DNA of 64,000 nt, from positions 729 through 64,728 of the forward strand of contig CAYSBC010000003.1 in assembly GCA_964429195.1 (NCBI GenBank), given 5' to 3'. Numbering within the stretch: position 1 is the stretch's first letter; each line of letters opens with the position of its first letter. Shown here piece by piece: positions 1-64,000 of the stretch. The notes below the pieces were generated by a model that saw nothing but the letters and a program-made list of their open reading frames with translations, was not told the DNA's origin and ran no database searches. This DNA comes from an uncultured Eubacteriales bacterium (GTDB lineage Bacteria > Bacillota > Clostridia > Peptostreptococcales > JAAYPU01). A program made the position numbers and the translations under genes.

Positions 1-100
1 TTTGATTTTTTTAAATCATATTTAGCACCTAAGAGACTAAATACCACATAAGTCTCTATAAAACTTGACCCAACATGAACCAATATCCACAATAAATCCA

Positions 101-829
101 TTATCTCACCTTCTCGAAAAATTCTTTTCTTACCTTTGTTTTTAAACGTCTACTTACGGGCAAAGACTCTCCGTTTGTGAGAACTATCACATCCTTTTCC
201 AAGGAATAAATTTTTTTAAAGTTGACAAGGCAACCCTGGTTGATTTGGATAAAAGATTCATGATTGAGTTCGCTAGTAAGCTTTTTTACAGATTTGTAAA
301 TCTCATATTCTTTGCCGCTTTCAGTAAAAAGCGAAATAGAATGACCTATTCTCTCAAAATATAAGATATCATTATAATAAATTTTAATTTTGTAGCTTGA
401 GGTTTCAATCGTATAAAAGTTGTTGGCCTCAATTATTCTTCTCTTGACCTCATCCAACACATCATACAATTGATGGATAACGACAGGTTTTATCAAGTAA
501 TTGAGGGGATCTGTTTTATAGGTTTCAAAAATATAACCATTATGCGCACTGACATAGATGACATGGATATCCTGAATCAGAGACTTTATTCTTTGGACAA
601 CTTCGATGCCGTTCATATTATCCATCTCAATATCCTGAAACAGGAGGTTGTAATTCTTTCCTTTATTAGAAATATTTTCTAGCATGCTTGCACCATTATC
701 GTATTCGTCGATGACAGGAGTTTGCTCACCTTCGAAATGTTTGGTCATGTATTCTTTAATTTTGTCAATTAAAAAAACTCTCTCACTGGCATTGTCATCA
801 CAAACTGCTATTCGGAAAATATTATCCAT
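101..829 (-). CDS. LytTR-family response regulator (receiver + LytTR DNA-binding domain)
   Basis: 242-aa ORF. N-terminal receiver-like region (IAVCDDN...LLFQDIEMDNMNG) and C-terminal LytTR-like region (YFERIGHSISLFT...LPVSRR). AAGGAGGAG lies upstream of the ATG. No cognate kinase is visible inside the window. Confidence 0.85.
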   Translation of the reverse strand: MDNIFRIAVCDDNASERVFLIDKIKEYMTKHFEGEQTPVIDEYDNGASMLENISNKGKNYNLLFQDIEMDNMNGIEVVQRIKSLIQDIHVIYVSAHNGYIFETYKTDPLNYLIKPVVIHQLYDVLDEVKRRIIEANNFYTIETSSYKIKIYYNDILYFERIGHSISLFTESGKEYEIYKSVKKLTSELNHESFIQINQGCLVNFKKIYSLEKDVIVLTNGESLPVSRRLKTKVRKEFFEKVR

Positions 830-939
830 CCTTTATTCATACTCCTCCTTGTCCAGGTAACAAGTTTATCTTTAAAAAGCCTATCGCCTTAATTTATTTT
901 AAAGCGACTATCATCAAGCCTGTCCTTGAGTAATCAGAT

Positions 940-3900
940 TTAAGAATTAATTTTTTGTACTTTTATCAGAGTATCAATACCATTTAAATTGTAGCTTTCA
1001 ACATCTTGTAACATTGACCTTTCAATAGATAAAGCTAAAGTTTCTTTCTGAACATAATCCTTATGAAGCCGAAGTGCATCTTCTATCCTTTCATCATCTG
1101 AATAATAGACTATCTTGATGTTATCCAATACTTCAAGATCGCTATTTTTTCGAATCTGCTGGACTTTAGAAACAAATTCTCTCGCTAATCCTTCATAAGC
1201 AAGCTCTTCCGTTACATGAGTATCTAAAACTGTAAATATATTATTCTCCATGGCCACTGTAAAACCATCTTTTGCCACGATGTTAATATTGAGCATTTCT
1301 TTGGTGATTTCGGTACTTTCGCCTTCAAGCTCCAGAAGAACCTTTCCATGCTGCTCCAGCTCATCTATTATATCTTCCGCTTTAACAGAATTCAAAGCTT
1401 TACCTAAAGATTTGACCTTACTGCCTAACAGTGGCCCTGCTGCTTTAAAGTCTGGCTTTAAGCTATAGTTCATATACTGAGCTAATTCTTTTTCGAATAT
1501 AACCTCCTTAATATTCAATTCTTCGATAATTAAATCTGTCATATCACCAATTAAGTCTTCGAATTTACCATCTACAATAATTTTATTCAAAGGTTGTCTT
1601 ACTTTTATCTTTTCTTGTTCTCTGGCAGCACGGCCCAAGCCTACTAATACTCTGACCAAATCCATTCTCTCCTCGATAAAATCATCTACCAGTTCTTCAT
1701 TAAATTCCGGATAGTAATCTAAATGAACTGACTCTTTCCCCGTTAGTTTTTGATAGATTTCTTCTGATAAGAAAGGTGCAAAAGGTGCCATCAATTTAGA
1801 GACCCCTACTAATACTTCGTAGGTTGTATTGTATACTGCCTTTTTATCATCTGTCATCTTTGTATCCCAAAATCTTCTTCTAGCTCTCCTGATATACCAA
1901 TTAGATAGATCTTCATCAACAAAGCTCTGAATATAGCGCACAGCTTTCATGAGATCATACCTTTCCATCTCTTCTGTCACTGCTTGGATGAGTTTGTTAT
2001 ATTTAGACAGCATCCATCGATCCAGTTCAGGTCTCTCATCATATGGAATGTAGAAATCTTCAATATTGATTTCATCCGTGTTTGAATACATCACAAAGAA
2101 ATTGTACACATTTTTTAGGGTTCCAAAGAATTTATTTTGATTCTCCTTAAGACCCTCTTCATCAAATTTTGTTGGTGTCCATACCGGTGAAACATGCAGT
2201 AAATACCATCGTGTAGCATCAGCACCGTATTGATCAAATAAGCTAAAAGGATCAACTGTGTTGCCTCTTGACTTAGACATTTTCTTACCTTCTTTGTCCA
2301 ATATCAAGTCATTGACCAATACGTTTTTATAGGGTGCTCTTCCTTTGACAAATGTCGAAATAGCCATCAAGGAATAGAACCATCCTCTGGTTTGATCAAT
2401 TCCTTCGCATATAAAATCTGCAGGAAACAATTCGTCAAAGTTTTCACTGTTTTCAAATGGATAATGGTGTTGTGCAAAAGGCATGGAACCACTATCAAAC
2501 CAACAATCAATGACCTCGGATACTCTAGACATGGTTTGTCCGCACTTTTCACAGGTTAGATGAACATCATCCACATGGGGTCTGTGTAATTCTATGCTTT
2601 CATCAATATTTTCGATCGCTTTTTCTGCAAGCTCTTTCCTAGAACCAATGGATTCTAAATGACCGCATTCGCAACGCCAAATATTGAGCGGTGTCCCCCA
2701 GTACCTGTTTCTAGAAATTGCCCAATCATTGACATTTTCAAGCCAGTTTCCAAACCTCTTTTCACCTATATAATCCGGGAACCAATTAACACTGTTATTG
2801 TTTTCAATCAGTTGATCCCGAAGTTTTGTCATTTCAATATACCAGCTAGGCTTAGCATAATATAAAAGAGGAGTTGTGCATCTCCAGCAATGAGGATAAT
2901 TGTGTTCAAGCTTTTCTTTCGAGAATACTTTGTTTTCGCTATGAAGCCATTTAATAATATCGATATCACAATCCATGACAAATCTACCGGCCCATGGAGT
3001 TTCTGTGTATTTTCCATCTTCCCCCACCGGATTAGGCACCGGTAAATTATATTTTTTCCCTGTTTGGTAATCATCCTCGCCAAAAGCAGGGGCCGTATGA
3101 ACAATGCCTGTTCCATCCTCTGTTGTCACATAATCATTGCATGTGACATAAAATGCTTTTTTATCTACTGGAACAAAAGGCATTAATTGCTCATATTCGC
3201 TGTATTCTAAAGCTTTGCCTTTCATTCTCTCTATGATTTCATAGTCATCGCCTAAGATTTTGTTCGCTAAGGCCTCGGCTAAATAGTACACTTTTCCTTC
3301 AGCTCTTGCTTTAATGTAATCCAAGTCCGGGTGAACTGTTAAAGATACGTTGGATGCTAAGGTCCAAGGAGTTGTCGTCCATGCCAAAAAATAGGCATCC
3401 TCATCCTTCTTCTTAAAGGCGACTACAACTGTATTGCTCTTAATTTCCTTGTAACCAAGGGCAACTTCATGGGATGCAAGTCCTGTTCCGCAACGAGGGC
3501 AATAAGGAAGTATTTTATGCCCCTCATAAATAAGTCCTTCATCAAAAAACCTCTTTAATATCCACCATACGGATTCGATATAATCATTATCCAGTGTAAT
3601 ATAAGGATTATCCATGTCAATGAGATAGCCCATCCTTCTGGTCATCTCTCGCCATTGTTTTTCATAAATAAATACGGATTCTCTGCATTTTTTATTGAAT
3701 TCAGCCAGTCCATAAATTTCTATATCTTGCTTGCTGGATAATGCTAACTGCTTCTCCACCTCTATTTCAACAGGTAATCCATGGGTATCCCAACCTGCTT
3801 TTCTCTTGACTTGGTAACCTCTCATCGTTTTGTATCTGCAAACACTGTCTTTAAGTGTTCTTGCTATAACGTGGTGTATTCCCGGCTTCCCATTTGCAGT

Positions 3901-4041
3901 AGGAGGCCCTTCATAAAAGATAAAGGCCGGGCTACCCCCTCTTGTAGTCACACACTTTTCTAATAAATTCTGCTCTTCCCATTGGATAGCTTGCCTGTTT
4001 TGAACCTCTGATATAGGTTCCTTGGATAAGTTTTCAAACAT
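940..4041 (-). CDS. ileS: isoleucyl-tRNA synthetase (long, type-2-like form)
   Basis: HIGH-type motif PTANGKPGIHH and KMSKS motif KMSKSRGN, with length about 1033 aa. Start moved from the GTG at 4050 to the ATG at 4041, which has AAAGGTGA 6 nt upstream. Confidence 0.96.
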   Translation of the reverse strand: MFENLSKEPISEVQNRQAIQWEEQNLLEKCVTTRGGSPAFIFYEGPPTANGKPGIHHVIARTLKDSVCRYKTMRGYQVKRKAGWDTHGLPVEIEVEKQLALSSKQDIEIYGLAEFNKKCRESVFIYEKQWREMTRRMGYLIDMDNPYITLDNDYIESVWWILKRFFDEGLIYEGHKILPYCPRCGTGLASHEVALGYKEIKSNTVVVAFKKKDEDAYFLAWTTTPWTLASNVSLTVHPDLDYIKARAEGKVYYLAEALANKILGDDYEIIERMKGKALEYSEYEQLMPFVPVDKKAFYVTCNDYVTTEDGTGIVHTAPAFGEDDYQTGKKYNLPVPNPVGEDGKYTETPWAGRFVMDCDIDIIKWLHSENKVFSKEKLEHNYPHCWRCTTPLLYYAKPSWYIEMTKLRDQLIENNNSVNWFPDYIGEKRFGNWLENVNDWAISRNRYWGTPLNIWRCECGHLESIGSRKELAEKAIENIDESIELHRPHVDDVHLTCEKCGQTMSRVSEVIDCWFDSGSMPFAQHHYPFENSENFDELFPADFICEGIDQTRGWFYSLMAISTFVKGRAPYKNVLVNDLILDKEGKKMSKSRGNTVDPFSLFDQYGADATRWYLLHVSPVWTPTKFDEEGLKENQNKFFGTLKNVYNFFVMYSNTDEINIEDFYIPYDERPELDRWMLSKYNKLIQAVTEEMERYDLMKAVRYIQSFVDEDLSNWYIRRARRRFWDTKMTDDKKAVYNTTYEVLVGVSKLMAPFAPFLSEEIYQKLTGKESVHLDYYPEFNEELVDDFIEERMDLVRVLVGLGRAAREQEKIKVRQPLNKIIVDGKFEDLIGDMTDLIIEELNIKEVIFEKELAQYMNYSLKPDFKAAGPLLGSKVKSLGKALNSVKAEDIIDELEQHGKVLLELEGESTEITKEMLNINIVAKDGFTVAMENNIFTVLDTHVTEELAYEGLAREFVSKVQQIRKNSDLEVLDNIKIVYYSDDERIEDALRLHKDYVQKETLALSIERSMLQDVESYNLNGIDTLIKVQKINS

Positions 4042-4194
4042 GTATTTCACCTTTTATTCTATATATTTAACATAACAAAATTATTATAACTCTTGTATCC
4101 GTTTCTACTTCGCTGTTATTAATTTTAACAGACATCATCAATTAGTCAAGTATAAATAGGATTGGAGCTCTTTTGATACAGCTGAAATCAATAA

Positions 4195-4246
4195 TTTTTT
4201 TGAAAAAGCTATCTTGAAATAGACGCTCTATAACAAGATAGCTTTT
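4195..4246 (-). terminator. rho-independent terminator after the 1173-aa flavoprotein gene
   Basis: Perfect 14-bp stem AAAAAGCTATCTTG (4203-4216) / CAAGATAGCTTTTT (4233-4246), flanked by A/T runs on both sides, so it could act bidirectionally. Confidence 0.8.
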
Positions 4247-4291
4247 TAAATTTTTGTGCCTTAAAACTATTAAAAGGCTATTTATTTTAGA

Positions 4292-7200
4292 TTATCTTTG
4301 TGCAGGTCTTGGTAGTAATCCGGCTATCATTTTCATAAGGTTGTCTGTAGGCATCATTTTTGGTGTAAATAAAGGTCCTTGGTTAACAACTGCTAATTTT
4401 GCCTTCTTGTTTTCGGATGCAAATCCATCTCTATACAATACATCACCCATGATTTCACCAAGCTTCGCTTCTCTGTAATAAGGAAGGTTCGCTTTCATGT
4501 CCGTCGTCACATCCTCAAGGGTATTGTATCCCATTGGTTTTTGGAATACCTTCACCATTTCTGCAACCATTTCCCAGTTACTGTAGGCAACCGTTGAATT
4601 GAATGCCTTTGTGACTTTTTGTAGCCTTCTTTCAGTATTTGTGAAAGTACCATCTGTTTCTGCATAAGAAGTAGCTGGGAACACGATATCTGCTTTTTTA
4701 GCTGTTTCTGTTAGATGAGTGTCCTGAACCATTAAGAATTCTAAACCTTCCAATTCCATTGCAGGATCTTCACCAAATATCATCAATGCTTTCAAGCCTT
4801 TTGCAGCTTCTGCTCCGGCTGTTATTCCCATGTCAATTAGACCTTGGCTATTATTCTTAGCTTTAACTTCAAGTATACCGTTTCTTGGCCCACCAATGTG
4901 TCCTGAAATAACTGCGATATCGGCTACTAATTTAGCTCCTTCTAAAGATAAGAGGGATTGATTGAATACAATCATCGCTTTTTTAGCTGCCATATAAGCA
5001 TCTGCTATTTCACTTGCTTCCTTGCTGACAGCAATGCCATCAAGGCTAGCTTTAAATTCTTCAAATCCGTCAGCATCTGTCTTAGCCTTTCCACTGTCAA
5101 GGATAGCTTTGGCTATCTCTTTTAAGAAAGTCACATCGTTTTCAGGCATAACCATTTTTTTAGCCTCTGCTACTGGTGGAAGTCCTTGCATGCCTACTGA
5201 AATAACATCTACTCCCTTTTTAGCAGCTTCTCTAATTCTTAATCCGGCAACAGGACTAAACATGGAGCTAAAGCCTACTGTTAATATAAGGTTTGTTGAT
5301 AGAAGCTCTTCAAAGGTATTTGGAGATGCGTCTTTTCCAAATACATCCTTTAACCCGCTTTGTGCCGCATTGAAGGTAAAGGTCTTAGCACCAATTGTTT
5401 CTGCAAACTTCTTGATGACATAAGCTTCTTCATTCGTATATCTATCGGATATAGCAACACCTACAGAATCTCTGCCTGATCTTGCAAATGTGCTTTGAAC
5501 TTTTTTAGCTGCGTAGACAAATGCTTCATACCAGTCCACTTCAACCAATTGACCCTCTTTTTTGATCATAGGTTTTGTCAATCTTCCATCAGCATTGAAC
5601 ATGTCATATCCAAATCGTCCTTTTCCGCATAGAAGGCCTTTATTGACTACACCTTCCTTGTCCGGCAATGTTCTTATTGCTGTATTTCCTATGAATTTCA
5701 AATCCATGCTACATCCAACAGAACACATAGAACATGTTGTGTTGACACTCTCTTCCGCTACCGGAACAGATTTTACAAAGGATGGTTTTTCTGCTAATGC
5801 TCCTGTAGGACATACGCTGATACATTGACCACAAGATACACATCCGGAATCCAGTAAGGATTCGCCAAGAGCCGGTCTTACCACTGTATCAAACCCTCTG
5901 TCAACGAAGCCTAAAGCAGTAACTCCCATCACCTCATCACAGATTCTTACGCATAGTCCGCAAAGGATACATTTATTCGGGTCTCTCAAAATAAATGGAT
6001 GATCATCTTCACATTCTGCTTTATTAATTTCTCCTGCAAATCGCTTAAAGTCCACATTATAGTCATTTGAGAAATCAATTAATTTACATTCGAAGTAGTC
6101 ATGGCAACCACATTCTAAACATCTGGAAGCTTCTTTTTTAGCTTCTTCTTTTGTATAACATTCCAGAATTTCTCCAAAATTATCTTTTCTCATTTCAGGA
6201 GATAGATGTCTGTTGGCAGGTCTATATCTTCTTTCTCTTTCTTCAAAGTCCTCAGGAGTTAAATCATCTCTTGTGACGATGAATGGTTCTATATAACCAA
6301 CTACTTCTCCTGCAAGATAACCATCAATAGCATCTGCAGCTTTCTTAGCATGAGATATGGACTCTATCGCAATAGAAATCTTATCATTGAAGCAGTCTCC
6401 GCCTACGAAGACACCCGGTTCGCTTGTCATGAATGTGCTTTCATCACCCATGATTCCCTTTCGTTTTGTACGGCTTAAGCTTTCAAATCCAGAAGAATCT
6501 ACTTGTTGACCAATAGCAACGATAACATTGTCCACTTCAATAATTTCTTCTTCTCCTTCAATAGCTTTAGGGCTTCTTCTGCCACTTGCATCAGGCTCCC
6601 CTAGCTCCATCTTTTGAAGTCTTATTTTAGAAACCTTGCCATTTTCACCTATTATTTCAATAGGATTGGATAGATATTTAAAGATTACGCCTTCTTCTTC
6701 AGCTTCAACTATTTCTATCTCTTCAGCAGGCATTTCATCTCTTGTACGTCTGTATATATTATAGACTTCTTTAACACCAAGTCTAACGGCTGTTCTGCAA
6801 GCGTCCATAGCCGTATTTCCACCACCGACTATAGCTACTCTTTCCCCAAGCTTAACATCTTCATTAACAACTATCTTCTTTAGGAAATCGATACCACCAT
6901 ATACGCCTTCTAATTCTTCACCTGTACAGGATAGTGGTGCACTTTGCCAAGCACCAATAGCAATGTATACAGCATCATAATCTTCCTTTAAGCTCTCAAG
7001 GGTAATGTCTCTGCCTATTTTTACATTATTAATAAGCTTTGCACCCATCTTACTGATTAAGGATATTTCTTGATCAACGATTTCTTTAGGAAGTCTGTAT
7101 TCAGGAATTCCGTATCTGAACATACCACCCATTTTAGGCATGGCATCCATAACAGTGACATCATGGCCTTTCATTCTTAGGTAGTAAGCTGCAGATAATC

Positions 7201-7813
7201 CACTTGGACCTCCACCGATGACAGCCACTCTTTTATTTGTATCCGGTTTCATTTCCGGTATAAAAGGATTGTCTGTTTCTAAGTCTACGTCTGCCGCAAA
7301 TCTTTTTAGATAAGCTATAGCAATCGGCTCATCAACCAGCTGCCTTCTACATGCAGTTTCGCAAGGATGAGGACAAACTCTACCAATAGATGCCGGTAGC
7401 GGAATCTTGTCCTTAATCAATTTATTCGATTCTGCATATTCACCGTTAGCGATTAAGCCTACATAACCTTGGCAATCAGTTTCAGCAGGGCATGCAAGCA
7501 CGCAAGGTGGTCTGCAATCTCCAATATGCTGTGTTAATAAGAGTTCTAAATTTGTTTTTCTGGATTCTCTGATCTTTTCATTGTCTGTTTTTACAATCAT
7601 ATTATCCGAAATTTCTGTAGCACATGCCTTGAGTAATTTAGGCATTCCTTCTACTTCTACCATGCATAATCCGCAAGATCCATAAATTTCAGTTCTTTCG
7701 TCATAGCAGAGAGTAGGTATAAATATATCATTTTCTTTAGCAACTTCAAGAATAGTTTGGCCGCTAAATCCAGTTACTTCTTTACCGTTGATGTTTAATC
7801 TAAGTTTCTTCAT
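4292..7813 (-). CDS. multidomain FeS flavoprotein: 2Fe-2S/NuoG-like N-terminus + GltD/NfnB-like FAD-NAD(P)H domain + 2x[4Fe-4S] + catalytically degenerate molybdopterin-oxidoreductase-like domain (StnC-like)
   Basis: N-terminal ferredoxin-like SCGLCMVEV. Two dinucleotide folds (VAVIGGGPSGLSAA, VAIVGGGNTAMDA). Ferredoxin motifs CILCGLCVRIC and CVSCGQCISVCP. MopB-type 4Fe-4S start CSMCSVGC. Start set at MKKLRLNINGK (7813), which has AAAGAGGTGA upstream. Confidence 0.8.
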   Translation of the reverse strand: MKKLRLNINGKEVTGFSGQTILEVAKENDIFIPTLCYDERTEIYGSCGLCMVEVEGMPKLLKACATEISDNMIVKTDNEKIRESRKTNLELLLTQHIGDCRPPCVLACPAETDCQGYVGLIANGEYAESNKLIKDKIPLPASIGRVCPHPCETACRRQLVDEPIAIAYLKRFAADVDLETDNPFIPEMKPDTNKRVAVIGGGPSGLSAAYYLRMKGHDVTVMDAMPKMGGMFRYGIPEYRLPKEIVDQEISLISKMGAKLINNVKIGRDITLESLKEDYDAVYIAIGAWQSAPLSCTGEELEGVYGGIDFLKKIVVNEDVKLGERVAIVGGGNTAMDACRTAVRLGVKEVYNIYRRTRDEMPAEEIEIVEAEEEGVIFKYLSNPIEIIGENGKVSKIRLQKMELGEPDASGRRSPKAIEGEEEIIEVDNVIVAIGQQVDSSGFESLSRTKRKGIMGDESTFMTSEPGVFVGGDCFNDKISIAIESISHAKKAADAIDGYLAGEVVGYIEPFIVTRDDLTPEDFEERERRYRPANRHLSPEMRKDNFGEILECYTKEEAKKEASRCLECGCHDYFECKLIDFSNDYNVDFKRFAGEINKAECEDDHPFILRDPNKCILCGLCVRICDEVMGVTALGFVDRGFDTVVRPALGESLLDSGCVSCGQCISVCPTGALAEKPSFVKSVPVAEESVNTTCSMCSVGCSMDLKFIGNTAIRTLPDKEGVVNKGLLCGKGRFGYDMFNADGRLTKPMIKKEGQLVEVDWYEAFVYAAKKVQSTFARSGRDSVGVAISDRYTNEEAYVIKKFAETIGAKTFTFNAAQSGLKDVFGKDASPNTFEELLSTNLILTVGFSSMFSPVAGLRIREAAKKGVDVISVGMQGLPPVAEAKKMVMPENDVTFLKEIAKAILDSGKAKTDADGFEEFKASLDGIAVSKEASEIADAYMAAKKAMIVFNQSLLSLEGAKLVADIAVISGHIGGPRNGILEVKAKNNSQGLIDMGITAGAEAAKGLKALMIFGEDPAMELEGLEFLMVQDTHLTETAKKADIVFPATSYAETDGTFTNTERRLQKVTKAFNSTVAYSNWEMVAEMVKVFQKPMGYNTLEDVTTDMKANLPYYREAKLGEIMGDVLYRDGFASENKKAKLAVVNQGPLFTPKMMPTDNLMKMIAGLLPRPAQR

Positions 7814-7833
7814 TTTTCTATCACCTCTTTCCA

Positions 7834-9585
7834 CTAATCTCTACTGATAGCGTCAAATTTACATGATTCTTCGCATTTGCCACATTGGATACATAACTCT
7901 TGATTAATAACATGTGGTTTTTTCAATTCACCTGTTATAGCCTTTGTAGGGCATTTTCTTGCGCAGATGGTACACCCTGTACACTTATCTTCATGAATCA
8001 TAAATGTAAGAAGTGCAGTACAAGATTTTGCCGTACATTTTTTCTTATAAATATGGTCCTCAAATTCATTTCTAAAGTATCTTAATGTTGTCAATATAGG
8101 GTTTGGTGCTGTTTGACCAAGTCCGCACATACTTCCTTCACTGATTTTTCTTGCTAATTCCTCCAGCAGCTCAATGTCACCGTCTTTGCCTTCTCCCTTT
8201 GTAATTCTTTCAAGGATCTCAAGCATCCTCTTCGTACCTATACGACAGTAATTACATTTTCCACAGGATTCTTTTCTTGTAAAGTCTAAGAAGTAACGGG
8301 CCATATCCACCATACAAGTGGTTTCATCCATGACAACCATACCACCAGATCCCATGATTGCTCCGGTCTTTGTAATCGATGCATATTCAATGACTGTATC
8401 TTGGAGATCTGCCGGTATACATCCTCCGGAAGGTCCGCCCATTTGAACAGCCTTAAACTGTTTATTATTTTTAATGCCGCCACCGATATCTTGAATAACA
8501 TCTCTTAAGGTTAAACCCATAGGAATTTCTACAAGTCCACCTTTGTTAATCTTGCCGGTTAATGCGAATACTTTTGTTCCTTTACTTTCCTCGGTTCCTT
8601 TATCAGCATAAGCCTGACCACCATGATTGATAATCCAGGCAACGTTTGCAAAAGTTTCTACGTTATTGATATTGGTAGGTTTTTGCCAGTATCCCTTTTG
8701 AGCCGGGAATGGTGGCTTTAACCTTGGCATACCCCTTTCCCCTTCAAGAGAGGCTATAAGGGCTGTTTCTTCACCGCAAACGAAAGCTCCTGCTCCCGCT
8801 TTTATCCTTATATCAAAATCAAAACCGCTCCCTAATATATTTTTACCTAGGAAACCTTTTTCTCTGGCTTGCCCCAATGCCTTTTCAAGACGAACGATTG
8901 CAAGTGGATATTCTGCTCTTACATAAACAATTCCTTCAATAGCATTCATGGCAAAACCGCCGATAATCATTCCTTCAATCAAGGAATGCGGGTCTCCTTC
9001 AAGTACACTTCTATCCATAAATGCACCCGGATCTCCTTCGTCAGCATTACATACAATATATTTTTCTTTTCCCGGTGATTGGTAGGCTGCATTCCACTTA
9101 AACCAAGTAGGGAATCCTGCTCCGCCTCTTCCTCTTAAACCGGAAATCTTGATTTCTTCTATTAAGCTTTCGGGTGTCATTTGTGTTAATACTTTTGTAG
9201 TAGCGTCATAACCTCCGATTTCAATGTATTCATCAATGCTTTCAGGATCGATGATACCGCAATTACGAAGAACGATTCTATCTTGCTTGCTTAATATATC
9301 CTTATCGACTTGTGATATAGCCAATGGTTCTACAGGACTTCCTTCAACCACATGCTTGTCTATAATTTCTGCTACTTGTTCCGGCTTAACCTTGACATAA
9401 GTTGTCTTATTTCCGCCATCATCAAAAACATCCACCATAGGCTCTAAATGACATGTTCCGATACATCCTGCAATTTTAAGAGATGCATCCACATGCTTTT
9501 CGCCTAAAATCTTTTCTATTTCATCGTATACTTTACCGGCGCCTGCAGCTAACCCGCAGCTTCCTTGACCTACAACTATTTTCAT
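7834..9585 (-). CDS. NuoF/HydB-like NADH-binding FMN FeS subunit
   Basis: 583 aa. GLRGRGGAGFPT FMN/NADH motif, SCGKCNYCR N3-cluster motif, and C-terminal 2x[4Fe-4S] (CTGCTICARKCP, CIQCGKCEESC). GGAGGTGA RBS. The stop abuts the next gene. Confidence 0.92.
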   Translation of the reverse strand: MKIVVGQGSCGLAAGAGKVYDEIEKILGEKHVDASLKIAGCIGTCHLEPMVDVFDDGGNKTTYVKVKPEQVAEIIDKHVVEGSPVEPLAISQVDKDILSKQDRIVLRNCGIIDPESIDEYIEIGGYDATTKVLTQMTPESLIEEIKISGLRGRGGAGFPTWFKWNAAYQSPGKEKYIVCNADEGDPGAFMDRSVLEGDPHSLIEGMIIGGFAMNAIEGIVYVRAEYPLAIVRLEKALGQAREKGFLGKNILGSGFDFDIRIKAGAGAFVCGEETALIASLEGERGMPRLKPPFPAQKGYWQKPTNINNVETFANVAWIINHGGQAYADKGTEESKGTKVFALTGKINKGGLVEIPMGLTLRDVIQDIGGGIKNNKQFKAVQMGGPSGGCIPADLQDTVIEYASITKTGAIMGSGGMVVMDETTCMVDMARYFLDFTRKESCGKCNYCRIGTKRMLEILERITKGEGKDGDIELLEELARKISEGSMCGLGQTAPNPILTTLRYFRNEFEDHIYKKKCTAKSCTALLTFMIHEDKCTGCTICARKCPTKAITGELKKPHVINQELCIQCGKCEESCKFDAISRD

Positions 9586-9586
9586 T

Positions 9587-10108
9587 CTATTTCACCTCCG
9601 CAGAGTTTTTTAGGCGAATTTGTTTAATTATTTTTCTAGCGCTGTCTTTAGTTAAGTTTCCATAGGTTTCGCCATTGATCATCATAACAGGAGAAAGACT
9701 GCAACAGCCTAAACAGGCTACATTATTTAATGTAAACAAACCATCAGCAGTTGTTTGTCCTTCCTCAATTTCAAGTTCTTCACAGATAGCTTCTTCTATA
9801 AAGCTCGCCCCGTTAACGTGGCATGCTGTTCCTTGACATAGCATGATAAGATTTTCACCTATAGGCTCTAATCTAAATTGCGTATAAAATGTGACAACCC
9901 CATAAATTTTTGCTACTTTTATACCTGTTTCTTTCGAAATATAATTCATTATTTCCTTTGGTAAATAACCATAGATATCTTGAGCCTTTTGTAAGATAGT
10001 AATTAAACTCCCCGGAGTTTTTTTGTACTTATCAAGAACCGGATCAAGCTTTGCATAATCAAATACTGGACCTTGCCCCTCTTGGCAATGACAATTAGTA
10101 CCGCACAT
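9587..10108 (-). CDS. NuoE/HydC-like 2Fe-2S subunit
   Basis: Thioredoxin-like 2Fe-2S pattern (LCQGTACH ... CLGCCSLSP). Start placed at the second ATG (MCGTNCH), which has AGGGAG 9 nt upstream. The ORF is open to 10132. Confidence 0.85.
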   Translation of the reverse strand: MCGTNCHCQEGQGPVFDYAKLDPVLDKYKKTPGSLITILQKAQDIYGYLPKEIMNYISKETGIKVAKIYGVVTFYTQFRLEPIGENLIMLCQGTACHVNGASFIEEAICEELEIEEGQTTADGLFTLNNVACLGCCSLSPVMMINGETYGNLTKDSARKIIKQIRLKNSAEVK

Positions 10109-10586
10109 ATTTTTCACTCCCTTATTTTCCATTATTATATAATTTCTTTATTTAAAATATTAACTCTTTCATTTTATACTCTTTTGATAAAAAAACAATA
10201 TAGAATAACTTTTAAAATAGGCCCTCCTTCTTAGAAATTTGTAAATACGCTTTGTTTATTTAAATTTTGTTTTCCTTTACTGGGAAATAAAAATAACCTA
10301 AAAAAGTTATTTCACAAAATAGAAAATATTATTTTAAAGAATGGGATATACTATATGATAAGAGTAGCCCAGTGAATTCCTACTTGAAATAACAGGTTAT
10401 TTATTGCTATACAATATTTGATACCTTATCAAATAAGGTATCAAATATTTCATTCGGTTATTATAGCATAAAATACTTATTTTGACTAGCATTTATAATC
10501 ATTATTATTAGGTAAATGTTAACTAAATGTTGCCCTAATGTTGATAATTCTACAATTTAGAGTGGACCATTAAGATTTTTGTTCAT

Positions 10587-11777
10587 TTAGTACGGCATAA
10601 TAGCTTTCTCCATAGCTTCCTTTATTTGTGCTACGTCTTTATCCCCTCTACCTGATAAATTAACTACTATAATTTTATCTTTAGGTAAAGTTTCCGCTAA
10701 TTTCATTGCATGAGCTACAGCGTGAGAGCTTTCTATGGCAGGAATAATGCCTTCGACCCGACACAATTCATGAAATGCCTGTAATGCTTCATCGTCCGTT
10801 GCTGTAACATACTGTCCACGGCCACTATCTTTATAAAAGCTATGCTCCGGACCTACTCCGGGGTAGTCTAATCCGGCTGCAATAGAATATACCGGAAGCG
10901 GTTCCCCATCTTCATCTTGAAGGTTATAACATTTAAAACCATGGAGGATGCCTACTTTTCCTTTTGTGATAGCTGCTGCATGATCCGGAGTGTCCAGACC
11001 TTTCCCTGCCGGTTCTACTCCAATCAATTGGACATCTTTATCCCCATAAAATGGATGGAAGATTCCTATGGCATTGCTTCCGCCTCCAACACATGCGACG
11101 ATATAATCCGGTAACCTGCCTTCTTGCTCCATGATTTGCTCTTTTGTCTCTGCACCAATAATGCTTTGGAATTCCCGGACCATAACGGGGTAAGGGTGAG
11201 GACCTACAGCCGAACCTATTAAATAAAAAGTGTTTTCATAGTTTTCCGAAAAATCGATCAGGGCAGCGTCAACCGCATCTTTTAATGTTCTGGTTCCAGT
11301 TTTAACAGGTACAACCCTTGCCCCTAAAAGCTCCATTCTGAATACATTAAGCTCCTGCCTTTTTGTATCAATTTCACCCATATAGATGATGCACTCCATA
11401 CCAAACATAGCACATACTGTAGCTGTCGCTACACCGTGCTGTCCAGCCCCTGTTTCAGCAATGATTCTCTTTTTTCCCATTCTTTTAGCGAGCAAAACTT
11501 GTCCCAATGCATTGTTGATTTTATGCGCTCCTGTATGATTTAAATCCTCTCTTTTTAAATAAATCTTTGCTCCGCCTATTTTTTCTGTTAATCTCTCAGC
11601 GAAATAAAGTGGATTAGGCCGCCCGGTATATTGCTTATGATAGTACATGAGCTCTTCTTGAAATTTAGGATCTCCTACAAATTTGTAAAACTGTTCAGCC
11701 ATTTCCTCTAATGCCACTTGCAGTTTTTCAGGAACAAAAGATCCTCCAAACTCCCCAAAAAATTCTTTTCTTTCCAT
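10587..11777 (-). CDS. trpB: tryptophan synthase beta chain (stand-alone; no trpA or other trp genes in the window)
   Basis: 396 aa. PLP-lysine region [11 protein letters not shown], plus GGGSNAIG and SGRGDKD motifs. AGGAGGAAA RBS. Confidence 0.95.
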
Positions 11778-11823
11778 TTCTATTTCCTCCTAATTTTTTT
11801 ATTTAAGCAATGAGTTTTAGGCC

Positions 11824-12090
11824 AAATAAAAATCCCCTACATGCTTAATACATGTAGAGGACGATATCTTCGCGGTGCCACCTCAATTGGTTTTAAAACC
11901 CTCTCATCAGATACAGGATAAATAACCGATATCTTAACTCTATAACGGGAGTTCCCGGGTTGCCTACTGTGATTCAGCTTCCACTCGTGAGCCCATTCAG
12001 TCTATACTTTGATACCACGTTTTCACCACCAGTGGCTCTCTTCAATCTCCGTAATAACCTACTATCCTCACTCATCGCTTTACTTATTGG
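11824..12090 (-). promoter_or_regulatory. T-box riboswitch leader, probable Trp (UGG) specifier, controlling trpB
   Basis: Read on the minus strand: GCGATGAG K-turn region; AGAGAG bulge (plus 12045-12050); GGTGGTGAAAA distal loop; specifier context GAA-TGG-G (TGG = plus 11993-11995); stem III GGTTTTAAAACC; T-box sequence GGTGGCACCGCG (plus 11871-11882). The terminator is CCTCTACATG/CATGTAGGGG followed by ATTTTTATTT. Confidence 0.9.
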
Positions 12091-12093
12091 ATA

Positions 12094-12122
12094 ATTATAT
12101 GTCGCTTTTTAACTCTTGTCAA
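12094..12122 (-). promoter_or_regulatory. sigma-A type promoter for the trpB T-box leader
   Basis: Minus strand TTGACA (12117-12122), 17-nt spacer, TATAAT (12094-12099). Confidence 0.75.
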
Positions 12123-12133
12123 TGCCTTTTTTC

Positions 12134-14014
12134 TTACTCTATCTCTTGGCCTGATTTAAAATCCGATGGGTTAACGTCTTCCATGTTTTCCTCTTCATCC
12201 TCATCTTCTTGAACCACTGTTTTGTGCTCCGGTACATTGTCAAACAATGTCTTTCTTTCAAAGAACCCTCCAACAAAAGGAATTTCATTATTTTCTATAG
12301 GATACTTCAACAAATCCAATCCATCGGATTTAATCTTGTAATTAATTTTGGCTGCATTGAGAATCGTTGGACTCAAATCCAAAAAGCTTGCAACAACCTC
12401 AGTCTCCTTATAGACCTTTTTATCAGGTGTAATGATAAATAAAGGTACGAATTCAAAATATCTGCTATCCTCAGTGTAAGATGCCTGTTGGTATGGCCCT
12501 GATTTGACTGCCGGAGTATGATCCCCCATGATGATGATATAAGTGTTATCAAAATGTTCATTAACCTGATTCACAAAGTTCTCCAATGTTTGATCAACAT
12601 AGTTGATGGAGTTATAATAATTTCGAACTCTTTTTGTGCCTATATCATCGAATGCCGGATTGTTATAATAATTGTTGGCATTTGTAAAAGGTCCATGGCT
12701 TGTCATCGTTATTGTATAAGCAAAAAATGGTTGCTCTAATTGTTTGATTTTTTCAAGAGCATATTCGAAAACTTCATGGTCGGCCGCTCCCCAGCCTTGG
12801 TTCTTTAAACCCATGGCATCAATATCAAATAATGCATCAAATCCCATCTTAGGGAAAGCTAAATTACGATTAAAGAAACCACCAACATTTCCATGGAAAG
12901 CAACAGTACTGTAGGCTGAAGCCTTTAATTGTTTTAAAAAGCTGTTTGCATAATCATAATTGCTCAATTTAATAGAAGGATAATCGCTTAAGGGTTCTAT
13001 GCTATTCATGACAGAGAACTCTGTATCCGAAGTACTCCCTCCCAAATGATAACTCATTGTATTAGGATAATAAACAGAGTTATTGGAAAGTTCGTTCAGG
13101 AACGGTGCAATATACTCTCCATTATGGGTTTGATAAATCGTATTCGCATCCATGGATTCCACTTGAATAAATATAAAGTTAGGATTCTTCTTAGAAGCCT
13201 TATGCTTGTTTTCTATTTCTTTACCATAAACAAAATTATTGGCTAAGAAAGAATAATCCCTGCTGTTATACATGTTGATAGCCGAATTAAATAGAGTTCC
13301 ATAACGTTCAACAATGGCTGCTTCACCTTCATAATAGTTCTTCACATTTTGTCTAAAAGAAACCTTTTGCGTAAAATTTTCTTTTTCCATAGCATAGGCT
13401 GCCTTTGGACATAAGATCAATAGTATTAAAACAACAAAGCGAACTCTTTTTATTAACTCAGGACATTTGTAATATCTTTTGACAATAAAAAACAGAACAG
13501 GAGCATCAATCAATAGTAATAGCAAAACCGGATTAAACGGTGCCGAAAAGTTCCTTATTGCAATCAAACCCTCCGACATAATGGACATGACTTCCTTGAT
13601 ATGAAAATATCTTTGAAAATACATATAATAACCCGTATTCACCAGCATATATATGGTTTGAGTGATATAAAATCCTATTAAAAAGATTCTGGATTTAAAT
13701 ACAAACAAAAACGGATATAAAACGACTAAAGCAAAAAGTGTAAAATAAAACTTATATTTTAATAATTCAAAGGAACGCTCTGGCATCAGATAAAAATTGA
13801 AAAAAGTTATCTTTAATATATTGAGCATAATAAAAACAACAATAGCAGCAATGAGCGAAAAATTTGATTTTTTATTGAAAATCCCTTTAAAATTTTCAAT
13901 CTCTCCTTGAACAAACTTTCTTATATAGTAAAAAACCTTCAATAATACCTTACCTATACTTTTAAATTTCGATATAATAAATTTTTTTATAATTTCAAAT
14001 ATTGTATTAAACAT
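12134..14014 (-). CDS. LTA-synthase/sulfatase-family membrane protein (LtaS-like phosphoglycerol transferase family)
   Basis: Multi-TM N-terminus followed by an extracellular sulfatase-like domain (FIFIQVESMD, GGSTSDTEF, MTSHGPF, GDHTP). Start set at MFNTIF (14014), which has GGGGGAGGG upstream. Confidence 0.8.
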   Translation of the reverse strand: MFNTIFEIIKKFIISKFKSIGKVLLKVFYYIRKFVQGEIENFKGIFNKKSNFSLIAAIVVFIMLNILKITFFNFYLMPERSFELLKYKFYFTLFALVVLYPFLFVFKSRIFLIGFYITQTIYMLVNTGYYMYFQRYFHIKEVMSIMSEGLIAIRNFSAPFNPVLLLLLIDAPVLFFIVKRYYKCPELIKRVRFVVLILLILCPKAAYAMEKENFTQKVSFRQNVKNYYEGEAAIVERYGTLFNSAINMYNSRDYSFLANNFVYGKEIENKHKASKKNPNFIFIQVESMDANTIYQTHNGEYIAPFLNELSNNSVYYPNTMSYHLGGSTSDTEFSVMNSIEPLSDYPSIKLSNYDYANSFLKQLKASAYSTVAFHGNVGGFFNRNLAFPKMGFDALFDIDAMGLKNQGWGAADHEVFEYALEKIKQLEQPFFAYTITMTSHGPFTNANNYYNNPAFDDIGTKRVRNYYNSINYVDQTLENFVNQVNEHFDNTYIIIMGDHTPAVKSGPYQQASYTEDSRYFEFVPLFIITPDKKVYKETEVVASFLDLSPTILNAAKINYKIKSDGLDLLKYPIENNEIPFVGGFFERKTLFDNVPEHKTVVQEDEDEEENMEDVNPSDFKSGQEIE

Positions 14015-14193
14015 TATCCCTCCCCCTTGTTCAACAATTGAAAGCTCCCTTAACTCCATGTTAAAATTCTGTTAATTGTTCGCACAATGCATTATAACAA
14101 AATTACTCGATATATTCAATAAAAATTATGTTTTTTTGTTATGTTGGTCTACTAAACCCTATATAATATATATTAAATTGGGGTCTTTTTATA

Positions 14194-15591
14194 CTATCCT
14201 TTAACAAACTTACCCTTTACTTCATCGATGATTTGCCCATCCTTCATGATGGTATGGCCACGTACAATAGTAGCCACAGGCTTACCCTTTATTTTAAAAC
14301 CATCAAATGCAGTGACCTTGCTTTTACTATGCAATTCATCTTCTTTAATCGTCATATTTGCATTAAAATCCACGATAGTGATATCCGCATCTGTTCCTAC
14401 CTGAAGTGATCCTTTCTGTGGATATAAATGAAATATTTTGGCAGGATTCTCAGAAAGCAAGGATGCCAGCTCATTTTTTGTGATTTTACCCTCACTGACA
14501 GCACCTATCATCAAAGGCGCTAATGTTTCAACGCCGCATATTCCTGCAGGGATTTCATAAAGACCACCGGTTTTCTCTTCTTTGGTGTGAGGTGCATGAT
14601 CCGAACACACCATCGTGATAGTCCTATCCTGAATACCTTCCCAAATTCCATTTTGATCTTCTTTATATTTGACAGGTGGATAGGCCTTCATTTTGGGTCC
14701 TACTCGATTAAAGTCCTCTGTACTCAGAAATAAAAAATGCGGGCAGGTTTCAGCTGTTATTGGTAGACCTTTTTCTTGGGCCCTTCTTATCGCATCGGTA
14801 CCGTCCTTAGAGCTTACATGTAAAATATGAAGCCGACACTTGGTTTTTTTTGCAAGGGATACTGCTGTTTGTATAACCATCTCTTCTGCAATGCCCGGCC
14901 GAGATTCCACGAGTTTCTCGTATTCCCCAAGATTCGCATCCAATAACTCCGGTTCATTGGATAATGTTTCAATCAAGCTGGCATTTTCGGCATGAATTGC
15001 AACACACTTACCGGTCTTTTCTACCTCTCTGAAAATCTTATAAACCTCTCCATCGCTTAAAGGCGCTAAGACATCATCTCTCATTCCCGGCTTATAATTA
15101 TAAACGAGCTGGTAAGTCTTTTTATCAATGGCATAACCCCAGAAGAATTTAAAAGCAATGGCCCCTGCTTCACTTAATTCCCCCAAGCAGTGATTGTTTA
15201 AATCCCCAAGGCATAGTCCCCATAATGCAAAATCAATATGAGCTTTCCTAGATAAGTTTTCAACCTGTTGATTAAAATTTTCTTTATTCCATATAGCGGG
15301 TATAGCATTGGGCATTTCAAATAGCATGGTTATCCCGCCTGCTGCTGCCGCTCTGGTTGAATGAAAGAAGTCTTCTTTATGCTCTCCACCCTTATCTCTT
15401 GAGTGAACATGGGTATCAATAAAACCAGAAAAAATATACTTGCCTTCAGCATCTGTGATTTCTCTTGCCTCACCTTCAAGTTCTTCGCAAGTAATAGCAG
15501 CAATCTTTGAATCCTTTATATAGATATTAGCCCTGTATTCTTCGGTTGATGTGACAATCGTTCCGTTTTTTATGATATGGTCCCACAGCAT
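14194..15591 (-). CDS. cyclic amidohydrolase (dihydroorotase/allantoinase/hydantoinase superfamily)
   Basis: GFIDTHVHSRD metal-binding motif, AAAAGGITMLFEMPN, and later HAEN and SDHAPH motifs. 465 aa. AGGAGG RBS. Confidence 0.8.
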   Translation of the reverse strand: MLWDHIIKNGTIVTSTEEYRANIYIKDSKIAAITCEELEGEAREITDAEGKYIFSGFIDTHVHSRDKGGEHKEDFFHSTRAAAAGGITMLFEMPNAIPAIWNKENFNQQVENLSRKAHIDFALWGLCLGDLNNHCLGELSEAGAIAFKFFWGYAIDKKTYQLVYNYKPGMRDDVLAPLSDGEVYKIFREVEKTGKCVAIHAENASLIETLSNEPELLDANLGEYEKLVESRPGIAEEMVIQTAVSLAKKTKCRLHILHVSSKDGTDAIRRAQEKGLPITAETCPHFLFLSTEDFNRVGPKMKAYPPVKYKEDQNGIWEGIQDRTITMVCSDHAPHTKEEKTGGLYEIPAGICGVETLAPLMIGAVSEGKITKNELASLLSENPAKIFHLYPQKGSLQVGTDADITIVDFNANMTIKEDELHSKSKVTAFDGFKIKGKPVATIVRGHTIMKDGQIIDEVKGKFVKG

Positions 15592-15692
15592 AATAAAAGC
15601 CTCCTATAATTTTGTTGTTTGTCATGTTTATCATATATTTTTTTTTAATTTTTATCAACCCATGAAAAGAACAGAAGGTTACTACTCTATGA

Positions 15693-15736
15693 AAAGAAAA
15701 AAATAGTGTCACCCGTTGTTTGGCAGGGACACTACT
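15693..15736 (-). terminator. rho-independent terminator after etfA
   Basis: Minus strand AGTGTCCCTGCC...GGGTGACACT stem followed by ATTTTTTTC. Confidence 0.7.
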
Positions 15737-15760
15737 TTGCATCCAATAATTTTCCAGTGA

Positions 15761-16786
15761 TTATGCGTTAGCTTCCTTATATTTCTTTATCGCTTCTGTT
15801 AGCTTAGGAATAATTGCCTTAACATCTCCTACAATACCGATATCCGCTACATCAAAGATAGCAGCTGTATCATTTTTGTTAATGGCTATAACACAATCTG
15901 AACCTTCCATACCTGCTACGTGTTGTATAGCACCTGAAATACCGCATGCTAGGTACAAATCCGGTCTGACTGTCTTTCCTGTTTGACCTACTTGTCTGTC
16001 CTTTGTAGCCCATCCGGCATCTACGTTAGCTCTAGATGAAGAGATGTCTCCACCTAAAACATCAGCAAGCTCTTTTAAATCGTTGAAGAATTCAGGTGAA
16101 CCGATTCCGCGACCTCCGGAAACAAGAACACCGGCTTCTGTTATATCTGATTTTTTATGTGTCTCCTTAACAATCTCTCTTATCACCACATTCATATCCG
16201 AAGATTCAAATGCAACCTTGACTTCTTGAATCTCACCATCTCTAGCTGTATCCTTTTCCAGTCTTTTCATAACACCGGGTCTTACTGTAGCCATTTGAGG
16301 GCGGTGATTTTTACATAGGATTGTAGCCATGATATTCCCACCAAATGCAGGACGAGTCATGAATAATAATTTTTGTCCTAGGTCATCCGCTTTAGCTTTG
16401 TATTCCTCTATATCTAGTTTTGTACAGTCCGCTGTTAAACCGGTTTGAACCCTTGAAGCAACTCGAGGTGCTAAATCTCTTCCTATAGAAGTCGCTCCAA
16501 ACATTACAATTTCCGGATCATATTCCTTAATAATGGTTGTTAAAGCCTTTGCATAAGGCTCTGTTACGTATTCTGCAAGCATAGGGTCCTCCACGTATAA
16601 GACCTTATCTGCACCATATTCAATCAATGTTTTTGCCTTTTCCTTAATTTGATCTCCCAGTAGAACGGCTACAACCTTTTGCTCTAAATCCTTAGCCAAT
16701 TTTGTTGCTTCACCGATCAATTCAAGACCAACTTTTGCGATTTGACCGTCTCTCTGCTCAACAACTACATAAATATCTTTACTCAT
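15761..16786 (-). CDS. etfA: electron transfer flavoprotein alpha subunit
   Basis: 341 aa. C-terminal FAD-binding region (GISGAIQHVAGM). Directly follows etfB and the acyl-CoA dehydrogenase gene. Confidence 0.93.
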   Translation of the reverse strand: MSKDIYVVVEQRDGQIAKVGLELIGEATKLAKDLEQKVVAVLLGDQIKEKAKTLIEYGADKVLYVEDPMLAEYVTEPYAKALTTIIKEYDPEIVMFGATSIGRDLAPRVASRVQTGLTADCTKLDIEEYKAKADDLGQKLLFMTRPAFGGNIMATILCKNHRPQMATVRPGVMKRLEKDTARDGEIQEVKVAFESSDMNVVIREIVKETHKKSDITEAGVLVSGGRGIGSPEFFNDLKELADVLGGDISSSRANVDAGWATKDRQVGQTGKTVRPDLYLACGISGAIQHVAGMEGSDCVIAINKNDTAAIFDVADIGIVGDVKAIIPKLTEAIKKYKEANA

Positions 16787-16811
16787 TTAAGTTTTCCTCC
16801 TTCTCCACCTA

Positions 16812-17600
16812 TTAAATGATGTGTCTTTCTTCAAGTTTCTCAAGGATAACTTTTACTGCTTCATCCACACTTAAATCAGCGAGTACCTGTCCTTGGCCTT
16901 TAGCCTGTTTTGTAAAGGATTTATATACATTGGTTGGAGATCCTTTTAACCCTATGTGATTTAGATTTAAATCGTCCTTTAAATCGTCATATCCAAATAC
17001 CTTCACTTCCTTTTCATAGGCTTCAATAATACCTCTTGCATGCATATATCTGGCTGTAGCCAATTCTTGAAGTGCTGTCAATAGGCATGGCATCTTCACC
17101 TCAAGAACATGGTATCTATCTTCAAATTGTCTTTTTACAATAACAGAATTACCTTCTATATCGATTTCTTCTACATAAGATACTTGAGGAATCCTAAGAT
17201 TTTCTGCAATCTGCGGTCCTACCTGTGCTGTATCTCCATCAATAGCCTGACGACCTGTAATAACAATGTCATAGCCTATTTTCCTCAGTGCAGCTGAAAT
17301 AATAGTTGCGGTTGCAAAAGTATCGGATCCGCCAAATTCTCTTGCGGATACGAGGATAGCCTCATCACAACCCATTGCAAGTGCTTCTCTTAATGCAACA
17401 TCTGCTTGTGCAGGGCCCATACATACTACCGTTACAGTCCCACCAAATTTCTCCTTTAGCTGCAATGCTGCCTCAATACCTGATTTATCATCATGATTGA
17501 TAATGCTAGGCACTCCTTCTCGGATCAGTGTATTTGTAACCGGATCTAGTTTCACTTCATTTGTGTCCGGTACTTGCTTTATACATACAACGATTTTCAT
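16812..17600 (-). CDS. etfB: electron transfer flavoprotein beta subunit
   Basis: MKIVVCIKQVPD start, typical of EtfB. Start moved to 17600, which has GGGAGA upstream. Confidence 0.93.
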   Translation of the reverse strand: MKIVVCIKQVPDTNEVKLDPVTNTLIREGVPSIINHDDKSGIEAALQLKEKFGGTVTVVCMGPAQADVALREALAMGCDEAILVSAREFGGSDTFATATIISAALRKIGYDIVITGRQAIDGDTAQVGPQIAENLRIPQVSYVEEIDIEGNSVIVKRQFEDRYHVLEVKMPCLLTALQELATARYMHARGIIEAYEKEVKVFGYDDLKDDLNLNHIGLKGSPTNVYKSFTKQAKGQGQVLADLSVDEAVKVILEKLEERHII

Positions 17601-17625
17601 CTTATTATCTCCCTTCAAATATTTA

Positions 17626-18768
17626 TTAGCTAATCTTCATTGAGCCGGCAATAACCATCTTCATAGCTTCTGAAGTACCTTCATATATTTCAGTAATCTT
17701 AGCATCTCTCATCATTCTTTCTACCGGGTACTCTCTGGAATAGCCGTAACCACCCATCATTTGTACACAGTCTCTTGTTACAACATTACATACATCGGAA
17801 GCGAAGAGCTTGGCCATAGCAGCCAATGGGCTATAATTTTCTTTATTGTCCTTAGAAACTGCGGCTCTCCATGTCATAAGTCTTGCTGCATCGATTTTGG
17901 TTTGAAGCTCTGCTATTTTAAACTGGGTGTTTTGGAAGGAAGAAATTCTTTTTCCAAATTGTTTTCTTTCTTTCACATATTTTATAGCCTCATTCAAAGC
18001 TCCTTGTGCAATACCTACGGATTGAGCTGCAATCCCAATTCTTCCTCCGTCAAGAGCTTGCATAGCAATCTTAAACCCATCTCCTTCTTTTCCCAAACGT
18101 TGAGATACCGGAATGCGCACATTTTCATAAGCCACTTCACAGTTGGATGCTGCTCTGATACCCATTCGTGGAATACTTCTTCCTACAAATATACCAGGTG
18201 TATTGATATCTATGACGAAGGCTGATATGCCTTTTGTACCCTTTGATTTGTCTGTCATGGCAAAGACAATAAATGTATCTGCAAATCCTGCATTGGTAGT
18301 GAAAATTTTAGATCCATTGATGATATATTCATCGCCATCCAGTACCGCTTTAGTCTGTTGGCCGGCAGCATCTGTTCCTGCATTAGGCTCTGTTAATCCA
18401 AAGCAACCTACTTTCGAACCGTCTACAAGAGGTCTTAGCCAGGTTTGCTTCTGTTCTTCATTTCCAAAGCTATCAAGACAAGCACTAGCAAGAGAAGTAT
18501 GAACTGAAATTGTAATGCCTGTGCTTGCATCCACTTTTGATATTTCCTCCATACAAAGAGTGTAGCTAAGGACATCTCCTCCAACTCCACCATAATTTTT
18601 GGAATAAGGAATACCCATCAAACCGTATTTTTGTAGTTTCTTAACAAGGTCCAAGTTAAACTCTTCTGTCTCATCCATTTCTTCTGCAAGTGGTTTAACT
18701 TCATTTTCAGCAAATCTGCGATAGAGTTCTTGCTGAAGCAAATGCGTCTTTGAAAGTTTAAAATCCAT
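17626..18768 (-). CDS. short-chain (butyryl-CoA type) acyl-CoA dehydrogenase
   Basis: 380 aa. GLTEPNAGTDA, and C-terminal YEGTSE with the catalytic Glu context. The gene order acyl-CoA DH-etfB-etfA is that of bifurcating Bcd/Etf complexes. Confidence 0.9.
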   Translation of the reverse strand: MDFKLSKTHLLQQELYRRFAENEVKPLAEEMDETEEFNLDLVKKLQKYGLMGIPYSKNYGGVGGDVLSYTLCMEEISKVDASTGITISVHTSLASACLDSFGNEEQKQTWLRPLVDGSKVGCFGLTEPNAGTDAAGQQTKAVLDGDEYIINGSKIFTTNAGFADTFIVFAMTDKSKGTKGISAFVIDINTPGIFVGRSIPRMGIRAASNCEVAYENVRIPVSQRLGKEGDGFKIAMQALDGGRIGIAAQSVGIAQGALNEAIKYVKERKQFGKRISSFQNTQFKIAELQTKIDAARLMTWRAAVSKDNKENYSPLAAMAKLFASDVCNVVTRDCVQMMGGYGYSREYPVERMMRDAKITEIYEGTSEAMKMVIAGSMKIS

Positions 18769-19037
18769 ATTATTCTCCTCCAGTTATCAATATTTTCCAA
18801 ATTATTTCTTCAAGATATCTTATATTAAATACACTTTAATCTCTCGTTAATAAGTTGTCAATCTATTTTTGAAATTAACTATGAAAGTATATTGTATACT
18901 TGAAAACTGTGATGAGCATCTTCAAAAATTTTCGGGTAAATAATATTTTAATAATTTGAAGTTTCAATCATTCCTTAGATAATCCACTTTGACTTTTATG
19001 AATTCTCTCCATGGAATTTTTGTAGCTTTTTGAATAC

Positions 19038-19082
19038 ACAAAAAAACAAGACTTGTTATTTTATCGACAATCACGTCTTGTT
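19038..19082 (-). terminator. rho-independent terminator after the kinase-like gene
   Basis: AACAAGAC (19045-19052) / GTCTTGTT (19075-19082) stem with TTTTTTTGTG after it on the minus strand. Confidence 0.65.
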
Positions 19083-19103
19083 TTCTCAAAAAAAGGACAT
19101 TCT

Positions 19104-19709
19104 CTATAGAAAATCGAAGGAACTACTGCTTGTAAGAATGAGATCGCATCTATCTTTGATACTGAAAGATTCAAAATACTCCTTTTCAAGAGGAATCCAC
19201 ATTGTCTCAAAACGTTTCAACATTTCTCCCCCATTCCTTGCTAATATTCTTTCTCTTTGTTCTTTTTCATCAATATCTAAAAATACTTTATAGTTATAGG
19301 CATGTTCGAGAGCCGGATGCAGACTATAGACGCCCTCAACAATGTTTATTCCCTTGGGATTGACATGAATTTTATGACTAAAGTCCATCATCTTACAATT
19401 AAATACTTGGTATTGAAAAGGTATATTGGCTTTGATATTCGTTATAACCTCTTGTAAGAATCTTTCATAATGAACGTTACCTCCCGGTTCCTTGTACCGC
19501 TCTGCATGTCGCATTTCCTGGGGTAGAAAAAAATCATCCATAGAAAAAACATTACAGTCATAGACCTCTTTTAAGCTGTTAGCCAAACTGGTTTTCCCCG
19601 AACCACAAGGCCCATCTATCGCCACAATTATCCTATTTTCAGATGTAGCAATCAGCTTATCCACTTCTGATTGAATCATGTTCAATAACTGACAATTGTT
19701 CTTATTCAT
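19104..19709 (-). CDS. P-loop kinase, uridine-kinase-like family, substrate unknown
   Basis: Walker A IDGPCGSGKTSLA. About 200 aa. Overlaps the upstream ECF S-component gene by 8 nt. Confidence 0.6.
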   Translation of the reverse strand: MNKNNCQLLNMIQSEVDKLIATSENRIIVAIDGPCGSGKTSLANSLKEVYDCNVFSMDDFFLPQEMRHAERYKEPGGNVHYERFLQEVITNIKANIPFQYQVFNCKMMDFSHKIHVNPKGINIVEGVYSLHPALEHAYNYKVFLDIDEKEQRERILARNGGEMLKRFETMWIPLEKEYFESFSIKDRCDLILTSSSSFDFL

Positions 19710-20232
19710 GATCTATTAAACCTGCCTTTTCCAGTGCTATGACAATAATCGGAATTAAGACCAACTGAATAATTATTCCCGGGATAGCATTGATAAATCC
19801 CATCATGATGAACATGTCCATAGAAAAATCCATGCCGATAGATCTGTATAACAAAGCGCTGACTATGCCCCAAGCCATTCTACCCAAGACCATCGATATT
19901 ATTAAAGTAATATAGACATTCATTTTATTTTTAGGAAGAATTTTATAAACGAGTCCGGTGGCTAACCCATATACACCGAGCTCAAAGGCCATAGAGATAG
20001 CCATAGGAAACATGGGTGGCATCGAATAAATGGCAGATCTTAACAAAGGTACAATAAAGCCAATCATGAGTCCTATAGGTCCCCCGCAAATAAATCCACC
20101 TAAAAACACAGGAATATGCATAGGTAACAACCTACTACCAATAGCCGGTATCTGCCCGGTCATAAAGGGTAAAATAAACCCTAATGCAATAAAAAAACCA
20201 CCCAGTATAACTTTTTTCGTTTGACGATTCAT
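19702..20232 (-). CDS. ECF-transporter substrate-specific (S) component, substrate unknown
   Basis: 176 aa, about 6 TM. Gly-rich helices typical of ECF S components. GGAGGAAG RBS. Confidence 0.6.
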   Translation of the reverse strand: MNRQTKKVILGGFFIALGFILPFMTGQIPAIGSRLLPMHIPVFLGGFICGGPIGLMIGFIVPLLRSAIYSMPPMFPMAISMAFELGVYGLATGLVYKILPKNKMNVYITLIISMVLGRMAWGIVSALLYRSIGMDFSMDMFIMMGFINAIPGIIIQLVLIPIIVIALEKAGLIDHE

Positions 20233-20397
20233 TTTCTTCCTCCAACAAAAATACCATGGGAATTATTGCTGATCTTCAAAACAGCAAATAACCTTCATGG
20301 TATTCTTTATCTTATTTATTTTGTTTTAAATGAAGCTTACTCAAAAGCCATTTTATCTATTGTCGAATAGATTAACAGGAGAAATAGTTAAATAGAA

Positions 20398-21765
20398 CTA
20401 AATTCCTGATGCTTTCTTATTAATATTTTGACTACCCCATAATTCATCAGCCACTACTGCCCATTTAGCTGCAGGCTCCTGACATTTATCTGTTAAATCT
20501 TCAACTCTTTCTTGGTCCATAGGTTGAGTGGATTCGGCTTTAGATTCCAACACCATTTTTTTAAGTTGTTCCGGATTATCCAATAACGGACAAGGTCTTA
20601 ACATGTTCTCATTAAAAGGCTGATTTTGTTGGTATTGTTTGAATAATGGAGATTGTAATGCTTCAATTAAAGACACATCCTTAATATTTGTATTAGCATA
20701 GTGAATAAATGCACAAGGTTCAACATCACCATTTGCATTAATGTGGAAATATCTTCTTCCTCCGGCTATACATCCATTGACATATTCACCATCATTCCAG
20801 AAGTCCAAGACAAACATAGGGTATTTTTTTCTACTTTCTCTGACTTGATAATACATATATTCCCTTTGCTCAGGAGTAGCTAAGAGATCTAAATCCGCAT
20901 CTTTTCCAAGGGGCATATAAGTGAAATACCATCCAAAGTAGCAACCCTTTTCCAGCATTAATTCCAGATACTCATCGGAACCGACTACTTCTGTGTTTTT
21001 GCTATGATAACAAGTAGAGAATCCAAAACCTACACCATATTTTTTTAGATTATCCATGGCTATCATAACCTTCTTATAGGTTCCTTTACCTCTTCTGAAA
21101 TCTGTTTCAGCTTCAAATCCTTCTACGCTGATTGCAAAAGTAATATTTCCAACTCTTTGACATTCTTGTGCAAACTTATCATCGATGAAAGTTCCGTTTG
21201 TAAAGGCTAAGAACATGCAATCATTGTGCTTTTCACATAATTTCAAAATATCTTCTCTTCTTACTAAAGGCTCTCCGCCGGAGAATATGTACATATACAT
21301 GCCTATTTCCTTACCTTCTTGAATGACTCTATCGATAACATCGTAAGTAAGGCTGTCACTTTTACTATATTCAGCAGCCCAACAACCTGTACATTTTAAG
21401 TTACATGCTGCTGTTGGGTCAATGATTAAAGTCCAAGGTACATTGCAACCATATTTTTTCGAAGCCTCTTGTGCCATCGGCATACCAATTATTCCGGAAT
21501 TCATAATCATATTAAATAAAAACTTTTTTCTACAATTACTATCCAACTCTGTTAAAATTCGTGTGATAAATTGGCATCCTACCGATCCTTCATCTTTCAT
21601 AACATCACTAACATATTTTGCTTGCATCTTATGTCGGTCATTTGTTATTATTTTCTCTGCCCAGTTCAAAAGTTTTGGAAAATCCCTTATCGGATCTTTT
21701 TCCAGGTACTTCACGGCTTCATTAAGCATGACAGCGGTGATTTTTTGTTTTGCGTTCTTAATCAT
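20398..21765 (-). CDS. radical SAM protein with SPASM/twitch-like C-terminal region, function unknown
   Basis: CNLKCTGCW (CX3CX2C) cluster motif, GGEPL, and later GCIAGGRRYFHINANGDVEPCAF. Confidence 0.8.
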   Translation of the reverse strand: MIKNAKQKITAVMLNEAVKYLEKDPIRDFPKLLNWAEKIITNDRHKMQAKYVSDVMKDEGSVGCQFITRILTELDSNCRKKFLFNMIMNSGIIGMPMAQEASKKYGCNVPWTLIIDPTAACNLKCTGCWAAEYSKSDSLTYDVIDRVIQEGKEIGMYMYIFSGGEPLVRREDILKLCEKHNDCMFLAFTNGTFIDDKFAQECQRVGNITFAISVEGFEAETDFRRGKGTYKKVMIAMDNLKKYGVGFGFSTCYHSKNTEVVGSDEYLELMLEKGCYFGWYFTYMPLGKDADLDLLATPEQREYMYYQVRESRKKYPMFVLDFWNDGEYVNGCIAGGRRYFHINANGDVEPCAFIHYANTNIKDVSLIEALQSPLFKQYQQNQPFNENMLRPCPLLDNPEQLKKMVLESKAESTQPMDQERVEDLTDKCQEPAAKWAVVADELWGSQNINKKASGI

Positions 21766-22333
21766 AAAATTCCCTCCTCATACAACTCTATTCAAGCTGT
21801 ATCTTTGGTTTTAAAATAATTGAACTATAAACAAATCCTTGCCATATTGATATAATATCACTTTTTAGATAAAGTTGTCAATACAATTAACAATCTTGAC
21901 GATTATTTTTTACTTCTTTTTATTAATAATATGCCTTAAATATTATGTTAATTCCTAAATTTCTGTAAATTATGAAATTTTATTTTTATTATAAACGCTG
22001 TTTTTCTAACATTTCCGTCTTTTTAATAAATTATTTTTAAAAAAATAAAAAACAAGCTATTTCTATTTTTTTCAGTTGACTTAGCTTGTTCACGGATAAA
22101 AAGGGGGAAAAACTTTAAAAAATTGACTATATTTTAACAATAATATAATTGTCAGAATATTCTGTATAGTTTAATATTTTTTCTCAATTGTCGTTTTTTT
22201 TCTAAATAATGGGTTTTGCACCAATTCTACGCCAACCTTGCTCATTTTCATTCTGTTTATTCTTCGAAAAACTACACTTATTCTATCTTTTATGAGCTCT
22301 CTTCTCCTTTCAATATTCTAAAAAAATAATCCT

Positions 22334-22373
22334 CAAGGAGTAATTATCAGAATATTCTGATAATTACTCCTTG
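22334..22373. terminator. perfect 40-nt palindrome, probable bidirectional terminator
   Basis: CAAGGAGTAATTATCAGAAT|ATTCTGATAATTACTCCTTG. T-runs follow on both strands (CTTTTCATTTTT on plus, GGATTATTTTTTT on minus). Confidence 0.75.
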
Positions 22374-22513
22374 CTTTTCATTTTTAAATAGAAAAATAAG
22401 CATTAACAATTATATCTTTCCCTTTATTTGGAAAAATATTATGAAACAATAACAGTTTTTAACTTATTATTGAGTGGAAGGATATGCCTTTGTGAAAATA
22501 TTGGCTATGGCCT

Positions 22514-23857
22514 TTAGCGGGATAAAACAAAATGGACTATATCCTCAATAACTTCTTCACTGACTTTTTGCTTCGTTTTATATTCTTCAGGTGATGGTTG
22601 TTGTCCAAGGGACTCCATCCATAAATGGTTGAGATTATCATAGACTTTAAATTGAACATTTTTTTTACCTTCGAAGGCCTCTTTCCAAAGTTCAAATTCA
22701 TCCATTGTCACCTGGTAGTCCTTTCCACCCTGTAAAAGCAATAATGGCTTAGTGACTTTATCCGCCAAATGATAGGCATTATTTTCTTTCAAATCAATCC
22801 AATAAGACTTTGGGGCACCCAAGAGATCATTAGCAGTATACTCCGAGTCTTTATCAAGATTCTTTATTTTTTCTACAGACTCTTCAAGAGCTACCAGTTG
22901 ATTCTTTTCTTCGTCATCCAATTTCCCGTCCAAAGAGAAGATGTAATTGTATTGCTTAATCATTAAATCCTCGAGACTTGATGCATTGGCAGCTGCCATG
23001 ATAAATCCTGCAGCATCATCGGTTATTTCTGCAATTCTGGGGATAAGATTCCCTCCTTGACTATGACCCAGGATATAGATTTTTTTAGAATCGATGTTTT
23101 TATGATTTGATAATATTTTAAAAGCCGACTCAACATCCTCCAGATATTCTTCTTTAACTGTAATCTCTAGATTAGACATTTCCAAGCCATAGGTCTTGGT
23201 TCTTTTATCAAACCTTAATGAAGCAATCCCCTTTTCCGCCAAACCCCAGGCAATATCTCTAAAGGGCTTATTTTCATAGAGGGTTTCATTCATATCCGAC
23301 GGTCCTGAACCCGGAACTAATAATACTGCCGGAAAAACGCCCTCTTTATTAGGCAGAGTTATTCTACCCTCCATTTCATATTTCCCACTCACAATCGTCA
23401 CTTTTACTTCTTCTAGATTGCCCTTCAGTTCTTCGTTATCCTCTTCAGATTCTTCGGTATAAGGGGTAAAATTAAATCCGGCAATAAGGTGATTCTTATC
23501 AAAAACTACATTGAGATTGATTATCCCTTTTTCAAACTTCGTATGGATAGAGACAATATTATATTCCCCTGAAGTCACTTCTTTGTGTCCTATTATTTCG
23601 ACAAACTCTCCTTGTTGATCGATTAGCCCATCCCAAATTTGTTTATAGACTGACTCATTAACGGCCTTTTCCATTTTCGAGTCATAACCAAACTCTGTAT
23701 AGGCTTTTTTAAATTCTTCCTTGACGAGAGTTTCTATAAGCTTATTAGCTGTTAACACGTCATCCATTCCATTTTCTATGACTTGCTTTTCGCCCTTTGA
23801 ACTGCAACCTGCCAATATCATGCATACCAACATTATTAAAATAATTACTTTCTTCAT
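22514..23857 (-). CDS. lipoprotein, alpha/beta-hydrolase (serine esterase/peptidase-like)
   Basis: Lipobox signal MKKVIILIMLVCMILAGCSS. GHSQGG nucleophile elbow. 447 aa. Confidence 0.8.
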   Translation of the reverse strand: MKKVIILIMLVCMILAGCSSKGEKQVIENGMDDVLTANKLIETLVKEEFKKAYTEFGYDSKMEKAVNESVYKQIWDGLIDQQGEFVEIIGHKEVTSGEYNIVSIHTKFEKGIINLNVVFDKNHLIAGFNFTPYTEESEEDNEELKGNLEEVKVTIVSGKYEMEGRITLPNKEGVFPAVLLVPGSGPSDMNETLYENKPFRDIAWGLAEKGIASLRFDKRTKTYGLEMSNLEITVKEEYLEDVESAFKILSNHKNIDSKKIYILGHSQGGNLIPRIAEITDDAAGFIMAAANASSLEDLMIKQYNYIFSLDGKLDDEEKNQLVALEESVEKIKNLDKDSEYTANDLLGAPKSYWIDLKENNAYHLADKVTKPLLLLQGGKDYQVTMDEFELWKEAFEGKKNVQFKVYDNLNHLWMESLGQQPSPEEYKTKQKVSEEVIEDIVHFVLSR

Positions 23858-23875
23858 CCTACTATCCTCCTCAAT

Positions 23876-24988
23876 TTATATACTGGTCAAAATACTGATG
23901 GCTATCAATAGGACTATGGCTAATACAAAGCCTATTACAGCTTTTCTATTGCCAAGATTGATTGTCCATCCAACCCCAAATCTCTTTTCCACCATAAAGG
24001 ATGGATCCTCTTTATTGACGTAAAACATGCCTAATTTCCAGTAAGCATCATCATTTCGATTGGCCTTTTCAAAATCTTCATCCGACCTCACCTTTAAGCG
24101 GCTGCCCCCTTGCCCCGTATAGACGGCCAGTATAATGAGCGATAAAACAATAATGAAGGTCGGGACTATGGCTATCAAAGTGATAAAAGTTTTTGACTCA
24201 TTCATTTTTCCTATGACGAGTAAATTAAGCATAAAAAACATGGTTGTTAAAATAGTTGCCATAAGGATGGTCCATGCCGACCATATCCTTCGAAATCGCA
24301 ATACCCTTTCCTTGGATTCATTTGGTTTCCTAGCATCCAGTTGCTTTTTAGACATCTTAATGGCATAGTATACAAACACAAATATCAAAAGAGTCAACAA
24401 GCTTATATGGGGTATCATAAACACTTTCGCAGGTGACTTGGCTACCATCCGTATGATATTCCCATTAAAATCAAAGGCTACTTTGAGTTGTTCAGGTATC
24501 TCTTGATAGATTAAAGCGTTATAAATGTACATGTAAGCATTGATGATTAGTGGAATGCCAAACCAAAAGATACTTGCAAGAGGATAATCTACTCCGTTTA
24601 TTTTTTCATCCGTTGTAACCACAACTGTTTCCGGAGCTTTTACCGGGAAGTTCTCTTTATGCCTTTTTACTTCAAGGTGAACGGAAATATAGGAAAATCC
24701 TTGGATAAAAATCATGCCAATAATGACAACCGTATAAACGAATTCCAATGGAAAATGCATGCTCCCTAAATAAAGAAATATTAACAAAACAGCATCTAAA
24801 AACAGTAACCTTCTTATATACTTATAGGTATAACCTTTCATGGTTTGTTCATCCATCATTTCTTTTTCGATTCTGATTCCAAAGAGTATTTCCTTCCTTG
24901 ATAGAAAAGGAAGTATTCCCATTAGAATAAATACAAAAAATAACATAATAAACATCAACGTACTTTCACTATTAAGATTTATATACAT
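23876..24988 (-). CDS. polytopic membrane protein (DUF1648/SdpI-like), function unknown
   Basis: 370 aa, multiple TM helices. Translationally adjacent to the upstream YtrA-type GntR gene (4-nt gap). Confidence 0.55.
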   Translation of the reverse strand: MYINLNSESTLMFIMLFFVFILMGILPFLSRKEILFGIRIEKEMMDEQTMKGYTYKYIRRLLFLDAVLLIFLYLGSMHFPLEFVYTVVIIGMIFIQGFSYISVHLEVKRHKENFPVKAPETVVVTTDEKINGVDYPLASIFWFGIPLIINAYMYIYNALIYQEIPEQLKVAFDFNGNIIRMVAKSPAKVFMIPHISLLTLLIFVFVYYAIKMSKKQLDARKPNESKERVLRFRRIWSAWTILMATILTTMFFMLNLLVIGKMNESKTFITLIAIVPTFIIVLSLIILAVYTGQGGSRLKVRSDEDFEKANRNDDAYWKLGMFYVNKEDPSFMVEKRFGVGWTINLGNRKAVIGFVLAIVLLIAISILTSI

Positions 24989-24991
24989 TCC

Positions 24992-25372
24992 TTATCTTCC
25001 CCCTATTTTCCTATATTTTTCTCTGCAAATAGCCATCATTTCTTCCTCGGTTAACCCTCTGCAAATAGCCTCTATGAATACATTTTCTATATCTGTATCC
25101 AACACCTTTAAATAGGCTTCTGTTACTAATTTCCTTTTCTCCTCGACAACAGCCCCTTTTCTTCGGTCAATTCGAATAAATCCATCCGCCTTCAAACTGG
25201 AATAAGCCTTATTAACAGTATGCATATTAATACCTATTTCACTTGCAAGCTGACGGACTGAGGGCAGGGCCTCTCCCTCACTCAGTTTTCCGGTTGCTAT
25301 GGCCCTTAGAACCTCCTGCCTGATCTGTATAAAAATAGGTACCTCCGAACTAAAATTTAACTCTAAAATCAT
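24992..25372 (-). CDS. GntR-family transcriptional regulator, short YtrA-like subfamily
   Basis: 126 aa. Winged-helix region LPSVRQLASEIGINMHTVNKAY. Confidence 0.88.
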   Translation of the reverse strand: MILELNFSSEVPIFIQIRQEVLRAIATGKLSEGEALPSVRQLASEIGINMHTVNKAYSSLKADGFIRIDRRKGAVVEEKRKLVTEAYLKVLDTDIENVFIEAICRGLTEEEMMAICREKYRKIGGR

Positions 25373-25390
25373 AGAATCACCTTTTTTCTT

Positions 25391-25439
25391 TTGTTCTATC
25401 TGTTATATTTAATATATAACAGATAGAACAAAGTGTCAA
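25391..25439 (-). promoter_or_regulatory. promoter with overlapping 18-bp-arm inverted repeat (candidate operator of the YtrA-like regulator)
   Basis: Minus strand TTGACA (25434-25439), 17 nt, TATATT (25411-25416). Perfect inverted repeat TTGTTCTATCTGTTATAT (25391-25408) / ATATAACAGATAGAACAA (25414-25431) covers the spacer, the -10 and the start region. Confidence 0.7.
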
Positions 25440-25465
25440 CATTGGATGAGCGCCCATTTACACAT

Positions 25466-25509
25466 AAAACAAATAGAAATAGTTTTGGAACAATCCAAAA
25501 CTATTTCTA
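25466..25509 (-). terminator. rho-independent terminator after the MFS gene
   Basis: 16-bp stem TAGAAATAGTTTTGGA / TCCAAAACTATTTCTA with loop ACAA, followed by a T-run on the minus strand. Confidence 0.8.
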
Positions 25510-25585
25510 CTTTCTATGGCAAGAAATGTTTGTATAGAATTCAACTTCTATACTATAGGCAGCGGCTTCCTATAGCTAAAAGAAA

Positions 25586-26827
25586 TTAAATCTCACCTTT
25601 ATTTAACTCGTTTGGTGCCTTTGGTGCCTTAGCCAATAAGGCCATGATAGCTCCTATGGAACATAAGACGCCTGTGATGATAAATGCCAATTGATAACTA
25701 CCATTAGATGTTTCAACGATAACAGCTGCTAAACGCGGTCCAATGATAGCACCAGCACTATAGGCTAAGAAAATAAAACCATAATTGACGCTGACATGCT
25801 TTGGTCCATAAAAGTCTGCGGCAATCGACGGGAATGTACCCATGGCCCCGCCAAAACAAAATGCAACAAATCCTACACCTAAAGCATATAACCAGAAGTT
25901 GCTCAATGCATTTAAGCTAAACATGGTTACAGCACTGATTACATACATAATAAAGACCACGCGCATACGCCCTATTTTATCAGAAATAGTACCCCAAAAT
26001 AGTCGGCCAAATGTATTAACGATAGCAAGAATACTCACAATCAATCCCGCCTCTATCGGCGTGAGATTGGCAACCTGCTGTCCGATAGGTGACGCGTGTG
26101 CGATAATCATTAATCCGGCTATATTAGCGAAAGTGTACATAATTAGTAAGAAATAATATTGCGGAGTTCTCAACATTTCCCTAGGTGTAAAATCATATTT
26201 GCTCGGTCCTGTTTGGCCGGCTTTTACGGTAGGAGGAGTCCATCCCTCAGGAATATAGCCTTCCGGGGCGGCTTTCATCAATTTGCCTCCAATGATAACA
26301 CCTACAATTGTATAAATAGCTTGAAGGAAGAATGTAGTCAAAGGTCCATAACTGGCAATCAACCTGGTTGCTACAGGCGCATAAAATACAGATCCAAGTC
26401 CAAAGCCGGCGACAGCCAATCCACTGATCATACCTCTTTTGTCCGGAAACCATTTTACACAGGTGGCTATTGGAATACCATAAGAAATACCTATTCCTGC
26501 ACCTCCAAAGATACCATAGCCAAGATACAGCATACCAAGAGACGTTGTTCTGCTTGCAATTAATAACCCTAGGGATAATACCGCAGCACCGATGATAACC
26601 ATTTTTGTTGGTCCATACTTCGGTAAAAAACGTCCGGCTATTATCATCAATATAGGAATCATAGCCAAGTTTATTGAAAATGCTAAAGATACCTGAGTTG
26701 TAGACCATCCAAATATGTCTTGAATAGGCTTTTGGAATACACTCCAAGTGTAAAGTGCTCCTAAGCAAAATTGAACAATGACGCCTCCCAAAACAACTAG
26801 CCAACGATTATAACTATTTTCTTGCAT
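25586..26827 (-). CDS. MFS transporter, oxalate/formate antiporter (OFA)-like family
   Basis: 413 aa, 12 predicted TM. N-terminal NRWLVVLGGVIVQFCLGALYTWSVF is typical of OFA-family MFS proteins. Confidence 0.8.
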   Translation of the reverse strand: MQENSYNRWLVVLGGVIVQFCLGALYTWSVFQKPIQDIFGWSTTQVSLAFSINLAMIPILMIIAGRFLPKYGPTKMVIIGAAVLSLGLLIASRTTSLGMLYLGYGIFGGAGIGISYGIPIATCVKWFPDKRGMISGLAVAGFGLGSVFYAPVATRLIASYGPLTTFFLQAIYTIVGVIIGGKLMKAAPEGYIPEGWTPPTVKAGQTGPSKYDFTPREMLRTPQYYFLLIMYTFANIAGLMIIAHASPIGQQVANLTPIEAGLIVSILAIVNTFGRLFWGTISDKIGRMRVVFIMYVISAVTMFSLNALSNFWLYALGVGFVAFCFGGAMGTFPSIAADFYGPKHVSVNYGFIFLAYSAGAIIGPRLAAVIVETSNGSYQLAFIITGVLCSIGAIMALLAKAPKAPNELNKGEI

Positions 26828-26875
26828 TTTAGACCTCCCCTAAAATATATTTTCTACATTCCATGTAGTAGAAAT

Positions 26876-27445
26876 TTAATCAAACCATTCAATCGGTTTT
26901 CCTTTTCGAGGTGGGACAGGTGGATTCTGATCTGGATGGCCCATAGGCGTTATCCCTACTAATTTCCAATCATCCTGCATGCCCAAGTATTCAAGAACTG
27001 TATCTTCTATCCACACAGGAGCACTCATCCAACAAGTCCCTATTCCCCTAGCATGAGCTGATAAACACACATTGTAGAGTAATGCACATCCATTTTCTAT
27101 TTCTGTAACTTGAAGCTTAGGGTCATCTGCTCTAGCTGTCAAAACAACTATCGTGTGAGGTGCTCCTCCTAGACCCTTAAAGAATCCGTGTACTCTTTTT
27201 TGCATACCCTCATTAAAAAGTTTTTTTAATCGAGCATTGATATGGTTAACTGCATCTTCTACCACCTTATTAAATGCTTTTTGCTTTTCACCTGAAAAAA
27301 CAAGAATCTTCCAAGTCTGGGTGTTCATTGCCGAAGGAGCCCAGAGTGCGTCTTCTAATATCTCGTCAATTAACTCCCTTGGTAACTCTTCACTTTTGTA
27401 TTTCCTGATACTTCTTCTTGTCTTAATGCCTTCCATTAACTCCAT
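26876..27445 (-). CDS. nitroreductase-family flavoprotein
   Basis: 189 aa. N-terminal TRRSIRKY motif and APSAMNTQ. Confidence 0.85.
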   Translation of the reverse strand: MELMEGIKTRRSIRKYKSEELPRELIDEILEDALWAPSAMNTQTWKILVFSGEKQKAFNKVVEDAVNHINARLKKLFNEGMQKRVHGFFKGLGGAPHTIVVLTARADDPKLQVTEIENGCALLYNVCLSAHARGIGTCWMSAPVWIEDTVLEYLGMQDDWKLVGITPMGHPDQNPPVPPRKGKPIEWFD

Positions 27446-27458
27446 GATTCTTTTCCTT

Positions 27459-27959
27459 TCAATTTAGTATGTTTTTTATTTTATCCAAACAATTCCCAAG
27501 GATTTTAAAATTCTCTTCTCCAAGGGCTTGTTTCAAATAATTATTGAATTGGTCATTTATTGGAAAAATTTTTTCCCCTAAGTCTTCACCTTTTTCTGTC
27601 AAATATATTTGAACACTCCTTCTATCTGTTTCATCTTCTTCTCGGATGATATAGCCGCTTTTTAATAAACGGTCGACTAGTCTGCTGACAGAAGGGCTAT
27701 CTAGATCAATCGCTGCAGCAATATCCTTGAGAGAACTGCCATTGTTATCAAGAAGATAAAACAACACTAACGCTTGCCCAATGGTTATACCATACTCAGC
27801 AAATTCACTATTAAAATGTCTTGCTAAATCTCTGGATATTGAGCCCATACGAAAACTTATAAAATCCGTAAAAATACTATTGTTCATTGCTTTATTCATC
27901 TCCCGTGCTGTATTCGCTCTATTTATTAGTTGGTTTTTCATCAATTGTTTTGCAATCAA
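27459..27959 (-). CDS. MarR-family transcriptional regulator
   Basis: 166 aa. Winged-helix region (ITIGQALVLFYL...LKDIAAAIDLDSPSVSRLVDRL...DRRSV). The exact start codon is uncertain. Confidence 0.85.
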   Translation of the reverse strand: MIAKQLMKNQLINRANTAREMNKAMNNSIFTDFISFRMGSISRDLARHFNSEFAEYGITIGQALVLFYLLDNNGSSLKDIAAAIDLDSPSVSRLVDRLLKSGYIIREEDETDRRSVQIYLTEKGEDLGEKIFPINDQFNNYLKQALGEENFKILGNCLDKIKNILN

Positions 27960-28141
27960 TTGTCACGACAACTATTTATTTTTAGATTACCACCATCTTT
28001 CTCTTTAGTCAATCTATTTTTCTATAAACTGTATTGAAATTATATTTTTTAGAAAAATTTCGGCAGCGCTAATGGCATCATCGGCAAGGAGATTTTAAAG
28101 CTAGCACGGGGACGGGGGGAGTAAATATGGGATAAAGGAGC

Positions 28142-28198
28142 AAAAATTCAAGTAGTGTGTGGTTTATTTTTAGAAAACCACACACTACTTGAATTTTT
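28142..28198. terminator. very long (24-bp perfect stem) hairpin, probable terminator downstream of cysK
   Basis: 28142-28165 pairs perfectly with 28175-28198, with a 9-nt loop. The arms begin and end in A5/T5 runs, so it could act bidirectionally. Confidence 0.7.
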
Positions 28199-28327
28199 GA
28201 ACAGATTTAGCTTTAAAATTACATTTTATTCCAAAATATCAACACACTAGTTGAAAATTTGCTCAGCTTTTAGCTAAAAGCTTAAAAAGCAGGGTGCGGA
28301 TATTTTCATTTGTGCTTGACATCTTTT

Positions 28328-29269
28328 TTATACAAACTGTTCTTGAAAGAGTGGAGTTGACAAATATCTCTCTCCTGTATCTGGGAATATAACAACTATT
28401 GTCTTGCCTTTGTTCTCAGGTCTTTTTGCTATTTGAATTGCTGCAAAGGCAGCAGCCCCTGAGGAGATGCCCACAAGAAGACCTTCACTTTTAGCAAGGC
28501 TTCTAGCTGTATCAAATGCTTCATCATTCTTCACCTTGATGATTTCATCGATCATTTCTTTGTTTAATACGTCCGGAATAAATCCAGCCCCTATACCTTG
28601 TATTTTATGAGGACCTTTTTCCCCTCCGGATAGAACGGCGGAGTCATAGGGTTCCACTGCAATGATCTTTGCATCCGGCTTGCGGCTTTTTAAAATTTCA
28701 CCAATACCGGTTATCGTTCCTCCCGTTCCAACTCCTGCAATAAGTATATCCACTTCACCCTCTGTATCCTTCCAAATTTCTTCAGCAGTAGTTTTTCTGT
28801 GGATTTCCGGATTAGCTAAATTTTTAAATTGCTGAGGTATAAATGAACCGGGTATTTCTGCTGCCAGTTCTTCAGCCTTTTGAATAGCACCCGCCATACC
28901 TTCTGCTCCAGGTGTAAGAACAAGTTCTGCACCTAAAGCCCTCATAAGGTTTCTACGCTCAATACTAAAAGTATCCGGCAAAGTAATAATGAGCCTATAT
29001 CCTTTGGCTGCTGTAACAAAAGCCAAAGCTACCCCAGTATTTCCGCTGGTTGGCTCAATGATCACTGAATCTTTTGTCAGCAATCCTTTATCCTCTGCGT
29101 CTTTTATCATGGCATAACCAATTCTATCTTTAACACTCCCTGCAGGATTAAAATACTCGAGCTTTCCTAGCACTTTGGCCTCCAAATGATGAAGCTTATT
29201 AAAACGGGATAACTCAAGTAAAGGAGTATTACCAATTAAATCTGTTAAATTCTGTGCAATTTTTTTCAT
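28328..29269 (-). CDS. cysK: cysteine synthase A (O-acetylserine sulfhydrylase)
   Basis: PLP-lysine context NPAGSVKDR, then TSGNTG and GTGGT motifs. About 313 aa. GGAGG RBS favours the second ATG. Confidence 0.93.
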
Positions 29270-29505
29270 CATTACCTCCTAGTTCTAATGGTTCTTAATC
29301 TTTGATAATCATAGCTAACTTTCATTATAGCATAATTTTTATAATCTTTATCCTTCTGGGTTTATTTTAGATCCAAAAATCAAGAAAAGGGTTCAGTTTA
29401 ACAACCAAATCCTTTTCTTGTCTCGAATGAAGGTTTATATATATATCAATTCTCACAATCACCCGAAGTTGATGATCATGATAAATTGTATCGATGTATT
29501 GTTCT

Positions 29506-30336
29506 TTATTGATCTCCTAAATAAGTTTCAATTTCATCAAAGTAATTTCCTTCTACTGATTCAATTAACCCTTCATCACAGGCTTCCGCAATATGAGGCT
29601 TAATGGGTATCTTTGCTAAAACCTGGGTGTTGTATTCCTTTGCGATTTTATCGATATGGCTTTCACCAAATATTTTATAGGTTTTCTTGCAGTCCTCACA
29701 TGTGAAATAGGACATATTTTCTACTAGGCCTATAATAGGTATCTCCATTAATCTAGCCATTTTTACTGCCTTTTCTACAATCATTGATACTAACTCTTGA
29801 GGTGAGGTTACAATAATAATCCCATCAATTTTTATGGATTGAAATACAGTTAGAGCAACATCTCCCGTGCCCGGTGGCATATCAATGAACATAAAATCAA
29901 TATCACCCCATATAACATCTGTCCAAAATTGTTTAACTGTATTTGCTATAATCGGTCCTCGCCAAACAACGGGGTCTGTCTCATGTTCTAATAATAAATT
30001 GATTGACATCACATCAATGCCCGTTTTGCTTTTAACCGGTAAAAAGCCTTGTTCAGAGCCTGTAACCTTACCTGTTATCCCAAAAGCTTTAGGTATGGAA
30101 GGTCCTGTAATATCAGCATCCAAAATTGCCGTTTTGTATCCTTTCCTGTTCATTTCAACTGCTAGTAGCGAAGTAATTAAAGATTTTCCAACGCCACCTT
30201 TCCCGCTTATAACACCAATTACCTTTTTGATATGGCTTAATTCATGTGGCTTCACCGAAAAATCCGGTTTGTCTTCTTTCCTGCTGTCACAGGTTTCACC
30301 ACATGAACTGCAATTTTCTGTACAATTTTCGCTCAT
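29506..30336 (-). CDS. Mrp/NBP35/ApbC-family P-loop FeS-cluster carrier ATPase
   Basis: Deviant Walker A SGKGGVGKS. Cys-rich N-terminus (CTENCSSCGETC). A CEDC motif later in the protein. Confidence 0.88.
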   Translation of the reverse strand: MSENCTENCSSCGETCDSRKEDKPDFSVKPHELSHIKKVIGVISGKGGVGKSLITSLLAVEMNRKGYKTAILDADITGPSIPKAFGITGKVTGSEQGFLPVKSKTGIDVMSINLLLEHETDPVVWRGPIIANTVKQFWTDVIWGDIDFMFIDMPPGTGDVALTVFQSIKIDGIIIVTSPQELVSMIVEKAVKMARLMEIPIIGLVENMSYFTCEDCKKTYKIFGESHIDKIAKEYNTQVLAKIPIKPHIAEACDEGLIESVEGNYFDEIETYLGDQ

Positions 30337-30348
30337 TATTTTTCTCCC

Positions 30349-30705
30349 TTATGGCTTTGAATGCCATGGACACAGGCGGCAGCGATCACAAAAATCCTTT
30401 TCCGGGCATCTCTTCGAAAGCTCATAATCTCCACCTTCAATTTTTAATATATGCCCACCGACTATTGCTTCAGCTATTTTTTTTCTTGCATCATTATAGG
30501 TTTTTTGAACTGTTGTACGGGCAACTCCCATTCTTTCGGCACATTCTTCTTGCATTAATCCTTCAGCATCAATCAGGCGAACAGTTTCATATTCTTCAAC
30601 TGTCATGATGATGATCTTCGCATCCTTGTATTTGATATGAAGTGGACCGTACATGTTGTTTTCGGGCAGGGAACATACCCTTCTGAATTTTCTCGGTCTA
30701 GGCAT
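30349..30705 (-). CDS. DUF134 (UPF0251) family putative DNA-binding protein
   Basis: Family-typical N-terminus [14 protein letters not shown]-like region ([16 protein letters not shown]). Cys-rich tail. Start set at the ATG at 30705, which has GGGAGG upstream. Confidence 0.8.
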
Positions 30706-30760
30706 ATTCAAAAGTCCTCCCTTATCAAAATAGTTTATAACATATGCCCTTTATAATTCT

Positions 30761-30788
30761 ATTATATCTTTATCATGGCATATGTCAA
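30761..30788 (-). promoter_or_regulatory. sigma-A type promoter for the DUF134-mrp pair
   Basis: Minus strand TTGACA (30783-30788, overlapping the selU stop codon), 16 nt, TATAAT (30761-30766). Confidence 0.7.
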
Positions 30789-31891
30789 TAACTCTCTTTG
30801 TTTTTAAGATAATCTAATACCTCATCTTTATTCCCTTGGTATATAATTCTGTCCTTAACCTTTTGCATCTGAAATTGATACATGGGATCGTAGTATTCCA
30901 CTAATAGTTTCTCTATCCATCGCTTATGCAAATCGTAGCTTCCGGTATGAACTTGTTCCCAATAGGCTTGTTCAAATAAATGACTTATCTCCTTAAAAAA
31001 TTCTCCGCCTAGTCTCTTTTTTATATTCTGGAAGCCATTTCGTATATGATTGGCCCATTCAATCAAAGCTTGTTCTTCTTCAAACAGCTCTTTATAAGAG
31101 CCCTGGGATTCGACAACATACTCCTTTAATGTGATAGCTACCCTTTCTTCTATAGACGCTTCGAGGATGACTAAATCGCTGCTTTTAAAATGAAAAAATA
31201 AGGGCCTGGGCAAAAAACATTTTCCTACGTGTGCACCTTCATCCTCAAGAACCATGTCTTTATAGCCCTTATGCTTATGCTTTATCATGGCATAAGCCAA
31301 ATTGTTTTCAAAGTTTATTTGAGTGGCTTGGGGTGTCACCTGACTCCCAAATGCAGAGCCCCTATGATTCGCAATTCCCTCAAGATCAATAGCATTTTCT
31401 AATTTTTTTAATAAAATAGTCTTTCCCGAGCCCGTACAACCTCCTAACATGATGATATTGCTTTGAAGCTGAGATGGTTCAAGCTCCATCCTTAAATATT
31501 GGCGGAAAGCCTTATAACCTCCTTCAATCCTCATCCTATTTTTTCCTGTTATCTCTTTAATCCATTGTTGCGTGATTTGAGAGCGAAGTCCTCCTCTAAA
31601 ACAATAAACAAGGCTATCAGGATACCTTTTTAGATGATCCGTCCAAGCATTAACCCGAGCCTCTTTTATCTCTCCGCATACCAATTGGTGACCTAATCTT
31701 ACTGCTTCTTCACTTCCCTTTTTCTTATAACATATTCCAACTAAATGTCTTTCTTCATCATTCATCAGCGGCAAATTAACCGTATTTTTAAAAGTCCCTT
31801 TATTAAATTCAAGGGGTGCTCTTACGTCAATTAGAGGCATTTCGTCTATCACAATCTTTTCAAAATCATTCCAAGTTAATTTTTCCATCAT
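30785..31891 (-). CDS. selU: tRNA 2-selenouridine synthase
   Basis: N-terminal rhodanese domain with active-site CFRGGLRSQ, followed by P-loop GGCTGSGKT. 368 aa. Overlaps the selD stop by 4 nt. Confidence 0.9.
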
Positions 31892-32919
31892 ACCACCTTG
31901 ATGAATTTACCAAAGGCCTCGCAAGTTTCCCCAATAGGTTTCAGGGACAGTCCGGCAGCAGCAGTTATCTCTAAAAATTCCGGAATACCTTCTTTTTTAA
32001 CAATCACAAGAAGCCCACCGGAGGTTTGAGCATCACATAAAATATCTCTTTGCTCTTCTGTTAATCCCTCAATAGTGTCTCCATAACTCAAGAAGTTATT
32101 GCGGGTTCCACCAGGTACGCAGTCCATCGCAAGGTATTTCTTGGTATGGGGCAGCAAAGGAATCTTATCAAATTCAACAATAGCTGAGATGCCACTGGCT
32201 TTACAGACCTCCCCCAAATGTCCCAATAATCCAAATCCTGTAATGTCCGTCAATCCGACAACACTGTCTAGGCCCGAAATCTCAGCACCAATTTTATTTA
32301 AAGTTGTCATCGCCTCAATGGCAGGCTCTATATGACCAGGCTCAATCTTTTTCCTTTTTTGAGCAGTCGTCAAGATACCAATACCTAGTGGCTTCGTAAT
32401 AAAAATAGCACACCCGGGAATGGCTTGATTGTTTTGTTTTAATCGGTTATTATCTACAATGCCTGTCACAGCCAGTCCAAAGATAGGCTCCGGAGAATCA
32501 ATAGAATGTCCTCCTGCAAGCGGGATACCTGCTTCATCGCAGATTGAACGCCCACCTTCAATAACCCTTCCCGCAATCTCCGGATCAAGCAGATTAATGG
32601 GCCATCCTAGTATAGATATAGCCATAAGCGGTGTGCCCCCCATGGCATAAATATCACTTATGGCATTGGTAGCCGCAATTTTGCCAAAGGTAAAGGGATC
32701 GTCAACTATCGGCATGAAAAAATCTGTTGTGCTTAAAATAGAGGTTCCATTTCCCAAATCATAAGCCGCCGCATCATCTTTATTGTCATACCCCACTAAA
32801 AGGTTAGGGTAATTCTTTTTATCTCCCGCCTTATTTAATATAAGATCCAATGTAGATGGGGCAATTTTGCATCCACAACCTGCTCCATGACTATATTCTG
32901 TTAATTTTATCTCTTGCAT
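31888..32919 (-). CDS. selD: selenide, water dikinase (selenophosphate synthetase), Cys-type
   Basis: N-terminal [10 protein letters not shown] motif; the first Cys is TGT, not TGA. AIR-synthase-like fold motifs. Start set at MQEIKLTEY (32919), which has AGAGGAAA upstream. Confidence 0.93.
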
Positions 32920-32990
32920 AAAAATATTTCCTCTCTTTTTCAGTATCAAGTCTGCTCATTAATTTTAACATATTTTTTTTAAAAATAACA

Positions 32991-33018
32991 TTGACAATAG
33001 AATAAATAAGGATATAAT
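32991..33018 (+). promoter_or_regulatory. sigma-A type promoter upstream of the ABC-transporter T-box leader
   Basis: TTGACA (32991-32996), 16 nt, TATAAT (33013-33018). Confidence 0.6.
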
Positions 33019-33159
33019 AACAAGTAATTAAAAATAGAAACTGTTGCAGTAGAAATCTACAAAACGAAAATTTGTGATTTCTATGCATAAGTTCGCTAAC
33101 AATTTGTTTCACAAATTGGGCGAGCTGATAAATTGAGAAGAGTACATGCTTTTCGACAA

Positions 33160-33414
33160 TTTTAAACAAATAATGATTCATTGTTTGTTATCCAGAGAGT
33201 TGCAGATGGTGGAATGCAATAATTGTCTTTGTATGGAATGGCCTCATGAAGGTGGTAGGAACGACTTCAAGTCTAGTAATGACCAACGGGATTCCCACTC
33301 GTTACGAAGGGATGCGTATGATTGTACGTCATAGAGTGGATGCTTTCGCATCAATTTAGGTGGTACCGCAGAAGTTTAGCTTTTGTCCTATAGATAGGAT
33401 AAAAGCTTTTTTTA
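33160..33414 (+). promoter_or_regulatory. T-box riboswitch leader, probable Trp (UGG) specifier
   Basis: AGAGAG (33194-33199); GGTGGAA distal loop; specifier context GAA-TGG-C (TGG 33239-33241); stem III GATGCTTTCGCATC; T-box GGTGGTACCGCA (33359-33370). Terminator AGCTTTTGTCCTA/TAGGATAAAAGCT plus T7 (33378-33414). Confidence 0.88.
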
Positions 33415-33448
33415 TTATAAAAATTATATTTAATAGGAGGAATTATTC

Positions 33449-34420
33449 ATGAAAAGAAAATTCAAAATTGTTTCATTCATCATCGTTATGGCCTTATTTG
33501 TCAGCTTAATCTCAGGATGCAGCGATAAAGAAATTCCTGTTATCGGTATTTCTCAATATGGCGAACATGCTTCCCTAGATAACTGCAGGGAAGGCTTCCT
33601 ACAAGGTCTCATGGATTCCGGTTTAGAGGAAGGGAAAGACTTTAATTTAGATTATCAAAATGCAGGCTTTGATGATGCAATCAATACCCAAATAGCTCAA
33701 AGTTTTTCTGCTAATAACGTGGACTTGATGGTTGGTATTGCCACCCCATCAGCTACCGCCCTTTATGCAGCCGCTGAGGATAAGAATATTCCGGTAGTTT
33801 TTACAGCTATTACAGATCCGGTGGAAGCTAAGCTGGATCAAGGCAATGTGACAGGAACAAGTGATAAGCTTCCCGTTAGCGCCCAATTAGAACTTATCCG
33901 CACTTTGCAGCCTGAAGCCACTACCATAGGTATTCTCTATACTACCAGTGAGCCAAACTCTATCTCAGCCATTGCAGAGTATCAAGAAAAAGCCCCTGCA
34001 TACGGCTTCTCTATTGAAGCCATTGGCATTACCATGCAATCCGAGGTGACTCTTGCATTGGATACTCTCATTGCCAAAAATGTTGACTGCTTCTCTAATT
34101 TAACAGATAATAATGTAGTAGGTGTTTTACCTTCTATCTTAGAAAAAACAACGGATGCGGGTATACCGGTTTATGGAAGCGAAGTTGAACAGGTTAAAAA
34201 AGGATGTGTCGCTTCTGCAGGCATTGACTACTATCAACTGGGCATCAGTACAGGGAAGATAGCAGCTCAAATTATTAAAGGAGAGGCTACTGCCGAAGAA
34301 ATACCTTATGAAACCATACAGGAATACCATGTATATGTTAATTCTGAAGCACTTAACGAGATGAACTTAGAGCTTCCTGAGTCTATTTCAAACAATGCAA
34401 TAGAAGTTCATAATATTTAG
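33449..34420 (+). CDS. ABC transporter substrate-binding lipoprotein (ABC_sub_bind/BMP-like; TrpX-like)
   Basis: Lipobox LISGCSD. 323 aa. First gene of a three-gene ABC operon behind a Trp T-box. Confidence 0.8.
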   Translation: MKRKFKIVSFIIVMALFVSLISGCSDKEIPVIGISQYGEHASLDNCREGFLQGLMDSGLEEGKDFNLDYQNAGFDDAINTQIAQSFSANNVDLMVGIATPSATALYAAAEDKNIPVVFTAITDPVEAKLDQGNVTGTSDKLPVSAQLELIRTLQPEATTIGILYTTSEPNSISAIAEYQEKAPAYGFSIEAIGITMQSEVTLALDTLIAKNVDCFSNLTDNNVVGVLPSILEKTTDAGIPVYGSEVEQVKKGCVASAGIDYYQLGISTGKIAAQIIKGEATAEEIPYETIQEYHVYVNSEALNEMNLELPESISNNAIEVHNI

Positions 34421-34439
34421 AACAAGTAGGAGAAATGCA

Positions 34440-35324
34440 ATGAATAACTATCTTGATTTATTTACCAGCACGGTCACTCAAGGTTTGATATACGGTTTAA
34501 TTGCATTCGGCGTCTATATCACTTACAAGATATTAGACTTCCCGGATTTAACGGTGGATGGCAGCTTCCCTTTAGGAGCTGCCATAACCGCAGTTCTGCT
34601 GACCCATCATGTTCATCCCTATTTGACATTATTAATTGCCATTCTTGTTGGAGCCATTGCCGGCTTCATTACCGGCGTCCTTCATGTTAAATTGCACATT
34701 CGGGATTTATTGGCCGGTATCATCACGATGACTGCCTTGTTCTCCATCAACCTTCAAATAGCAGGTTCTAATCTCGTTGTGACCCGAAGTATTCACACTA
34801 TCTTTACTTCAGGTTTTTTGAGTGATGTTCCTCTTATTTATCGGAAATTAATTATCTCTTTGATTCTTGTTCTTGCCATAAAATTCATACTGGATGCTTA
34901 CTTTAAAACAAAAAGTGGACTACTCTTGAGAGCTGTAGGAGATAATAGTTTGGTAGTGACGACGCTAGCTAAAGATAAAGGCACAGTGAAGATTATCGGC
35001 CTTACAATTTCAAATGCTTTGGTCGCCTTATCCGGCGCTATTGTCTGCCATGAACAACGGTCCTTCTCAAGCACCATGGGAACCGGTCAAATGGTTTTTG
35101 CCCTAGCCGCTGTTATTATGGGGACAACCCTCTTCAGAAGACTCGGTTTTGTCAAAGGAACTACTGCGGCCTTAGTTGGCAGTATTGTCTATAAAGCGGC
35201 CATTCAAGTTGCCATTAACCTGGGTTTACCTGCAAATTTATTAAAACTCATGACTTCCATTCTTTTCGTTATCATACTGGTCTATGGTAATTTCCAAAGG
35301 AAAGAGGTGAAAAACAATGCTTGA
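34440..35324 (+). CDS. ABC transporter permease (TrpY-like)
   Basis: 294 aa polytopic membrane protein between the binding-protein and ATPase genes. Confidence 0.8.
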   Translation: MNNYLDLFTSTVTQGLIYGLIAFGVYITYKILDFPDLTVDGSFPLGAAITAVLLTHHVHPYLTLLIAILVGAIAGFITGVLHVKLHIRDLLAGIITMTALFSINLQIAGSNLVVTRSIHTIFTSGFLSDVPLIYRKLIISLILVLAIKFILDAYFKTKSGLLLRAVGDNSLVVTTLAKDKGTVKIIGLTISNALVALSGAIVCHEQRSFSSTMGTGQMVFALAAVIMGTTLFRRLGFVKGTTAALVGSIVYKAAIQVAINLGLPANLLKLMTSILFVIILVYGNFQRKEVKNNA

Positions 35325-36090
35325 ACTCAAAAATATTACAAAAATATATAACCCGGGTACCATTACAGAAATGTGTCTCTTTGACAATTTTAACCTGAAG
35401 GTATCCGATGGAGAATTTTTATCTATTGTAGGAAGCAATGGAAGCGGTAAAACTTCCTTGTTAAATATTATCTGTGGCAATATAGCTATTGAATCCGGTG
35501 AAGTTTTAATTAATCAAGAGAATGTCAATAAACTAAGTGACTTCCAACGCTACAAGAAAATAGGCCGAGTTTACCAAAATCCAGCTATGGGAACCTGTCC
35601 AAGTCTTACCTTACTAGAAAACATGTCTCTTGCCGATAATAAAGGAAAGATTTTTGGTCTTAGTCGCGCTATAAACAAAGCTCGCATAGACTACTATCGA
35701 GATCAATTAGCTACTCTAGGATTAGGCTTGGAGGATAAATTAAATGTTAAGCTTTCCAACCTCTCAGGTGGTCAACGTCAGGCTGTTGCCTTGATTATGT
35801 CCACATTGACACCCATTGAATTTCTTATTCTTGATGAGCACACGGCAGCTCTGGATCCTAAAACTGCTGAAACCATTATGGTATTAACCGATAAAATCGT
35901 GAAAGAAAAACAATTAACAGCAATCATGGTCACACATAATCTTCGCTATGCTGCAAATTATGGTAATCGTTTAATCATGATGAACAAAGGTGATATTGTA
36001 TTAGAGCGTTCCGGAGAACAAAAGATCGCTACTTCTGTTGATGACATCCTGCATGTTTTCACAGAAATTAGTATTGAGTGCGGCAATTAA
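35317..36090 (+). CDS. ABC transporter ATP-binding protein (TrpZ-like)
   Basis: Walker A GSNGSGKTS, signature LSGGQRQ, Walker B LILDEHTAALD. Confidence 0.92.
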   Translation: MLELKNITKIYNPGTITEMCLFDNFNLKVSDGEFLSIVGSNGSGKTSLLNIICGNIAIESGEVLINQENVNKLSDFQRYKKIGRVYQNPAMGTCPSLTLLENMSLADNKGKIFGLSRAINKARIDYYRDQLATLGLGLEDKLNVKLSNLSGGQRQAVALIMSTLTPIEFLILDEHTAALDPKTAETIMVLTDKIVKEKQLTAIMVTHNLRYAANYGNRLIMMNKGDIVLERSGEQKIATSVDDILHVFTEISIECGN

Positions 36091-36524
36091 TCCCTTTTTC
36101 TTTTCAGGAGTTGTTTAACTTGAGCCTCTAGCACAAGAGTACCATCTTGGTTGCTTACAGTGAGTTGGATCTTTAAGACACCTTGTCTGCTTTTCGATGA
36201 GGAAATCATATCTAATATTTCTACTTCACCTGTTAATACGTCATTGGGGTAAACAGGAGCGGTCCAACGAAGGGAATCCATGCTTAACCCTGCGATGACT
36301 TCTGTTCCTGTTTTGTTCAATCGAGTCCACTGACCCCATACGAGGCATAAAGTGTGAAAACCCGAAGCTATAATGCCCTTGAACATACTTTCCTCAGCAG
36401 CTTCTTTATCAAGATGGAGATACAGCGTATCATACTTGGATGCAAACTCCTCTATTTCTTCTAAGGATACACTCACAGGATTCAAGTCAAACTTCTGCCC
36501 TATTTCAAATTCTTCAAAATACAT
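36087..36524 (-). CDS. MaoC-like (R)-hydratase / hotdog-fold protein
   Basis: MYFEEFEIGQKF start with GGGGAGG 9 nt upstream. GIIASGFHT motif. The ORF-track N-terminal extension to 36608 has no RBS support. Confidence 0.8.
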   Translation of the reverse strand: MYFEEFEIGQKFDLNPVSVSLEEIEEFASKYDTLYLHLDKEAAEESMFKGIIASGFHTLCLVWGQWTRLNKTGTEVIAGLSMDSLRWTAPVYPNDVLTGEVEILDMISSSKSRQGVLKIQLTVSNQDGTLVLEAQVKQLLKRKRD

Positions 36525-36670
36525 AAATGGATACCTCCCCAATTTTAAGTTATTTTTTATAATAGCATAATTCAACTCATAATTATAGGGCTGCCCATAA
36601 GAATTCATAAATCCCCCATGGCGCAGCCCCTTAAAGTAAATTTAAATTAAGATTAATTGATGGCTATAGG

Positions 36671-38584
36671 CTATAAACCCATCTTTTCTCTTTTACTCAA
36701 AATATGAGCTTCAATATCTTTGGCAACTTGAACGGGATCATCGCCTAGCGCTACCTTCCCGCCTGTTAGCCCTTCCACATCTTCTGTAAGAAGTTTTACA
36801 AGATTAGGAGCCCCTGTAATAAATGGTGTCGGTGACAAATGGGTATAGGCCCCATAAGCTACAGTAAACAACCCATCAATGGTTGCCTTTTGTTCCATCC
36901 ATTCCGGTGCAGTGACAGCAATCGGCAGATCGGATATATCTGCATCGAGATGATCTGCCAAAGCAGTAACAAGCATAGATATTCTTCCCGTATCTGTGCA
37001 GGTCCCAAAGCTTAGAACAGGAGGAATGCCTAAGGCTTTACATACTCCTTTTAGTCCGTCCCCTGCTAACTCTATGGCATCTAAATTACACATTCCTGCC
37101 ACTTCCAGTCCATGATTACCACAACCACCTGCTACAACTAATATATCCTTTTTGATGAACTCTTTCGTAAGATTCACCGTGTTCCAATCTTGTGGACCAT
37201 TTCTCAAAGTAGAACAGCTTGCCAAAGCCACGATGCCTTTTATCTGTCCCTTTGCTAGGACATCCACCAAGACATTCAAGTCATTACCAATTGCTTTTAA
37301 AACAGCCTCCGTAGAAAAACCTGCAATGGCTTTTGTCTTATGATGGGGAACCATAGGTTTAATAACCCCGTGTCTCTTTTGGAAGTTATCAATAGCAATA
37401 TTAATGCAACTTTCTGCCATTTCATCCACTTTAGAAGGATAATAAGGCATCTCGTGCTCTGTTCCCGGCACACCGATAATCGTACTTACACTCACAAGAG
37501 CAAATTGATATTTTTCAGCATATTGATCCATAGCAGGAGGGGAACAATTTTCTTCGATAACCAAGGCATCCACAGTACCTGTTGCCAAGAAAGGTTCAAT
37601 CGCCAACCAATTTCCCATGAGCCCCACAAAAACATCGTCTACTTCAAATCTTTGTAACAACTCTTGTCCGGTCTCTATGGAACCGACAATGCGAATACCC
37701 TTTGCTCCTGCTTTTTTTGCCCGCTCTTGATAATCTTGTTTTCTAGCTTTTTGTAAGGCTGCTACGCCAACCCAGGGTTGATGTCCATTAAAAACAATAT
37801 TGACGTAATCAGGATCCATAATTCCCATATCCACATCCACTTCATGGGGCATAGGTGTTCCAAAGAGGATATCCTGAGTCATTTCTAAACCGATTTGTGC
37901 AGTGTAAATGGTAGATATACCTAACCGCAGTGCTTTCTTAGCCAAGGAAATATAATCACCATCAACATTTGTCAAGCAGCTGGCAATACAATTCTCCACC
38001 TCGTGTTGCACTCCTGAAGGGTACAGATTCAATTCTTGCCATAAGGATTTTCTCTTTTTGGGGGCAAAAGCCTCCATCATCATGCTTTTCTGGTCAGGGT
38101 TAATCTTCATCTCTTTATCTAAGAGTTCCGCCAATTGTATTGCTAATTGATTCACATCCTGTTTTGTATCGATGCCTACTTTTTCACACATCCATTTTAA
38201 CTTATCGGTATCCGTAATTTTAAAAGGTGTTTTCCCTTCTCCCGTAGCCTTGAGTGTTCTAAAAGCTTCAAAAGCATGATGTCCATAGGTTGCTGCTCCC
38301 ATAATGTTCCTCATGAGCAAACTCCTCATGGCCATGGCATCAGCATCTATACCGCAGACACCCTTGTCTGCACCTGCCTTGTCACTTATTCTGCATGGTC
38401 CATGGGTGCAAAGTTGGCAGCTGAGTCCTTGAAGGCAAAATTTACAGCGAATTTTCTCTTGGGCCTCCCATCTTGAAAATACGCTTGAAAGACCATCCTC
38501 CTTTATTCTTTTCAGCATTTCTTCTACGGAATCATGGTAGCTTACACGACCTTCTGTTCTCTCTAAAATAGTATCTGTCATCAT
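36671..38584 (-). CDS. CooS-family (anaerobic Ni-CODH scaffold) protein with a non-canonical active-site motif
   Basis: N-terminal Cys pattern CKFCLQGLSCQLCTHGPCRI and later SFGTCTDTGRI are CooS-like. Where I expect G-x-C-C-T-G-N-E, the sequence reads G-S-I-E-T-G-Q-E. Start set at MMTDTIL (38584), which has AAGGAGA upstream. Confidence 0.75.
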   Translation of the reverse strand: MMTDTILERTEGRVSYHDSVEEMLKRIKEDGLSSVFSRWEAQEKIRCKFCLQGLSCQLCTHGPCRISDKAGADKGVCGIDADAMAMRSLLMRNIMGAATYGHHAFEAFRTLKATGEGKTPFKITDTDKLKWMCEKVGIDTKQDVNQLAIQLAELLDKEMKINPDQKSMMMEAFAPKKRKSLWQELNLYPSGVQHEVENCIASCLTNVDGDYISLAKKALRLGISTIYTAQIGLEMTQDILFGTPMPHEVDVDMGIMDPDYVNIVFNGHQPWVGVAALQKARKQDYQERAKKAGAKGIRIVGSIETGQELLQRFEVDDVFVGLMGNWLAIEPFLATGTVDALVIEENCSPPAMDQYAEKYQFALVSVSTIIGVPGTEHEMPYYPSKVDEMAESCINIAIDNFQKRHGVIKPMVPHHKTKAIAGFSTEAVLKAIGNDLNVLVDVLAKGQIKGIVALASCSTLRNGPQDWNTVNLTKEFIKKDILVVAGGCGNHGLEVAGMCNLDAIELAGDGLKGVCKALGIPPVLSFGTCTDTGRISMLVTALADHLDADISDLPIAVTAPEWMEQKATIDGLFTVAYGAYTHLSPTPFITGAPNLVKLLTEDVEGLTGGKVALGDDPVQVAKDIEAHILSKREKMGL

Positions 38585-38671
38585 CCTATTCTCCTTTTTC
38601 AATGGTTTCCAAAAATCCACATTTTGAATAGTATGACCAGAATCATCCATTTCAATGCTAAGAATTGTACC

Positions 38672-40144
38672 CTAGGTACCACAAAATGTCCGGTAGGGCA
38701 CTGATGATGATGGGGGAGTAGCGCAGTATTCAGCTTCCACATTCCTGTGATCATAAGGCCTTGAAAGAACCTCTATCAGCTTTTCGAATAAATGATAATC
38801 TCCCTTTTCCGCCCCTCCTAGTGCTTCCTCTACCAGGTGATTTCGAGGTATCACAGCAGGATTAGAATGCATCATCAACTCTATTGATGCATCTCTTGAT
38901 TCCTTTTGTCGTCTTAACCTTTCTTGCCATCGTTTATGCCATTCTGTGAATTCTACAGCCTTCAATAAGTCCATATCCTCCGGCCTATTTTGTGTCAATA
39001 CTCTGAAAGTATTGGTATAGTCAGCCTCATGCTGATCCATGATGGCTAGAAGATCTTTAGCAAGTAACAGATCCTCATCCTCCTCGTTAAACAAGCCTAA
39101 CTTTGCTCTCATCCCTGTCATCCAGTGATGTTGATAGAGGCCATGAAAACCTTGAACAGCCTCCTCGGCTATTGGGATTGCTTCTTCTTGCTTGTCGTGT
39201 AATAAAGGTAATAAGGTTTCAGCAAATCGAGCTAAATTCCACGCTGCAATCCATGGCTGATTGCTATAAGCATAGCGCCCATGTCTATCAATAGAGCTAA
39301 ATACTGTCCCAGGTTTGTAAGTATCCATAAAAGCGCAAGGTCCATAGTCAATGGTCTCGCCACTGATGGTCATGTTATCCGTATTCATGACACCATGAAT
39401 GAAACCAACCAACTGCCATTTGGCAATCAAGCTTGCCTGGCGCTTTATTACTTCCTTTAAAAATGAAAGATATTGTTTCTCTCCATCATTACAATGAGGA
39501 AAATGCCTTCTTATTGTATAATCGACTAATATCTTAAGCTCATTTGCATCTCCCCATTGTGCAGCATATTCAAAGGTTCCCACCCTGATATGGCTTGCAG
39601 CTATGCGGGTTAAAATGGCTCCTTGTAAAATATTCTCACGAAAAATAGTTTCCCCCGTTGTCACTACAGCCAGACTCCTTGTAGTGGGTATACCGAGAGC
39701 ATACATGGCTTCACTCATGATATATTCCCGCAACATGGGCCCAAGGGCAGCTCGTCCATCTCCACCTCTGGAATAAGGCGTTCTTCCCGATCCCTTAAGC
39801 TGGACATCCAATCTTTCACCTGAGGGTGTTATCTGTTCTCCAAGCAATACTGCCCTTCCATCACCTAGCATTGTAAAATGTCCAAATTGATGTCCTGCAT
39901 AGGCTTGAGCAAGGGGTAAGGCACCTTCGGGAACTTGATTGCCTGCAAATACGGATAAAAATTCTTCCTTATTGAGAGCCTGTACATTTAATCCCAGTGC
40001 CTTTGCTAAAGGATCATTCAAGATGATCAGTCCCGGTGAAGAAACGGGAATGGGGTCCATTAAGGAAAAGAAGGATTGGGGTAAAGAAGCATAACTGTTA
40101 TCAAAATTCCATCCTGCCTTTAAACTTGATTTTTTTTCTTCCAT
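38672..40144 (-). CDS. selO: SelO/YdiU-family protein adenylyltransferase (AMPylase pseudokinase)
   Basis: 490 aa. YAGHQFG, LGDGRA and HGVMNTDN motifs typical of UPF0061/SelO. C-terminal ...RTFCGT has Cys where eukaryotic SelO has Sec. Confidence 0.88.
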
Positions 40145-40364
40145 AATCTATCCTTTCTCAATTTTTTTACTGCTATCATTATCCATTATTCTTCATTCTA
40201 ACCTATTCTTCTATAAATATAATTATAGTGTCTGTTTCTAAACATTTTTTATTCTTTCTTATATGCTGTTACAATGCTTCTTTATTTTGCTTCTAAAGCT
40301 TGTATATTCTGTTCTTTGTTTGTAAAAGATAACTGAAAATATGATTAGAGAGAAGGCAGAATAG

Positions 40365-41852
40365 ATGGCTATACAAAAACAAAAAATCTTCGCGAAAGAA
40401 CCTCAATCTTATTGGATTGATTCAATAACTCAACCGGAGTATCCTAGCTTAAAGGAAGATATCCATGCCGATGTTGCCATCATCGGTGGTGGTATTGTTG
40501 GAATTTCCACTGCCTATATGCTTAGCCAACATGGCATTAAAACGGTCATACTTGAGGCAGACCAAATCTTGCAAGGAACAACCGGCCACACAACAGCCAA
40601 AATAACATCTCAGCATGGATTAATCTATGATAAAATCAAAAAACAAATAAGTGAAGAATACGCAAAGCAATATGCCGATGCAAATGAAGCTGCAATTCAC
40701 ATGATTGAGAAGATTGCAAAGAAAAATAACATCCAATGCGATTATACCCCTCAATCTTCCTATGTCTATACTCTTCAAGAACATTATATTGATAAAATAA
40801 GAAGCGAAGTCGAAGCAGCCTCATCTTTAGGTATTAAAGCAACCTACTTAGAAGAAACCCCCTTACCTTTTCCTGTGAAGGCCGCTATACGATTTGATAA
40901 TCAAGCTCAATTTCATCCTCGACGATTCTTACTTCCTTTAGCAGAGAAGATAATAAGCCTTGGCAGTCAGATTTATGAGCAAAGTGCCATTGTTAATATC
41001 GAAGAAAATGAAAATGGACAATATACCCTCATAACGAAGGACGGAAAAAAGGTGAAAGCAGAAAAGGTTATTATCGCCTCTCATTTCCCTTTCTATAATA
41101 AACACGGGCTATACTTTACTCGAATATATCCGGAGAAATCCTATGTTGTTGCCATCAAGGCAAAAGAAAAATATCCCGGTGGAATGTATATAACAGCCGA
41201 AGATCCGGGTCGTTCACTTCGTAGCCAAATATCGGATCAAGGTGAGTTGATTTTTGTAGGAGGTGAACATCATAAGACAGGCCAAAGCGAGGATACTTTA
41301 AAGCACTATGAGGCTTTAACGGAATTTGCCCGTACTCACTTTACAGTAGAAAATCTTCCTTACCATTGGTCTACCCATGATTGCATGACATTAGATGGTA
41401 TACCCTATGTAGGTCCTTATACCTCCAAAACACCTCATCTGTTTATTGCAACAGGCTTTGGAAAATGGGGAATGACCAACAGCATTGCCTCTGCAATACT
41501 ATTAAAAGACCTCATTGTAAAAGGTGATTGCCCTTGGCAGGATGTCTATAATCCTTCCCGTCATACCTTCTTAGCCTCATCCAAAAACTTTATTATTGAA
41601 AACCTTAATGTGGCAAAAGAGCTTATAGGAGGCAAAGTCGCTTCCAATCTTTTAGATGGGGACATCGATACAACATGTACCCATATGGGTTGTGAATGTA
41701 CTTGGAATTCCGCAGAAAAAACTTGGGATTGTCCATGTCATGGTTCCCGGTTTACTTATGAAGGAGATGTGATTGAGGGCCCTGCCCTTAAGCCTTTAGG
41801 CTTCCACAGAAGTGTCAATACAGTTGAAAAACTGATAAAAGATGATTTTTAA
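40365..41852 (+). CDS. FAD-dependent oxidoreductase fused to a C-terminal Rieske 2Fe-2S domain
   Basis: N-terminal DVAIIGGGIVGIS dinucleotide fold. C-terminal CTHMGC...CPCHGSRF Rieske motif. Confidence 0.85.
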   Translation: MAIQKQKIFAKEPQSYWIDSITQPEYPSLKEDIHADVAIIGGGIVGISTAYMLSQHGIKTVILEADQILQGTTGHTTAKITSQHGLIYDKIKKQISEEYAKQYADANEAAIHMIEKIAKKNNIQCDYTPQSSYVYTLQEHYIDKIRSEVEAASSLGIKATYLEETPLPFPVKAAIRFDNQAQFHPRRFLLPLAEKIISLGSQIYEQSAIVNIEENENGQYTLITKDGKKVKAEKVIIASHFPFYNKHGLYFTRIYPEKSYVVAIKAKEKYPGGMYITAEDPGRSLRSQISDQGELIFVGGEHHKTGQSEDTLKHYEALTEFARTHFTVENLPYHWSTHDCMTLDGIPYVGPYTSKTPHLFIATGFGKWGMTNSIASAILLKDLIVKGDCPWQDVYNPSRHTFLASSKNFIIENLNVAKELIGGKVASNLLDGDIDTTCTHMGCECTWNSAEKTWDCPCHGSRFTYEGDVIEGPALKPLGFHRSVNTVEKLIKDDF

Positions 41853-42085
41853 AGTAAACATTCAACAATTTTATCGTGTTTAAAGTGATGCTTCTTCAAA
41901 AACTCCTCAAGAACATTTCTTTGTTCAAGACTTCCTTTCCAAGCCAACCCACATCCTGCTGAAATAGTAGGCGGTAAAGGAATGATGCGTCCTTTTAAGC
42001 CTTCCATTTTAGCAGTCTCTTCAAAGCCCATAGCTTCTGTCGTGGCTTGGAAGGTAATAAGCAAATACCTTTCTTTTTGTCTCAT
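41849..42085 (-). CDS. DUF3343 (putative Se/S carrier-like) protein
   Basis: 78 aa from MRQKERYLLITF. Conserved ISAGCGLAW Cys motif. Its ATG overlaps the stop of the upstream desulfurase gene (ATGA). Confidence 0.75.
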   Translation of the reverse strand: MRQKERYLLITFQATTEAMGFEETAKMEGLKGRIIPLPPTISAGCGLAWKGSLEQRNVLEEFLKKHHFKHDKIVECLL

Positions 42086-43224
42086 CGATTTTCTCCTTCC
42101 AATACCCATAGAGCATGTATAGCCTCATCAATGTCATCTACCCTATTAAAATGGGAAAAACTAAAACGCACCATGCCCTGTTCTAGAGTCCCAAATGCCC
42201 TGTGAACTTCCGGAGCGCAATGAGCTCCCCCACGGGTTGCTATTCCAAAACGCTGAAATAATTCATCCGCTAAAAAACCGGAATGTACATCTCTTAGATT
42301 AAGTGTAACGATAGGTGTTCTCACATCAGCATCATAATCCCCATACAAGATGATGCCGGGTAAATCTTTCACCCCATCCAAAAATTTTTTCGCAAGAAAG
42401 CTTGCTTCTTGAAATATCTTGTCTTGTCCAACTTCATTGAGATAATCGCAGGCTGCAGAGAGTCCGGCAATACCATGAGTATTAAGTGTACCTGCCTCAA
42501 GTGCCTCCGGTAAAAACCTTGGCATCTCATGGGAAAAACTATCTCCACCGGTTCCGCCCACCTTAAGGGGATTTGGCATCACTCCATCAGCTAAACATAA
42601 GATACCTGTGCCTTGAGGCCCCAGCATACTTTTGTGCCCTGAACAACAAAGTGCTGAAATGCCACTTTCCTCTAAATGAATAGGTAGAAGCCCTGCTGTC
42701 TGAGAAGCATCTAGAATAAGTAACAAATTATGCTTTTTACATAGCTTGCCGACTCCCTCTAAATCTTGGACATTGCCTATGACATTGGAGGCATGATTCA
42801 TGATCACAGCCTTCGTTTCCGGGCATATTTCTGCCTCAATAGCACATGTCTGAACATACCCTTTGCTATTGGCAGGAACAGTTGTCACCTTAACACCCTG
42901 CTTTTCCATAAGATAAAGAGGTCTTAATACACTATTATGTTCCAAAGATGTGGTTATACAATGGTCCCCTTCCTGAAGAAGACCCTGAATAGCAATATTT
43001 AAACTTTCTGTTGCATTGAAAGTGAAGACAACACGAGAACAATCATCCATGCGAAAAAAATCAGCAATTTTTTTCCTTGTTTGGTATACCATGCGACTTG
43101 CCTCAAGAGATACACCATGGGCCCCACGCCCACTATTGCCGGATCCCTTTAGGGCATGGCATACCGCTTCTATCACAGCCTCCGGCTTATGAAAAGAGGT
43201 TGCTGCATGATCTAAGTAAATCAT
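42082..43224 (-). CDS. class-V aminotransferase: cysteine desulfurase / selenocysteine lyase family (NifS-like)
   Basis: 380 aa. MIYLDHAATS start, PLP-lysine context SGHKSMLGPQG, C-terminal GGAHCAP active-site Cys loop. Confidence 0.85.
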   Translation of the reverse strand: MIYLDHAATSFHKPEAVIEAVCHALKGSGNSGRGAHGVSLEASRMVYQTRKKIADFFRMDDCSRVVFTFNATESLNIAIQGLLQEGDHCITTSLEHNSVLRPLYLMEKQGVKVTTVPANSKGYVQTCAIEAEICPETKAVIMNHASNVIGNVQDLEGVGKLCKKHNLLLILDASQTAGLLPIHLEESGISALCCSGHKSMLGPQGTGILCLADGVMPNPLKVGGTGGDSFSHEMPRFLPEALEAGTLNTHGIAGLSAACDYLNEVGQDKIFQEASFLAKKFLDGVKDLPGIILYGDYDADVRTPIVTLNLRDVHSGFLADELFQRFGIATRGGAHCAPEVHRAFGTLEQGMVRFSFSHFNRVDDIDEAIHALWVLEGENR

Positions 43225-43240
43225 ATTTTTCCCTTCCCAT

Positions 43241-43630
43241 TTATGGATTTATAATTTTAATAGCATTCATTTGCTTTTCAGCAATTGTATACATGTTCGT
43301 AACAGTTCCTACTTCTAAAGAATGAGTTAATTGATAATAGTTTAAACAGGTGCCACAAGTTAGTATCTGCACACCTTGAGATTCTAAAAGCTTTAAATCC
43401 TCTAAAGAATCCGACCCTTTTGTCGCCAAATAGGCTCCACTGTTGTATAGTAGAATTGTTTTAGGCAAATATTCTTGTTCTGTTAGCGCATAAATAAAAT
43501 TTTTCAAAAGGGTTCGCCCTAATTTCTCGTCACCTTCTCCCATTTTATCGGAAGATAAAACAACAACCGTATTATCCATAAGACCCCTTCTTTCTATAAC
43601 TGTATCATCCTTTAAAATATGTTTATCCAT
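43241..43630 (-). CDS. YedF-like selenium-metabolism protein, C-terminal (DsrE-like, CGXC) domain only
   Basis: 129 aa. VVVLSSDKMGEGDEKLGRTLLKNF and a redox-type CGTC motif. No TusA/SirA-like N-terminal domain is encoded. An alternative start at MDNTVVV is possible. Confidence 0.65.
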   Translation of the reverse strand: MDKHILKDDTVIERRGLMDNTVVVLSSDKMGEGDEKLGRTLLKNFIYALTEQEYLPKTILLYNSGAYLATKGSDSLEDLKLLESQGVQILTCGTCLNYYQLTHSLEVGTVTNMYTIAEKQMNAIKIINP

Positions 43631-44348
43631 TTTCTGCTCCTTCTCTATGCTTTTTTTTAACCTTGATTGCGCAGCCTATGCCTATAATGATTCCATGTAT
43701 AATATAAAGTATAGCTAACACGACTAGGGTTAAGTTTCCTATTTTATGGATGGCTATGAAAGAGATAATGCCCCCTATAAAATAAAGAAAAATCGAAATA
43801 CCATAAAAGCGTAGCTTCCAAAGTTGTTCCCAATCCCCTTTTATTATCGCAACCAGACTATAGGCTGCATCGGTAATATAACCTGTCATATGCGTTGTTC
43901 TCACTAAAACACTGTTGATTCTGATACATGTGCCATTCTGAATTCCCATACCTAAAGCTAGAACAGAAAGAGTTGCAGCCTTACTATTAAAACCTTTATA
44001 AATAACCAGCAAACTTATGCCGAATAGAATCGGCATAAGACCATGATTCTTGCACAGATCTGATTCATTCCTATGAAAAAGAAATCTTGCAATGACAGAT
44101 CCTAGAAAAAACAATATAATATAAGCCAATAGCTTGCCGAGAATGAATAGTTGTCCACTTCCCAGAGCAACAGCTGCATGACTGATATTTCCTGTATAAT
44201 GTGTGATGGAGATTCCAAACAAGACTAAGGCACAAATATTAATTGCACCTGCCAGAAAGGTAAGACTTCCAATCCAGGCAAAGTAAAAATTTTTTCTTAA
44301 AATGCTATTCGTTTTGTCTCTTAACAATATCCATAATGTCCCCTTCAA
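43623..44348 (-). CDS. YoaK/DUF1275-family membrane protein
   Basis: 241 aa, about 6-7 TM. TTHMTGYITD motif is typical of DUF1275. Probable TTG start after GGAGGG. Confidence 0.65.
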   Translation of the reverse strand: MKGTLWILLRDKTNSILRKNFYFAWIGSLTFLAGAINICALVLFGISITHYTGNISHAAVALGSGQLFILGKLLAYIILFFLGSVIARFLFHRNESDLCKNHGLMPILFGISLLVIYKGFNSKAATLSVLALGMGIQNGTCIRINSVLVRTTHMTGYITDAAYSLVAIIKGDWEQLWKLRFYGISIFLYFIGGIISFIAIHKIGNLTLVVLAILYIIHGIIIGIGCAIKVKKKHREGAENG

Positions 44349-44366
44349 ATGTCACCCTCCTACTAA

Positions 44367-45173
44367 TCAACGTAACTTATTGCGCGACTTTGCAAGCAAA
44401 TATCTCTTTTTGTATTTGAGACTGGCATATTCACCAATCTTGTTAATGATGTTAAAATTGGCCACACTGCCAATGACTCCGACAATGGCAAATCCCTGAA
44501 TAAATTTCGTCGTCAACATGGCTTCAGATAGCACCTTGGATGTTTGTTCCATGCGTTCTTTCAGATTAACTTCTGTTTTTATCTTGCGATCTATCTGCTC
44601 CCCAAGCCTGTCAATTTCTTCATTATATCCCTTTTGTTCTTCCCCTTTTGATAAGGAACCGCTGAGAATGAGAAGAATATAGGCTTTTTCTTCATCGCTA
44701 TCATAATCATAGCCATAACCTAGTGCGACTTCATAAATAGATTTCATAATCATTGCTATAAAAACGGGAATATCCGGTAGCCCTACACCCAAAAGTCCTA
44801 AAACGCCTCCCTCTATAAAAGATAATGAAGAATTGCGAAAGAGTGAACTATTAGCTTGTTTATCGATCCTCTTAATATTTCTCTTATCTATCCTCTTATC
44901 GATTGCATAATTATTTAAGTCATACTCCAGTTGAATATTCTTTTTATTATAAGTCTTTTCTATATAAGGATTACCCTTTTCAAAAACGACTTGAAAACCT
45001 TTTAGAAAAGCACTCTCAAGTACTCCTATTAGCTTATCCGGTATCTTTTCTTGTATTTTATCTTTAATAGGAGAAATTTTTTTGCTAATAAATTTGTTTT
45101 CTTTTTTATTGAGAATTTTATCTTCTCTTTTATGGAGTTTTTTAAACTGCTTATTTAATTCTCGATCCATCAT
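44367..45173 (-). CDS. EcsC-family protein
   Basis: 268 aa. Lys-rich N-terminus followed by an EcsC-like core. The family assignment is from overall resemblance only. Confidence 0.55.
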   Translation of the reverse strand: MMDRELNKQFKKLHKREDKILNKKENKFISKKISPIKDKIQEKIPDKLIGVLESAFLKGFQVVFEKGNPYIEKTYNKKNIQLEYDLNNYAIDKRIDKRNIKRIDKQANSSLFRNSSLSFIEGGVLGLLGVGLPDIPVFIAMIMKSIYEVALGYGYDYDSDEEKAYILLILSGSLSKGEEQKGYNEEIDRLGEQIDRKIKTEVNLKERMEQTSKVLSEAMLTTKFIQGFAIVGVIGSVANFNIINKIGEYASLKYKKRYLLAKSRNKLR

Positions 45174-45246
45174 TCACCTCTAAATTTAATTGCCATCCCT
45201 TTGCTTTAGCGTTATTTTTATTATACACTATTACCCAATATCCTAC

Positions 45247-45296
45247 CTAAAAAAAGCTGACCCGTCATAGAATCCACATTCTATTATGAGGCAGCT
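45247..45296 (-). terminator. terminator after tRNA-Sec
   Basis: Imperfect 19-position stem (15 pairs) AGCTG..CATAGAAT / ATTCTAT..CAGCT with loop CCAC, followed by T7 on the minus strand. Confidence 0.6.
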
Positions 45297-45309
45297 CTCT
45301 TTTTAGTCT

Positions 45310-45406
45310 TGGCGGGAGCATGTGGGAATCGAACCCACCCAAGGGGTCCTTAACCCCTCGAACCGATTTTGAAGACCGGCGATAACACCAGCTACCATCT
45401 ACTCCC
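45310..45406 (-). tRNA. selC: tRNA-Sec (anticodon UCA)
   Basis: Minus-strand read: GGGAGTAGATGGTAGCTGGTGTTATCGCCGGTCTTCAAAATCGGTTCGAGGGGTTAAGGACCCCTTGGGTGGGTTCGATTCCCACATGCTCCCGCCA. Anticodon loop is CT-TCA-AA. Long variable arm (GAGGGGTT..GACCCCTT), GGTTCGATTCC T-arm, encoded CCA. About 97 nt. Sits 33 nt downstream of selB. Confidence 0.93.
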
Positions 45407-45439
45407 AAATAACTTGTTTTAATTATAATACACCTTATG

Positions 45440-47338
45440 CTAATTTGTAAATAAAACTCTCCAATCTTCTTTCTTTATTGTTATCTTTTGTTCATCGAAA
45501 TATTCTAACAGGGGTAAGGCATATTTTCTTGAAGTTTCTAATAAATCGCGAAATTGCCCCAGTGTAATCGATTCATTTTCTCGAATAAATGACTTGATCT
45601 CCGATAAGGCCTTTTCATAAAAAAAACGATGTAAATAAATATTGGAATCGATTTTTATTAAGATTCCTTCCTTCACCAAATCTTGTATGATTTGCATCAC
45701 CTCTTGGGGATCTTGAAAAGACTTGGCTACATCTGTGATAAAGGGAACCATCCATCCCCCTTGATAATATGTCTCTTCTACCTGCCCTTTTATTTTCTTC
45801 TGTTCTTCTGTATAGCTTTTTTTAAAAGCAGACAAAGCAACCCTTTCATCTTGTATGATAATCTTCCCTGCTGTGTGAAAATATTTCAGTATGGAGTCCG
45901 CCCATTTATTCTTGCCTTTAAATAGTCTGTTGCGACATTCTTCTAAACTCATTCCTAGTCTAAGAGAATTTTCTTCATGATACTCTTTTAATATTGTTTC
46001 AAGATTGGTTTCTAATGCACGGAGAATGGTATGATGAAAGGCTAAATCTTTTGTTATCATTATGACTTTCTTTTCCTTAACCAACTGCTCTATACACTTC
46101 TCTGCTTGTGTGCCTTCTTTCCCCAATTGTTTCACAATAGAGCTTAAAGGTTTAAAGGTAAGACTATATTTCTTTATAAAGATTTCTAGGATGTCTTTTT
46201 CCGAACCGGTTTCTAACAATTTCAGTTCTTCTATAGCTACTTTATCATAGGGTTTATGTTTTTTAGGATTGGCATCCAGTACAATGCCACCCCCTATGGT
46301 TTCCACCGGAGAATAAAATCTTATCACAAAATAATCACCTTTTTTAGCGGCAATCTTTTCCTCTAATCGTACTTGGGCATAGCAACTTTCACCGGCTTTT
46401 ATAAGCTCTTTATTGAGTATCATGACACGACATAATACTTGGCTTGTACCGTGATAAAGAGAGACTCTTGTATTGTTTTTGAGCTCCCTATCGGTATTTT
46501 TTAAAAGATCTAATCTTACATCGAGCATGCTTGTCTCTTCCATTGAATCTTTTTCCGCTAAAACATAGCCTCTTTGAATCTCATCTTTTTTAATATTTGC
46601 TAAATTAAGAGCTACCCTCTGACCCGCAAAGGACCCTTGTGCCTTTTCACCATAGACCTGTATATTTCTTATTTTAGCAGATTGACCGGTTGGATAAACC
46701 ATCACTTCATCGCCACTTTTTAAACTTCCTTCTGTCTGTGTACCTGTAACAACTGTACCGAATCCGTCTATAGTAAATAGCCTATCTATAGGGAGTCGAA
46801 AAGGTGTATTGTTGCTTTTCACCCTAATATCCTGTGTCATCTTAATAATTGCTTCTTTTAATGTTTCGATTCCTTCGCCATGAACAGAGGATACAGGAAT
46901 AAGAGGTGCATTTTCAAGAAAAGTACCCCTGATCTCCTCTTTGACTTCTTCCTCCACCATTTGCAACCATTCATCATCAACAATATCTTTTTTGGTCAAC
47001 ACAACAAGGCCATGTTGAATATGGAGTATAGATAATATATCAAGGTGTTCTCTAGTTTGGGGCATAACGCCTTCATTTGCCGCTATAACCATGAGAACTA
47101 TGTCTATTCCACCGATACCTGCCAGCATATTCTTTATAAATTTTTCATGACCCGGAACATCAATAATACCAGCCTTTTCGCCATTAGGGAGGTCAAAGAA
47201 TGTAAATCCTAATTCGATTGTAATGCCGCGTTTCATCTCTTCCTTAAGATGATCTGTTTCCCTGCCCGTTAACGCCTTGATTAAGGATGTTTTACCATGA
47301 TCAATATGTCCTGCTGTTCCAATGATAATACTCTTCAT
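45440..47338 (-). CDS. selB: selenocysteine-specific translation elongation factor
   Basis: G-domain AGHIDHGKTSL, DVPGHEKF, TKKD. Long C-terminal winged-helix extension. Start set at MKSIIIGTAGH (47338), 10 nt after the selA stop. Confidence 0.93.
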   Translation of the reverse strand: MKSIIIGTAGHIDHGKTSLIKALTGRETDHLKEEMKRGITIELGFTFFDLPNGEKAGIIDVPGHEKFIKNMLAGIGGIDIVLMVIAANEGVMPQTREHLDILSILHIQHGLVVLTKKDIVDDEWLQMVEEEVKEEIRGTFLENAPLIPVSSVHGEGIETLKEAIIKMTQDIRVKSNNTPFRLPIDRLFTIDGFGTVVTGTQTEGSLKSGDEVMVYPTGQSAKIRNIQVYGEKAQGSFAGQRVALNLANIKKDEIQRGYVLAEKDSMEETSMLDVRLDLLKNTDRELKNNTRVSLYHGTSQVLCRVMILNKELIKAGESCYAQVRLEEKIAAKKGDYFVIRFYSPVETIGGGIVLDANPKKHKPYDKVAIEELKLLETGSEKDILEIFIKKYSLTFKPLSSIVKQLGKEGTQAEKCIEQLVKEKKVIMITKDLAFHHTILRALETNLETILKEYHEENSLRLGMSLEECRNRLFKGKNKWADSILKYFHTAGKIIIQDERVALSAFKKSYTEEQKKIKGQVEETYYQGGWMVPFITDVAKSFQDPQEVMQIIQDLVKEGILIKIDSNIYLHRFFYEKALSEIKSFIRENESITLGQFRDLLETSRKYALPLLEYFDEQKITIKKEDWRVLFTN

Positions 47339-47348
47339 GACTTTATCC

Positions 47349-48764
47349 CTACACTTTTTGTATACTATCAATCGCCCGGATAAGATAAGGTAATGCCTCT
47401 TCTTCAATAGTCCTGCAATCTAAGAGGATAGCACCCCTATGAATACGTGCAATAATGGGAATAGATTGATTTCTTAAACTTCCTTCAAAGTCATTAACAC
47501 TTTTTAACAGAGGCTTTATTTGTATCAAAAAGCTGGGCAATTCATGTAATGGCAAGGAACCACCACCTATTTGAGAAAAGCCTTCTACTAAAGACACCTC
47601 CATATTTTCGAAATGCTGAAGTGCACTCCATATTTTAAATGCTTTTTCCCTTATTTCTTTCTTATCCATGGTCATCATCTTGAGTGTCGGAATTTTTTCA
47701 AGTGGAGCTCCCGAAAAATATATTTGCAGAGTTGCCTCAAGTGCCGCTAAAGTTAATTTATCAACTCTAAAGGCTCTGGCGAGTGGATTTTCTTTCATCT
47801 TTTCTATCCAATCTTTTCTCCCAATGATGATACCCGCTTGAGGTCCTCCCAATAATTTATCTCCGCTAAAACAAATGATATCCGCACCCGTTTCCACACT
47901 TTCTTTAATGGTCGGTTCATCAACAATGCCATATTCTTTAAGGTCCATTAAGCATCCGCTACCCAAATCATGAATGACAGGAATGTTGTAGGTCTTACCC
48001 ATGGCAGCTAATTCCTTTAGACCCACCTCCTCAGTAAAGCCTAAAATCCTGTAATTGCTTGTATGTATTTTTAGGAAAGCTCCTGTATTTTCAGCATCTA
48101 TTACTTTCATATAATCACTTAGATGTGTTTTATTGGTAGTCCCCACTTCTTTTAATCTGGTTCCACTTTGACTCATAATCTCAGGAATTCTGAATGACCC
48201 TCCAATTTCTACAAGCTCACCTCGGGATACGATAACTTCTTTATCCTTTGCCAGTGTATTCAGTATGAGCATGATGGCTGCTGCATTGTTATTGACGACA
48301 AATGCTGCTTCCGTTCCGGTAAGTTTTGTTAGCATTTTTTCTATAGGATCATAGCGTGAGCCTCTTTTCCCTTGATCTATATCATATTCGAGATTGGAAT
48401 AATGACCTGCTATATCAAAAATATGCTCTTTTATTTCATCAGCTAATAGCGCACGGCCAAGATTGGTATGCAATATAATCCCAGTTGCGTTGATAACCTT
48501 TCTTAAGCCCCATTGCTTTCTTTCTTCTATTTCAAAAACGATTTCATCTAATAAATCCTGCCGATTGAAGATGTTCTCCGAAACCATGCCCTCTGATATA
48601 GCGGATAACATCTTGTTTCGCACTTTTTCTATTTGGTCACGGATAATATCAGTCATTCTCTTGCGTGATATTTGATCATGATAGAATTTGATTTTCTCAT
48701 CCATGAGTATTTCATCAACCTTGGGTAATTGTCTCAACCATTCTTTTTTATCCATTTTTATCAC
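47349..48764 (-). CDS. selA: L-seryl-tRNA(Sec) selenium transferase
   Basis: 471 aa. PLP-lysine motif FSGDKLLGGPQAG and SRGELVEIGGSFRIPE. Confidence 0.93.
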   Translation of the reverse strand: MIKMDKKEWLRQLPKVDEILMDEKIKFYHDQISRKRMTDIIRDQIEKVRNKMLSAISEGMVSENIFNRQDLLDEIVFEIEERKQWGLRKVINATGIILHTNLGRALLADEIKEHIFDIAGHYSNLEYDIDQGKRGSRYDPIEKMLTKLTGTEAAFVVNNNAAAIMLILNTLAKDKEVIVSRGELVEIGGSFRIPEIMSQSGTRLKEVGTTNKTHLSDYMKVIDAENTGAFLKIHTSNYRILGFTEEVGLKELAAMGKTYNIPVIHDLGSGCLMDLKEYGIVDEPTIKESVETGADIICFSGDKLLGGPQAGIIIGRKDWIEKMKENPLARAFRVDKLTLAALEATLQIYFSGAPLEKIPTLKMMTMDKKEIREKAFKIWSALQHFENMEVSLVEGFSQIGGGSLPLHELPSFLIQIKPLLKSVNDFEGSLRNQSIPIIARIHRGAILLDCRTIEEEALPYLIRAIDSIQKV

Positions 48765-48790
48765 TCCATTTGTGAACTCGCATCCATCTT

Positions 48791-48822
48791 AATAAAAACC
48801 CTCTCTTTTGGTCCAAGAGAGG
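48791..48822 (-). terminator. rho-independent terminator between the HesB-like genes and selA
   Basis: Minus strand CCTCTCTT-GGACCAA-AAGAGAGG followed by GTTTTTATT. It ends only about 27 nt before the selA start codon. Confidence 0.75.
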
Positions 48823-48854
48823 ATTTCAAACTTTAACAAGAATCTAGATAGGTA

Positions 48855-49133
48855 TCATACTGTGACTGTAAAGCCTTTATTAAACCAACCTTTGGAGTAA
48901 TCAATGTTCAAATTTCCAAAATGATCTAACAAATCCTTTTCAACTAGAATCTCTATATCGTCAATTTTTTCAACAACGTCTTTTTCCTCATCCTTTGTCT
49001 TGTCCAAGACAATCCCAAAACTGGGACCACCTCACCCAAAAGATTGGAATACAATTCTGACGAAGCTCTTTTCATTATTCTCAAAGTACTTATTCAGTTC
49101 TTCTTTTGCTTTTATTGATAGACTTATACCCAT
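48855..49133 (-). CDS. HesB/IscA-like selenoprotein, copy 1 (92 codons, in-frame TGA at codon 34 = 49032-49034)
   Basis: Not in the ORF track. Minus-strand translation: MGISLSIKAKEELNKYFENNEKSFVRIVFQSFG-U-GGPSFGIVLDKTKDEEKDVVEKIDDIEILVEKDLLDHFGNLNIDYSKGWFNKGFTVTV. AAAGGAGGA RBS 8 nt upstream. Protein-level conservation with copy 2 continues past the TGA. Confidence 0.85.
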
Positions 49134-49150
49134 TATACACCATCCTCCTT

Positions 49151-49447
49151 TCAAGAATTTTGAGCACGAATACCAAATGTAACTAAAAAACCTTTATTGA
49201 ACCAACGTAAATAATCAATTTTCAAATTCCCAAAACGATTTTTTAAGTCTTTTTCAACGATTATCTCTATATCGTCAATTTTTTCAACGTAATCCTTTTC
49301 TTCATTCTTTGTCTTAACCAAGACAACCCCAAAGATGGGACCGATTCATCCAAAAGAGAGTAATACAATTCTGGCCATGTTCGTTTCATCATTCTTAAAT
49401 CGCTTATATAATTCTTCTCGCGCTTTTTTTGTTAGGATTATACTCAT
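49151..49447 (-). CDS. HesB/IscA-like selenoprotein, copy 2 (98 codons, in-frame TGA at codon 34 = 49346-49348)
   Basis: Not in the ORF track. Translation: MSIILTKKAREELYKRFKNDETNMARIVLLSFG-U-IGPIFGVVLVKTKNEEKDYVEKIDDIEIIVEKDLKNRFGNLKIDYLRWFNKGFLVTFGIRAQNS. GAGGGAGGGTGG RBS. Same TGA position as copy 1. Confidence 0.85.
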
Positions 49448-49561
49448 TATACACCACCCTCCCTCAATCAACACCCTATTACTCATATATTTCCCAAACT
49501 TTTTCAAAGTTAAACAAGAATATCTAATTCCCGTTATAATTGAGCGAACTCTATCGAATCT

Positions 49562-50455
49562 CTAGATAGAAAATAAAATCATATACACAGGAATTGTAAT
49601 CAAGGAGAAGACAGTGGACATGAATGTTCCTTTTGCGGCAAGTTCTTTGTTACCATCGTAGGTAATGCAAAGCATAGAAACATTGCTGGCTACAGGCATA
49701 CTTGTTAGAATCACGCAAATACCTAAAATCATAGGATCTTTTACAAAGAACTGCAGGACAAGCCATACCATAAAAGGCAAGAGTATGAGCTTAGTAAATG
49801 ACATAATATAAAGCATTCTGTCTTTTAAAACACTTGTTATGCTGACTGCCCCTAACGTGGAACCTAATGTTATCATGGCCAAAGGTGAAGTGATGCTTCC
49901 TATGGTGTCTAGAAATTTTGTGATTACCTCCGGAACAGGAAGTGCAAAATTAAAGATAAGAATAGCCAATACCGCTGCTATAATACCCGGATTCAATAAT
50001 TTCTTGAGTTGAAGCTTGGCTTCTTTTTGGAGAACCGAAACACCATAGGAAAATACACTTAAATTAAAAATAATCATAAATAAGGATGTGTAAAATGAGC
50101 CTAAACCGCCATACAAAGCTGTCATGATAGGAAAACCCATGAACCCCAAGTTAGGATAGGTCAACATGAGTTTATAAGTATCATCCGTCTTGAAAATTTT
50201 CTGAAAAACCGCTGCAAAAAAAGGTGTAAAGATAAAAATACCGGCGGCTAATGCGAGCACATAAAATGCAGTCATACGATTCTCCGTATCCTGCCCTATG
50301 GCAGAAGCAATAATCGATGCGGGTAAGGTTATCTTGAGTAGAAAACCGGAAAAATATTTATCAGAAACCGTATCCAGTAGGCCCAGTTTATTGCATATAA
50401 ATCCTAGAGCAATAAAGCCAAACAACAGGCATAATTGCATCACAATAGCGTTCAT
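49562..50455 (-). CDS. AEC (auxin efflux carrier) family transporter
   Basis: 297 aa, about 10 TM. AEC-like N-terminus. Confidence 0.75.
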   Translation of the reverse strand: MNAIVMQLCLLFGFIALGFICNKLGLLDTVSDKYFSGFLLKITLPASIIASAIGQDTENRMTAFYVLALAAGIFIFTPFFAAVFQKIFKTDDTYKLMLTYPNLGFMGFPIMTALYGGLGSFYTSLFMIIFNLSVFSYGVSVLQKEAKLQLKKLLNPGIIAAVLAILIFNFALPVPEVITKFLDTIGSITSPLAMITLGSTLGAVSITSVLKDRMLYIMSFTKLILLPFMVWLVLQFFVKDPMILGICVILTSMPVASNVSMLCITYDGNKELAAKGTFMSTVFSLITIPVYMILFSI

Positions 50456-50502
50456 AAGATCCTCCTCAAATGTCCTTTACTTTTTTGTTTCTTTAGACAC
50501 TA

Positions 50503-51189
50503 TTAAACAAAATAGGAACCATAGGCTCTATTCACATCTTGAACAATAATCAGACCCCTATCTCCCTTGTCCAATTCAAGCTTTTTCCGTACATTGTTTA
50601 CAATGCCTTCTGTATCATTTTCCTGAGACAAAATGATGACTATTTCTTTTTCAGGCTCTATCACCATATTAAACACTTTTGCTGTTTCATGTATCCCAGC
50701 ACCTCTTGCATTGATTATGGTTCCACCCTTTGATCCAGCCTCATTAGCCGCTTCTATAACACGTTCCGCATCCCCTCTGTTTACAATAGTCGTAATCAAT
50801 TGAAACATTGGCTTTTCCACCCTTCCTTCCCTTTCAAAAGTATCCTTACAATCATTACAGTAGTTTTCTCCAACAATACCGCATGCACTCGTACTAAAAG
50901 CAATGCCTTGATTCGGAATTGTAAACTGAAACTCCTTATTCAATTCAATTAAAGTATTATCGGCCGTATCCTTATCGGCTCCCATCATGACTATTTCCTT
51001 GTCATTATATAATCCTAAAAAATTAAAAACAGAACTCTTTCCGCTACCTTTTCCTAGCATGATGACACCACCTAAAACACCGTGTTTTTTTGCCTCCTGC
51101 AAAACCTTGCTGCCCATTCCACAGCTTGTTATCACATACATTATTTCAAAGGCCGATGAATGATTGCTAAACAACATCTTTTTCTTCAA
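50503..51189 (-). CDS. tandem P-II-like (nitrogen-regulatory-protein-like) domain protein
   Basis: 228 aa with two roughly 100-aa halves, each resembling a P-II fold (YVITSCGMGSKVLQEAKKHGVLGGVIM... and LITTIVNRGDAERVIEAANEAGSKGGTIINARG...). Overlaps the DUF1538 gene. Confidence 0.65.
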   Translation of the reverse strand: MKKKMLFSNHSSAFEIMYVITSCGMGSKVLQEAKKHGVLGGVIMLGKGSGKSSVFNFLGLYNDKEIVMMGADKDTADNTLIELNKEFQFTIPNQGIAFSTSACGIVGENYCNDCKDTFEREGRVEKPMFQLITTIVNRGDAERVIEAANEAGSKGGTIINARGAGIHETAKVFNMVIEPEKEIVIILSQENDTEGIVNNVRKKLELDKGDRGLIIVQDVNRAYGSYFV

Positions 51190-52666
51190 CTCCTTTTGGT
51201 TTTGACTTTATTTTATAAACCGCTCCCAGTGCCCCTAGTGTTAAAATGGAAGTCATGGCTATTGTTGCAAGCATACCAAAGCCATCCCTCATTAAATCGG
51301 CTCCTTCATAGGCTTGAGCAGCCCCTTGAATAAATGCCAGTATAAATGTTGCAGACATAGGACCTGTCGCTACACTCCCCGCATCAAATGCAATGCCTAT
51401 AAAAAGCTTCGGTATAAAAAACATCATCATCATACAGATCAAATATCCGGGAAGCAAATAATGCCATAATTGAATTTCAGGAGTTAAAATTCGAATAACC
51501 GAAAGAGCTACAGCTAACCCCACACCCAGTACCAATGCCACTAAAACAGCTTTCTTCTTCACATAACCACTGGTGACATTCTCAATTTGATGGGTGAGTA
51601 TATAGACAGAAGGTTCTGCCAGAATAGTGACACAACCTAATACAAAACCAAAGACAAGGATAAGCAATTGATTGTCCAATAAGGCTAAATTATGCCCTAT
51701 AGTTGCTCCGATGTCCATAAACCCTGCCTGAACACCCAGTAAAAATAAGAATAAACCGACCAGCGCAAAAACAAAGCCTACCATGAATTTGAGCATCGTT
51801 TTTTTGTCTAGTTTCAAAGAAACTTGATGCAATACCAAAAGTATTATAAATAATGGGAAAATAGCTATAAAGCTTTCCCTGAGGATATCCGGTAAGATAT
51901 TCGTAAAGGAATGGATGACAGGCTCTGCATTGGAAGCTTCCACATTGAGCTCAGCGGTAGAAGGTCCACTGGATTTCGACAACAAATTTAGAATCATAAC
52001 CGATAGAATAGCACCTGTCGAAGTAATGGCGACCAATCCGAAGCTGTCTTTTTCGGAGGCCTTGCTATCCTTTTTCAACCTTGAAACACCTGCAGAAAGG
52101 GATAGGATAAATGGAACAACAAGAATGCCTGTTGCTGAAGCTGATGAATCAAAAGCTATAGCTAGAAATTCACGGGTGGTATATAGGGCCAGTACAAATA
52201 TCAGCAAAAATATACCGATAAGTATTTTATAGAGGGGGACATTGTAAAAAATTCTTAAAAACCCCAGAGATAGCATAATCCCCATACCCAATGACACAAA
52301 AATAAGTATGGTGATACTTGATATTTTCCCCATATTAATGATACTGATTTGTTTGGCCAAAACCAATAAACTGGGTTCTGCAACAGTAATGAAAAATCCA
52401 AGTATCAGCCCGGAAATCAAAACTATCCATAGCCTATTGGATTTAACAAGGGATGTACCCAATAATTCTCCAAGAGGTATGATTCCAATGTCGACACTCA
52501 ATAAAAAAATAGTCAGTCCCAAAATCACAGCCAAGGAACCCCATATAAATCTGGCCATCAGGGTTGCATCCATCGGAGAAAATGTAAAATTCAGTATTAA
52601 AACTAATGCAGTAATCGGCAGAACCGAAGATAACACTTCTTTAAACTTCAATAGAATAGCGTTCAA
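51167..52666 (-). CDS. DUF1538-family membrane protein (double-length, internally duplicated)
   Basis: 499 aa polytopic protein. Two similar halves each contain ...EPS(L/V)..L..QI... and ...FDS(S/G)(A/S)(A/V)TGP/I... motifs. Confidence 0.65.
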   Translation of the reverse strand: MNAILLKFKEVLSSVLPITALVLILNFTFSPMDATLMARFIWGSLAVILGLTIFLLSVDIGIIPLGELLGTSLVKSNRLWIVLISGLILGFFITVAEPSLLVLAKQISIINMGKISSITILIFVSLGMGIMLSLGFLRIFYNVPLYKILIGIFLLIFVLALYTTREFLAIAFDSSASATGILVVPFILSLSAGVSRLKKDSKASEKDSFGLVAITSTGAILSVMILNLLSKSSGPSTAELNVEASNAEPVIHSFTNILPDILRESFIAIFPLFIILLVLHQVSLKLDKKTMLKFMVGFVFALVGLFLFLLGVQAGFMDIGATIGHNLALLDNQLLILVFGFVLGCVTILAEPSVYILTHQIENVTSGYVKKKAVLVALVLGVGLAVALSVIRILTPEIQLWHYLLPGYLICMMMMFFIPKLFIGIAFDAGSVATGPMSATFILAFIQGAAQAYEGADLMRDGFGMLATIAMTSILTLGALGAVYKIKSKPKGVEEKDVV

Positions 52667-52729
52667 AACTTAACCCTTTCTTCTATGTAAAATTTTGCGT
52701 AGTTTTCGCATTAATCTTTTTTATTATAA

Positions 52730-52772
52730 CATAAAAGATGCTACCCATGTTTAAAACATTTAGTAGCATCTT
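52730..52772 (-). terminator. terminator after ftsH
   Basis: AAGATGCTAC (52735-52744) / GTAGCATCTT (52763-52772) followed by TTTATG on the minus strand. Confidence 0.6.
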
Positions 52773-52786
52773 CTCTTCTCATAGCT

Positions 52787-54613
52787 TTATTGCTCTAATA
52801 TTGCCATAAATTCTTCACCCGGCATAATTTCTATTTCCATAAGACGTTTTGCTAATTCATGTAGCTTATCTTCATTTTCTTTGAGTATTTTTTTTGCTCT
52901 ATCATGGCAGAGTTTTATGATTGTAAGGACCTCATCATCAATTTTGGAAGCCGTTTCACCGGATACCAGAAGAGAAGTATCGCCACCAAGATAGGGATTA
53001 TTGACGGTTTCCAGTGCCATCATATCAAATTCTTCACTCATCCCAAACCTTGTAATCATTGATCGGGCAATCCTTGTGGCTTGCTCAATATCATTGGATG
53101 CACCGGACGTGACCGAACCAAGTGCAATCTCCTCTGCAGAACGTCCTCCTAAAAATGTCGTTATTTTAGCCAAGGCTTCTTCTTTCGATAAAAGGATTTT
53201 TTCGCCTTCTTCAACTTGCATCGTATAACCTAAGGCCCCTGAGGTCCTTGGCACGATGGTAATTTTATGGACGGGAGCTGAATTTTCCTGTTTCGCAGCA
53301 ACTATAGCATGGCCTATTTCATGATAGGCGATTGTCTTTTTGTCTTTATCGGATAAAACAGCATTTTTTCTTTGATAACCTGCTACGACAACTTCAACGG
53401 ATTCTTCTAAATCATTTTGAGTAATCGTCTTGCGTCCATGCCTTACCGCTCTGAGAGCACCTTCATTGATGATGTTGGCCAAGTCTGCCCCTGAAGCCCC
53501 CGAAGTAGAACGTGCAATCACATTAAAATCCACATCCGAGTCAAGTTTAACATTTTTTGCATGAACCTTCAAAATCTCTTCTCGGCCTCTCAGATCCGGT
53601 AGTTCAACAGGTATCCTTCTATCAAATCTTCCCGGTCTTAAAAGTGCCTTGTCAAGGGTTTCCGGGCGGTTGGTGGCGGCCAATATGACTACACCCTTAT
53701 CCGCATCAAAACCATCCATTTCTGTTAAGAGTTGATTCAACGTCTGCTCTCTTTCATCATTACCCACTGCACCGATATTTCTGCTTTTACCTATAGTGTC
53801 GATCTCATCGATGAATACAATACATGGAGCCTTTTCCTGAGCTTGTTTAAACAGATCTCTAACCCTTGCAGCTCCCATGCCTACAAACATCTCAACAAAT
53901 TCAGAACCTGAAATTGAAAAAAACGGAACTTTGGATTCACCTGCCACAGCTTTTGCGAGCAAGGTTTTTCCTGTTCCCGGAGGACCCATAAGGAGAACTC
54001 CTTTTGGAATCTTTGCTCCTATTTCTTTATACTTTTCAGGATTATGTAGGAAATCAACAACCTCCTGCAAAGCTTCCTTGGCTTCATCTTGTCCCGCTAC
54101 ATCTGCAAAGGATTTCCCTGTTTGGGCTTCAACATAAACCTTGGCATTGCTCTTCCCAAAAGACATGGCATTGCCCACGCCGCCTATTTTCCCCTGCATT
54201 CTTCGCATAAGCAATCTACCTATACCTATAAAAATGAACATAGGAATTATCCAAGACAGCAGGAAGTTTATCAGAGGTGAATTTCCCCTTGGTATCACCT
54301 TGCTGAATTTGGCTCCTGCATCGTAAAGGCGATTGACCAAATCCGGATCATCCATACGTCCTGTTATATAAATATTCTCCGTTCCCTCTCCATCCAATGT
54401 AATAAAACCTATTTGATTGTCTTGAATTTCTACATTTTGAACCTTTCCATCTTCAATTTGCTTTAAAAATGTTCCATAATCCACCTGGGTCACTTGGCTA
54501 CTCGTTAAGAGTGGCAACACAAAAATATTAATGAGCATTATAACGATTATTATAATGGTATAATAATATATCAATGGTTTTTTAGGATTATCTTCCACCT
54601 TCACTTGCATCAC
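52787..54613 (-). CDS. ftsH: ATP-dependent zinc metalloprotease FtsH
   Basis: Walker A GPPGTGKT, Walker [12 protein letters not shown] region, and zinc site HEIGHA. 608 aa with N-terminal TM helices. Confidence 0.95.
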
Positions 54614-54648
54614 CTCTTCTACTTTTTATGAATATATTTTTACTTTTG

Positions 54649-55110
54649 TTATTGATTAAGCTTATTCAGCATTTCATTAAGCTTATGGACGCCTTTTATA
54701 ATATCTTCTACGGTTTCCTCTCGGTTGTTATCAATAATCTGGGAAATCCTTTTATCCATAATTTTATCTATCTCCGATAAAATCTCATTTCCCTTATCTG
54801 TCAGGTACACCTTTACCACTCTTTCATCTTCAGAATCTCGGACACGATTTAAAAAGCCCATCTGCTCCATTTTCTTGCACATAACAGACGCATTTGTCCT
54901 TGTAACAACTATATTGTCTGCCAAGCCCCCAATCGTATTAGGTCCATACCTGAATACTTCCATCAATATTCTGGCTTGAAGTATTGTTAAATCATATTCT
55001 TCGCATACAGGGCTAAGGGCATTATTTACGCTTTCATTAATCTTTCTTGTGTAATCCCAAATGATATTTTTAAATTTTGCCGCTTCCATATTCTTTGCCT
55101 CCAAGTTCAT
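54649..55110 (-). CDS. MarR-family transcriptional regulator
   Basis: 153 aa. Winged-helix (LTILQARILMEVFRYGPNTIGGLADNIVVTRTNASVMCKKMEQMGFL...DERVV). Confidence 0.85.
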   Translation of the reverse strand: MNLEAKNMEAAKFKNIIWDYTRKINESVNNALSPVCEEYDLTILQARILMEVFRYGPNTIGGLADNIVVTRTNASVMCKKMEQMGFLNRVRDSEDERVVKVYLTDKGNEILSEIDKIMDKRISQIIDNNREETVEDIIKGVHKLNEMLNKLNQ

Positions 55111-55236
55111 AGGGGAAGTTAAATTCCTACAATATGTATGAATTATATCTATTATTATCTATATATTATATGAATAATAATATTTTGTCAATAAAGCTTT
55201 CATGCCTACAAAAAATTAATAATGCTGGCACACATT

Positions 55237-55283
55237 AAAACTCCTCTACTTTCTCATGAATACTTGAAGGTAGAGGAGTTTTT
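55237..55283 (-). terminator. terminator after the radical SAM gene
   Basis: 13-bp stem AAAACTCCTCTAC / GTAGAGGAGTTTT. Confidence 0.7.
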
Positions 55284-55309
55284 AAGAGTCCTTGCAGGAA
55301 AACCTTAAT

Positions 55310-56434
55310 CTAAATCAATAACTCACCCGGCTTATAACCAGCAGGCAAGTCTTCTTCCCATAAAAACCTGAAATTTTCATCACCCAATATCGGTAAAAAT
55401 ACTGCATAAGGTATTCTGGAAAATTCGCAAACATAATTACCCGCTCCAAACCACTTACCTTCTTTGCTACCCAAATTCAGTCCTCTAGCAAATTTCGTAG
55501 TGTTTGAGCAATCATGAACTGCCAGATTCCAGTTTTCTTCGTCCGCTATTTTCATAAATTTGAGGGTTAATTCCCTACTCCATGTAGGCGATATATAACC
55601 CTGTCTTGAAATATACATATTTTCTCCGAAATAATTATCAATATTATTTTCATTTAAATGTAATTCTGCACAATTGATAAAATCAAGTTTTGTGTCCAAA
55701 ATCACTTGTTTTTTATTGAAAAATGTTTGAAAAAAGTCAGGGGTCATAGGCGTTTCAATACCTACATTCCCAATATATCGTTTCGCTATTTTAATGTTTT
55801 CAATCACCTTGTCTGAACAGTTTGTTGCCCCAAGGTTGAAGCGTATTTCATCAAGACCGGCTTCCCCCAGCTCTGCTAAATTCTTCTCTGTGGCTAAAGT
55901 ACCATTCGTATATAAATGTTGGTGGATTCCTGCATTCTTAAATTTTTTGATGATTGAATAATATTTTTCAATTTCCATGAAGGGCTCTAAAAAAACATAA
56001 GAAATTCCTGAGGGTTTCCCCTGAATAGAAAGAAGCAAGTCAATATCCTTCTCATAAAACCTTGTTCCTCCGATTTCCCACATGCCTTCTCCAACAGGAG
56101 GAATGTCCTCTAGCTCCCCATAGTTATAACAAAACTTACATTCCAAGTTGCATTTGTTTGTTTTTCGAATAGCACTCAAACCGGTTCCTATTAAACAGGA
56201 GTGGCACCCTTTAGGAAATTTTTCCTCATTCCCTACAAAATAAGTTCTATTATCCAATGTCTTCAAATTACTGATTTTCGACATGAGCTTTTCATTTCTT
56301 TTATCGATAGCTGCCTCTATTTGTGCAAAAGTTGCATAAACGATTTCCAGTTGTTTGGCCATAATTTCTTCATCTTCCGGCAAGGTTGAAAAAAATTCAA
56401 ACCACACCAATGCATCTTTCTTTGAAATCTTCAT
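55310..56434 (-). CDS. radical SAM protein, function unknown
   Basis: CNLECKFCYNY (CX3CX2C) preceded by a CHSC pair. 374 aa. Confidence 0.75.
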   Translation of the reverse strand: MKISKKDALVWFEFFSTLPEDEEIMAKQLEIVYATFAQIEAAIDKRNEKLMSKISNLKTLDNRTYFVGNEEKFPKGCHSCLIGTGLSAIRKTNKCNLECKFCYNYGELEDIPPVGEGMWEIGGTRFYEKDIDLLLSIQGKPSGISYVFLEPFMEIEKYYSIIKKFKNAGIHQHLYTNGTLATEKNLAELGEAGLDEIRFNLGATNCSDKVIENIKIAKRYIGNVGIETPMTPDFFQTFFNKKQVILDTKLDFINCAELHLNENNIDNYFGENMYISRQGYISPTWSRELTLKFMKIADEENWNLAVHDCSNTTKFARGLNLGSKEGKWFGAGNYVCEFSRIPYAVFLPILGDENFRFLWEEDLPAGYKPGELLI

Positions 56435-56458
56435 AACTTGTCCTCCCTTAATACCTCT

Positions 56459-56776
56459 TTATCCATGATGATGGTGGTGATGCGCCGATACAGCTTCTAC
56501 CTTGCACAAAATTGAATCATTATGTCCATGAGAAGATGTCTCGAGCTGTATGGTGATATGATGAATGTTTTTTTCTTCCAGGTCCTGTTCAATTTGATAC
56601 AATATACACTCCCTGTCTGCAATCGATATTTCATCTCCTACAACTGCATGACACGACAAAGCATTGAGTCCACTGCTAATTGACCAAATATGTAAATCGT
56701 GGAAGCTCTCAATACCTTTCGTGTTTCCGATCGTTTTGATGACTTCGCCTATATCTACATTATGAGGCTTATCCAT
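56459..56776 (-). CDS. stand-alone cation-diffusion-facilitator C-terminal (ZT_dimer-like) domain with His6 tail
   Basis: 105 aa. FHDLHIWSISSGLNALSCHAVV and NIHHITIQLE resemble the cytoplasmic domain of CzcD/ZitB. Ends in AHHHHHHG. No transmembrane domain is encoded. Confidence 0.6.
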   Translation of the reverse strand: MDKPHNVDIGEVIKTIGNTKGIESFHDLHIWSISSGLNALSCHAVVGDEISIADRECILYQIEQDLEEKNIHHITIQLETSSHGHNDSILCKVEAVSAHHHHHHG

Positions 56777-56805
56777 AATACCCTTTTGTTCTTCTTCATT
56801 TCCAC

Positions 56806-57900
56806 TTATTTTGTCACACCTTTATATTCAAAGATTATAAGTATGCCTTTGTACACTACACGACCAATAAACACCAATCCTATGTAGCCTACAAGGGGAT
56901 AAAATATCCCGATGAGTTCTCCAAAGGAAAATAGACCCAGAACAAATATGAATATTGCAACTAAGATTGCAAATATCCGATTTCCTCTTTCCCCACCTTT
57001 TTTAAACCTGCTGCAAACAGACCACATCATTGCGGAACAAGATGAAAACATGCCCAGTATCAAGACAATTGAAAAGACTCCGCCTAACAAATAAGACATC
57101 TTCTTAGCTAGGTAGAGTACCGGGATGGCTAAGGTTGCAGTATCTCCTGCAGTCAATAATATCGCAGTATTCATAATGACAATAGTCAGCATTATGGCCA
57201 TAGCTCCAAAAAAAGCTCCATATTTTGCTTCTTTTTTATGCTGGGCAGATATACCAAGTTGAGTAAAATAGGTGCTTCCGCTCAGGAAATTCAATGACAA
57301 ATATAAGATAGCGCTGATAATCCAATGGGGCGCTGTTTGCAACTCATTCAGCATGGCTTCATGCTTTGAAACTCCTGCAAAGTGGCTGAAATCTCGTAGG
57401 ACCGTCATCGTTCCAATTGCTAATGAAAAAACAATGATAACAGGTCCAATAGTGGAAACAACTTTTATTAATTTTTCAAATCCAATAAGATAAGTACAAA
57501 GTACCATAGCTGTCATGAGGCCCGAACCCAGATAATGATTCATTCCGTAATATTCATGCAGAGTAGCACCGGCACCGGATATAAGAACAGGCATAATCAA
57601 AAGTAGTGTCAAATGAATAACCCAGGAATAAAATGTGCCTATTTTTTCACCACAAAAATATTTAAAATGATTAAATGATGTTTCCGTTTTATGTTCATAT
57701 CCTGTAACTAATAATACTTGACCTAAAAATAAGAAACCTATTAAATTGAGCAAAACAACACCATAACTGAGGTATCCGTAACTTGCAAAAAACTGCAATA
57801 CTTCCTGCCCTGTTGCAAATCCTGAACCGATTATCCAAGCTATAAAAGCCCCTGCAAACTTTACAACTGCTTTCTTGTTACATCTATTCTGTGTATCCAT
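56806..57900 (-). CDS. YkvI-family membrane protein (amino-acid-permease-like)
   Basis: 364 aa. AWIIGSGFATGQEVLQFF N-terminal motif. About 11 TM. Confidence 0.65.
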   Translation of the reverse strand: MDTQNRCNKKAVVKFAGAFIAWIIGSGFATGQEVLQFFASYGYLSYGVVLLNLIGFLFLGQVLLVTGYEHKTETSFNHFKYFCGEKIGTFYSWVIHLTLLLIMPVLISGAGATLHEYYGMNHYLGSGLMTAMVLCTYLIGFEKLIKVVSTIGPVIIVFSLAIGTMTVLRDFSHFAGVSKHEAMLNELQTAPHWIISAILYLSLNFLSGSTYFTQLGISAQHKKEAKYGAFFGAMAIMLTIVIMNTAILLTAGDTATLAIPVLYLAKKMSYLLGGVFSIVLILGMFSSCSAMMWSVCSRFKKGGERGNRIFAILVAIFIFVLGLFSFGELIGIFYPLVGYIGLVFIGRVVYKGILIIFEYKGVTK

Positions 57901-59516
57901 TACCCCATCCCATTGCCCTTTGGAAATTCGAGTTCATGCTCGGCTTTAATCATCGTTACTTTGTCATCTTTTAAGAGTAGTGTATCGCCAATGGGAACAA
58001 TAATATCTTTACCATTGCGTTGCACCATGAGGAGAAGAAGGTTTGGAGGCAGTTCTAAGTCTTTGACATATTGGTCTTCCCATTCATGACCTTTAGGAAT
58101 GATAACCTCAATCAGGTCTTCACCGCTGGGATCAAAATGTCTTTCCCCCCCTAAAATTATTAAATCATTTTCTTCTATTTTTACATGTCCTCTTGGAACA
58201 ATGGTTTTGCCATTTCGCTCTATCTTGGCAACAATAAAATCAAATTTAAGGTTCAAATCTTTTACTTGGCTACCAATCAATTTGTTATTGGGATGAATTT
58301 TTGTTTCTAAGAAGCCAATTTCTGCTTTGTCTTGATAGTAGTTGAAAGTCTTGAGTACAGTATCATTTGGATCAAGCATATCCCATTTTTTTGACAGAGG
58401 TGGCATCAAGTAACCTTGAACTAAGGAGGAGAGTACGCAAATACCAAATACTATATGATAAACATCGATAGCGAAAACCGCACCGCTATTTAAAACCATG
58501 ATTGAAAAAGCAATGGCAGCAGCCCCGCGAATACCTGCCAAGGAAATAATATTTAACTGATTGATTTTAAGGCGAAAGGGTATCATAAGCCCATAAACAG
58601 TTAAGGGACGACCGATGATAGTCATAAAGAGCATAATTGCAGATGCTATAGGTAATACCGCAATGAAGCTTTTTAAATCCGACAATAAACCTAAGATAAA
58701 GAAAAGTCCAATCTGAATAATTTCTGTAAAACCATCAAAGAAAAAGACCACATCCCGTTTACCATGAAATTCTTTATTACCAAGATAAATCCCTAATATG
58801 TAGAGGGCTAAATAGCCATTTCCACCTATAAGACTTGTCACAGAAAAAGTAATGAGCATGGTAGCAGCCATAAATACGGCATAAAGTCCGTCGGCATCAA
58901 TCCGAAGCTTTGTAAACAGCTTCCCTACAATAAGGGCAAAGATAGTCCCTACAGCTATACCTATGGCAACCTGGGAAAAAATCAGAATAGGGATAGACAC
59001 CTTGGACCCTAAAATTGAAGCTAAAAATACCATGGTCATAGTATAGGCCGTGGGGTCATTTGAGCCGCTTTCTAGCTCAAGCAGCGATGCAGTATTGTAT
59101 TTCAAGTTCAAATTTTTTGACCTTAAAATATTGGACACACTTGCATAATCTGTGGAACCGACAATCGAGCCAATGAGCATACCTTCTAATAAGCCTGCTC
59201 CCAAAACATAGTAACAAAATAAACCTGTAAGCAAGGCGGTTGCAACAACACCTAAAGAGCTCAGTACAATGGCTTCTTTTGCAACGGGTTTGGCCATCTT
59301 CCATTTGGTTCCAAAACCACCGTAAAACATGATAACCATGAGCGCCAGGGTAGCAAATTTATCAGCAAATGCCAAATCTGCAAAGTCAAGGCCTAGAGCA
59401 CCAAAGGCCATGCCGAGCACGATAAATAACAAAAGAGCGGGTATGCCATGCTTATTGGAAACGTTTATCGCTATCAGCGCTAAAATAAAAATAATTCCGA
59501 CTAGTAAAAAATCCAT
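57900..59516 (-). CDS. K+/H+ (CPA1, NhaP2/CvrA-like) antiporter with C-terminal TrkA-C domains
   Basis: 538 aa. Na_H_exchanger-like TM core (ESGSNDP motif), followed by two RCK_C-like segments. Confidence 0.8.
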   Translation of the reverse strand: MDFLLVGIIFILALIAINVSNKHGIPALLLFIVLGMAFGALGLDFADLAFADKFATLALMVIMFYGGFGTKWKMAKPVAKEAIVLSSLGVVATALLTGLFCYYVLGAGLLEGMLIGSIVGSTDYASVSNILRSKNLNLKYNTASLLELESGSNDPTAYTMTMVFLASILGSKVSIPILIFSQVAIGIAVGTIFALIVGKLFTKLRIDADGLYAVFMAATMLITFSVTSLIGGNGYLALYILGIYLGNKEFHGKRDVVFFFDGFTEIIQIGLFFILGLLSDLKSFIAVLPIASAIMLFMTIIGRPLTVYGLMIPFRLKINQLNIISLAGIRGAAAIAFSIMVLNSGAVFAIDVYHIVFGICVLSSLVQGYLMPPLSKKWDMLDPNDTVLKTFNYYQDKAEIGFLETKIHPNNKLIGSQVKDLNLKFDFIVAKIERNGKTIVPRGHVKIEENDLIILGGERHFDPSGEDLIEVIIPKGHEWEDQYVKDLELPPNLLLLMVQRNGKDIIVPIGDTLLLKDDKVTMIKAEHELEFPKGNGMG

Positions 59517-59563
59517 AATGATTGTCCTTTCTGCTGGGGGGAATAAACTATTTTTGCTGTAGA

Positions 59564-59926
59564 TTATTTCTTTTGTTCTACCAACTGTACTGTATAGCCG
59601 TCAGGATCATTGACAAAGAAAAATCGAATCTTCGGATTTGGAGAAATTGGACCAACAGTTTTATAACCGTTTTCCTCTAGTTCATCAATCAATTGATCTA
59701 AATGATCTGCTTCCAGTCCAATGGAAACACCGTTTCCAGGATTATGAACAATTGAGCCCGGTTCATAGATGAGCTCAACTTTGCTTTCATCTGCTTCACC
59801 CAGCATAATGAATTGCGTATCTGAACTTCTAAATTCTGCCGCAATGCTAAGGCCCAATAATTGGGTATAAAAATGCAGACTTTTTTCTAAGTTGGTGATT
59901 TTAAGGGTCACCCAGTTTAATTTCAT
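59564..59926 (-). CDS. VOC/glyoxalase-family protein
   Basis: MKLNWVTLKITNLEKSLHFYTQLLGL start and C-terminal DPDGYTVQLVE. Start moved to 59926. Confidence 0.8.
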   Translation of the reverse strand: MKLNWVTLKITNLEKSLHFYTQLLGLSIAAEFRSSDTQFIMLGEADESKVELIYEPGSIVHNPGNGVSIGLEADHLDQLIDELEENGYKTVGPISPNPKIRFFFVNDPDGYTVQLVEQKK

Positions 59927-59974
59927 ATTTCCGCTCACCTCCATTTCTATCCATGTATGGCCTGATACTCTTTA

Positions 59975-60340
59975 TCACTTTCTGCATTTTGCTATATAGA
60001 GAATATGGCATGTTACTGCAATTCCAACAATAAGAAGCAAAAGAGATATCCAAACTTCTCGAGTCAAGAACATAGATACCAACAATGTGGACCATAACCA
60101 TGCTAGACTCTTCACAACTGTTTTCCGGGATAATCCGGCTTTTTGTTCATAGCTTTCAATATATTCCTTAAAAAAGGATATTTTCATCACCTTCGCCTTA
60201 AGATGAGGTGTTGATGAAAAACATGCTGCAGAAACTAACACAAAAGGTGTTGTCGGCCATAGAGGCAATAACAGACCAATCGCTCCTAAAACTAAAAATA
60301 TAGCACCCAAACCCGTGAGCAGAATTGTTTTAAGCTGCAA
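59975..60340 (-). CDS. DUF454 (YbaN) family inner-membrane protein
   Basis: 121 aa. GAIGLLLPLWPTTPFVL motif. Confidence 0.75.
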   Translation of the reverse strand: MQLKTILLTGLGAIFLVLGAIGLLLPLWPTTPFVLVSAACFSSTPHLKAKVMKISFFKEYIESYEQKAGLSRKTVVKSLAWLWSTLLVSMFLTREVWISLLLLIVGIAVTCHILYIAKCRK

Positions 60341-60441
60341 TGAATCACCCCCACTTACCTCACACGATATATAAATTATACTATTTTTGTGGTTTTAGTC
60401 CACCCTTAAACTCTTTTATTTTTATTTCTATTGTTAACAGC

Positions 60442-62556
60442 TTAGATGCCTTTCGTATTCATGACTCTTATTGCATTAAGAATTGCAAGAAGGGCCACCC
60501 CCGTGTCAGCAAAGACTGCTTCCCACATTGTAGCTATTCCAAAGGCCCCTAATACCAAGAATATCAATTTAACGGCTAATGCCAATACAATATTTTGGTA
60601 AACAATATTCTTTGTACGTTTTGCAATTTTTATAGCAGATGCTATCTTAGAAGGCTCATCCGTCATAATGACGATATCTGCAGCTTCTATAGCTGCATCT
60701 GAACCCAGACCACCCATAGCTATGCCTATGTCTGCTCTAGCAAGTACCGGTGCATCGTTGATACCATCTCCTACAAATACAAGTTTGCCTTTTTGGGTTT
60801 TTTCGCCATCTAACATTTCAAGTTTGCTAACCTTGTCAGCAGGAAGCAATTCTGAATAAACTTCATCCAGACCTAACTCTTTTCCAATCTTATCACCTAC
60901 GGTCTTCAAATCTCCGGTAAGCATGACAGTTTTCTTGACTCCAAGGGTCTTAAGCTCTCTGATTGCACGTGCTGAGTCTTCTTTTATCTCATCGGATATC
61001 ACGATGTTCCCTGCATATTTTTTATTGATTGCCACATGAACTAGAGTTCCTAGTGTCTCAACATCATGATGATAGTAGATATTCCCTCGGGTCATTAAAT
61101 TGGCATTTCCGGCTAAAACCTCTTTTCCACTGATGTTAACCTTGACACCATATCCTGCAATTTCCTCATAGTTCTCTATTCTATTATCATCTATATCCCC
61201 ATTGTAAGCGCTTATAATCGATAGGGCAATCGGGTGGCCAGAGTAGCTTTCTGCATAAGCCGCATATTCTATTAGTTCCTTCTTTGTATAGCCTTCTTGG
61301 GGATTTGTCTCAGTAACCTTAAATACACCCTTAGTCAATGTACCTGTCTTATCAAAAACAACTGCTTCAACATCATTCAACGCTTCAAGATAGTTACTGC
61401 CTTTGACTAAGATACCTCTTTTCGAAGCTCCTCCAATACCCCCAAAAAATCCTAAGGGTATGGATATTACTAATGCACATGGACAAGATACTACTAAAAA
61501 TACTAAAGCTCTATAAACCCAATCCGAGAAAGTTGCTCCCTCTATTATCAAAGGTGGAACAACTGCCAGTGCTAAAGCTGCAAATACCACAGCAGGCGTA
61601 TAATATCTGGCAAACTTTGTGATAAAGTTTTCAGTTGGTGCTTTTCTGCTGCTGGCGTTCTGTACTAAATCAAGAATCTTAGACACCGTTGATTCACCGT
61701 AATCCTTCGTTACTTGAATCGTTAAGACCCCATTCATATTAATAAATCCACTTAGAGCATCTTTCCCCGGTTCCAATTCACGTGGAACAGACTCTCCTGT
61801 TAATGCCGATGTATCAACCATTGAAGTTCCTTCTATAACCTTACCATCAAGAGGAACTTTTTCACCCGGCTTTACTACGATAATATCCCCTATATTTACT
61901 TCTTCAGGAGATACTTTTTTCAATTCTTCTCCAGCCTTTAAATTTGCATAGTCAGGTCTTATGTCCATCAATGCGCTTATGGATTTTCTGGAATGATCGA
62001 CAGCCATGTTCTGAAACAATTCACCAACAAGATAAAATAACATAACTGCTACACCTTCCGGATACTCTCCTACAAAGAACGCACCCATAGTGGCTATGCT
62101 CATGAGGAAGTGCTCACTGAATATCTGACCTTGAAAGATACCTTTTATCGCTCGCAGAAGAACACTGCCACCGACTATAACATAACTTATTAAAAATAGT
62201 GTAAGTTCTAATCCACTCTGTAAATTTAGAATAATACCTGCAGCAAAAATAGCTCCACCGATAACAAGTTTTATTATATTCCACTTGTTATTTTCCTCAG
62301 CTTGAACACCTTTATTCTCTTCTATCTTGTTGTGTTCTTCTTTTACGGTCACATCAGGTTCATGCTTAAGCACTATAGCTTTAATTTTTTCTATTGTATC
62401 ACCATAATTTGTCTCAGATTCAATTTCCAAAGTTAATGTCTTATTCATGAAATTCATGTATGCTTTGACTCCATTGAGTTCATTAACCTCATGTTCAATT
62501 TTTCCTGCGCAATTGGCACAGTTCAAATTTTGTAATAATAATTCCTTCTTCGTCAT
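60442..62556 (-). CDS. cadA: heavy-metal (Cd/Zn/Co-type) translocating P1B-ATPase
   Basis: N-terminal HMA motif CANCAGKIE, TM CPC motif (SCPCALVISIP), DKTGTLT phosphorylation site, and GDGINDAP. Confidence 0.92.
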   Translation of the reverse strand: MTKKELLLQNLNCANCAGKIEHEVNELNGVKAYMNFMNKTLTLEIESETNYGDTIEKIKAIVLKHEPDVTVKEEHNKIEENKGVQAEENNKWNIIKLVIGGAIFAAGIILNLQSGLELTLFLISYVIVGGSVLLRAIKGIFQGQIFSEHFLMSIATMGAFFVGEYPEGVAVMLFYLVGELFQNMAVDHSRKSISALMDIRPDYANLKAGEELKKVSPEEVNIGDIIVVKPGEKVPLDGKVIEGTSMVDTSALTGESVPRELEPGKDALSGFINMNGVLTIQVTKDYGESTVSKILDLVQNASSRKAPTENFITKFARYYTPAVVFAALALAVVPPLIIEGATFSDWVYRALVFLVVSCPCALVISIPLGFFGGIGGASKRGILVKGSNYLEALNDVEAVVFDKTGTLTKGVFKVTETNPQEGYTKKELIEYAAYAESYSGHPIALSIISAYNGDIDDNRIENYEEIAGYGVKVNISGKEVLAGNANLMTRGNIYYHHDVETLGTLVHVAINKKYAGNIVISDEIKEDSARAIRELKTLGVKKTVMLTGDLKTVGDKIGKELGLDEVYSELLPADKVSKLEMLDGEKTQKGKLVFVGDGINDAPVLARADIGIAMGGLGSDAAIEAADIVIMTDEPSKIASAIKIAKRTKNIVYQNIVLALAVKLIFLVLGAFGIATMWEAVFADTGVALLAILNAIRVMNTKGI

Positions 62557-62580
62557 TTTTACTACTTCCTTTTATGAATT

Positions 62581-62946
62581 TTACTCATTGATATGCGTTA
62601 AACCTTGGTCAAATATTTGCTTTATATGTTCATCCAACAGGGAGTAAAACACAATCTTACCCTCTTTTCTATTCTTCACTAGCTTAGCTTGTTTTAAAAC
62701 CCTTAATTGGTGGGATATTGCTGACTGTGTCATGTCCAATAGAGCAGATATATCACAAACACACATTTCAGATTCATGTAATGCCCAAAGTATTTTAATT
62801 CTTGTAGAATCTCCAAAAACTTTAAATAATCCTGCGAGATCATAAAAAGTCTCTTTCTCAGGCATTTTATCTTTTACACTATTGACTATATCCTCATGGA
62901 TTACATCACAATCACATCTTTCTAAGCCTTTCGCTCTGCACGTCAT
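62581..62946 (-). CDS. ArsR/SmtB-family metal-sensing repressor (CadC-like)
   Basis: ELCVCD-type motif (EMCVCDISALL), N-terminal Cys pair (CDCD), HTH QSAISHQLRVLK. Start at MTCRAKG (62946), which has AGAGGTGA upstream. Confidence 0.88.
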   Translation of the reverse strand: MTCRAKGLERCDCDVIHEDIVNSVKDKMPEKETFYDLAGLFKVFGDSTRIKILWALHESEMCVCDISALLDMTQSAISHQLRVLKQAKLVKNRKEGKIVFYSLLDEHIKQIFDQGLTHINE

Positions 62947-62975
62947 ATAATCACCTCTTATGTTTTCACTTGAAC

Positions 62976-63034
62976 ATATGAACAAGTATTCAAGTATATG
63001 ATTACATCATAACCCTTTTATTTTTATATGTCAA
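62976..63034 (-). promoter_or_regulatory. cad promoter with ArsR/SmtB-type operator
   Basis: Minus strand TTGACA (63029-63034), 17 nt, TATGAT (63006-63011). Downstream is the imperfect palindrome TGAACAAGTATTCA inside ATATGAACAAGTATTCAAGTATAT (62976-62999), resembling 12-2-12 SmtB/CzrA-type operators. Confidence 0.6.
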
Positions 63035-63037
63035 TAC

Positions 63038-64000
63038 TTACTTGAATACTACCTGATTTCTACCCTTATCTTTTGCCTGATATAAAGCTTTGTCGGTAGC
63101 TTTAAACAAATCTTCACTTGAAGTATGCCTATTAGGGATGGTGCAAGTGGCCCCTATACTTACAGTAACATAACTGCTCACTGGTGATTGCTGATGAGGA
63201 ATACGTAGCTCCTCAATTTTTTGTCGTAACATATGGGCATTCTTTATGGCTTCTTCTTTTGTAGTGTCAGATAATATGACGATAAATTCTTCCCCTCCAT
63301 ATCGAGCTGCCATGTCAGTTGAACGCAATAATGAATTCCTAATGGTTTGAGCAATCTTAATCAGGCATGCATCTCCTGCTAAGTGGCCATAATAATCATT
63401 ATATAATTTAAAATGATCGATATCGAGCAGTATTAAAGCAATTGGCCTTTGATGCCTTAAACAACGATTCCATTCCGCATGGATAATCTCATCATATTTT
63501 CTTCTGTTCCATAATTGGGTTAAGGAATCTATTGTTGATAGTTCCTGAAGCTTTAGGTTTGCTTTTTCCAGTTCAATTTTTTGTTGCTCTATCTTTTCAT
63601 TGGACTCAACCAATGCCTCCGTACGATTCAATACAATCTTATCCAAGTTTTTATTTATTTCTGTAAGTTCTACTGTCAACATTTCTTCTTTCTCTAAAGA
63701 GTACGAAAATCCCTTTGCCAACAACAATGAATTTGCAAGGGTGAAAATTAATAACCCTACAGAACTGAGGTTTCCTGTTGTAAATATAGATCTTAAAAGT
63801 AAAGGCCCTTCATCGTTCATCCAAATGCTGACAAAGACAATATCATTGATGGCAGTTAGCAGAAATGCCAATCCACCTATGATAATAAGCCAACTATTTT
63901 TTTCTTTATGAATGGCTATCTTAATTAATATAATAGATATATAAAGGATGGCAATCATGGTCCACATCTGGTAAAAGGGGTTGACGATTGTAAAAATCCT
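63038..64000 (-). CDS. diguanylate cyclase (GGDEF), N-terminal membrane region; 5' end truncated by the window
   Basis: GGEEF active site (RYGGEEF) and a coiled-coil linker. The frame stays open upstream of the ATG at 63967 to the window edge, so the gene probably starts beyond 64000. Confidence 0.85.
   Translation of the reverse strand, partial: RIFTIVNPFYQMWTMIAILYISIILIKIAIHKEKNSWLIIIGGLAFLLTAINDIVFVSIWMNDEGPLLLRSIFTTGNLSSVGLLIFTLANSLLLAKGFSYSLEKEEMLTVELTEINKNLDKIVLNRTEALVESNEKIEQQKIELEKANLKLQELSTIDSLTQLWNRRKYDEIIHAEWNRCLRHQRPIALILLDIDHFKLYNDYYGHLAGDACLIKIAQTIRNSLLRSTDMAARYGGEEFIVILSDTTKEEAIKNAHMLRQKIEELRIPHQQSPVSSYVTVSIGATCTIPNRHTSSEDLFKATDKALYQAKDKGRNQVVFK

Follow-up and report, generated by a model that had tools for sequence, protein, structure and literature searches.

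A probable mosaic of four known selenium modules in a gene island of an uncultured Peptostreptococcales genome

Results

We find that a selenium gene island of about 20 kb, from the genome (MAG) of an uncultured Peptostreptococcales bacterium, is most likely a lineage-specific mosaic in which four known selenium modules are juxtaposed and transcription units of unrelated function lie among them. These modules are (1) selD-selU, (2) the DsrE-like half of yedF with an SclA-like selenocysteine lyase/desulfurase and DUF3343, (3) selA-selB-selC, and (4) two tandem HesB-like (UxGP) selenoprotein genes. The island lies within a stretch of 64 kb that was analysed as a whole (the window), and unrelated housekeeping genes occupy both of the window's flanks. 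TGA is the ordinary stop of six normal genes in the window, and thus the genetic code is standard.

A sequence-only reading of this DNA had placed selD-selU, DUF134-Mrp, CooS, SelO, a YedF C-terminal domain with NifS-like and DUF3343 genes, selA-selB-selC and two HesB-like genes here, and each was found where it had been placed, on the minus strand. Eight further genes are interspersed. Those on the plus strand include an FAD/Rieske gene and the three genes of an ABC transporter; MaoC, DUF1275 and EcsC are read from the minus strand. We assigned SelD, SelU, SelA, SelB, YedF (its C-terminal part), TIGR01977 and DUF3343 above curated cutoffs, and deduced operon structure from spacing and consensus scans. 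The set for comparison was small: six loci anchored on SelA, two species anchored on YedF, two loci anchored on SelU, and L095, anchored on a close YedF relative. What the sequences show directly are the gene identities and motifs, the in-frame TGAs together with their conserved hairpin, and the conservation pattern.

The selA-selB-selC module and the HesB-like pair comprise the following genes:

47349..48764, minus strand: selA, Sec synthase (TIGR00474, 600 bits)
45440..47407, minus strand: selB, Sec-specific elongation factor (TIGR00475, 387 bits)
45310..45406, minus strand: selC, tRNA-Sec with anticodon TCA (ARAGORN; Rfam RF01852, 71.4 bits, gathering score 47)
49151..49447, minus strand: HesB-like selenoprotein 1, with an in-frame TGA (Sec codon 49346-49348), motif U-I-G-P and no Cys
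48855..49133, minus strand: HesB-like selenoprotein 2, with an in-frame TGA (Sec codon 49032-49034), motif U-G-G-P and no Cys

selA, selB, selC and selD are all present with scores above curated thresholds, together with two selenoprotein genes, the HesB-like pair, in which a SECIS hairpin comes after an in-frame UGA. selA and selB are adjacent in all six SelA-anchored loci. A promoter-like site matching 11 of 12 consensus positions (45451..45422) lies just upstream of selC, and an intrinsic-terminator-like hairpin separates HesB-like gene 2 from selA.

In the HesB-like genes, a SECIS-like hairpin lies 22 nt 3' of the TGA, with a loop that starts GG and two compensatory pairs. The TGA at the UxGP position, a motif as given for HesB-like selenoproteins in a 2026 review (PMC13188914), is conserved in L096 (two genes, in tandem) and in L097, where the ortholog of HesB-like protein 2 is 84% identical with the same TGA and that of HesB-like protein 1 is a fragment. 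Both proteins resemble the known HesB-like selenoprotein family (Zhang et al., 2006, PMC1794560; PMC13188914) in their A-type-carrier-like fold of about 95 amino acids and in having the Sec of U-x-G-P where IscA has its first cysteine, with a SECIS hairpin downstream. They differ in forming a tandem pair directly upstream of selA, and in their scores. TIGR01911 and NF038090 are the best-scoring families for both, but with U replaced by C neither protein reaches the cutoffs of 66.35 and 85 (37.9 and 44.6 bits for the first, 55.7 and 65.5 bits for the second), and both are divergent. The closest HesB-like homologs end in a C-terminal Cys that is absent from both window copies and from the L097 orthologs; both selenoproteins have lost it, a lineage-specific trait.

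The second selenium trait is carried by an overlapping gene pair:

31888..32949, minus strand: selD, selenide water dikinase, Cys form (NF002098, 514 bits, cutoff 299; motif GAGCGCK)
30785..31891, minus strand: selU/mnmH, tRNA 2-selenouridine synthase (NF008751, 491 bits, cutoff 361)

The end of selD and the start of selU share 4 nt. SelU has the rhodanese Cys motif and P-loop of the 2-selenouridine trait and adjoins selD; CFRGGLRS and GGCTGSGKT are visible in its sequence. The earlier claim that both known selenium traits are encoded stands for the presence of Sec decoding and 2-selenouridine, but "both known" is out of date: a 2022 review counts a Se-cofactor trait (YqeB/YqeC) as the third (PMC9312934), and a 2022 preprint describes a further selenium route into small molecules. 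The pair corresponds to the two-gene selD-selU (ybbB/mnmH) operon of the 2-selenouridine trait, and is kept, likewise overlapping, in the two closest SelU loci, L093 and L094. Directly upstream of selD-selU these two loci carry a 111-aa stand-alone DsrE-like YedF homolog, whereas the window has its DsrE-like gene at a distance of 10 kb, grouped with DUF3343 and the NifS-like gene.

That gene belongs to a trio:

43241..43630, minus strand: YedF, C-terminal DsrE-like domain only (TIGR03527, 150.2 bits, cutoff 110; profile positions 83-194 of 194)
42082..43224, minus strand: NifS-like class V PLP enzyme of the EF2568/SclA (selenocysteine lyase) subfamily (TIGR01977, 405.5 bits, cutoff 377)
41849..42109, minus strand: DUF3343/Se_S_carrier small protein (PF11823, 70.8 bits, gathering cutoff 25)

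The YedF motif CGTC, in LTCGTCLNYY, matches the published description (PMC5322559). Of the two-domain YedF architecture, an N-terminal TusA/SirA domain with CPxP and a C-terminal DsrE-like domain, the TusA/SirA part is absent: the frame upstream of yedF is full of stops, and we found no TusA domain anywhere in the 64-kb window. Nearly all of the best 120 YedF homologs are about 205 aa long with PF01206. The window's YedF has lost its TusA domain, a lineage-specific detail; its dN/dS of 0.15 (against L095) indicates purifying selection. The NifS-like enzyme shows its PLP-binding Lys (SGHK) and catalytic Cys (GAHCAP), and scores 373 bits against the characterised selenocysteine lyase SclA (NF040779), below the cutoff of 525 and short of an exception-level match. 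DUF3343 has a conserved Cys in SAGCGLAW.

The trio recurs beside selD and/or selA-selB in other Clostridia. The NifS-like gene is next to yedF also in L082, L089, L090 and L095, and DUF3343 adjoins YedF and/or the NifS-like gene in L082, L085, L089 and L090. The three genes form a candidate selenium-mobilising set, although not a new one: the linkage of YedF, the Sec-lyase-like enzyme and DUF3343 to selD has already been described, in Slackia and others (Lin et al., 2015, PMC5322559), and NCBI family naming already reads "selenium metabolism protein YedF". As in the published clusters (Slackia heliotrinireducens Shel_25300-25460), SelA, SelB, SelD, YedF, a Sec-lyase-family class V enzyme and DUF3343 are clustered here, and the proposed roles are identical: selenium mobilisation, redox handling and trafficking to SelD. 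Unlike the Slackia cluster, the window has a YedF without the TusA/SirA domain and is without YedE, the LysR_Se regulator and the activase/HGD-D pair (the latter also in L089); it adds selU and two HesB-like selenoprotein genes, with unrelated genes interleaved.

Could the selenium genes have come together by chance? Pure chance, which would leave even their co-localisation without functional or evolutionary meaning, is extremely unlikely. It is true that selenium loci vary widely in order and content, with selA-selB standing alone in L088, L091 and L092 and selD-selU alone in L093 and L094. However, four independent selenium units span 18.7 kb here, for which we estimate a probability of about 4 x (18.7/3000)^3, or ~1e-6, assuming a genome of about 3 Mb. 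Moreover, similar combinations occur in L082, L089, L090 and published genomes, and unrelated Clostridia again combine selD with yedF-nifS-DUF3343 and with selA-selB. Because of this estimate and of the subsets that recur together in other genomes, we conclude that the four known modules are juxtaposed beyond chance.

The sequence-only reading had proposed conservation of the neighbourhood as its check. Selenium-gene subsets do recur in other Clostridia: selD-yedF-nifS-DUF3343 together in Youngiibacter, selA-selB-selD-...-yedF-DUF3343-nifS in L089, and selA-selB, selD and nifS-yedF-DUF3343 in L090. The full arrangement, however, is conserved in one close relative only (SelA 78% identical), which is sampled as short contigs and keeps the orders HesB1-HesB2-selA-selB-selC-EcsC and EcsC-DUF1275-YedF-NifS. 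The SelDs linked to SelU in L093/L094 share 80% identity with that of the window, against only 37-42% for SelDs linked to selA-selB or yedF (about 40% in the nearest SelA relatives). Youngiibacter has the closest matches to YedF (77%) and NifS (62%), while those to SelA and SelB come from other taxa. These affinities to different sources argue that the island's origin is mosaic.

Two of the interspersed genes, between selC and yedF, deserve separate consideration:

43623..44348, minus strand: DUF1275/YoaK membrane protein (PF06912)
44367..45173, minus strand: EcsC (PF12787)

DUF1275, perhaps with EcsC, might be a new lineage-specific selenium accessory, a membrane protein that replaces YedE and YedF's lost TusA by pairing with the stand-alone DsrE-like YedF. 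DUF1275 is directly upstream of the shortened yedF (with an 8-nt overlap if the annotated start is used) and, like it, is under purifying selection (dN/dS 0.21), and E. coli and other bacteria offer an analogy in pairing the membrane protein YedE with YedF (PMC5322559). The same DUF1275/EcsC order is found in L095 and L097, as EcsC-DUF1275-YedF-NifS in the former and selC-EcsC in the latter; a selenium role is conceivable because the close relative keeps both of its orders. On the other hand, the arrangement is confined to one narrow lineage (78-84% identity), in which synteny is expected anyway, and both genes are absent from all other selenium loci examined in the L082-L097 set, whether anchored on YedF, SelA or SelU. 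The stand-alone DsrE-like homologs beside selD-selU in L093/L094 also do without a DUF1275 partner. We therefore regard such accessories as improbable, and DUF1275 and EcsC as lineage-specific neighbours whose selenium role is only putative.

The remaining interspersed genes, together with MaoC, appear to be passengers:

30349..30711, minus strand: DUF134, in a separate transcription unit with Mrp
29506..30336, minus strand: Mrp/NBP35, in a separate transcription unit with DUF134
33119..33393, plus strand: T-box leader (RF00230, 84.5 bits, E 3e-17, below the gathering score of 93)
33449..36090, plus strand: TrpX-like ABC importer of three genes (NF041285 TrpX, 237 bits, below the cutoff of 390)
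36671..38650, minus strand: CooS, CODH-V type (TIGR01702, 863 bits; best PDB match 7b7q, 847 bits)
38672..40144, minus strand: SelO/YdiU, an uninterrupted ORF ending in TFCGT
40365..41852, plus strand: FAD(DAO)+Rieske oxidoreductase

The sequence-only reading had suggested a selenium delivery or selenium-FeS handling pathway wider than the textbook selABCD set. Taken in full, this view makes the whole 20 kb one extended selenium/iron-sulfur pathway, with Mrp, DUF134, CooS, SelO and the HesB-like proteins as partners of SelD, SelA and the desulfurase. Its attraction lies in proximity on one strand: selU and DUF134 are 73 nt apart, DUF134 and Mrp 12 nt, and we found no terminator between selU and DUF134, so read-through into DUF134-Mrp is possible. 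The HesB-like proteins also belong to the A-type carrier superfamily; those of the window have no Cys at all, however, and three-Cys A-type cluster binding is therefore impossible. DUF134-Mrp has its own perfect promoter (12/12 consensus, TTGACA-16-TATAAT, 30788..30761) and does not lie downstream of selD-selU in either of the two closest SelU loci. Against MrpORP (NF041136), Mrp scores 343 bits (cutoff 450) and covers only profile positions 1-232 of 365; it is a generic P-loop protein of the Mrp/NBP35/ApbC type.

In CooS, Glu replaces the C-cluster ligand Cys295 (CODH-II numbering): its GSIETGQ aligns to GMCCTGN of canonical CODH, and the protein therefore does not have the complete canonical C-cluster ligand set. 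By sequence alone it is likened, over its full length, to Carboxydothermus hydrogenoformans CODH-V (the 7b7q match; a clade D CODH with an Fe-S-O hybrid-type cluster), which shares the Glu (Glu295) and the conserved His259. This class has no C-cluster and no CODH (CO-oxidising) activity (PMC10502027), and published work discusses it in the context of stress response. The window's gene is flanked by SelO and MaoC with the FAD/Rieske gene nearby; in Clostridium magnum (L036) a CooS gene and an FAD/Rieske gene are direct neighbours. SelO has no Sec. Its 80 closest homologs come mostly from Bacillus, Paenibacillus, Brevibacillus and related genera, and no selenium gene lies within 10 kb of any of them; its homologs occur in genomes and loci without selenium genes. 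The importer, mid-region and T-box-controlled, probably has tryptophan as its substrate.

Mrp, DUF134, CooS, SelO, MaoC and the ABC substrate-binding and permease genes are absent from all 16 selenium-anchored loci (L082-L097). On the strength of this absence, the consensus promoter, the T-box leader and the CODH-V signature, we consider DUF134-Mrp, the ABC importer, MaoC, CooS, SelO and FAD/Rieske to be passengers, predicted to have no selenium role. A single pathway is accordingly very unlikely, and its selenium-FeS handling by Mrp, DUF134, CooS and SelO finds no support. Among the proposed Se/S trafficking candidates, YedF, the Sec-lyase-like enzyme and DUF3343 hold up by their recurrence, but the Mrp carrier does not.

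Discussion

In the mosaic island, selenium flow would follow the published model, within which we infer the hand-off steps. The SclA-like PLP enzyme would take selenium from a donor, either free selenocysteine or some other Se compound, and DUF3343, with its single conserved Cys, and the CGTC-bearing DsrE-like domain of YedF would carry or reduce it. SelD would then make selenophosphate. SelA would convert Ser-tRNA-Sec to Sec-tRNA-Sec, which SelB would bring to UGA codons that have a SECIS hairpin behind them, as in both neighbouring HesB-like mRNAs, and SelU would make tRNA 2-selenouridine from the same selenophosphate.

A remodelled selenium hand-off in this lineage is unlikely. YedF, reduced to its DsrE-like domain with CGTC, would have DUF1275 as its partner in place of YedE/TusA. 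The Cys-less, Sec-only tandem HesB-like proteins, encoded upstream of selA, would carry, buffer or sense selenium instead of serving as Fe-S carriers; in that case the stand-alone DsrE-like protein directly upstream of selD-selU (L093/L094) would point to the DsrE-like domain, and not to TusA, as the core part of YedF that is linked to SelD. The preferred reading is a mosaic of four known modules. Because the iron-sulfur/redox genes are unrelated neighbours, the island is an ordinary example of an already known kind of selenium gene island.

Selenium genes are clustered in a Peptostreptococcales contig

The window is part of a 72-kb contig in a Peptostreptococcales MAG. Using an ORF listing and profile searches, we found every gene that the sequence-only reading had listed, with the identities it had given and on a single strand. 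Eight further genes, which that reading did not mention, are interleaved among them, and the island is flanked by unrelated housekeeping genes.

Gene map of the island, from the ORF listing and profile searches; a more specific basis is given in brackets.
28328-29272, minus strand, CysK
29506-30336, minus strand, Mrp/NBP35
30349-30711, minus strand, DUF134
30785-31891, minus strand, SelU/MnmH
31888-32949, minus strand, SelD, Cys form
33449-36090, plus strand, three-gene ABC importer
36087-36608, minus strand, MaoC-like
36671-38650, minus strand, CooS
38672-40144, minus strand, SelO/YdiU
40365-41852, plus strand, FAD(DAO)+Rieske oxidoreductase
41849-42109, minus strand, DUF3343
42082-43224, minus strand, NifS-like (TIGR01977)
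43241-43630, minus strand, YedF, C-terminal domain only
43623-44348, minus strand, DUF1275/YoaK
44367-45173, minus strand, EcsC
45310-45406, minus strand, tRNA-Sec
45440-47407, minus strand, SelB
47349-48764, minus strand, SelA
48855-49133, minus strand, HesB-like 2 (in-frame TGA)
49151-49447, minus strand, HesB-like 1 (in-frame TGA)

The clustering of selenium genes is real. Four independent units (selD-selU, yedF-nifS-DUF3343, selA-selB-selC and the pair of HesB-like genes) fit into 18.7 kb, for which we estimate a chance probability of the order of 1e-6, assuming a genome of ~3 Mb. Comparable groupings occur elsewhere: selD, yedF, nifS and DUF3343 are together in Youngiibacter, locus L090 brings together selA-selB, selD and nifS-yedF-DUF3343, and locus L089, from a 2.97-Mb genome whose SelA is 58% identical, reads selA-selB-selD-activase-HGD-D-yedF-DUF3343-nifS.

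The sequence-only reading had made its proposal depend on conservation of the neighbourhood in related genomes, and this held for one close relative but not beyond the lineage. The relative is represented by two short contigs, both from one sample (ERR13731081), one carrying HesB1-HesB2-selA-selB-tRNA-Sec-EcsC (L097, SelA 78% identical) and the other EcsC-DUF1275-YedF(129 aa)-NifS (L095). Outside this lineage selA-selB alone is constant: the YedF trio is absent at L088, L091 and L092, with selD also absent at L088 and L092, and the closest SelU homologs (L093 and L094) sit in a bare selD-selU operon. Across 16 selenium-anchored loci, none contained Mrp, DUF134, CooS, SelO, MaoC or the ABC substrate-binding and permease genes, and the ABC ATPase gave generic matches only (25-28% identity).

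At L088 and L089 (SelA 58-59% identical), selA is directly preceded by a complete glycine/betaine reductase (grd) operon (1000-9900), which includes GrdB and a GrdA gene that was called as two pieces. The operon thus takes a position parallel to that of the HesB-like selenoprotein genes in the window.

The modules of the island have different nearest relatives. SelD shares 80% identity with SelU-linked SelDs from distant Firmicutes (L093/L094) and just 37-42% with SelDs beside selA-selB or yedF in other Clostridia, which suggests that the selD-selU unit and selA-selB differ in evolutionary origin. The YedF C-terminal domain (77%) and NifS (62%) are nearest to Youngiibacter, and for SelA and SelB the nearest proteins outside the lineage (52-59%) belong to other taxa. 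The island was thus put together from modules that differ in their histories.

HesB-like selenoproteins carry a Sec codon and have lost a C-terminal Cys

Six ordinary genes of the window end at TGA as a normal stop, so the standard genetic code applies, and we therefore read in-frame TGAs as Sec codons. A scan of the window for TGA-interrupted genes returned the two HesB-like genes, HesB1 and HesB2, plus one spurious match in a T-box leader, and no others. Elsewhere in the window, the stretch 4292-10132 (minus strand) holds a gene for an 1180-aa fusion of 2Fe-2S, GltD-like flavoprotein, 4Fe-4S and molybdopterin-oxidoreductase (formate-dehydrogenase-like) parts, with NuoF-like and NuoE-like genes upstream; its ORF has no in-frame TGA, so it is not a Sec-containing form.

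HesB1 and HesB2 are 67% identical to each other, and neither reaches the curated cutoff of TIGR01911 or that of NF038090. In both, the TGA lies within a U-x-G-P motif, which has been published as the hallmark of HesB-like selenoproteins (PMC13188914; PMC1794560). Searching the whole library by HMMER with the C-terminal part, we retrieved homologs of two kinds: fragments of 50-61 aa that start past the TGA, and proteins of 96-109 aa with 'W' at the Sec position. That the 'W' is an ancestral Trp could be rejected, because the DNA encoding one such database protein (P0380, at L096) has an in-frame stop codon at this position; the gene, when translated, does not give the database protein. The 'W' in turn implies a TGA stop that was translated under genetic code 4. 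The tandem neighbour of the P0380 gene is a second such gene with a stop at the same position (the pair spans L096, 2268-3078), and a further tandem pair is found at L097 (1-420). A Cys form at the Sec position was seen in none of the 13 full-length homologs retrieved.

A 7-bp hairpin lies 22 nt past the UGA, with a loop that starts GG and two compensatory pairs in a four-gene alignment. Single-sequence folding of the SECIS regions gave non-significant z-scores of about -1, and thus the case for the hairpin comes from the alignment. Between HesB2 and selA, a hairpin and a T run visible in the sequence look like an intrinsic terminator.

Most of the full-length homologs retrieved have a C-terminal Cys that is missing from both HesB1 and HesB2. 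In HesB1 (region 49151-49200, minus strand), a 2-nt deletion converts 'TGT TAA' to 'TGA' at the Cys codon, and in HesB2 (region 48855-48900, minus strand), a 1-nt insertion puts a 'DSC*' tail out of frame. The C-terminal Cys is likewise missing from the L097 orthologs, where the remnant tail has decayed to 'DSY*', and records of the same protein fragments come from three contigs, of 23 kb, 42 kb and the window's own 72 kb; the loss is therefore probably real rather than an assembly error. As the terminal TGA of HesB1 aligns with the Cys codon, we considered it as a second Sec codon, and rejected this since in the L097 ortholog ...GIRAKE is followed by a TAA stop.

YedF, the SclA-like enzyme and DUF3343 belong to known selenium trafficking families

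YedF, the Sec-lyase family and DUF3343 have been linked with selD, and a selenium trafficking model proposed (Lin et al., 2015, PMC5322559; reviewed in PMC9312934); YedF is nearly confined to selD-positive genomes, and DUF3343 is found in selD-positive and selD-negative genomes alike (Lin et al., 2015, PMC5322559). In the window, the DUF3343 protein passes the Pfam 'Se_S_carrier' model. The NifS-like enzyme scores above the TIGR01977 cutoff; SclA, a characterised selenocysteine lyase, ranks second among its families, with a score below the exception-level cutoff. A metagenome scan with this protein gave a single irrelevant match (25% identity) and no neighbourhood data.

YedF scores above the TIGR03527 cutoff through a match limited to the DsrE-like half, CGTC motif included. 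Nearly all of its 120 best homologs are two-domain proteins of ~205 aa. An HMM built from 114 YedF N-termini found no TusA domain in any frame of the window, and a hidden, TGA-interrupted TusA domain 5' of yedF was ruled out, the reading frame being full of stops. Purifying selection acts on the truncated gene (dN/dS 0.15 in comparison with L095), so its product is probably functional. A 111-aa stand-alone DsrE-like YedF homolog that keeps CGTC, and has no Pfam match on record, lies directly upstream of selD-selU at L093 (5539-5874) and L094 (4163-4498), showing that the DsrE-like domain can occur alone in selenium contexts.

FeS, redox and transport genes are passengers

A perfect TTGACA-16-TATAAT promoter (consensus sigma-70-type; 30788..30761, minus strand) is found at the 73-nt gap after selU, overlapping the last codons of selU and placed to drive DUF134-Mrp. 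We did not find the DUF134-Mrp pair beside selD-selU elsewhere, and a literature search for the two together returned nothing relevant. Compared with MrpORP, the P-loop part of the Mrp protein alone matches, with a score below the family cutoff.

CooS had been singled out as deviant. The deviation is correct: where canonical enzymes have the C-cluster ligand Cys295, within 'GMCCTGN', the window protein reads 'GSIETGQ' (Cys to Glu). However, it falls in a known class with no selenium link. CooS is most similar to CODH-V of C. hydrogenoformans (PDB 7b7q, 847 bits), an enzyme that contains an Fe-S-O hybrid-type cluster, lacks a C-cluster and has no CODH activity (PMC10502027; bioRxiv 10.1101/2025.09.14.676152). 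The sole conserved neighbour of CooS is the FAD/Rieske gene: in Clostridium magnum (L036, 2187-5892), the gene directly after a 72%-identical CooS encodes a protein homologous to the FAD(DAO)+Rieske oxidoreductase. This suggests that CODH-V and the flavo-Rieske protein are a candidate redox pair.

SelO is a 'selenium gene' by name alone. Its ORF is uninterrupted and has no Sec codon, and bacterial SelO is, by its NCBIfam name, a protein adenylyltransferase. Most of the 80 best homologs, at 64-71% identity, belong to Bacillus, Paenibacillus, Brevibacillus or related genera, and none of the 80 has selD, selA, yedF or another selenium gene within 10 kb.

The ABC importer is preceded by a T-box leader (33119-33393, plus strand; RF00230, E 3e-17, 84.5 bits and so short of the gathering score of 93). 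As the specifier-loop triplet following the conserved GAA is UGG and the binding protein resembles TrpX, this is probably a tryptophan-responsive amino-acid importer.

Discussion

The selenium gene island is genuine and of a type already known; it shows rearrangements specific to the lineage and contains several passengers unrelated to it. The sequence-only reading had proposed a selenium delivery or selenium-FeS handling pathway broader than selABCD, which at face value would suggest a new tie of selenium trafficking to Fe-S cluster biogenesis. The published linkage of YedF, the SclA-like enzyme and DUF3343 bears out a widening, one already known since 2008-2015, but the evidence supports neither its extension to the Fe-S carriers, CooS or SelO nor a link to Fe-S cluster biogenesis. 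[quoted passage not shown]

The findings have practical value for annotation. Public records split the HesB-like selenoproteins into 'hypothetical' fragments of 50 and 56 aa, and, in the one gene checked as DNA, the database 'Trp' at UxGP is traced to an in-frame stop that gene callers read through as Trp. Finally, the natural variants, YedF lacking TusA and HesB-like proteins lacking the C-terminal Cys, could help to dissect which parts are needed for selenium delivery.

Follow-up and report, generated by a model that had tools for sequence, protein, structure and literature searches.

Does a gene that is annotated as encoding the catalytic subunit of an anaerobic carbon-monoxide dehydrogenase (CODH) specify such an enzyme at all, and, if it does not, what might its product do? 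The question is raised by an open reading frame on the minus strand, at positions 36671..38584, of a 64,000-nucleotide stretch of DNA (the window) from an uncultured Eubacteriales bacterium. Databases name its product an anaerobic CODH catalytic subunit. A preliminary description had suggested that it is instead similar to CooS-V of Carboxydothermus hydrogenoformans, a hybrid-cluster protein, and is not a true CODH.

As judged by Pfam, NCBIfam and PDB alignments, the protein has a full-length Prismane/CODH scaffold of CooS size. It matches PF03063 (E 3e-148) across residues 77-639 of the longest, 659-residue form of the reading frame, and it matches TIGR01702, the NCBIfam model for the anaerobic CODH catalytic subunit, from position 1 to 621 of 621 with a score of 863 bits (cutoff 478). 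The longest form, which ends at 36671, begins at position 38650, and a JGI gene call (P0001, 659 residues) treats its additional 22 codons (38585..38650, minus strand) as coding. The true start is, however, likely to be the ATG at 38584, since a ribosome-binding site (AAGGAG, 38591..38596, minus strand) lies 6 nucleotides 5' of it, homologs are 636-640 residues in length, and a predicted promoter falls within the extension. Initiation at this codon yields a protein of 637 residues plus a stop codon, and the extension would then be non-coding, consisting of a predicted 5' untranslated region and a predicted -10 element, with the predicted -35 element (38654-38658) just upstream.

We aligned the window protein, using MAFFT, with CODH-II (1SU6), CODH-IV (6ELQ), Rhodospirillum rubrum CooS (1JQK), a Thermococcus CODH (6T7J) and CooS-V (7B7Q). 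The CODH-II reference matched 1SU6 from residues 1-636 to residues 1-636 with the top score (1424.9 bits, 1-9 bits above variant chains), and the R. rubrum reference was identical to 1JQK in the alignment. The preliminary description had read Ile-Glu where the Cys-Cys of Ni-CODHs was expected. Both of the strings on which that reading was based (IVFNGHQPWVG and IRIVGSIETGQELL) are present in the translation, and the alignment confirmed the register: Ile303 and Glu304 (codons 37673..37678, minus strand) stand in place of Cys294 and Cys295 of CODH-II, and both are invariant in 240 of 240 homologs. To speak of a missing Cys-Cys was nonetheless an overstatement, for although both positions are changed, Cys295 alone of the pair is a cluster ligand. 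It is replaced by Glu304 (codon 37673..37675), which corresponds to Glu295, a ligand of the hybrid cluster in CooS-V. Scoring of the six C-cluster positions against CODH-II, CODH-IV, CooS-V and R. rubrum CooS thus gave one cysteine changed to glutamate and five ligands retained, so that the full set of Ni-CODHs, a histidine and five cysteines, is incomplete. The retained ligands are His268, Cys347, Cys457, Cys488 and Cys529, equivalent to His261, Cys333, Cys446, Cys476 and Cys526 of CODH-II. The catalytic Lys563 is likewise kept, as Lys566 (36887-36889, minus strand), but its acid-base partner His93 is Tyr100, leaving the His93/Lys563 pair incomplete.

In contrast, the correspondence with CooS-V extends to every ligand of the hybrid cluster, the B-cluster and the [2Fe-2S] D-cluster (PDB 7B7Q, 7B7T, 7B95, 7B97 and 7B9A). 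The hybrid-cluster ligands of CooS-V (His259, Glu295, Cys338, Cys449, Cys480, Cys521 and Glu556) are all shared, as are its Tyr91, Asn337 and Lys558. Apart from Glu304, the hybrid-cluster residues of the window protein, whose roles we take from the CooS-V structures (PMC9311411), are encoded between 36893 and 37783 on the minus strand: His268 at 37781-37783, Asn346-Cys347 at 37544-37549, Cys457 at 37214-37216, Cys488 at 37121-37123, Cys529 at 36998-37000 and Glu564 at 36893-36895. Glu564 lies two residues before the catalytic lysine, whose codon is just beyond this span.

The N-terminal iron-sulfur motifs (38354..38446, minus strand) follow the same pattern in the two proteins, C-x2-C-x5-C-x2-C-x4-C-x12-C, in agreement with the CooS-like length and the B- and D-cluster cysteines remarked on in the preliminary description. 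Cys56, Cys59, Cys64 and Cys77 align with the cysteines of the [4Fe-4S] B-cluster. Cys47 and Cys50 (the latter at the position of CODH-II Gly42, with Ser55 at that of CODH-II Cys47) would form a type III D-cluster, that is, a subunit-bridging [2Fe-2S] cluster, to judge from the structure of CooS-V. A Gly41-to-Cys change is correlated with the Cys295-to-Glu change in the CooS-V subclade (PMC9311411), and the window protein has it too. A type III D-cluster, C-cluster positions that read H-E-C-C-C-C, a Tyr where the acid-base His would stand, a retained Lys and a Glu two residues before that Lys make up the published signature of structural group D-1 of clade D (Inoue et al. 2019, PMC6344411), which the window protein displays in full. 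Because all 18 diagnostic residues of the group, among them the CxxC of the D-cluster, the Tyr that replaces His93 and the Glu near the catalytic Lys, are present and are invariant in the 240 homologs, the sequence supports the assignment of the gene, so far annotated as a CODH gene, as a further member of the characterized CooS-V/D-1 kind.

Comparison with solved structures led to the same assignment. The best match, over the full length and at E 6e-254, was CooS-V (7B7Q, with its four sister entries), and the next best was a canonical CODH (E 3e-131); identity was 58.6% to CooS-V as against 32-39% to canonical CODHs (38.6% at most). The CooS-V crystal structure, at 59% identity, thus spans the whole of the window protein, about 41% of whose residues differ from it. 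In a neighbor-joining tree, from which references for groups D-2, D-3 and D-4 were absent, the window protein was placed beside the CooS-V group. It belongs there to a tight mesophilic subclade of 81-88% identity, with many members from Clostridia and Tissierellia, which is sister to a group of thermophiles that includes CooS-V. Its best ortholog, from a metagenome-assembled genome, is 88% identical, and an identical locus is present on a 10-kb JGI metagenome contig. At the level of sequence, then, the identity of the ligands and the closest kinship are with CooS-V, as the preliminary description had surmised.

What is known of CooS-V suggests what the window protein may do. CooS-V contains no Ni, carries an Fe/S/O hybrid cluster, [4Fe-3S-nO], and has no activity with CO or CO2; its sole known substrate, hydroxylamine, is turned over slowly, with a kcat of 0.13 per s (Jeoung et al. 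2022, PMC9311411). The hybrid cluster, the lack of CO oxidation and the slow turnover of hydroxylamine agree with what the preliminary description said of CooS-V. The protein also has low midpoint potentials, and access through its channel is gated by redox state: upon reduction at about -390 mV, oxo bridges are expelled, the substrate channel is opened, and the persulfide sulfur on the equivalent of Cys529 shifts into the cluster (PMC9311411). By analogy with this 59%-identical homolog, the window protein would have a Ni-free cluster, would not turn over CO and would work in the reductive direction. We imagine a CODH scaffold whose pocket would bind, in place of the [Ni-4Fe-4S] C-cluster, a nickel-free, redox-morphing [4Fe-3S-nO] cluster held by His268, Glu304, Cys347, Cys457, Cys488, Cys529 and Glu564, the route within the protein running past the [4Fe-4S] B-cluster (Cys56/59/64/77) to the hybrid cluster. 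Drawing on the reduction behavior of CooS-V (its potential of about -390 mV, oxo loss and channel opening), we consider that the enzyme is most likely a low-potential reductase of a small nitrogen or oxygen compound, such as a hydroxylamine-like molecule, NO or peroxide. Overall, a homodimeric CooS-V-type protein of group D-1, acting as a hybrid-cluster reductase and not as a CO dehydrogenase, is the best explanation of the gene, and we assign it a probability of roughly 0.8.

The hybrid-cluster protein proper (HCP, or hydroxylamine reductase) offers a second point of comparison. It belongs to the same Pfam superfamily (PF03063), the literature describes its Fe/S/O hybrid cluster and its set of ligands as analogous, and catalysis in the reductive direction is probable for both. 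By sequence, however, the window protein falls outside the HCP family: its scores were 48.3 bits with TIGR01703 (cutoff 360.8) and 46.4 bits with NF003658 (cutoff 367), its matches to HCP structures were local (E 1e-8), and, unlike HCP, it combines a D-cluster with the dimeric architecture of CODHs. CooS-V, for its part, has potentials about 300 mV lower than those of HCPs and a hydroxylamine activity about 100-fold weaker (PMC9311411).

The surroundings of the gene pointed to no partner. Examination of the window ORFs by Pfam/NCBIfam and by eye revealed no cooC, cooF, acs, ech or FNOR gene, as the preliminary description had stated for the first three; a Mrp/NBP35-like ATPase encoded at 29506-30336 did not match CooC. 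No neighbor family was conserved in 80 close loci, and no partner genes were found among the called genes of eight distant loci. All-against-all clustering of the ORFs of 81 loci likewise identified no partner specific to CooS-V orthologs, the sole recurring neighbors being generic ABC-transporter ATPases (28 loci, at variable distance). An association of D-1 genes with COG1063, HypA and HypB has been reported, but it was seen neither in the window nor in the 88 loci. Nor did we find any Rfam family near the gene that might represent a leader RNA element. The orthologs are typically solitary genes, as is the gene for CooS-V. This agrees with the earlier impression that the gene is monocistronic, yet for the window itself that impression is not established, since no intrinsic terminator was found between the gene and a MaoC-like gene that lies 62 nucleotides downstream.

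The region upstream was more informative. There we predicted in silico a forespore-type (σF/σG) promoter, GCATT-N15-GGTCATACTA (38629..38658, minus strand), with its -35 element at 38658..38654 and its -10 element at 38638..38629, ending 44 nucleotides before the ATG. Most orthologs have a bipartite motif, G[A/T]AT[T]-N17-CATA[C/T]TA, located 25-45 nucleotides before the start codon; the pattern was found in 47 of 79 ortholog upstream regions as compared to 7 of 1201 for other ORFs, and a forespore-type site was present upstream of all eight distant orthologs from other orders. The consensus for σG in B. subtilis is TGAATA-N17/18-CATACTA. With a σF/σG matrix trained on 44 mapped promoters of C. 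difficile (Saujet et al. 2013), the site in the window scored 10.6 bits, whereas it scored 1.0 bit with a σE matrix and 2.0 bits with a σK matrix. The median score with the forespore matrix was 10.0 bits for orthologs and 5.1-5.3 bits for intergenic controls (p about 1e-25 to 1e-26), although about a quarter of the orthologs scored below 8 bits with this C. difficile matrix. As positive controls, splB and a gene for a SpoIIQ-like protein appeared among the top-scoring other upstream regions. The C. pertinax copy of CooS-V also has a candidate forespore-type promoter (8.9 bits).

The motif resembles σF/σG promoters in its -35 element (G[A/T/C]AT[A/T]), in its spacing of 14-15 nucleotides and in its -10 block (GGnCATAYTA(A)), in which the G upstream is a trait of σF and the A downstream a trait of σG. 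It differs from them in that the last base of the -35 element is mostly T in the mesophilic subclade rather than A, and in that its spacer contains a conserved run of T and a run of A. A mother-cell promoter was rejected: although σE and σK promoters share the CATA with which the -10 element begins, matrices built from mapped sites showed no enrichment upstream of orthologs (p = 0.57 for σE and 0.56 for σK), and the forespore matrix outscored that for σE in 78 of 83 regions. The site of a dimeric regulator is unlikely as well; GTAT is the reverse complement of ATAC, yet the variants pair GAAT with CATAC and GTAT with CATAT, so that the two elements fail to change together in the way that the halves of an inverted repeat would. 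In Bacillota, then, we are inclined to see the gene as a solitary unit transcribed from a predicted forespore-type (σF/σG) promoter.

We regard as rather unlikely the reading in which the gene does encode a CooS-V-type enzyme but one that functions in vegetative cells, in a stress response or in redox sensing, under a housekeeping or stress promoter, the upstream motif being unrelated to σF or σG. The literature on clade D has speculated about just such roles, in C. pertinax the cooS-V transcripts could be detected during exponential growth and did not change, cooS2 of C. autoethanogenum is reported to be expressed, and D-1 proteins are also found in archaea that do not sporulate (PMC6344411). 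Vegetative cells of C. tyrobutyricum and of C. acetobutylicum have also been found to contain "CODH" proteins, which may or may not be of clade D. In the window, moreover, a weak σA-like match (TTGAAA-16-TACTAT) overlaps the candidate forespore site. Against this reading, σA-like sites were depleted upstream of orthologs (9%, as compared to 36% in other intergenic regions), scores for a σA or extended -10 promoter were below those of control intergenic regions, and matches in a region-wide σ70 scan were at the level of chance. In addition, the C of CAT, the A that follows CATAYTA, the G two bases upstream and the G-A/T-A-T 17 nucleotides upstream are features of σG and σF and not of σA, the match is specific to the forespore matrix, and the absence of covariation argues against a regulator site.

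A genuine Ni,Fe-CODH that uses an unusual Glu ligand and oxidizes CO or reduces CO2 is very improbable. The TIGR01702 score and the database names agree with it, as do the five of six ligand positions that are kept; genetics in M. acetivorans, as cited by Inoue et al. (PMC6344411), also hint at a contribution of a D-1 protein to CO oxidation. CooS-V, however, has the same residues and neither Ni nor activity with CO or CO2, and a C295E variant of CODH-II was Ni-deficient and inactive (PMC9311411). The window protein has the fold, length and B-cluster of the canonical enzymes CODH-II, CODH-IV and R. rubrum CooS, to which it is 32-36% identical, but it has Glu for Cys295, Ile for Cys294, Tyr for His93, Glu for His561 and a CxxC in place of Cys39/Cys47. 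Genes for maturation or electron-transfer partners are lacking nearby, cooC, cooF and acs being neither present in the window nor conserved across the 88 loci, and a knockout of cooS2 in C. autoethanogenum left autotrophy unaffected.

The gene sits in a dense selenium-utilization island, with selD, mnmH, selO, genes for a Se/S carrier, an SclA-like lyase and a YedF-like protein, tRNA-Sec, selB and selA all within about 12 kb. A function tied to selenium, such as the low-potential reduction of selenite or Se(0) to feed SelD, is nonetheless scarcely credible. When the 10 kb around each of 80 orthologs were examined, no gene for SelD, MnmH, an SclA-like protein, YedF or the carrier was found, and SelO occurred just once; the eight distant loci had unrelated neighbors. 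We therefore dismissed the linkage as a coincidence. As the MaoC-like gene occurred near none of the 80, the position of the window gene between selO and that gene is uninformative.

If the CooS-V-type gene is indeed transcribed from a forespore-type promoter, its product would be a spore or forespore protein. We consider the chances about even that in endospore-forming Bacillota the CooS-V/D-1 protein is a low-potential reductase of the forespore regulon that is made in the developing spore, is probably carried into the dormant spore and serves in redox protection or in restart during dormancy, germination and outgrowth; it might plausibly guard the spore or the germinating cell from nitrosative or oxidative damage. 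C. hydrogenoformans itself sporulates and has σF and σG (PMC1287953), and the rubrerythrin gene of C. difficile is σG-dependent. For C. difficile, a species that may or may not carry a D-1 gene, the regulon tables contain no CODH or HCP entry, and we found no paper linking the CooS-V/D-1 group to sporulation. Since D-1 proteins are also present in non-sporulating archaea, a role in the spore would not be the ancestral function of the group.

The CooS-V/D-1 group accounts for thousands of database entries that bear the name of an anaerobic carbon-monoxide dehydrogenase catalytic subunit and that call for re-annotation. Such entries, the window protein and its 81-88%-identical relatives in fermentative Clostridia of the gut and of digesters among them, are not to be taken as evidence for CO metabolism. 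A genomic-context study of 2026 could discern no regularity in clade D and took it no further. The physiological role of the group is an acknowledged gap, for which the candidate forespore-type promoter offers a concrete and cheaply testable lead. A conserved promoter of this kind would tie a poorly understood metalloenzyme to the biology of the spore. Membership in the forespore regulon, if true, would give the CooS-V/D-1 group its first physiological context and would account both for knockouts that have no vegetative phenotype and for the lack of operon partners.

The cooS-V gene ends at position 36671 of the window on the reverse strand and in its longest form begins at an ATG at 38650, which would give a product of 659 aa. 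A start at 38584 is better supported: a ribosome-binding site (AAGGAG, 38596..38591, reverse strand) lies 6 nt 5′ of that ATG, almost all of the 240 retrieved homologs have 636–640 aa, and the predicted promoter falls inside the 22-codon extension of the long ORF. The JGI gene call P0001, at a metagenomic locus identical to that of the window (L089, 166–2145), uses the 659-aa form. Its start was probably mis-called, because the extra 22 codons (38585–38650, reverse strand) contain the predicted 5′ UTR and −10 element.

We aligned the 637-aa protein, numbered from the Met at 38584, with CODH-II (1SU6), Rhodospirillum rubrum CooS (1JQK), CODH-IV (6ELQ), Thermococcus CODH (6T7J), and CooS-V of Carboxydothermus hydrogenoformans (7B7Q). 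A PDB check of the first two reference sequences gave an end-to-end alignment of CODH-II with 1SU6, at the top score, and showed no difference between R. rubrum CooS and 1JQK in the alignment printed; the other three were transcribed from PDB search alignments. The preliminary description had read an Ile-Glu pair in place of the C-cluster Cys-Cys. The motif strings it quoted are found in the translation, and its register proved correct, in that Ile303 and Glu304 occupy the positions of Cys294 and Cys295 of CODH-II. Exactly one ligand cysteine is thus replaced, by Glu. The remaining C-cluster ligands, His261, Cys333, Cys446, Cys476, and Cys526 of CODH-II, correspond to His268, Cys347, Cys457, Cys488, and Cys529. 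Lys563 is retained as Lys566, and His93 is replaced by Tyr100. The B-cluster is represented by Cys56, Cys59, Cys64, and Cys77 and the D-cluster by Cys47 and Cys50, with Ser55 at the position of Cys47 of CODH-II. All 18 diagnostic positions were invariant across the 240 homologs.

The protein belongs to the Prismane/CODH family (PF03063, E 3e-148) and scores 863 bits with the NCBIfam CODH model as against about 48 bits with the HCP models. Its best match among solved structures is CooS-V (7B7Q and four sister entries, E 6e-254, full length), as compared to an E of 3e-131 for the best canonical CODH; globally, it shares 58.6% of residues with CooS-V as opposed to 32–39% with the four canonical enzymes. 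A neighbour-joining tree places the protein in a tight subclade, sister to the CooS-V-containing group, with a long branch parting both from the canonical CODHs. CooS-V contains no nickel, and its cluster is liganded by His259, Glu295, Cys338, Cys449, Cys480, Cys521, and Glu556, Asn337 being a second-shell residue; in its subclade a change of Gly41 to Cys is correlated with that of Cys295 to Glu (Jeoung et al. 2022, PMC9311411). The window protein has all of these residues, including the second-shell Asn, as well as the correlated Cys. Within clade D, structural group D-1 is defined by this very signature (Inoue et al. 2019, PMC6344411), every element of which is present here. The ligand set, the D-1 signature, the best PDB match, and the tree therefore support the earlier proposal of a CooS-V-like hybrid-cluster enzyme rather than a true CODH. 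The protein adds one more member to a kind that is known and has been characterised structurally; at the protein level the finding is an ordinary one, since CooS-V has already been characterised.

As originally described, the gene sits between selO (38672..40144, 87 nt upstream) and a gene for a MaoC-like hydratase (36087..36608, 62 nt downstream). No intrinsic terminator was detected between cooS-V and the MaoC-like gene, so the two may be co-transcribed in the window. Around cooS-V lies a near-complete selenium-utilisation island (30785–48764) whose members, all on the reverse strand, are selO itself, mnmH/selU (30785–31891), selD (31888–32949), a Se/S-carrier gene (41849–42109), a gene for an SclA-like selenocysteine lyase/cysteine desulfurase (42082–43224), a yedF-like gene (43241–43630), tRNA-Sec (45310–45406), selB (45440–47407), and selA (47349–48764). 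The YedF-like ORF covers only positions 83–194 of the 194 in TIGR03527, and the SirA/TusA-like half at the N-terminus is missing; the DUF1275 ORF before it ends at 43623.

Because selenium-utilisation genes are so abundant here, we tested for a functional link by scanning a genome collection, which yielded orthologs 81–88% identical at 80 loci of different species (among them Sedimentibacter, Lacrimispora, Hungatella, Herbinix, Mobilitalea, Aminipila, and Alkalibaculum, plus many MAGs). Neither clustering of all ORFs nor a direct search with the window's neighbours revealed a conserved neighbour across the 80 loci. SelD, MnmH, the SclA-like protein, YedF, the Se/S carrier, and the MaoC-like protein were found at none of the 80, and SelO at one (L063). 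The neighbours were likewise unrelated in eight distant orthologs (Carboxydothermus, Halobacteroides, Natroniella, Desulfallas, Desulfofundulus, Desulfoscipio, Metallumcola, and Thermincolia), one of which is 100% identical to CooS-V and the others 63–71%. We therefore reject a selenium link and regard the island as a local coincidence. The typical gap between an ortholog and its neighbour is about 150 nt, and a tight same-strand neighbour is rare (upstream in 2 of 79 orthologs, downstream in 3 of 77), in agreement with a 2026 genomic-context study that counted 64% of clade D genes as solitary, discerned no pattern, and took its discussion of the clade no further (PMC13056359). Identities of 81–88% extend across Lachnospiraceae, Tissierellia, Oscillospiraceae, Peptococcia, and MAGs labelled Paenibacillaceae, with unrelated flanks, which points to very strong constraint or else to recent horizontal spread. 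The upstream regions of two loci labelled Paenibacillaceae (L073 and L075) are almost identical to those of two from Lacrimispora (L072 and L079), and some MAG labels may reflect mis-binning.

Several other features of the window deserve mention. A FAD-dependent oxidoreductase of the DAO family with a C-terminal Rieske [2Fe-2S] domain (40365–41852, forward strand) is divergent from selO and has no homolog near the other cooS-V orthologs. A three-gene set (4292–10132, reverse strand) encodes a NuoE-like [2Fe-2S] protein, a NuoF-like flavoprotein, and a 1180-aa fusion of 2Fe-2S, GltD-like FAD/NAD(P), 4Fe-4S, and molybdopterin oxidoreductase domains, in which no C-terminal molybdopterin-binding domain was detected; this NAD(P)H-linked molybdoenzyme architecture is unusual. 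A T-box leader (RF00230, 109.5 bits, 11854–12084, reverse strand) precedes an ORF (10587–11777) that by eye looks like a tryptophan synthase beta-type enzyme. Since nearly all genes across positions 1–64000 are on the reverse strand, with a negative GC skew over the whole length, the window probably belongs to a single replichore and is read against the direction of replication.

What the orthologs do share is upstream of the start codon. When the upstream regions were aligned, about 70 of 79 orthologs shared a bipartite motif consisting of G-[A/T]-A-T-[T] and, after 17 nt, CATA[C/T]TA, usually with GG(A) just before the latter; the flanking positions carry almost no information, and in the middle half of sites the −10 block ends 25–39 nt 5′ of the ATG. 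The window's candidate, GCATT-N15-GGTCATACTA (38658..38629, reverse strand), lies within the gap between selO and cooS-V. The pattern G[ACT]ATN-N16-18-CAT[ACT][ACT]TA occurred in the last 120 nt upstream of 47 of 79 orthologs as compared to 7 of 1201 other ORFs at the same loci. The consensus for σG in B. subtilis is TGAATA-N17/18-CATACTA, and we take the ortholog motif to be this textbook sequence. The logo combines a G upstream of the −10 element, a σF trait, with an A downstream of it, a σG trait, a combination also described for spoVT (Saujet et al. 2013). The spacer is non-random, in that a T-run followed by an A-run (e.g., TTTCTAAAAT; positions −15 to −2 of the logo, counted from the GACATACTA anchor, L001–L080) is conserved in many orthologs, which may reflect the site of a second regulator (SpoVT-like?), DNA curvature, or shared descent.

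To avoid circularity, we scored the upstream regions with a bipartite matrix trained on 44 mapped σF and σG promoters of C. difficile (Saujet et al. 2013, Table S6), using AT-matched, strictly intergenic regions (n = 641) as controls. The median score was 10.0 bits upstream of cooS-V and 5.1–5.3 bits for the controls (Mann-Whitney p about 1e-25 to 1e-26), and 49% of cooS-V regions but 6.7% of controls reached at least 10 bits. About a quarter of the orthologs scored weakly with this matrix. Matrices trained in the same way for σE (47 mapped sites) and σK (23) showed no enrichment at cooS-V regions (p = 0.57 and 0.56), and the forespore matrix outscored that for σE in 78 of 83 regions. σA-like promoters were rarer upstream of cooS-V than in controls (9% versus 36% at the score threshold, p = 1.6e-6). 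All eight distant orthologs, including the Carboxydothermus copy that is identical to the crystallised protein, had a site (8.9–15.5 bits, 25–41 nt 5′ of the ATG).

The top-scoring "control" regions include those upstream of splB (TIGR04070, 527 and 534 bits), a classical σG gene. Another is upstream of a gene for a SpoIIQ-like M23 protein, whose site was also picked by a matrix built from cooS-V sites alone; spoIIQ is σF-dependent in C. difficile (Saujet et al. 2013). The matrices thus behave sensibly in ortholog-carrying organisms. In some Sedimentibacter and Tissierellia genomes these splB and SpoIIQ-like M23 peptidase genes, which with their forespore-type promoters acted as positive controls, lie within 10 kb of cooS-V (L016, 6461–7483; L019, 5458–6480; L008, 5583–6296), a proximity that is probably fortuitous. 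The SelO gene of L063 (935–2404) has a forespore-type candidate promoter of its own (11.7 bits), and selO in the window has a weaker one (9.3 bits, GAATA-N14-ACAGACACTA, 81 nt upstream, within 40145–40295).

What might such an enzyme do? In CooS-V, the cluster converts from [4Fe-2S-S*-2O-2H2O] to [4Fe-3S] upon reduction, the midpoint potentials are very low (−390 mV for the '+3/+4' couple), substrate gains access only in the reduced state, and hydroxylamine is reduced slowly, at 0.13 per s (PMC9311411). The window protein has the CooS-V residue set, and CooS-V is its closest relative. By analogy with the CooS-V structure, it would be a dimer in which electrons pass from a [2Fe-2S] cluster via a [4Fe-4S] cluster to a Ni-free hybrid cluster. 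Because a channel would open when that cluster is reduced, the enzyme most likely acts as a low-potential reductase of a small N/O species and not as a CO dehydrogenase.

In Bacillota, the promoter analysis suggests that cooS-V is transcribed by forespore RNA polymerase, a reading to which we assign a probability of roughly 0.5–0.6. Against it, cooS-V transcripts of C. pertinax are detectable, and unchanged, in exponential growth, and clostridial "CODH" proteins, of unstated clade, have been seen in vegetative cells; we found no paper in the literature linking CooS-V or the D-1 group to sporulation. C. hydrogenoformans itself sporulates and encodes σF and σG (PMC1287953). Forespore expression could serve a redox-protective role in the spore, for which there is precedent in the σG-dependent rubrerythrin of C. 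difficile (Saujet et al. 2013). Such a role would also be consistent with cooS-V having no operon partners and with a cooS2 knockout of C. autoethanogenum showing no vegetative phenotype. Because archaea such as M. acetivorans have D-1 proteins as well (PMC6344411), it would represent a lineage-specific recruitment. The conserved forespore-type promoter is the part of these findings worth following up, as it makes the question of clade D function directly testable.

Follow-up and report, generated by a model that had tools for sequence, protein, structure and literature searches.

Two tandem reading frames upstream of selA

The minus strand of the window, by which we mean the whole 64,000-nucleotide stretch analyzed, carries a pair of tandem reading frames, designated here copy A and copy B, that lie next to selA and are each interrupted at codon 34 by an in-frame TGA (Table 1). 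Both frames start with ATG. Copy A translates as MSIILTKKAREELYKRFKNDETNMARIVLLSFG*IGPIFGVVLVKTK...FGIRAQNS* (full frame, MSIILTKKAREELYKRFKNDETNMARIVLLSFG-TGA-IGPIFGVVLVKTKNEEKDYVEKIDDIEIIVEKDLKNRFGNLKIDYLRWFNKGFLVTFGIRAQNS-TGA) and copy B as MGISLSIKAKEELNKYFENNEKSFVRIVFQSFG*GGPSFGIVLDKTK...GFTVTV* (full frame, MGISLSIKAKEELNKYFENNEKSFVRIVFQSFG-TGA-GGPSFGIVLDKTKDEEKDVVEKIDDIEILVEKDLLDHFGNLNIDYSKGWFNKGFTVTV-TGA), and beyond the in-frame TGA the frame stays open for 64 codons in copy A and for 58 codons in copy B. The frames, their ribosome-binding strings, the TGA at codon 34 and the 58 and 64 open codons had been described in a sequence-only reading of this DNA, all coordinates and counts of which proved correct. 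The pair forms a tandem repeat with a period of 314 nt, in which 251 nt align at 79% nucleotide identity, and the two encoded proteins are 67% identical. The gap between the genes is only 17 nt, which suggests that copies A and B are likely transcribed together; a sigma-70 scan upstream of copy A gave no promoter above shuffle expectation. Short direct repeats flank the pair, and may be either a footprint of the duplication or a chance occurrence.

Table 1. Features of the two-gene locus and of the selenocysteine (Sec) machinery in the window
Feature	Position	Strand	Basis or remarks
Copy A Shine-Dalgarno-like string, GAGGGAGGG	49457..49465	-	Upstream of ATG; read from sequence
Copy A, HesB-like selenoprotein gene (predicted)	49151..49447	-	98 codons + TGA stop; Sec codon 34 in SFG-U-IGP
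Copy A in-frame TGA (Sec codon 34)	49346..49348	-	Homologues have TGA, W or Cys at the aligned position
Copy A SECIS-like hairpin, UUGUCUU-GGUU-AAGACAA	49309..49326	-	Folding; nt 23-40 from U of UGA
Copy B Shine-Dalgarno-like string, AAAGGAGGA	49143..49151	-	Overlaps copy A stop codon; read from sequence
Copy B, HesB-like selenoprotein gene (predicted)	48855..49133	-	92 codons + TGA stop; Sec codon 34 in SFG-U-GGP
Copy B in-frame TGA (Sec codon 34)	49032..49034	-	Sequence and homologue alignment
Copy B SECIS-like hairpin, UUGUCUU-GGAC-AAGACAA	48995..49012	-	Folding; nt 23-40 from U of UGA
Terminator-like hairpin; AAAUCCUCUCUUG pairs with CAAAAGAGAGGGUUU in a 13-bp stem (single A:G mismatch), then UUAUU	48789..48827	-	Between copy B stop and selA start
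selA, L-seryl-tRNA(Sec) selenium transferase	47349..48755	-	PF03841, 520 bits; exact protein MFA5527230.1
selB, Sec-specific elongation factor	45440..47407	-	GTP_EFTU + SelB winged-helix domains; start codon uncertain
selC, tRNA-Sec, anticodon TCA	45310..45406	-	ARAGORN; Rfam RF01852, 71.4 bits
selD, selenophosphate synthetase, Cys form GAGCGCK	31888..32949	-	NF002098, 514 bits (cut-off 299)

Neither gene appears at full length in the public record. Exact sequence matches assign the window to an NCBI metagenome-assembled genome labeled Peptostreptococcales bacterium, for which GenBank lists, in order, MFA5527227.1 (an AEC transporter), MFA5527228.1, MFA5527229.1 and MFA5527230.1 (SelA), the two middle entries being hypothetical proteins that correspond to the C-terminal fragments of copy A (MFA5527228.1; 56 aa, P0004) and copy B (MFA5527229.1; 50 aa, P0001 cluster). 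The genes had been described as un-called; the full-length genes are indeed missed, but their C-terminal fragments are annotated, so that the genes are better called mis-called. Likewise, of the statement that only two plus-strand ORFs are listed here, the ORFs themselves (49000-49182 and 49335-49565) stand, but the list also contains, when the threshold is set at 30 aa, two fragments on the minus strand, one of 50 aa (48855..49007) and one of 56 aa (49151..49321). For annotation, this means that two truncated hypothetical proteins are shown in place of two predicted selenoprotein genes.

Downstream of copies A and B, and on the same strand, lie selA, selB and tRNA-Sec, while mnmH (selenouridine synthase) and selD are found at 30.8-32.9 kb; the Sec pathway, selA, selB, selC and selD, is thus complete within the window. 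The stop codon of copy B is separated from the ATG of selA by 99 nt, which accommodate a terminator-like hairpin with a folding energy of -18.2 kcal/mol (z -1.87; a second fold has -16.8 kcal/mol). This element, which is unlisted in the output of a simple terminator scan, looks from its modeled fold like an intrinsic terminator or attenuator. The pair had been placed at the head of selA-selB-selC; the adjacency holds, but the terminator-like hairpin intervenes before selA, so that the adjacency does not by itself imply co-transcription of the pair with selA.

Membership in the HesB-like selenoprotein family

For some twenty years, HesB-like selenoproteins have figured in selenoproteome surveys (PMC1242214; PMC1794560; PMC1088965), as the sequence-only reading had noted, and they form an accepted family with the motif UxGP (PMC13188914, Table 1). 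A member from Methanococcus maripaludis has been identified as a selenoprotein by 75Se labeling and mutagenesis (PMC11097638). Copies A and B carry the motif as U-IGP and U-GGP, respectively, with the in-frame TGA occupying the column in which HesB/IscA proteins have their first conserved Cys. When their translations, with U replaced by C, were compared with profile models, as the sequence-only reading had proposed, the two HesB-like selenoprotein models were the top NCBIfam matches for both copies, followed by the generic IscA, ErpA and SufA models. Copy A scored 44.6 bits and copy B 65.5 bits with NF038090 (IscA_HesB_Se; curated cut-off 85), and 37.9 and 55.7 bits, respectively, with TIGR01911 (HesB_rel_seleno; curated cut-off 66.35), so that both copies fall below both curated NCBIfam cut-offs; with the Pfam model PF01521 (Fe-S_biosyn; gathering score 26.3), copy A is below (22.3 bits) and copy B above (34.7 bits). 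Relatives that are 34-51% identical to copy B straddle these cut-offs, with 88.6 bits for L015 (NF038090) and 77.5, 71.2 and 69.7 bits for L019, L022 and L012 (TIGR01911). Copies A and B are therefore new, divergent and mis-annotated members of the known HesB-like selenoprotein family. They share with it a length of about 95 aa, the IscA/HesB fold, a TGA-encoded Sec in G-U-x-G-P at the column of the first ligand, a hairpin within the coding sequence past the UGA and hosts that are anaerobic Firmicutes with selABCD, but differ in their sub-cut-off scores, in the absence of any Cys, in their tandem arrangement and in adjoining selA.

A profile search with P0002 and the exact window fragments against 1.84 billion representative proteins yielded 294 relatives at E <= 1e-3. 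The best are of two kinds, C-terminal fragments of 50-61 aa, P0004 and P0001 from copies A and B among them, and proteins about 95-100 aa long whose Sec column reads W (G-[FYIVM]-G-W-G-G-P). Among the full-length relatives gathered, the Sec column holds W in 189 of 242 and Cys in 26 of 242. At all eight distinct loci for which the DNA was read (L001, L006, L009, L012, L015, L019, L020 and L022), the W is a TGA. A word-indexed protein search with W at the Sec column returned 144 further matches, all of the W type where the motif could be found, while the same search with C at position 34 returned two matches only. A scan of genome contigs with the U-to-C alignment (FGC back-translated as TGY) recovered Cys forms only, from Desulfitobacterium; a scan of metagenome contigs with the post-TGA alignment recovered a single locus, a Desulfitobacterium-like Cys form; and a scan of viral contigs gave no match. 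Homologues with Cys or Sec at column 34, which the sequence-only reading had proposed to look for, are thus at hand on both sides: TGA at the eight loci read as DNA, and Cys in 26 of 242 relatives as well as in Desulfitobacterium.

The W printed at the Sec column of most database relatives could also be taken at face value, that is, as decoding of TGA as Trp, or as Gly, under genetic code 4 or 25, an explanation to which we attach next to no weight. TGA ends 5 of the 39 long ORFs of the window and is an ordinary stop there, and the organism therefore uses neither code 4 nor code 25. Moreover, the complete selA-selB-selC-selD set is present, the alternative residue at the column is Cys and not Trp, in line with the ligand Cys that occupies it in IscA, and W comes mostly from short contigs, no longer than a few kb, where the gene caller could pick code 4. 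Across the family, Sec forms are represented in the databases by dozens of C-terminal fragments of 50-61 aa and by over 100 "Trp" mistranslations. Because these fragments and mistranslations hide the Sec forms, the HesB-like family is much larger and more dominated by Sec than the records suggest. Current understanding is unchanged, since the family, its motif and the recoding mechanism were already established.

Coding beyond the TGA and a candidate SECIS element

The stretches of copies A and B that follow the TGA differ with a dN of 0.175 and a dS of 1.03, giving a dN/dS of 0.17 (Nei-Gojobori counts), and the differences are distributed over codon positions 1, 2 and 3 as 10, 9 and 21; before the TGA dN/dS is 0.61, a value from a small sample of 33 codons. 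The low ratio and the excess at third positions indicate that the post-TGA stretch evolves as protein-coding sequence. The argument that these frames are conserved as protein and not as 3' UTR is borne out, the ratio of 0.17 differing from the value of about 1 that had been named as speaking against it. Only 3.3% of the stop-to-stop intervals within the window reach 58 codons, and beyond the genuine TGA stops of its long ORFs the frame is open for only 3-28 codons. The rarity of such open frames, together with the dN/dS and the codon-position bias, leads us to reject chance as an explanation.

The same comparison bears on the possibility that the duplication left behind one decaying pseudogene, or two, copy A being the likelier candidate. 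Copy A has I in place of the conserved G that follows Sec and V in place of the conserved D44, scores lower than copy B with both selenoprotein models (44.6/37.9 as against 65.5/55.7 bits) and lies under the Pfam gathering score. However, there is no frameshift, and no extra stop beyond the conserved TGA, in the pair; dN/dS is 0.17 at a dS of about 1; and the derived substitutions, 13 in one copy and 10 in the other, represent a similar load, so that neither copy looks like a decaying pseudogene. Copy A, moreover, keeps its ribosome-binding site, its ATG, UxGP, all near-invariant residues of the family and the best 7-bp hairpin. We thus consider decay quite unlikely, and both copies appear, by these sequence measures, to be functional.

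Two hairpins follow the UGA in copy A, in copy B and in L001. The first (nt 8-23), which spans the GP.FG codons, was weighed as a possible SECIS element and rejected: it occurs equally in Cys forms, and is discounted because it arises from the GGN-CCN...TTY-GGN codons. The second, at nt 23-40, has a 7-bp stem and the loop GGUU in copy A or GGAC in copy B. A hairpin with a (U)GG loop, G30-G31, is found at the same place in all ten distinct TGA forms, its stem varying around the fixed GG loop (GUCUU/AAGAC, GUUU/AAAC, GCUC/GAGC), and none of the three Cys forms examined, which all come from one genus, has it. It is also the sole consensus helix returned by RNAalifold, with CG-to-UA exchanges; this helix is short, at 4 bp, and copies A and B use the 3' arm shifted by one base. 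Taken singly, the hairpins do not significantly exceed shuffled sequence in stability (z about -1.2). With Rfam at gathering thresholds there was no match in the locus, and the matches in the window were a T-box and tRNA-Sec elsewhere. A search for SECIS elements around both TGAs had been proposed, and this Sec-form-specific hairpin (10/10 TGA forms, 0/3 Cys forms) is the candidate found there.

If the TGAs were real stops, the products would be peptides of 33 aa and/or separately initiated C-terminal ORFs of 56 and 50 aa. This is what the annotation in the public record implies (MFA5527228.1 and MFA5527229.1), and internal TTG starts do exist. Still, we regard termination at these codons as very improbable: the 33 codons ahead of the TGA encode a stretch homologous to the N-terminus of IscA and to those of over 100 full-length relatives; the TGA is conserved in a single column, which in other relatives is occupied by Cys; the ribosome-binding site and ATG precede the N-terminal part and not the TTGs; and the Sec-form-specific hairpin is present.

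Taken with the probability that we assign to it, about 0.87, our reading of the sequence evidence is that copies A and B are intact tandem genes for HesB-like selenoproteins of 98 and 92 aa, respectively, with SelB-dependent insertion of Sec at UGA34. By analogy with established bacterial Sec biology, SelB carrying Sec-tRNA(Sec) would bind the nt 23-40 hairpin on the translating mRNA, and the insertion of Sec at UGA34 would yield full-length proteins with the motif G-U-x-G-P. Copies A and B would be co-transcribed, and the terminator-like hairpin would then separate the pair from selA or attenuate the transcript ahead of it.

Fold, gene neighborhood and proposed function

A family profile that included both copies matched IscA-type structures, with E = 6.6e-10 for 1nwb and 3.4e-09 for 2apn, and also 1s98, 1r94 and 1x0g, in alignments that span positions 1-98 or 3-98 of the profile. 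In 1nwb, 2apn, 1s98 and 1r94, the residue aligned with the Sec column is the first ligand Cys, a position that we take to be C35 of E. coli IscA (standard numbering). The TGA had been assigned to the first conserved cluster-ligand Cys of the HesB/IscA fold, and the structural alignment of the family profile places it there. The further assignment to the signature of HesB/IscA A-type carriers can be kept in part: the fold is shared, but the C-terminal Cys ligands, and with them the canonical cluster site, are missing. Copies A and B have no Cys anywhere, like 13 of the 73 W-type representatives; in the other 60 of the 73, the tail carries a Cys, which in the alignment matches the leading Cys of the C-terminal C-x-C. 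Of the three ligand Cys positions, one central and two in the C-terminal C-x-C, copies A and B thus fill the first only, and with Sec. Because no Cys is present, canonical three-Cys cluster binding is impossible for copies A and B alone. Relative to IscA/SufA/ErpA (PF01521), then, full-length homology and a Sec column on the Cys of ligand 1 are shared, whereas ligand 1 is Sec in place of Cys and, of the Cys residues of the C-x-C, most relatives keep one and copies A and B none.

The Cys-type HesB-like proteins of Desulfitobacterium (loci L002-L005) offer a second comparison. Their motif GFG-C-GGPSFG aligns to the SFG-U-GGPSFG of the window, in proteins that are 26-31% identical, but they have Cys in place of Sec, a tail rich in Cys, Gly and Ser and a position beside IMP dehydrogenase, and they are without the GG-loop hairpin at nt 23-40. 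The HesB-like protein of D. hafniense has been described as a Cys-containing form that evolved from Sec-containing homologs (PMC1794560, Figure 4 legend).

In about ten distinct related loci the gene is, by tblastn, single-copy. Its usual neighborhood comprises ArsR, ComFB, one or more glutaredoxins, DUF1858, a holin-4-like protein and HesB(Sec), often followed by an Mrp/ApbC-type ATPase (FeS_assembly_P + ParA), MgtE and veg; in L001 and L019, a glutaredoxin lies within one or two genes after the HesB gene. In L022 the HesB gene follows a Sec-type selD at a distance of two genes, and adjacency to selA is seen in none of the related loci sampled. Since the relatives are single-copy and located elsewhere, the tandem pair and its adjacency to selA are, among the loci sampled, peculiar to the window locus; the duplication and the position beside the sel genes had been singled out as notable, and neither feature recurs in the sampled relatives. 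As judged from these sequences, what is specific to the locus, among those sampled, is the tandem pair and the selA adjacency, together with the loss of the tail Cys.

Copies A and B would accordingly be pictured as IscA-fold selenoproteins with Sec in the pocket of ligand 1. With lower confidence, we suggest a selenol-based redox protein, or a protein handling metal or Fe-S, that would work with thiol partners; the glutaredoxins and the Mrp/ApbC-type ATPase in the neighborhood of the relatives point to a role in thiol redox or in Fe-S trafficking. A role of copies A and B as Fe-S carriers is doubtful, given the loss of all Cys ligands. Sec34 would act alone, across the interface of a homodimer or of an A/B heterodimer, or in concert with an external thiol as ligand, for which glutaredoxin or a low-molecular-weight thiol would be candidates. 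Possibly, the pair is instead a lineage-specific offshoot recruited to selenium metabolism, either as a selenium carrier or in coupling to sel expression. As a carrier, it would use its selenol to pass selenium among SelD, SelA and the SclA-like lyase/desulfurase encoded nearby; in coupling, two UGA-containing ORFs ahead of the terminator-like hairpin would link Sec-decoding capacity to the expression of selA-selB-selC. What points to such recruitment is solely gene position, that of the window locus and that of L022 near selD, and in either version we hold it to be unlikely. Whichever function the selenoproteins proposed here have, a natural pair that lacks Cys, has Sec as its sole chalcogen and is encoded beside selA would offer a convenient minimal system for the binding of metal, Fe-S or selenium by Sec alone.

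The terminal TGA of copy A was considered as a possible second Sec codon and set aside, as it is followed by a weak fold only (-5.2 kcal/mol) and read-through would add just KEDGV. This TGA stands at the ninth residue after the conserved V-x; the tail Cys of the relatives is mostly the eighth residue and, in a few of them, the ninth.

Genomic setting and annotation of the relatives

A strongly conserved neighbourhood is common to the HesB(Sec) relatives on contigs L006, L009, L012-L018, L023-L025 and L029, in which rnmV, ksgA, an ArsR-type regulator, ComFB, one or two glutaredoxins, DUF1858 and a Phage_holin_4_2-like gene precede HesB(Sec), and a Mrp/ApbC-type ATPase, then MgtE and veg, lie 3' of it. 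We know of no description of this rnmV-to-veg neighbourhood as the usual home of the HesB-like selenoprotein family in Clostridia. Among the relatives sampled, only that of L022, a contig from an oil-reservoir metagenome, is found near a selenium-utilisation gene, a Sec-type selD located two genes upstream and called as a truncated, 253-aa AIRS protein. Most database entries of the family (protein matches P0003-P0268) are mistranslations. Some show W where the Sec codon lies, and these come mainly from short contigs (a few kb or less); the others are C-terminal fragments of 50-61 aa. Any tally of Sec forms taken from the annotation would therefore carry a strong bias.

Features discussed in this part (window positions unless a contig is named)
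Feature	Location	Strand	Detail
Terminal TGA of copy A	49151-49153	-	...AQNS-TGA-KEDGV-TAA
Short direct repeat	48824-48843 vs 49502-49521		20 nt, 90% identity
Short direct repeat	48829-48851 vs 49547-49569		23 nt, 74% identity
Class-V aminotransferase	42082-43224	-	TIGR01977 cysteine desulfurase family
SelO/YdiU protein adenylyltransferase	38672-40144	-	C-terminus ...TFCGT
Prismane/CO-dehydrogenase family protein	36671-38650	-	
selD + mnmH/selU pair	30785-32949	-	selD Cys-type, motif GAGCGCK
T-box leader	11854-12084	-	Rfam RF00230, 109.5 bits
Sec-type selD	L022:1470-2531	+	...SAAG-TGA-AAKLNP...
HesB-like selenoprotein gene	L022:3385-3687	+	

The end of copy A and the flanks of the tandem pair

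The terminal TGA of copy A falls within one residue of the site at which most relatives carry their single tail Cys (...GGSSC). Because no convincing hairpin was found downstream of it (a weak fold, -5.2 kcal/mol), this TGA is most likely a plain stop. Two short direct repeats bracket the tandem pair, each with one member upstream of copy A and the other downstream of copy B. Unequal crossing-over or an insertion may have left them as a footprint, or they may be chance matches in AT-rich DNA.

Selenium-related and other genes of the window

Selenium-related genes are abundant in the window. The product of mnmH/selU is a tRNA 2-selenouridine synthase and, since this gene is present together with selD, the organism combines the Sec-decoding trait with the selenouridine trait. 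The class-V aminotransferase, encoded 2 kb downstream of selC, passes the TIGR01977 model (405.5 bits; cut-off 377) and scores 373 bits against the selenocysteine lyase SclA model, under that model's cut-off of 525; one member of its cluster bears the JGI label 'selenocysteine lyase/cysteine desulfurase'. The T-box leader, upstream of a gene at 10587-11777, has no relation to the finding on copies A and B. The SelO/YdiU and Prismane/CO-dehydrogenase genes share a single minus-strand gene run.

Follow-up and report, generated by a model that had tools for sequence, protein, structure and literature searches.

Introduction

The HesB-like selenoproteins form an already described family (TIGR01911 / NF038090; PMC1794560, PMC13188914), for which U-x-G-P is listed as the sequence motif (PMC13188914). 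According to the bSECIS model (bSECISearch, Zhang & Gladyshev 2005, per PMC13188914), a bacterial SECIS element has a loop of 3-9 nt on a stem of 4-16 bp, a G within the first two nucleotides of the loop (a G(G/U) start), a spacing of 16-37 nt between the UGA and the apical loop and an MFE limit of -7.5 kcal/mol (PMC13188914). In Desulfitobacterium hafniense, the HesB-like gene encodes a Cys form and has been reported to carry a remnant SECIS-like structure (PMC1794560, Fig. 4b).

Here, we analysed a stretch of 64,000 nucleotides from a Peptostreptococcales MAG, referred to as the window, and followed up a sequence-only reading that had proposed candidate SECIS elements behind two in-frame UGA codons. 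In E. coli fdhF and Moorella thermoacetica fdhA, the SECIS elements have GGUC-type small loops bound by the winged-helix domains of SelB; elements of the E. coli fdhF type have a bulged U in the stem, a G-U loop and a minimal hairpin starting 11 nt past the UGA. Our data make it highly probable that the window encodes two tandem HesB/IscA-like selenoproteins, in which UGA at codon 34 would be read as selenocysteine (Sec) and a 7-bp helix with a GGNN loop, termed helix 2, would act as the signal.

Two tandem HesB/IscA-like genes with an in-frame UGA

Both genes lie on the minus strand. The upstream gene (copy 2, 49151-49447) starts with ATG 49447-49445 behind the ribosome-binding sequence GGAGGG, contains the putative Sec-UGA at 49348-49346 and ends with TGA 49153-49151, resulting in a predicted HesB/IscA-like selenoprotein of 98 aa. 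The downstream gene (copy 1, 48855-49133) starts with ATG 49133-49131 behind AGGAGG, contains the putative Sec-UGA at 49034-49032 and ends with TGA 48857-48855, with a predicted product of 92 aa. In both copies the in-frame UGA is codon 34, embedded in the U-x-G-P motif as S-F-G-U-G-G-P in copy 1 and S-F-G-U-I-G-P in copy 2, and the alignment to Cys homologues containing GFGCGGPSFG and GCSGP, among them those of Desulfitobacterium and the Cys paralogues of the loci L043 and L108, places it at the conserved HesB/IscA Cys position. TGA serves as the ordinary stop for 7 of 50 large ORFs, showing that the genetic code is not reassigned. We also considered whether the stop TGA of either copy is a second Sec codon and rejected this, the frames beyond being without homology and running into the ribosome-binding site of the next gene or into the terminator.

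With Cys substituted for Sec, the best NCBIfam families for both proteins are the HesB-like selenoprotein models NF038090 and TIGR01911, in each case below the curated cut-off: copy 1 scores 65.5 (cut-off 85) and 55.7 (cut-off 66.35), copy 2 scores 44.6 and 37.9, respectively. Pfam PF01521 (Fe-S_biosyn, gathering threshold 26.3 bits) yields 34.7 bits for copy 1 and 22.3 bits for copy 2. A profile search retrieved UGA-containing relatives at E-values of 1e-30 to 1e-38, with 40-59% identity to the window proteins across 98-100% of the length. Of the 120 relatives listed, almost all end in ...S-C at the C-terminus; this C-terminal Cys tail (...GGSSC) is missing from both window proteins, copy 1 ending in ...GFTVTV and copy 2 in ...TFGIRAQNS. 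Because of this and the scores below the curated cut-offs, the two copies could be decaying genes. A search of a plasmid collection gave no match.

Directly downstream of the two hesB-like genes and on the same strand are the genes of the Sec machinery, i.e. selA for L-seryl-tRNA(Sec) selenium transferase (47349-48764; Pfam SelA, 520 bits), selB for the Sec-specific elongation factor (45440-47338; Pfam GTP_EFTU, Beta-barrel_SelB, SelB-wing_2 and SelB-wing_3) and tRNA-Sec with the anticodon UCA (45310-45406; ARAGORN; Rfam RF01852, 71.4 bits). The selB product includes C-terminal winged-helix domains of the type that binds SECIS RNA. Neither selD nor any further in-frame-UGA selenoprotein candidate, the latter sought for SECIS comparison, was found within the 64-kb window.

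Were the UGAs real stops, the genes would be broken or would encode 33-aa peptides and separately initiated C-terminal fragments. The public records are in line with such a reading, holding only C-terminal fragments of the two genes (a 56-aa 'hypothetical protein', MFA5527228.1, for copy 2 and 50 aa, MFA5527229.1, for copy 1), as are the missing Cys tail and the low family scores of both copies. However, both copies keep an open frame across the UGA, a Shine-Dalgarno sequence is present solely at the true 5' ends, more than 120 homologues have a UGA at the family Sec position and the Sec machinery is adjacent. Moreover, dN/dS between the copies is 0.28 overall and 0.11 after the UGA/SECIS region, i.e. 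the reading frame downstream of the UGA is under strong purifying selection. We therefore regard termination at these codons as extremely improbable.

Hairpins downstream of the UGA codons

The sequence-only reading had described two consecutive hairpins behind each UGA, and both are present at the positions and with the sequences it gave. In copy 1, TGA 49034-49032 is followed in minus-strand reading by GGTGG-TCCCA-GTTT-TGGGA-TTGTCTT-GGAC-AAGACAA, resulting in helix 1 (UCCCA-GUUU-UGGGA, 49013-49026), which starts 5 nt past the UGA and directly abuts the 7-bp helix 2 (UUGUCUU-GGAC-AAGACAA, 48995-49012; tetraloop 49005-49002). In copy 2, TGA 49348-49346 is followed by ATCGG-TCCCA-TCTT-TGGGG-TTGTCTT-GGTT-AAGACAA, resulting in helix 1 with U-G as its fifth pair (UCCCA-UCUU-UGGGG, 49327-49340) and a 7-bp helix 2 (UUGUCUU-GGUU-AAGACAA, 49309-49326; tetraloop 49319-49316), all on the minus strand. 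The distance to the UGA is equal in both copies, as had been claimed, with 19 nt to helix 2 and 26 nt to the apical loop.

Folding recovered both helices in the MFE structure of the 45 nt past the UGA for both copies and of 60 nt for copy 1, so that the proposed MFE check turned out in favour of the hairpins. For copy 2, folding 60 nt retains helix 2 (pair probabilities 0.76-1.0) but not helix 1, which is swapped for another pairing and has a pair probability of about 0.05 in the ensemble. For copy 1, helix 2 has a pair probability of only about 0.57 in free RNA and a competing extended 12-bp hairpin is less than 1 kcal/mol from the MFE. Helix 2 alone contributes -4.9 kcal/mol, helix 1 and helix 2 together -11.2 and -10.9 kcal/mol.

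Judged from the window alone, the hairpins stand out only weakly beyond chance: a stretch of 60 nt gives shuffle z-scores of -0.5 to -1.7, one of 45 nt gives -1.2, and the two hairpins taken as a unit of 32 nt reach -2.2 to -2.5. The 7-bp helix is identical in both copies, as the sequence-only reading had stated; its argument that this identity, persisting despite diverged codons, speaks for function is weak when taken alone, because the copies are recent paralogues with a DNA identity of about 75%. Within the hairpin region, the codons of 9 of 9 conserved residues are identical between the copies, for which the probability by chance is about 7%, and the structure-free stretch VEKIDDIE is equally identical. 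Across the 45 nt past the UGA every difference between the two copies falls on an unpaired position.

Conservation and covariation across the UGA-containing family

Decisive evidence comes from the homologues. We aligned 115 distinct UGA-containing metagenome homologues, collected with an explicit TGA-containing DNA pattern (GGN TGA NNN GGN CCN ... YTN GAN RAN) by which the alignment is partly fixed. They carry the hairpin at the same codons, helix 2 being paired at 96.5%, with compensatory changes on both sides at 4 of 6 helix-2 pairs. One of these pairs is CG in 107 and UA in 8 sequences and shows no mismatch, an Ala-to-Val exchange being coupled to a silent GAG-to-GAA change. None of 500 shuffles, which take no account of phylogeny, reached the observed helix-2 covariation, and sliding the helix register lowers the paired fraction to 23-52%. 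The GG of the loop is invariant at +30/+31 in 117 family members and 9 close relatives. Synonymous sites within the hairpin are nearly invariant across the family: the third position 42.3 is U and 43.3 is G in 117/117 sequences, whereas other third positions show about 0.1 bit.

The family consensus hairpin of the 115 metagenome sequences is GGCUC-UGGAU-GAGCC, with UGGCUCUGGAUGAGCCA as the family consensus. RNAalifold independently predicts helix 1 and helix 2, and in a second alignment helix 2 is paired at 96.8%, again with compensatory changes. Covariation across the family extends to the equivalent of helix 1, where it also involves the third positions of Gly36 and Gly40. When the window was left out of its training set, a covariance model matched exactly two sites in 128 kb, i.e. 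copy 1 (49034-48981, 39.5 bits, E 1e-5) and copy 2 (49348-49295, 27.3 bits, E 2e-3). Rfam 15 yielded only chance-level matches at the window sites and none where the SECIS lies in 12 homologue loci.

The seven closest relatives (L125a/b, L127, L128, L130a/b and L133) share the 7-bp stem and GGNN tetraloop of the window, with compensation at two helix-2 pairs, CG-to-UA and GC-to-AU. As Cys controls we used paralogues from two loci, L043 and L108, which encode A-L-D-E by other codons and have neither the hairpin nor the GG. A genome-contig search with Cys at the Sec position had returned only the Cys homologues of Desulfitobacterium; these were rejected as a clean negative control, since they are, according to the literature, genes recently converted from Sec to Cys that retain a remnant SECIS. 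They share the protein family and the motif GFG-C/U-GGPSFG with the window, and helix 1 is still predicted in the three Desulfitobacterium loci (L001-L003), which differ in having UGU (Cys) and a degraded helix 2, the GG being lost in 2 of the 3.

These comparisons bear on whether the hairpins are functionless by-products of coding, arising because the G-P-x-F-G motif forces its Pro codons (CCN) to pair with its Gly codons (GGN), with the 7-bp identity left by recent duplication. The Pro and Gly codons do dictate the inner two pairs of helix 1, and the modest z-scores, the roughly 75% identity of the copies and the equally conserved structure-free stretch are what such an origin predicts. It does not account for the invariant synonymous sites of the hairpin, for the compensation at 4 of 6 helix-2 pairs, found among the closest relatives too, or for the Cys paralogues that encode the same peptide without the hairpin. 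Furthermore, those third positions of helix 1 that are free to vary complement each other (Fisher p = 4e-6). The by-product explanation is thus already largely refuted, and we hold it to be highly improbable.

Comparison with known SECIS elements

As in the bSECIS model, the stem-loops of the window directly follow the UGA within the coding region, and the 7-bp stem, the 4-nt loops GGAC and GGUU and the spacing of 26 nt all fit it. Two features deviate: the energy limit of -7.5 kcal/mol is reached only when both hairpins are counted, and the single-stem model makes no provision for a further hairpin that covaries separately and is placed, as in the window, between the UGA and the hairpin of the SelB type. 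The SECIS of the HesB-like family occupies the same place relative to the UGA and the G-x-x-L-D-E/K codons and likewise combines GG at +30/+31, a preceding mini-helix of Pro/Gly codons and U-x-G-P. In contrast to the family, the window and its closest relatives have the register shifted by one nucleotide, so that 7 bp close a loop of 4 nt, where the family has 6 bp and a loop of 5 nt (UGGAU). The window stem is A/U-rich and, at -4.9 kcal/mol, much weaker than the family stem, and the hairpin peptide is I/V-V-L-D/V-K-T-K compared to L/M-A-L-D-E-P in the family.

The window hairpins share with E. coli fdhF and Moorella fdhA an apical hairpin with a G on the 5' side of a small loop, and the SelB of the window has domains corresponding to those that bind these two elements. 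The window stem differs from both in consisting entirely of A-U, G-C and U-A pairs, of which only two are G-C. Compared to the fdhF type, it has no bulged U, the hairpin starts 19 nt instead of 11 nt past the UGA, and a U follows the GG of the loop only in copy 2, copy 1 having GGAC.

Proposed mode of action and division of labour between the helices

Taken together, the covariation in homologues, the invariant GG, the UGA aligned with Cys and the adjacent selA, selB and tRNA-Sec genes uphold the proposal of candidate SECIS elements: the hairpins are very probably signals by which Sec insertion replaces the stop. Helix 2 is the likely, still putative, SelB-binding SECIS, as it is conserved with compensation in the relatives and lost in the Cys paralogues, and helix 1 may be an accessory part of the signal. 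SelB binding and the actual insertion of Sec are the inferred part of this explanation.

The ribosomal mRNA channel covers the nucleotides just past the A-site codon, and stimulators of frameshifting and read-through sit at the ribosomal mRNA entry. We propose a model according to which SelB, encoded 1.5 kb downstream, would be loaded with GTP and Sec-tRNA(Sec), hold the apical stem-loop of helix 2 via its C-terminal winged-helix domains and deliver the tRNA to the ribosome once the UGA enters the A site. At this stage the mRNA channel would hold or border roughly the first 9-12 nt beyond the UGA, among them the 5' arm of helix 1, so that helix 1 would have to be open, leaving helix 2 as the sole remaining structure. 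Helix 1 may block mis-pairing of the helix-2 arms, fix the spacing or pause the approaching ribosome.

The SelB element could alternatively be helix 1 itself or the extended 12-bp hairpin, in which the GA of the UGA and the helix-2 5' arm take part. Helix 1 does covary, and the extended form, close to the MFE in copy 1, is itself the MFE in two of the closest relatives (L125 and L130a). Nevertheless, no G is conserved in the helix-1 loops (GUUU, UCUU and variable in the family), which lie only 10-13 nt past the UGA, outside the range of 16-37 nt, the 5' arm of helix 1 would be inside the ribosome when the UGA is in the A site, and the invariant GG belongs to the helix-2 loop. A conserved role of the extended hairpin was rejected because position 35.1 disrupts its pairing in 32/117 sequences, placing a U opposite C. 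An assignment of the SelB element to either of these structures therefore appears very improbable to us, helix 2 being the preferred candidate.

Proximity to selA and possible feedback

The E. coli selAB leader contains a SECIS-like element, offering an analogy for a second role of the window hairpins, in which, besides recoding, the two SECIS hairpins would act as a regulatory sink or sensor for SelB, so that the Sec machinery would be expressed in line with its own capacity. Both SECIS-bearing genes share the strand of selA and precede it by 90-600 nt. Between the copy 1 stop and the selA start there is a terminator-like hairpin, CCUCUCUU-GGACCAA-AAGAGAGG with a U-tract (48794-48822, minus strand), recognised by reading and folding the sequence and not flagged by a simple terminator scan. 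It could be seen as part of such a coupling, but it also suggests separate transcription units, and the SECIS hairpins lie outside the selA ribosome-binding site. None of the 133 homologue loci examined has selA or selB as neighbours, which marks the linkage as a special feature of this genome, although this absence is weakly informative since most of these loci are short (median 3.6 kb). With the arrangement in no second genome, a sink or sensor role is without comparative support, and we consider it improbable. As a broader and tentative view, which we still rate as unlikely, the signal might be bipartite, combining the GG hairpin with a pausing or spacing mini-hairpin 5 nt past the UGA, and the paired elements upstream might feed back on selA-selB-selC.

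Implications

Both HesB-like selenoproteins and SECIS elements of bacteria have been described before, so that the elements of the window add a new member, unannotated until now, to a known kind, and the current understanding of Sec decoding is unchanged. The analysis corrects the annotation of a Peptostreptococcales MAG, in which the 50-aa and 56-aa 'hypothetical' fragments would be halves of two selenoprotein genes. This reflects a wider database problem, since protein collections store hundreds of family members as truncated fragments or with Trp at the Sec position, the latter through translation with code 4, which reads TGA as Trp. The 115-sequence SECIS alignment with its covariation and invariant GG could seed an Rfam model, of which Rfam has none. 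In the register-shifted, A/U-rich variant found here, the putative SECIS is displaced one nucleotide relative to the reading frame, with the GG staying in place, so that this variant would be a natural data point on what SelB reads.

Tandem genes for probable HesB-like selenoproteins

Two tandem genes on the minus strand, each having a Shine-Dalgarno sequence, an ATG start and a single in-frame TGA at codon 34, encode HesB/IscA-like proteins: the upstream copy 2 (49447-49151, TGA at 49348-49346, 98 aa) and the downstream copy 1 (49133-48855, TGA at 49034-49032, 92 aa). With Cys substituted for Sec, both products have NF038090 (IscA_HesB_Se) and TIGR01911 (HesB_rel_seleno) as top family matches, all scores lying below the curated cut-offs of these models, and copy 1 but not copy 2 passes the threshold of Pfam PF01521. 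Judged by their sequences, the window proteins are divergent members of the HesB-like selenoprotein family, which has been established since the mid-2000s with TIGR01911 and a U-x-G-P motif as its signature (PMC1794560, PMC13188914). The GenBank record of the metagenome-assembled genome holds only the parts downstream of the UGAs, as hypothetical proteins of 50 aa for copy 1 (MFA5527229.1) and 56 aa for copy 2 (MFA5527228.1). TGA being the terminator of 7 of the 50 large ORFs in the window, the standard genetic code applies, and a dN/dS between the copies of 0.28 overall and 0.11 for codons 48-91 shows the frame behind the UGA being translated and under constraint.

A C-terminal Cys tail (...GGSSC) is absent at the 3' ends of both window genes (48855-48870 and 49151-49190), copy 1 ending in ...GFTVTV and copy 2 in ...TFGIRAQNS; nearly all of about 120 relatives have an ...SSC tail. 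Sec would therefore be the sole Cys-like ligand of the window proteins, which may have a different way of working or may reflect gene decay, the latter being disfavoured by the dN/dS values of 0.11-0.28.

Structure of the hairpins following the UGA codons

The sequence-only reading had proposed hairpins behind both UGAs as candidate bacterial SECIS elements, and its sequence, helices and coordinates all agree with the minus-strand reading of the window. Helix 1, a 5-bp mini-hairpin, has its first base 5 nt 3' of the UGA; helix 2 is a 7-bp hairpin (UUGUCUU-GGAC/GGUU-AAGACAA, loops of copy 1/copy 2) with the stem starting 19 nt and the loop 26 nt after the UGA. Both helices are present in the minimum-free-energy (MFE) structures of 45-nt folds, and at 60 nt helix 1 of copy 2 is displaced by another pairing. 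Folding z-scores lie between -0.5 and -2.5, and the energy is -4.9 kcal/mol for helix 2 by itself and about -11 kcal/mol for the abutting helices 1 and 2 jointly; such predicted thermodynamics, taken alone, do not make a convincing case for a SECIS element. An alternative extended hairpin of 12 bp (49006-49033), formed when the last two bases (GA) of the UGA and the next codons pair with the 5' strand of helix 2, lies less than 1 kcal/mol from the MFE in copy 1 and is the MFE structure in two homologue loci (L125, 2214-2241; L130a, L130 2368-2395), showing no conservation across the wider family.

Helix 2 had also been described as identical in both copies with the neighbouring codons diverged. 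Within the first 45 nt past the UGA the differences are indeed confined to unpaired positions, but the argument is weak for copies sharing about 75% DNA identity: at the level of synonymous divergence observed elsewhere, the probability of nine identical codons across the hairpin is about 7%, and the VEKIDDIE stretch is equally identical between the copies, yet forms no helix.

Conservation and covariation across the family

Metagenomes scanned for a degenerate, TGA-containing DNA pattern yielded at least 120 loci; among the matches listed, about 117 code for true members of the family (...G-U-[GSA]-G-P-x-L-G-[LM]-A-L-D-E...), and the following counts refer to these. Columns of the family alignment are counted from the U of the UGA, several being fixed in advance by the search pattern. 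Helix 2 in the family register pairs columns 23-28 with 34-39 (consensus (U)GGCUC-UGGAU-GAGCC(A)). In 115 distinct sequences its pairing amounts to 96.5%, with both-sided changes in four of the six pairs, and a shift of the partner strand by 1-3 columns reduces pairing to 23-52%. Columns 26/36 are CG in 107 and UA in eight sequences with no mismatch, each Ala-to-Val replacement coming with a silent GAG-to-GAA change. None of 500 shuffles, a control ignoring phylogeny, reached the observed helix-2 covariation.

Synonymous sites within the hairpin are near-fixed: codon 42 ends in U in 117/117 sequences, Leu43 is encoded by CUG in 115/117 and has G as third base in 117/117, and Glu45 is GAG in 109/117; third positions beyond the hairpin carry about 0.05-0.4 bit. 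The GG at +30/+31 is invariant in the family. Helix 1, in which columns 9-12 pair with 18-21, is in part imposed by the CC of Pro codons and the GG of Gly codons, but covariation is also present at its unconstrained positions: among the 115 sequences, the Gly36 and Gly40 third bases are complementary in 74, versus 42 expected, and their G/C class comprises 32 GC and 12 CG versus 3 GG and 4 CC (Fisher p = 4e-6). Unguided RNAalifold predicts both helices from the family alignment. Helix 1 may act as an insulator, spacer or pause site.

Loci L043 and L108 contain a Cys paralogue beside the Sec form, the A-L-D-E residues being common to both. The Cys genes encode these residues by other codons (GCU-UUA-GAU-GAA in L108, GCG-CUU-GAC-GAA in L043) than the Sec forms (GCU-CUG-GAU-GAG), resulting in the loss of both hairpin and GG. 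The Cys forms of Desulfitobacterium retain helix 1 and have a degraded helix 2; a recent Sec-to-Cys conversion leaving a remnant SECIS-like structure was reported for this lineage (PMC1794560). The covarying family hairpin, the near-fixed synonymous sites, the invariant GG and the Cys paralogues devoid of the hairpin together support the SECIS proposal.

A register-shifted variant in the window

The closest relatives of the window copies (L125a/b, L127, L128, L130a/b and L133, a/b denoting paralogues at one locus) show 47-59% protein identity to them. In the window copies and these relatives alike the register is moved by 1 nt, so that columns 23-29 and 34-40 make up a 7-bp stem closed by a GGNN loop of 4 nt (GGAC, GGUU, GGCU, GGAU or GGAA), the GG columns being unchanged compared to the family form. 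The shifted helix 2 is 96.8% paired (n = 9 sequences); columns 26/37 are CG in seven and UA in both window copies, corresponding to Ala42/Ala46 versus Val42/Thr46 in the proteins, and columns 25/38 are GC in seven and AU in one. In locus L004 (about 50% protein identity) the register is that of the wider family, and the stem is all-A/U (UUGUUU-UGGAU-AAACAA). A covariance model built from the 115 metagenome sequences alone and then searched against the window found the two window sites as the only significant matches in 128 kb, with 39.5 bits (E 1e-5) and 27.3 bits (E 2e-3), scores which take in coding-sequence similarity.

The closest relative of each window copy is the other copy (68%), suggesting either independent duplications or homogenisation by gene conversion. 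Tandem pairs occur as Sec+Sec in L125 (2114-2413 and ~2606-2905) and L130 (2268-2567 and 2776-3078) and as Cys+Sec in L043 (1493-1780 and 2021 onward) and L108 (~1909-2193 and 2608 onward).

Genomic neighbourhood

Directly downstream of the copies, the minus strand carries selA (Pfam SelA, 520 bits), selB (GTP_EFTU, Beta-barrel_SelB, SelB-wing_2 and SelB-wing_3) and a tRNA-Sec with anticodon UCA; placement directly upstream of selA-selB-selC was found in 0 of 133 homologue loci, these being short (median 3.6 kb). The stop codon of copy 1 is separated from the selA start by a terminator-like hairpin (48794-48822, minus strand) composed of an A-tract, a CCUCUCUU/AAGAGAGG stem and a U-tract, which a simple terminator scan of the window missed, flagging helix 1 of copy 2 instead.

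Past the tRNA-Sec, the stretch 36671-43224 (minus strand) begins with an EcsC-family gene, a DUF1275 gene, an unassigned 129-aa ORF and a class-V aminotransferase gene; a protein closely clustered with the aminotransferase is named selenocysteine lyase/cysteine desulfurase. Beyond these a 495-aa ORF (40365-41852) lies on the opposite strand, followed by genes for a YdiU (SelO) family protein and for the catalytic subunit of an anaerobic CO dehydrogenase. Both YdiU and the aminotransferase may have a connection with selenium metabolism. A DUF1538 membrane-protein gene and a gene for a 228-aa protein ending in a P-II-like domain overlap each other (50503-52666, minus strand) and are located upstream of the gene for an AEC-family transporter (49562-50455). 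A T-box leader (11854-12084, minus strand; Rfam RF00230, 109.5 bits) is found upstream of a 396-aa ORF. In several unrelated contigs a small glutaredoxin gene adjoins or lies near the HesB-like selenoprotein gene (L004 456-689, L134 6875-7105, L136 722-952); the two may be functionally linked.

Assignment and proposed mechanism

Bacterial SECIS hairpins with G-rich loops are well established, and that of E. coli fdhF contains a bulged U and starts 11 nt past the UGA. Unlike the latter, the window hairpin lacks a bulged U and has its start 19 nt behind the UGA, and no model of Rfam 15 detects either its window form or its family form. The bacterial SECIS consensus comprises a loop of 3-9 nt starting with G[G|U], a stem of 4-16 bp and 16-37 nt between loop and UGA (PMC13188914). 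Helix 2 fits it in loop size, stem length, loop start and UGA spacing, and reaches its energy limit only when counted together with helix 1. We regard helix 2 as very probably a functional SECIS. SelB with GTP and Sec-tRNA(Sec) would bind the apex of helix 2 by its winged-helix domains, and the UGA would thereby be decoded as Sec. As known from ribosome structure, with the UGA in the A site the following 9-12 nt lie within the mRNA channel or next to it, so that helix 1 would have to be open at that moment; helix 2 would then be the sole remaining fold, with a predicted -5.6 kcal/mol.

Representation of the family in protein databases

Protein databases hold the family mostly as C-terminal fragments or as full-length proteins with Trp at the Sec position, and for 12 of 12 such proteins traced to their contigs the codon is TGA and translation of the locus does not reproduce the database protein. 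Hundreds of members are stored with Trp for Sec or as C-terminal fragments of about 55-60 aa (e.g. loci L004 and L125-L136). Such entries reflect a systematic mis-translation by code 4 in metagenome gene calling. The two window genes and their hairpins are unannotated additions to a known family, the hairpins representing a register-shifted variant of the family's probable SECIS, and the mis-translation with Trp conceals a large selenoprotein family.
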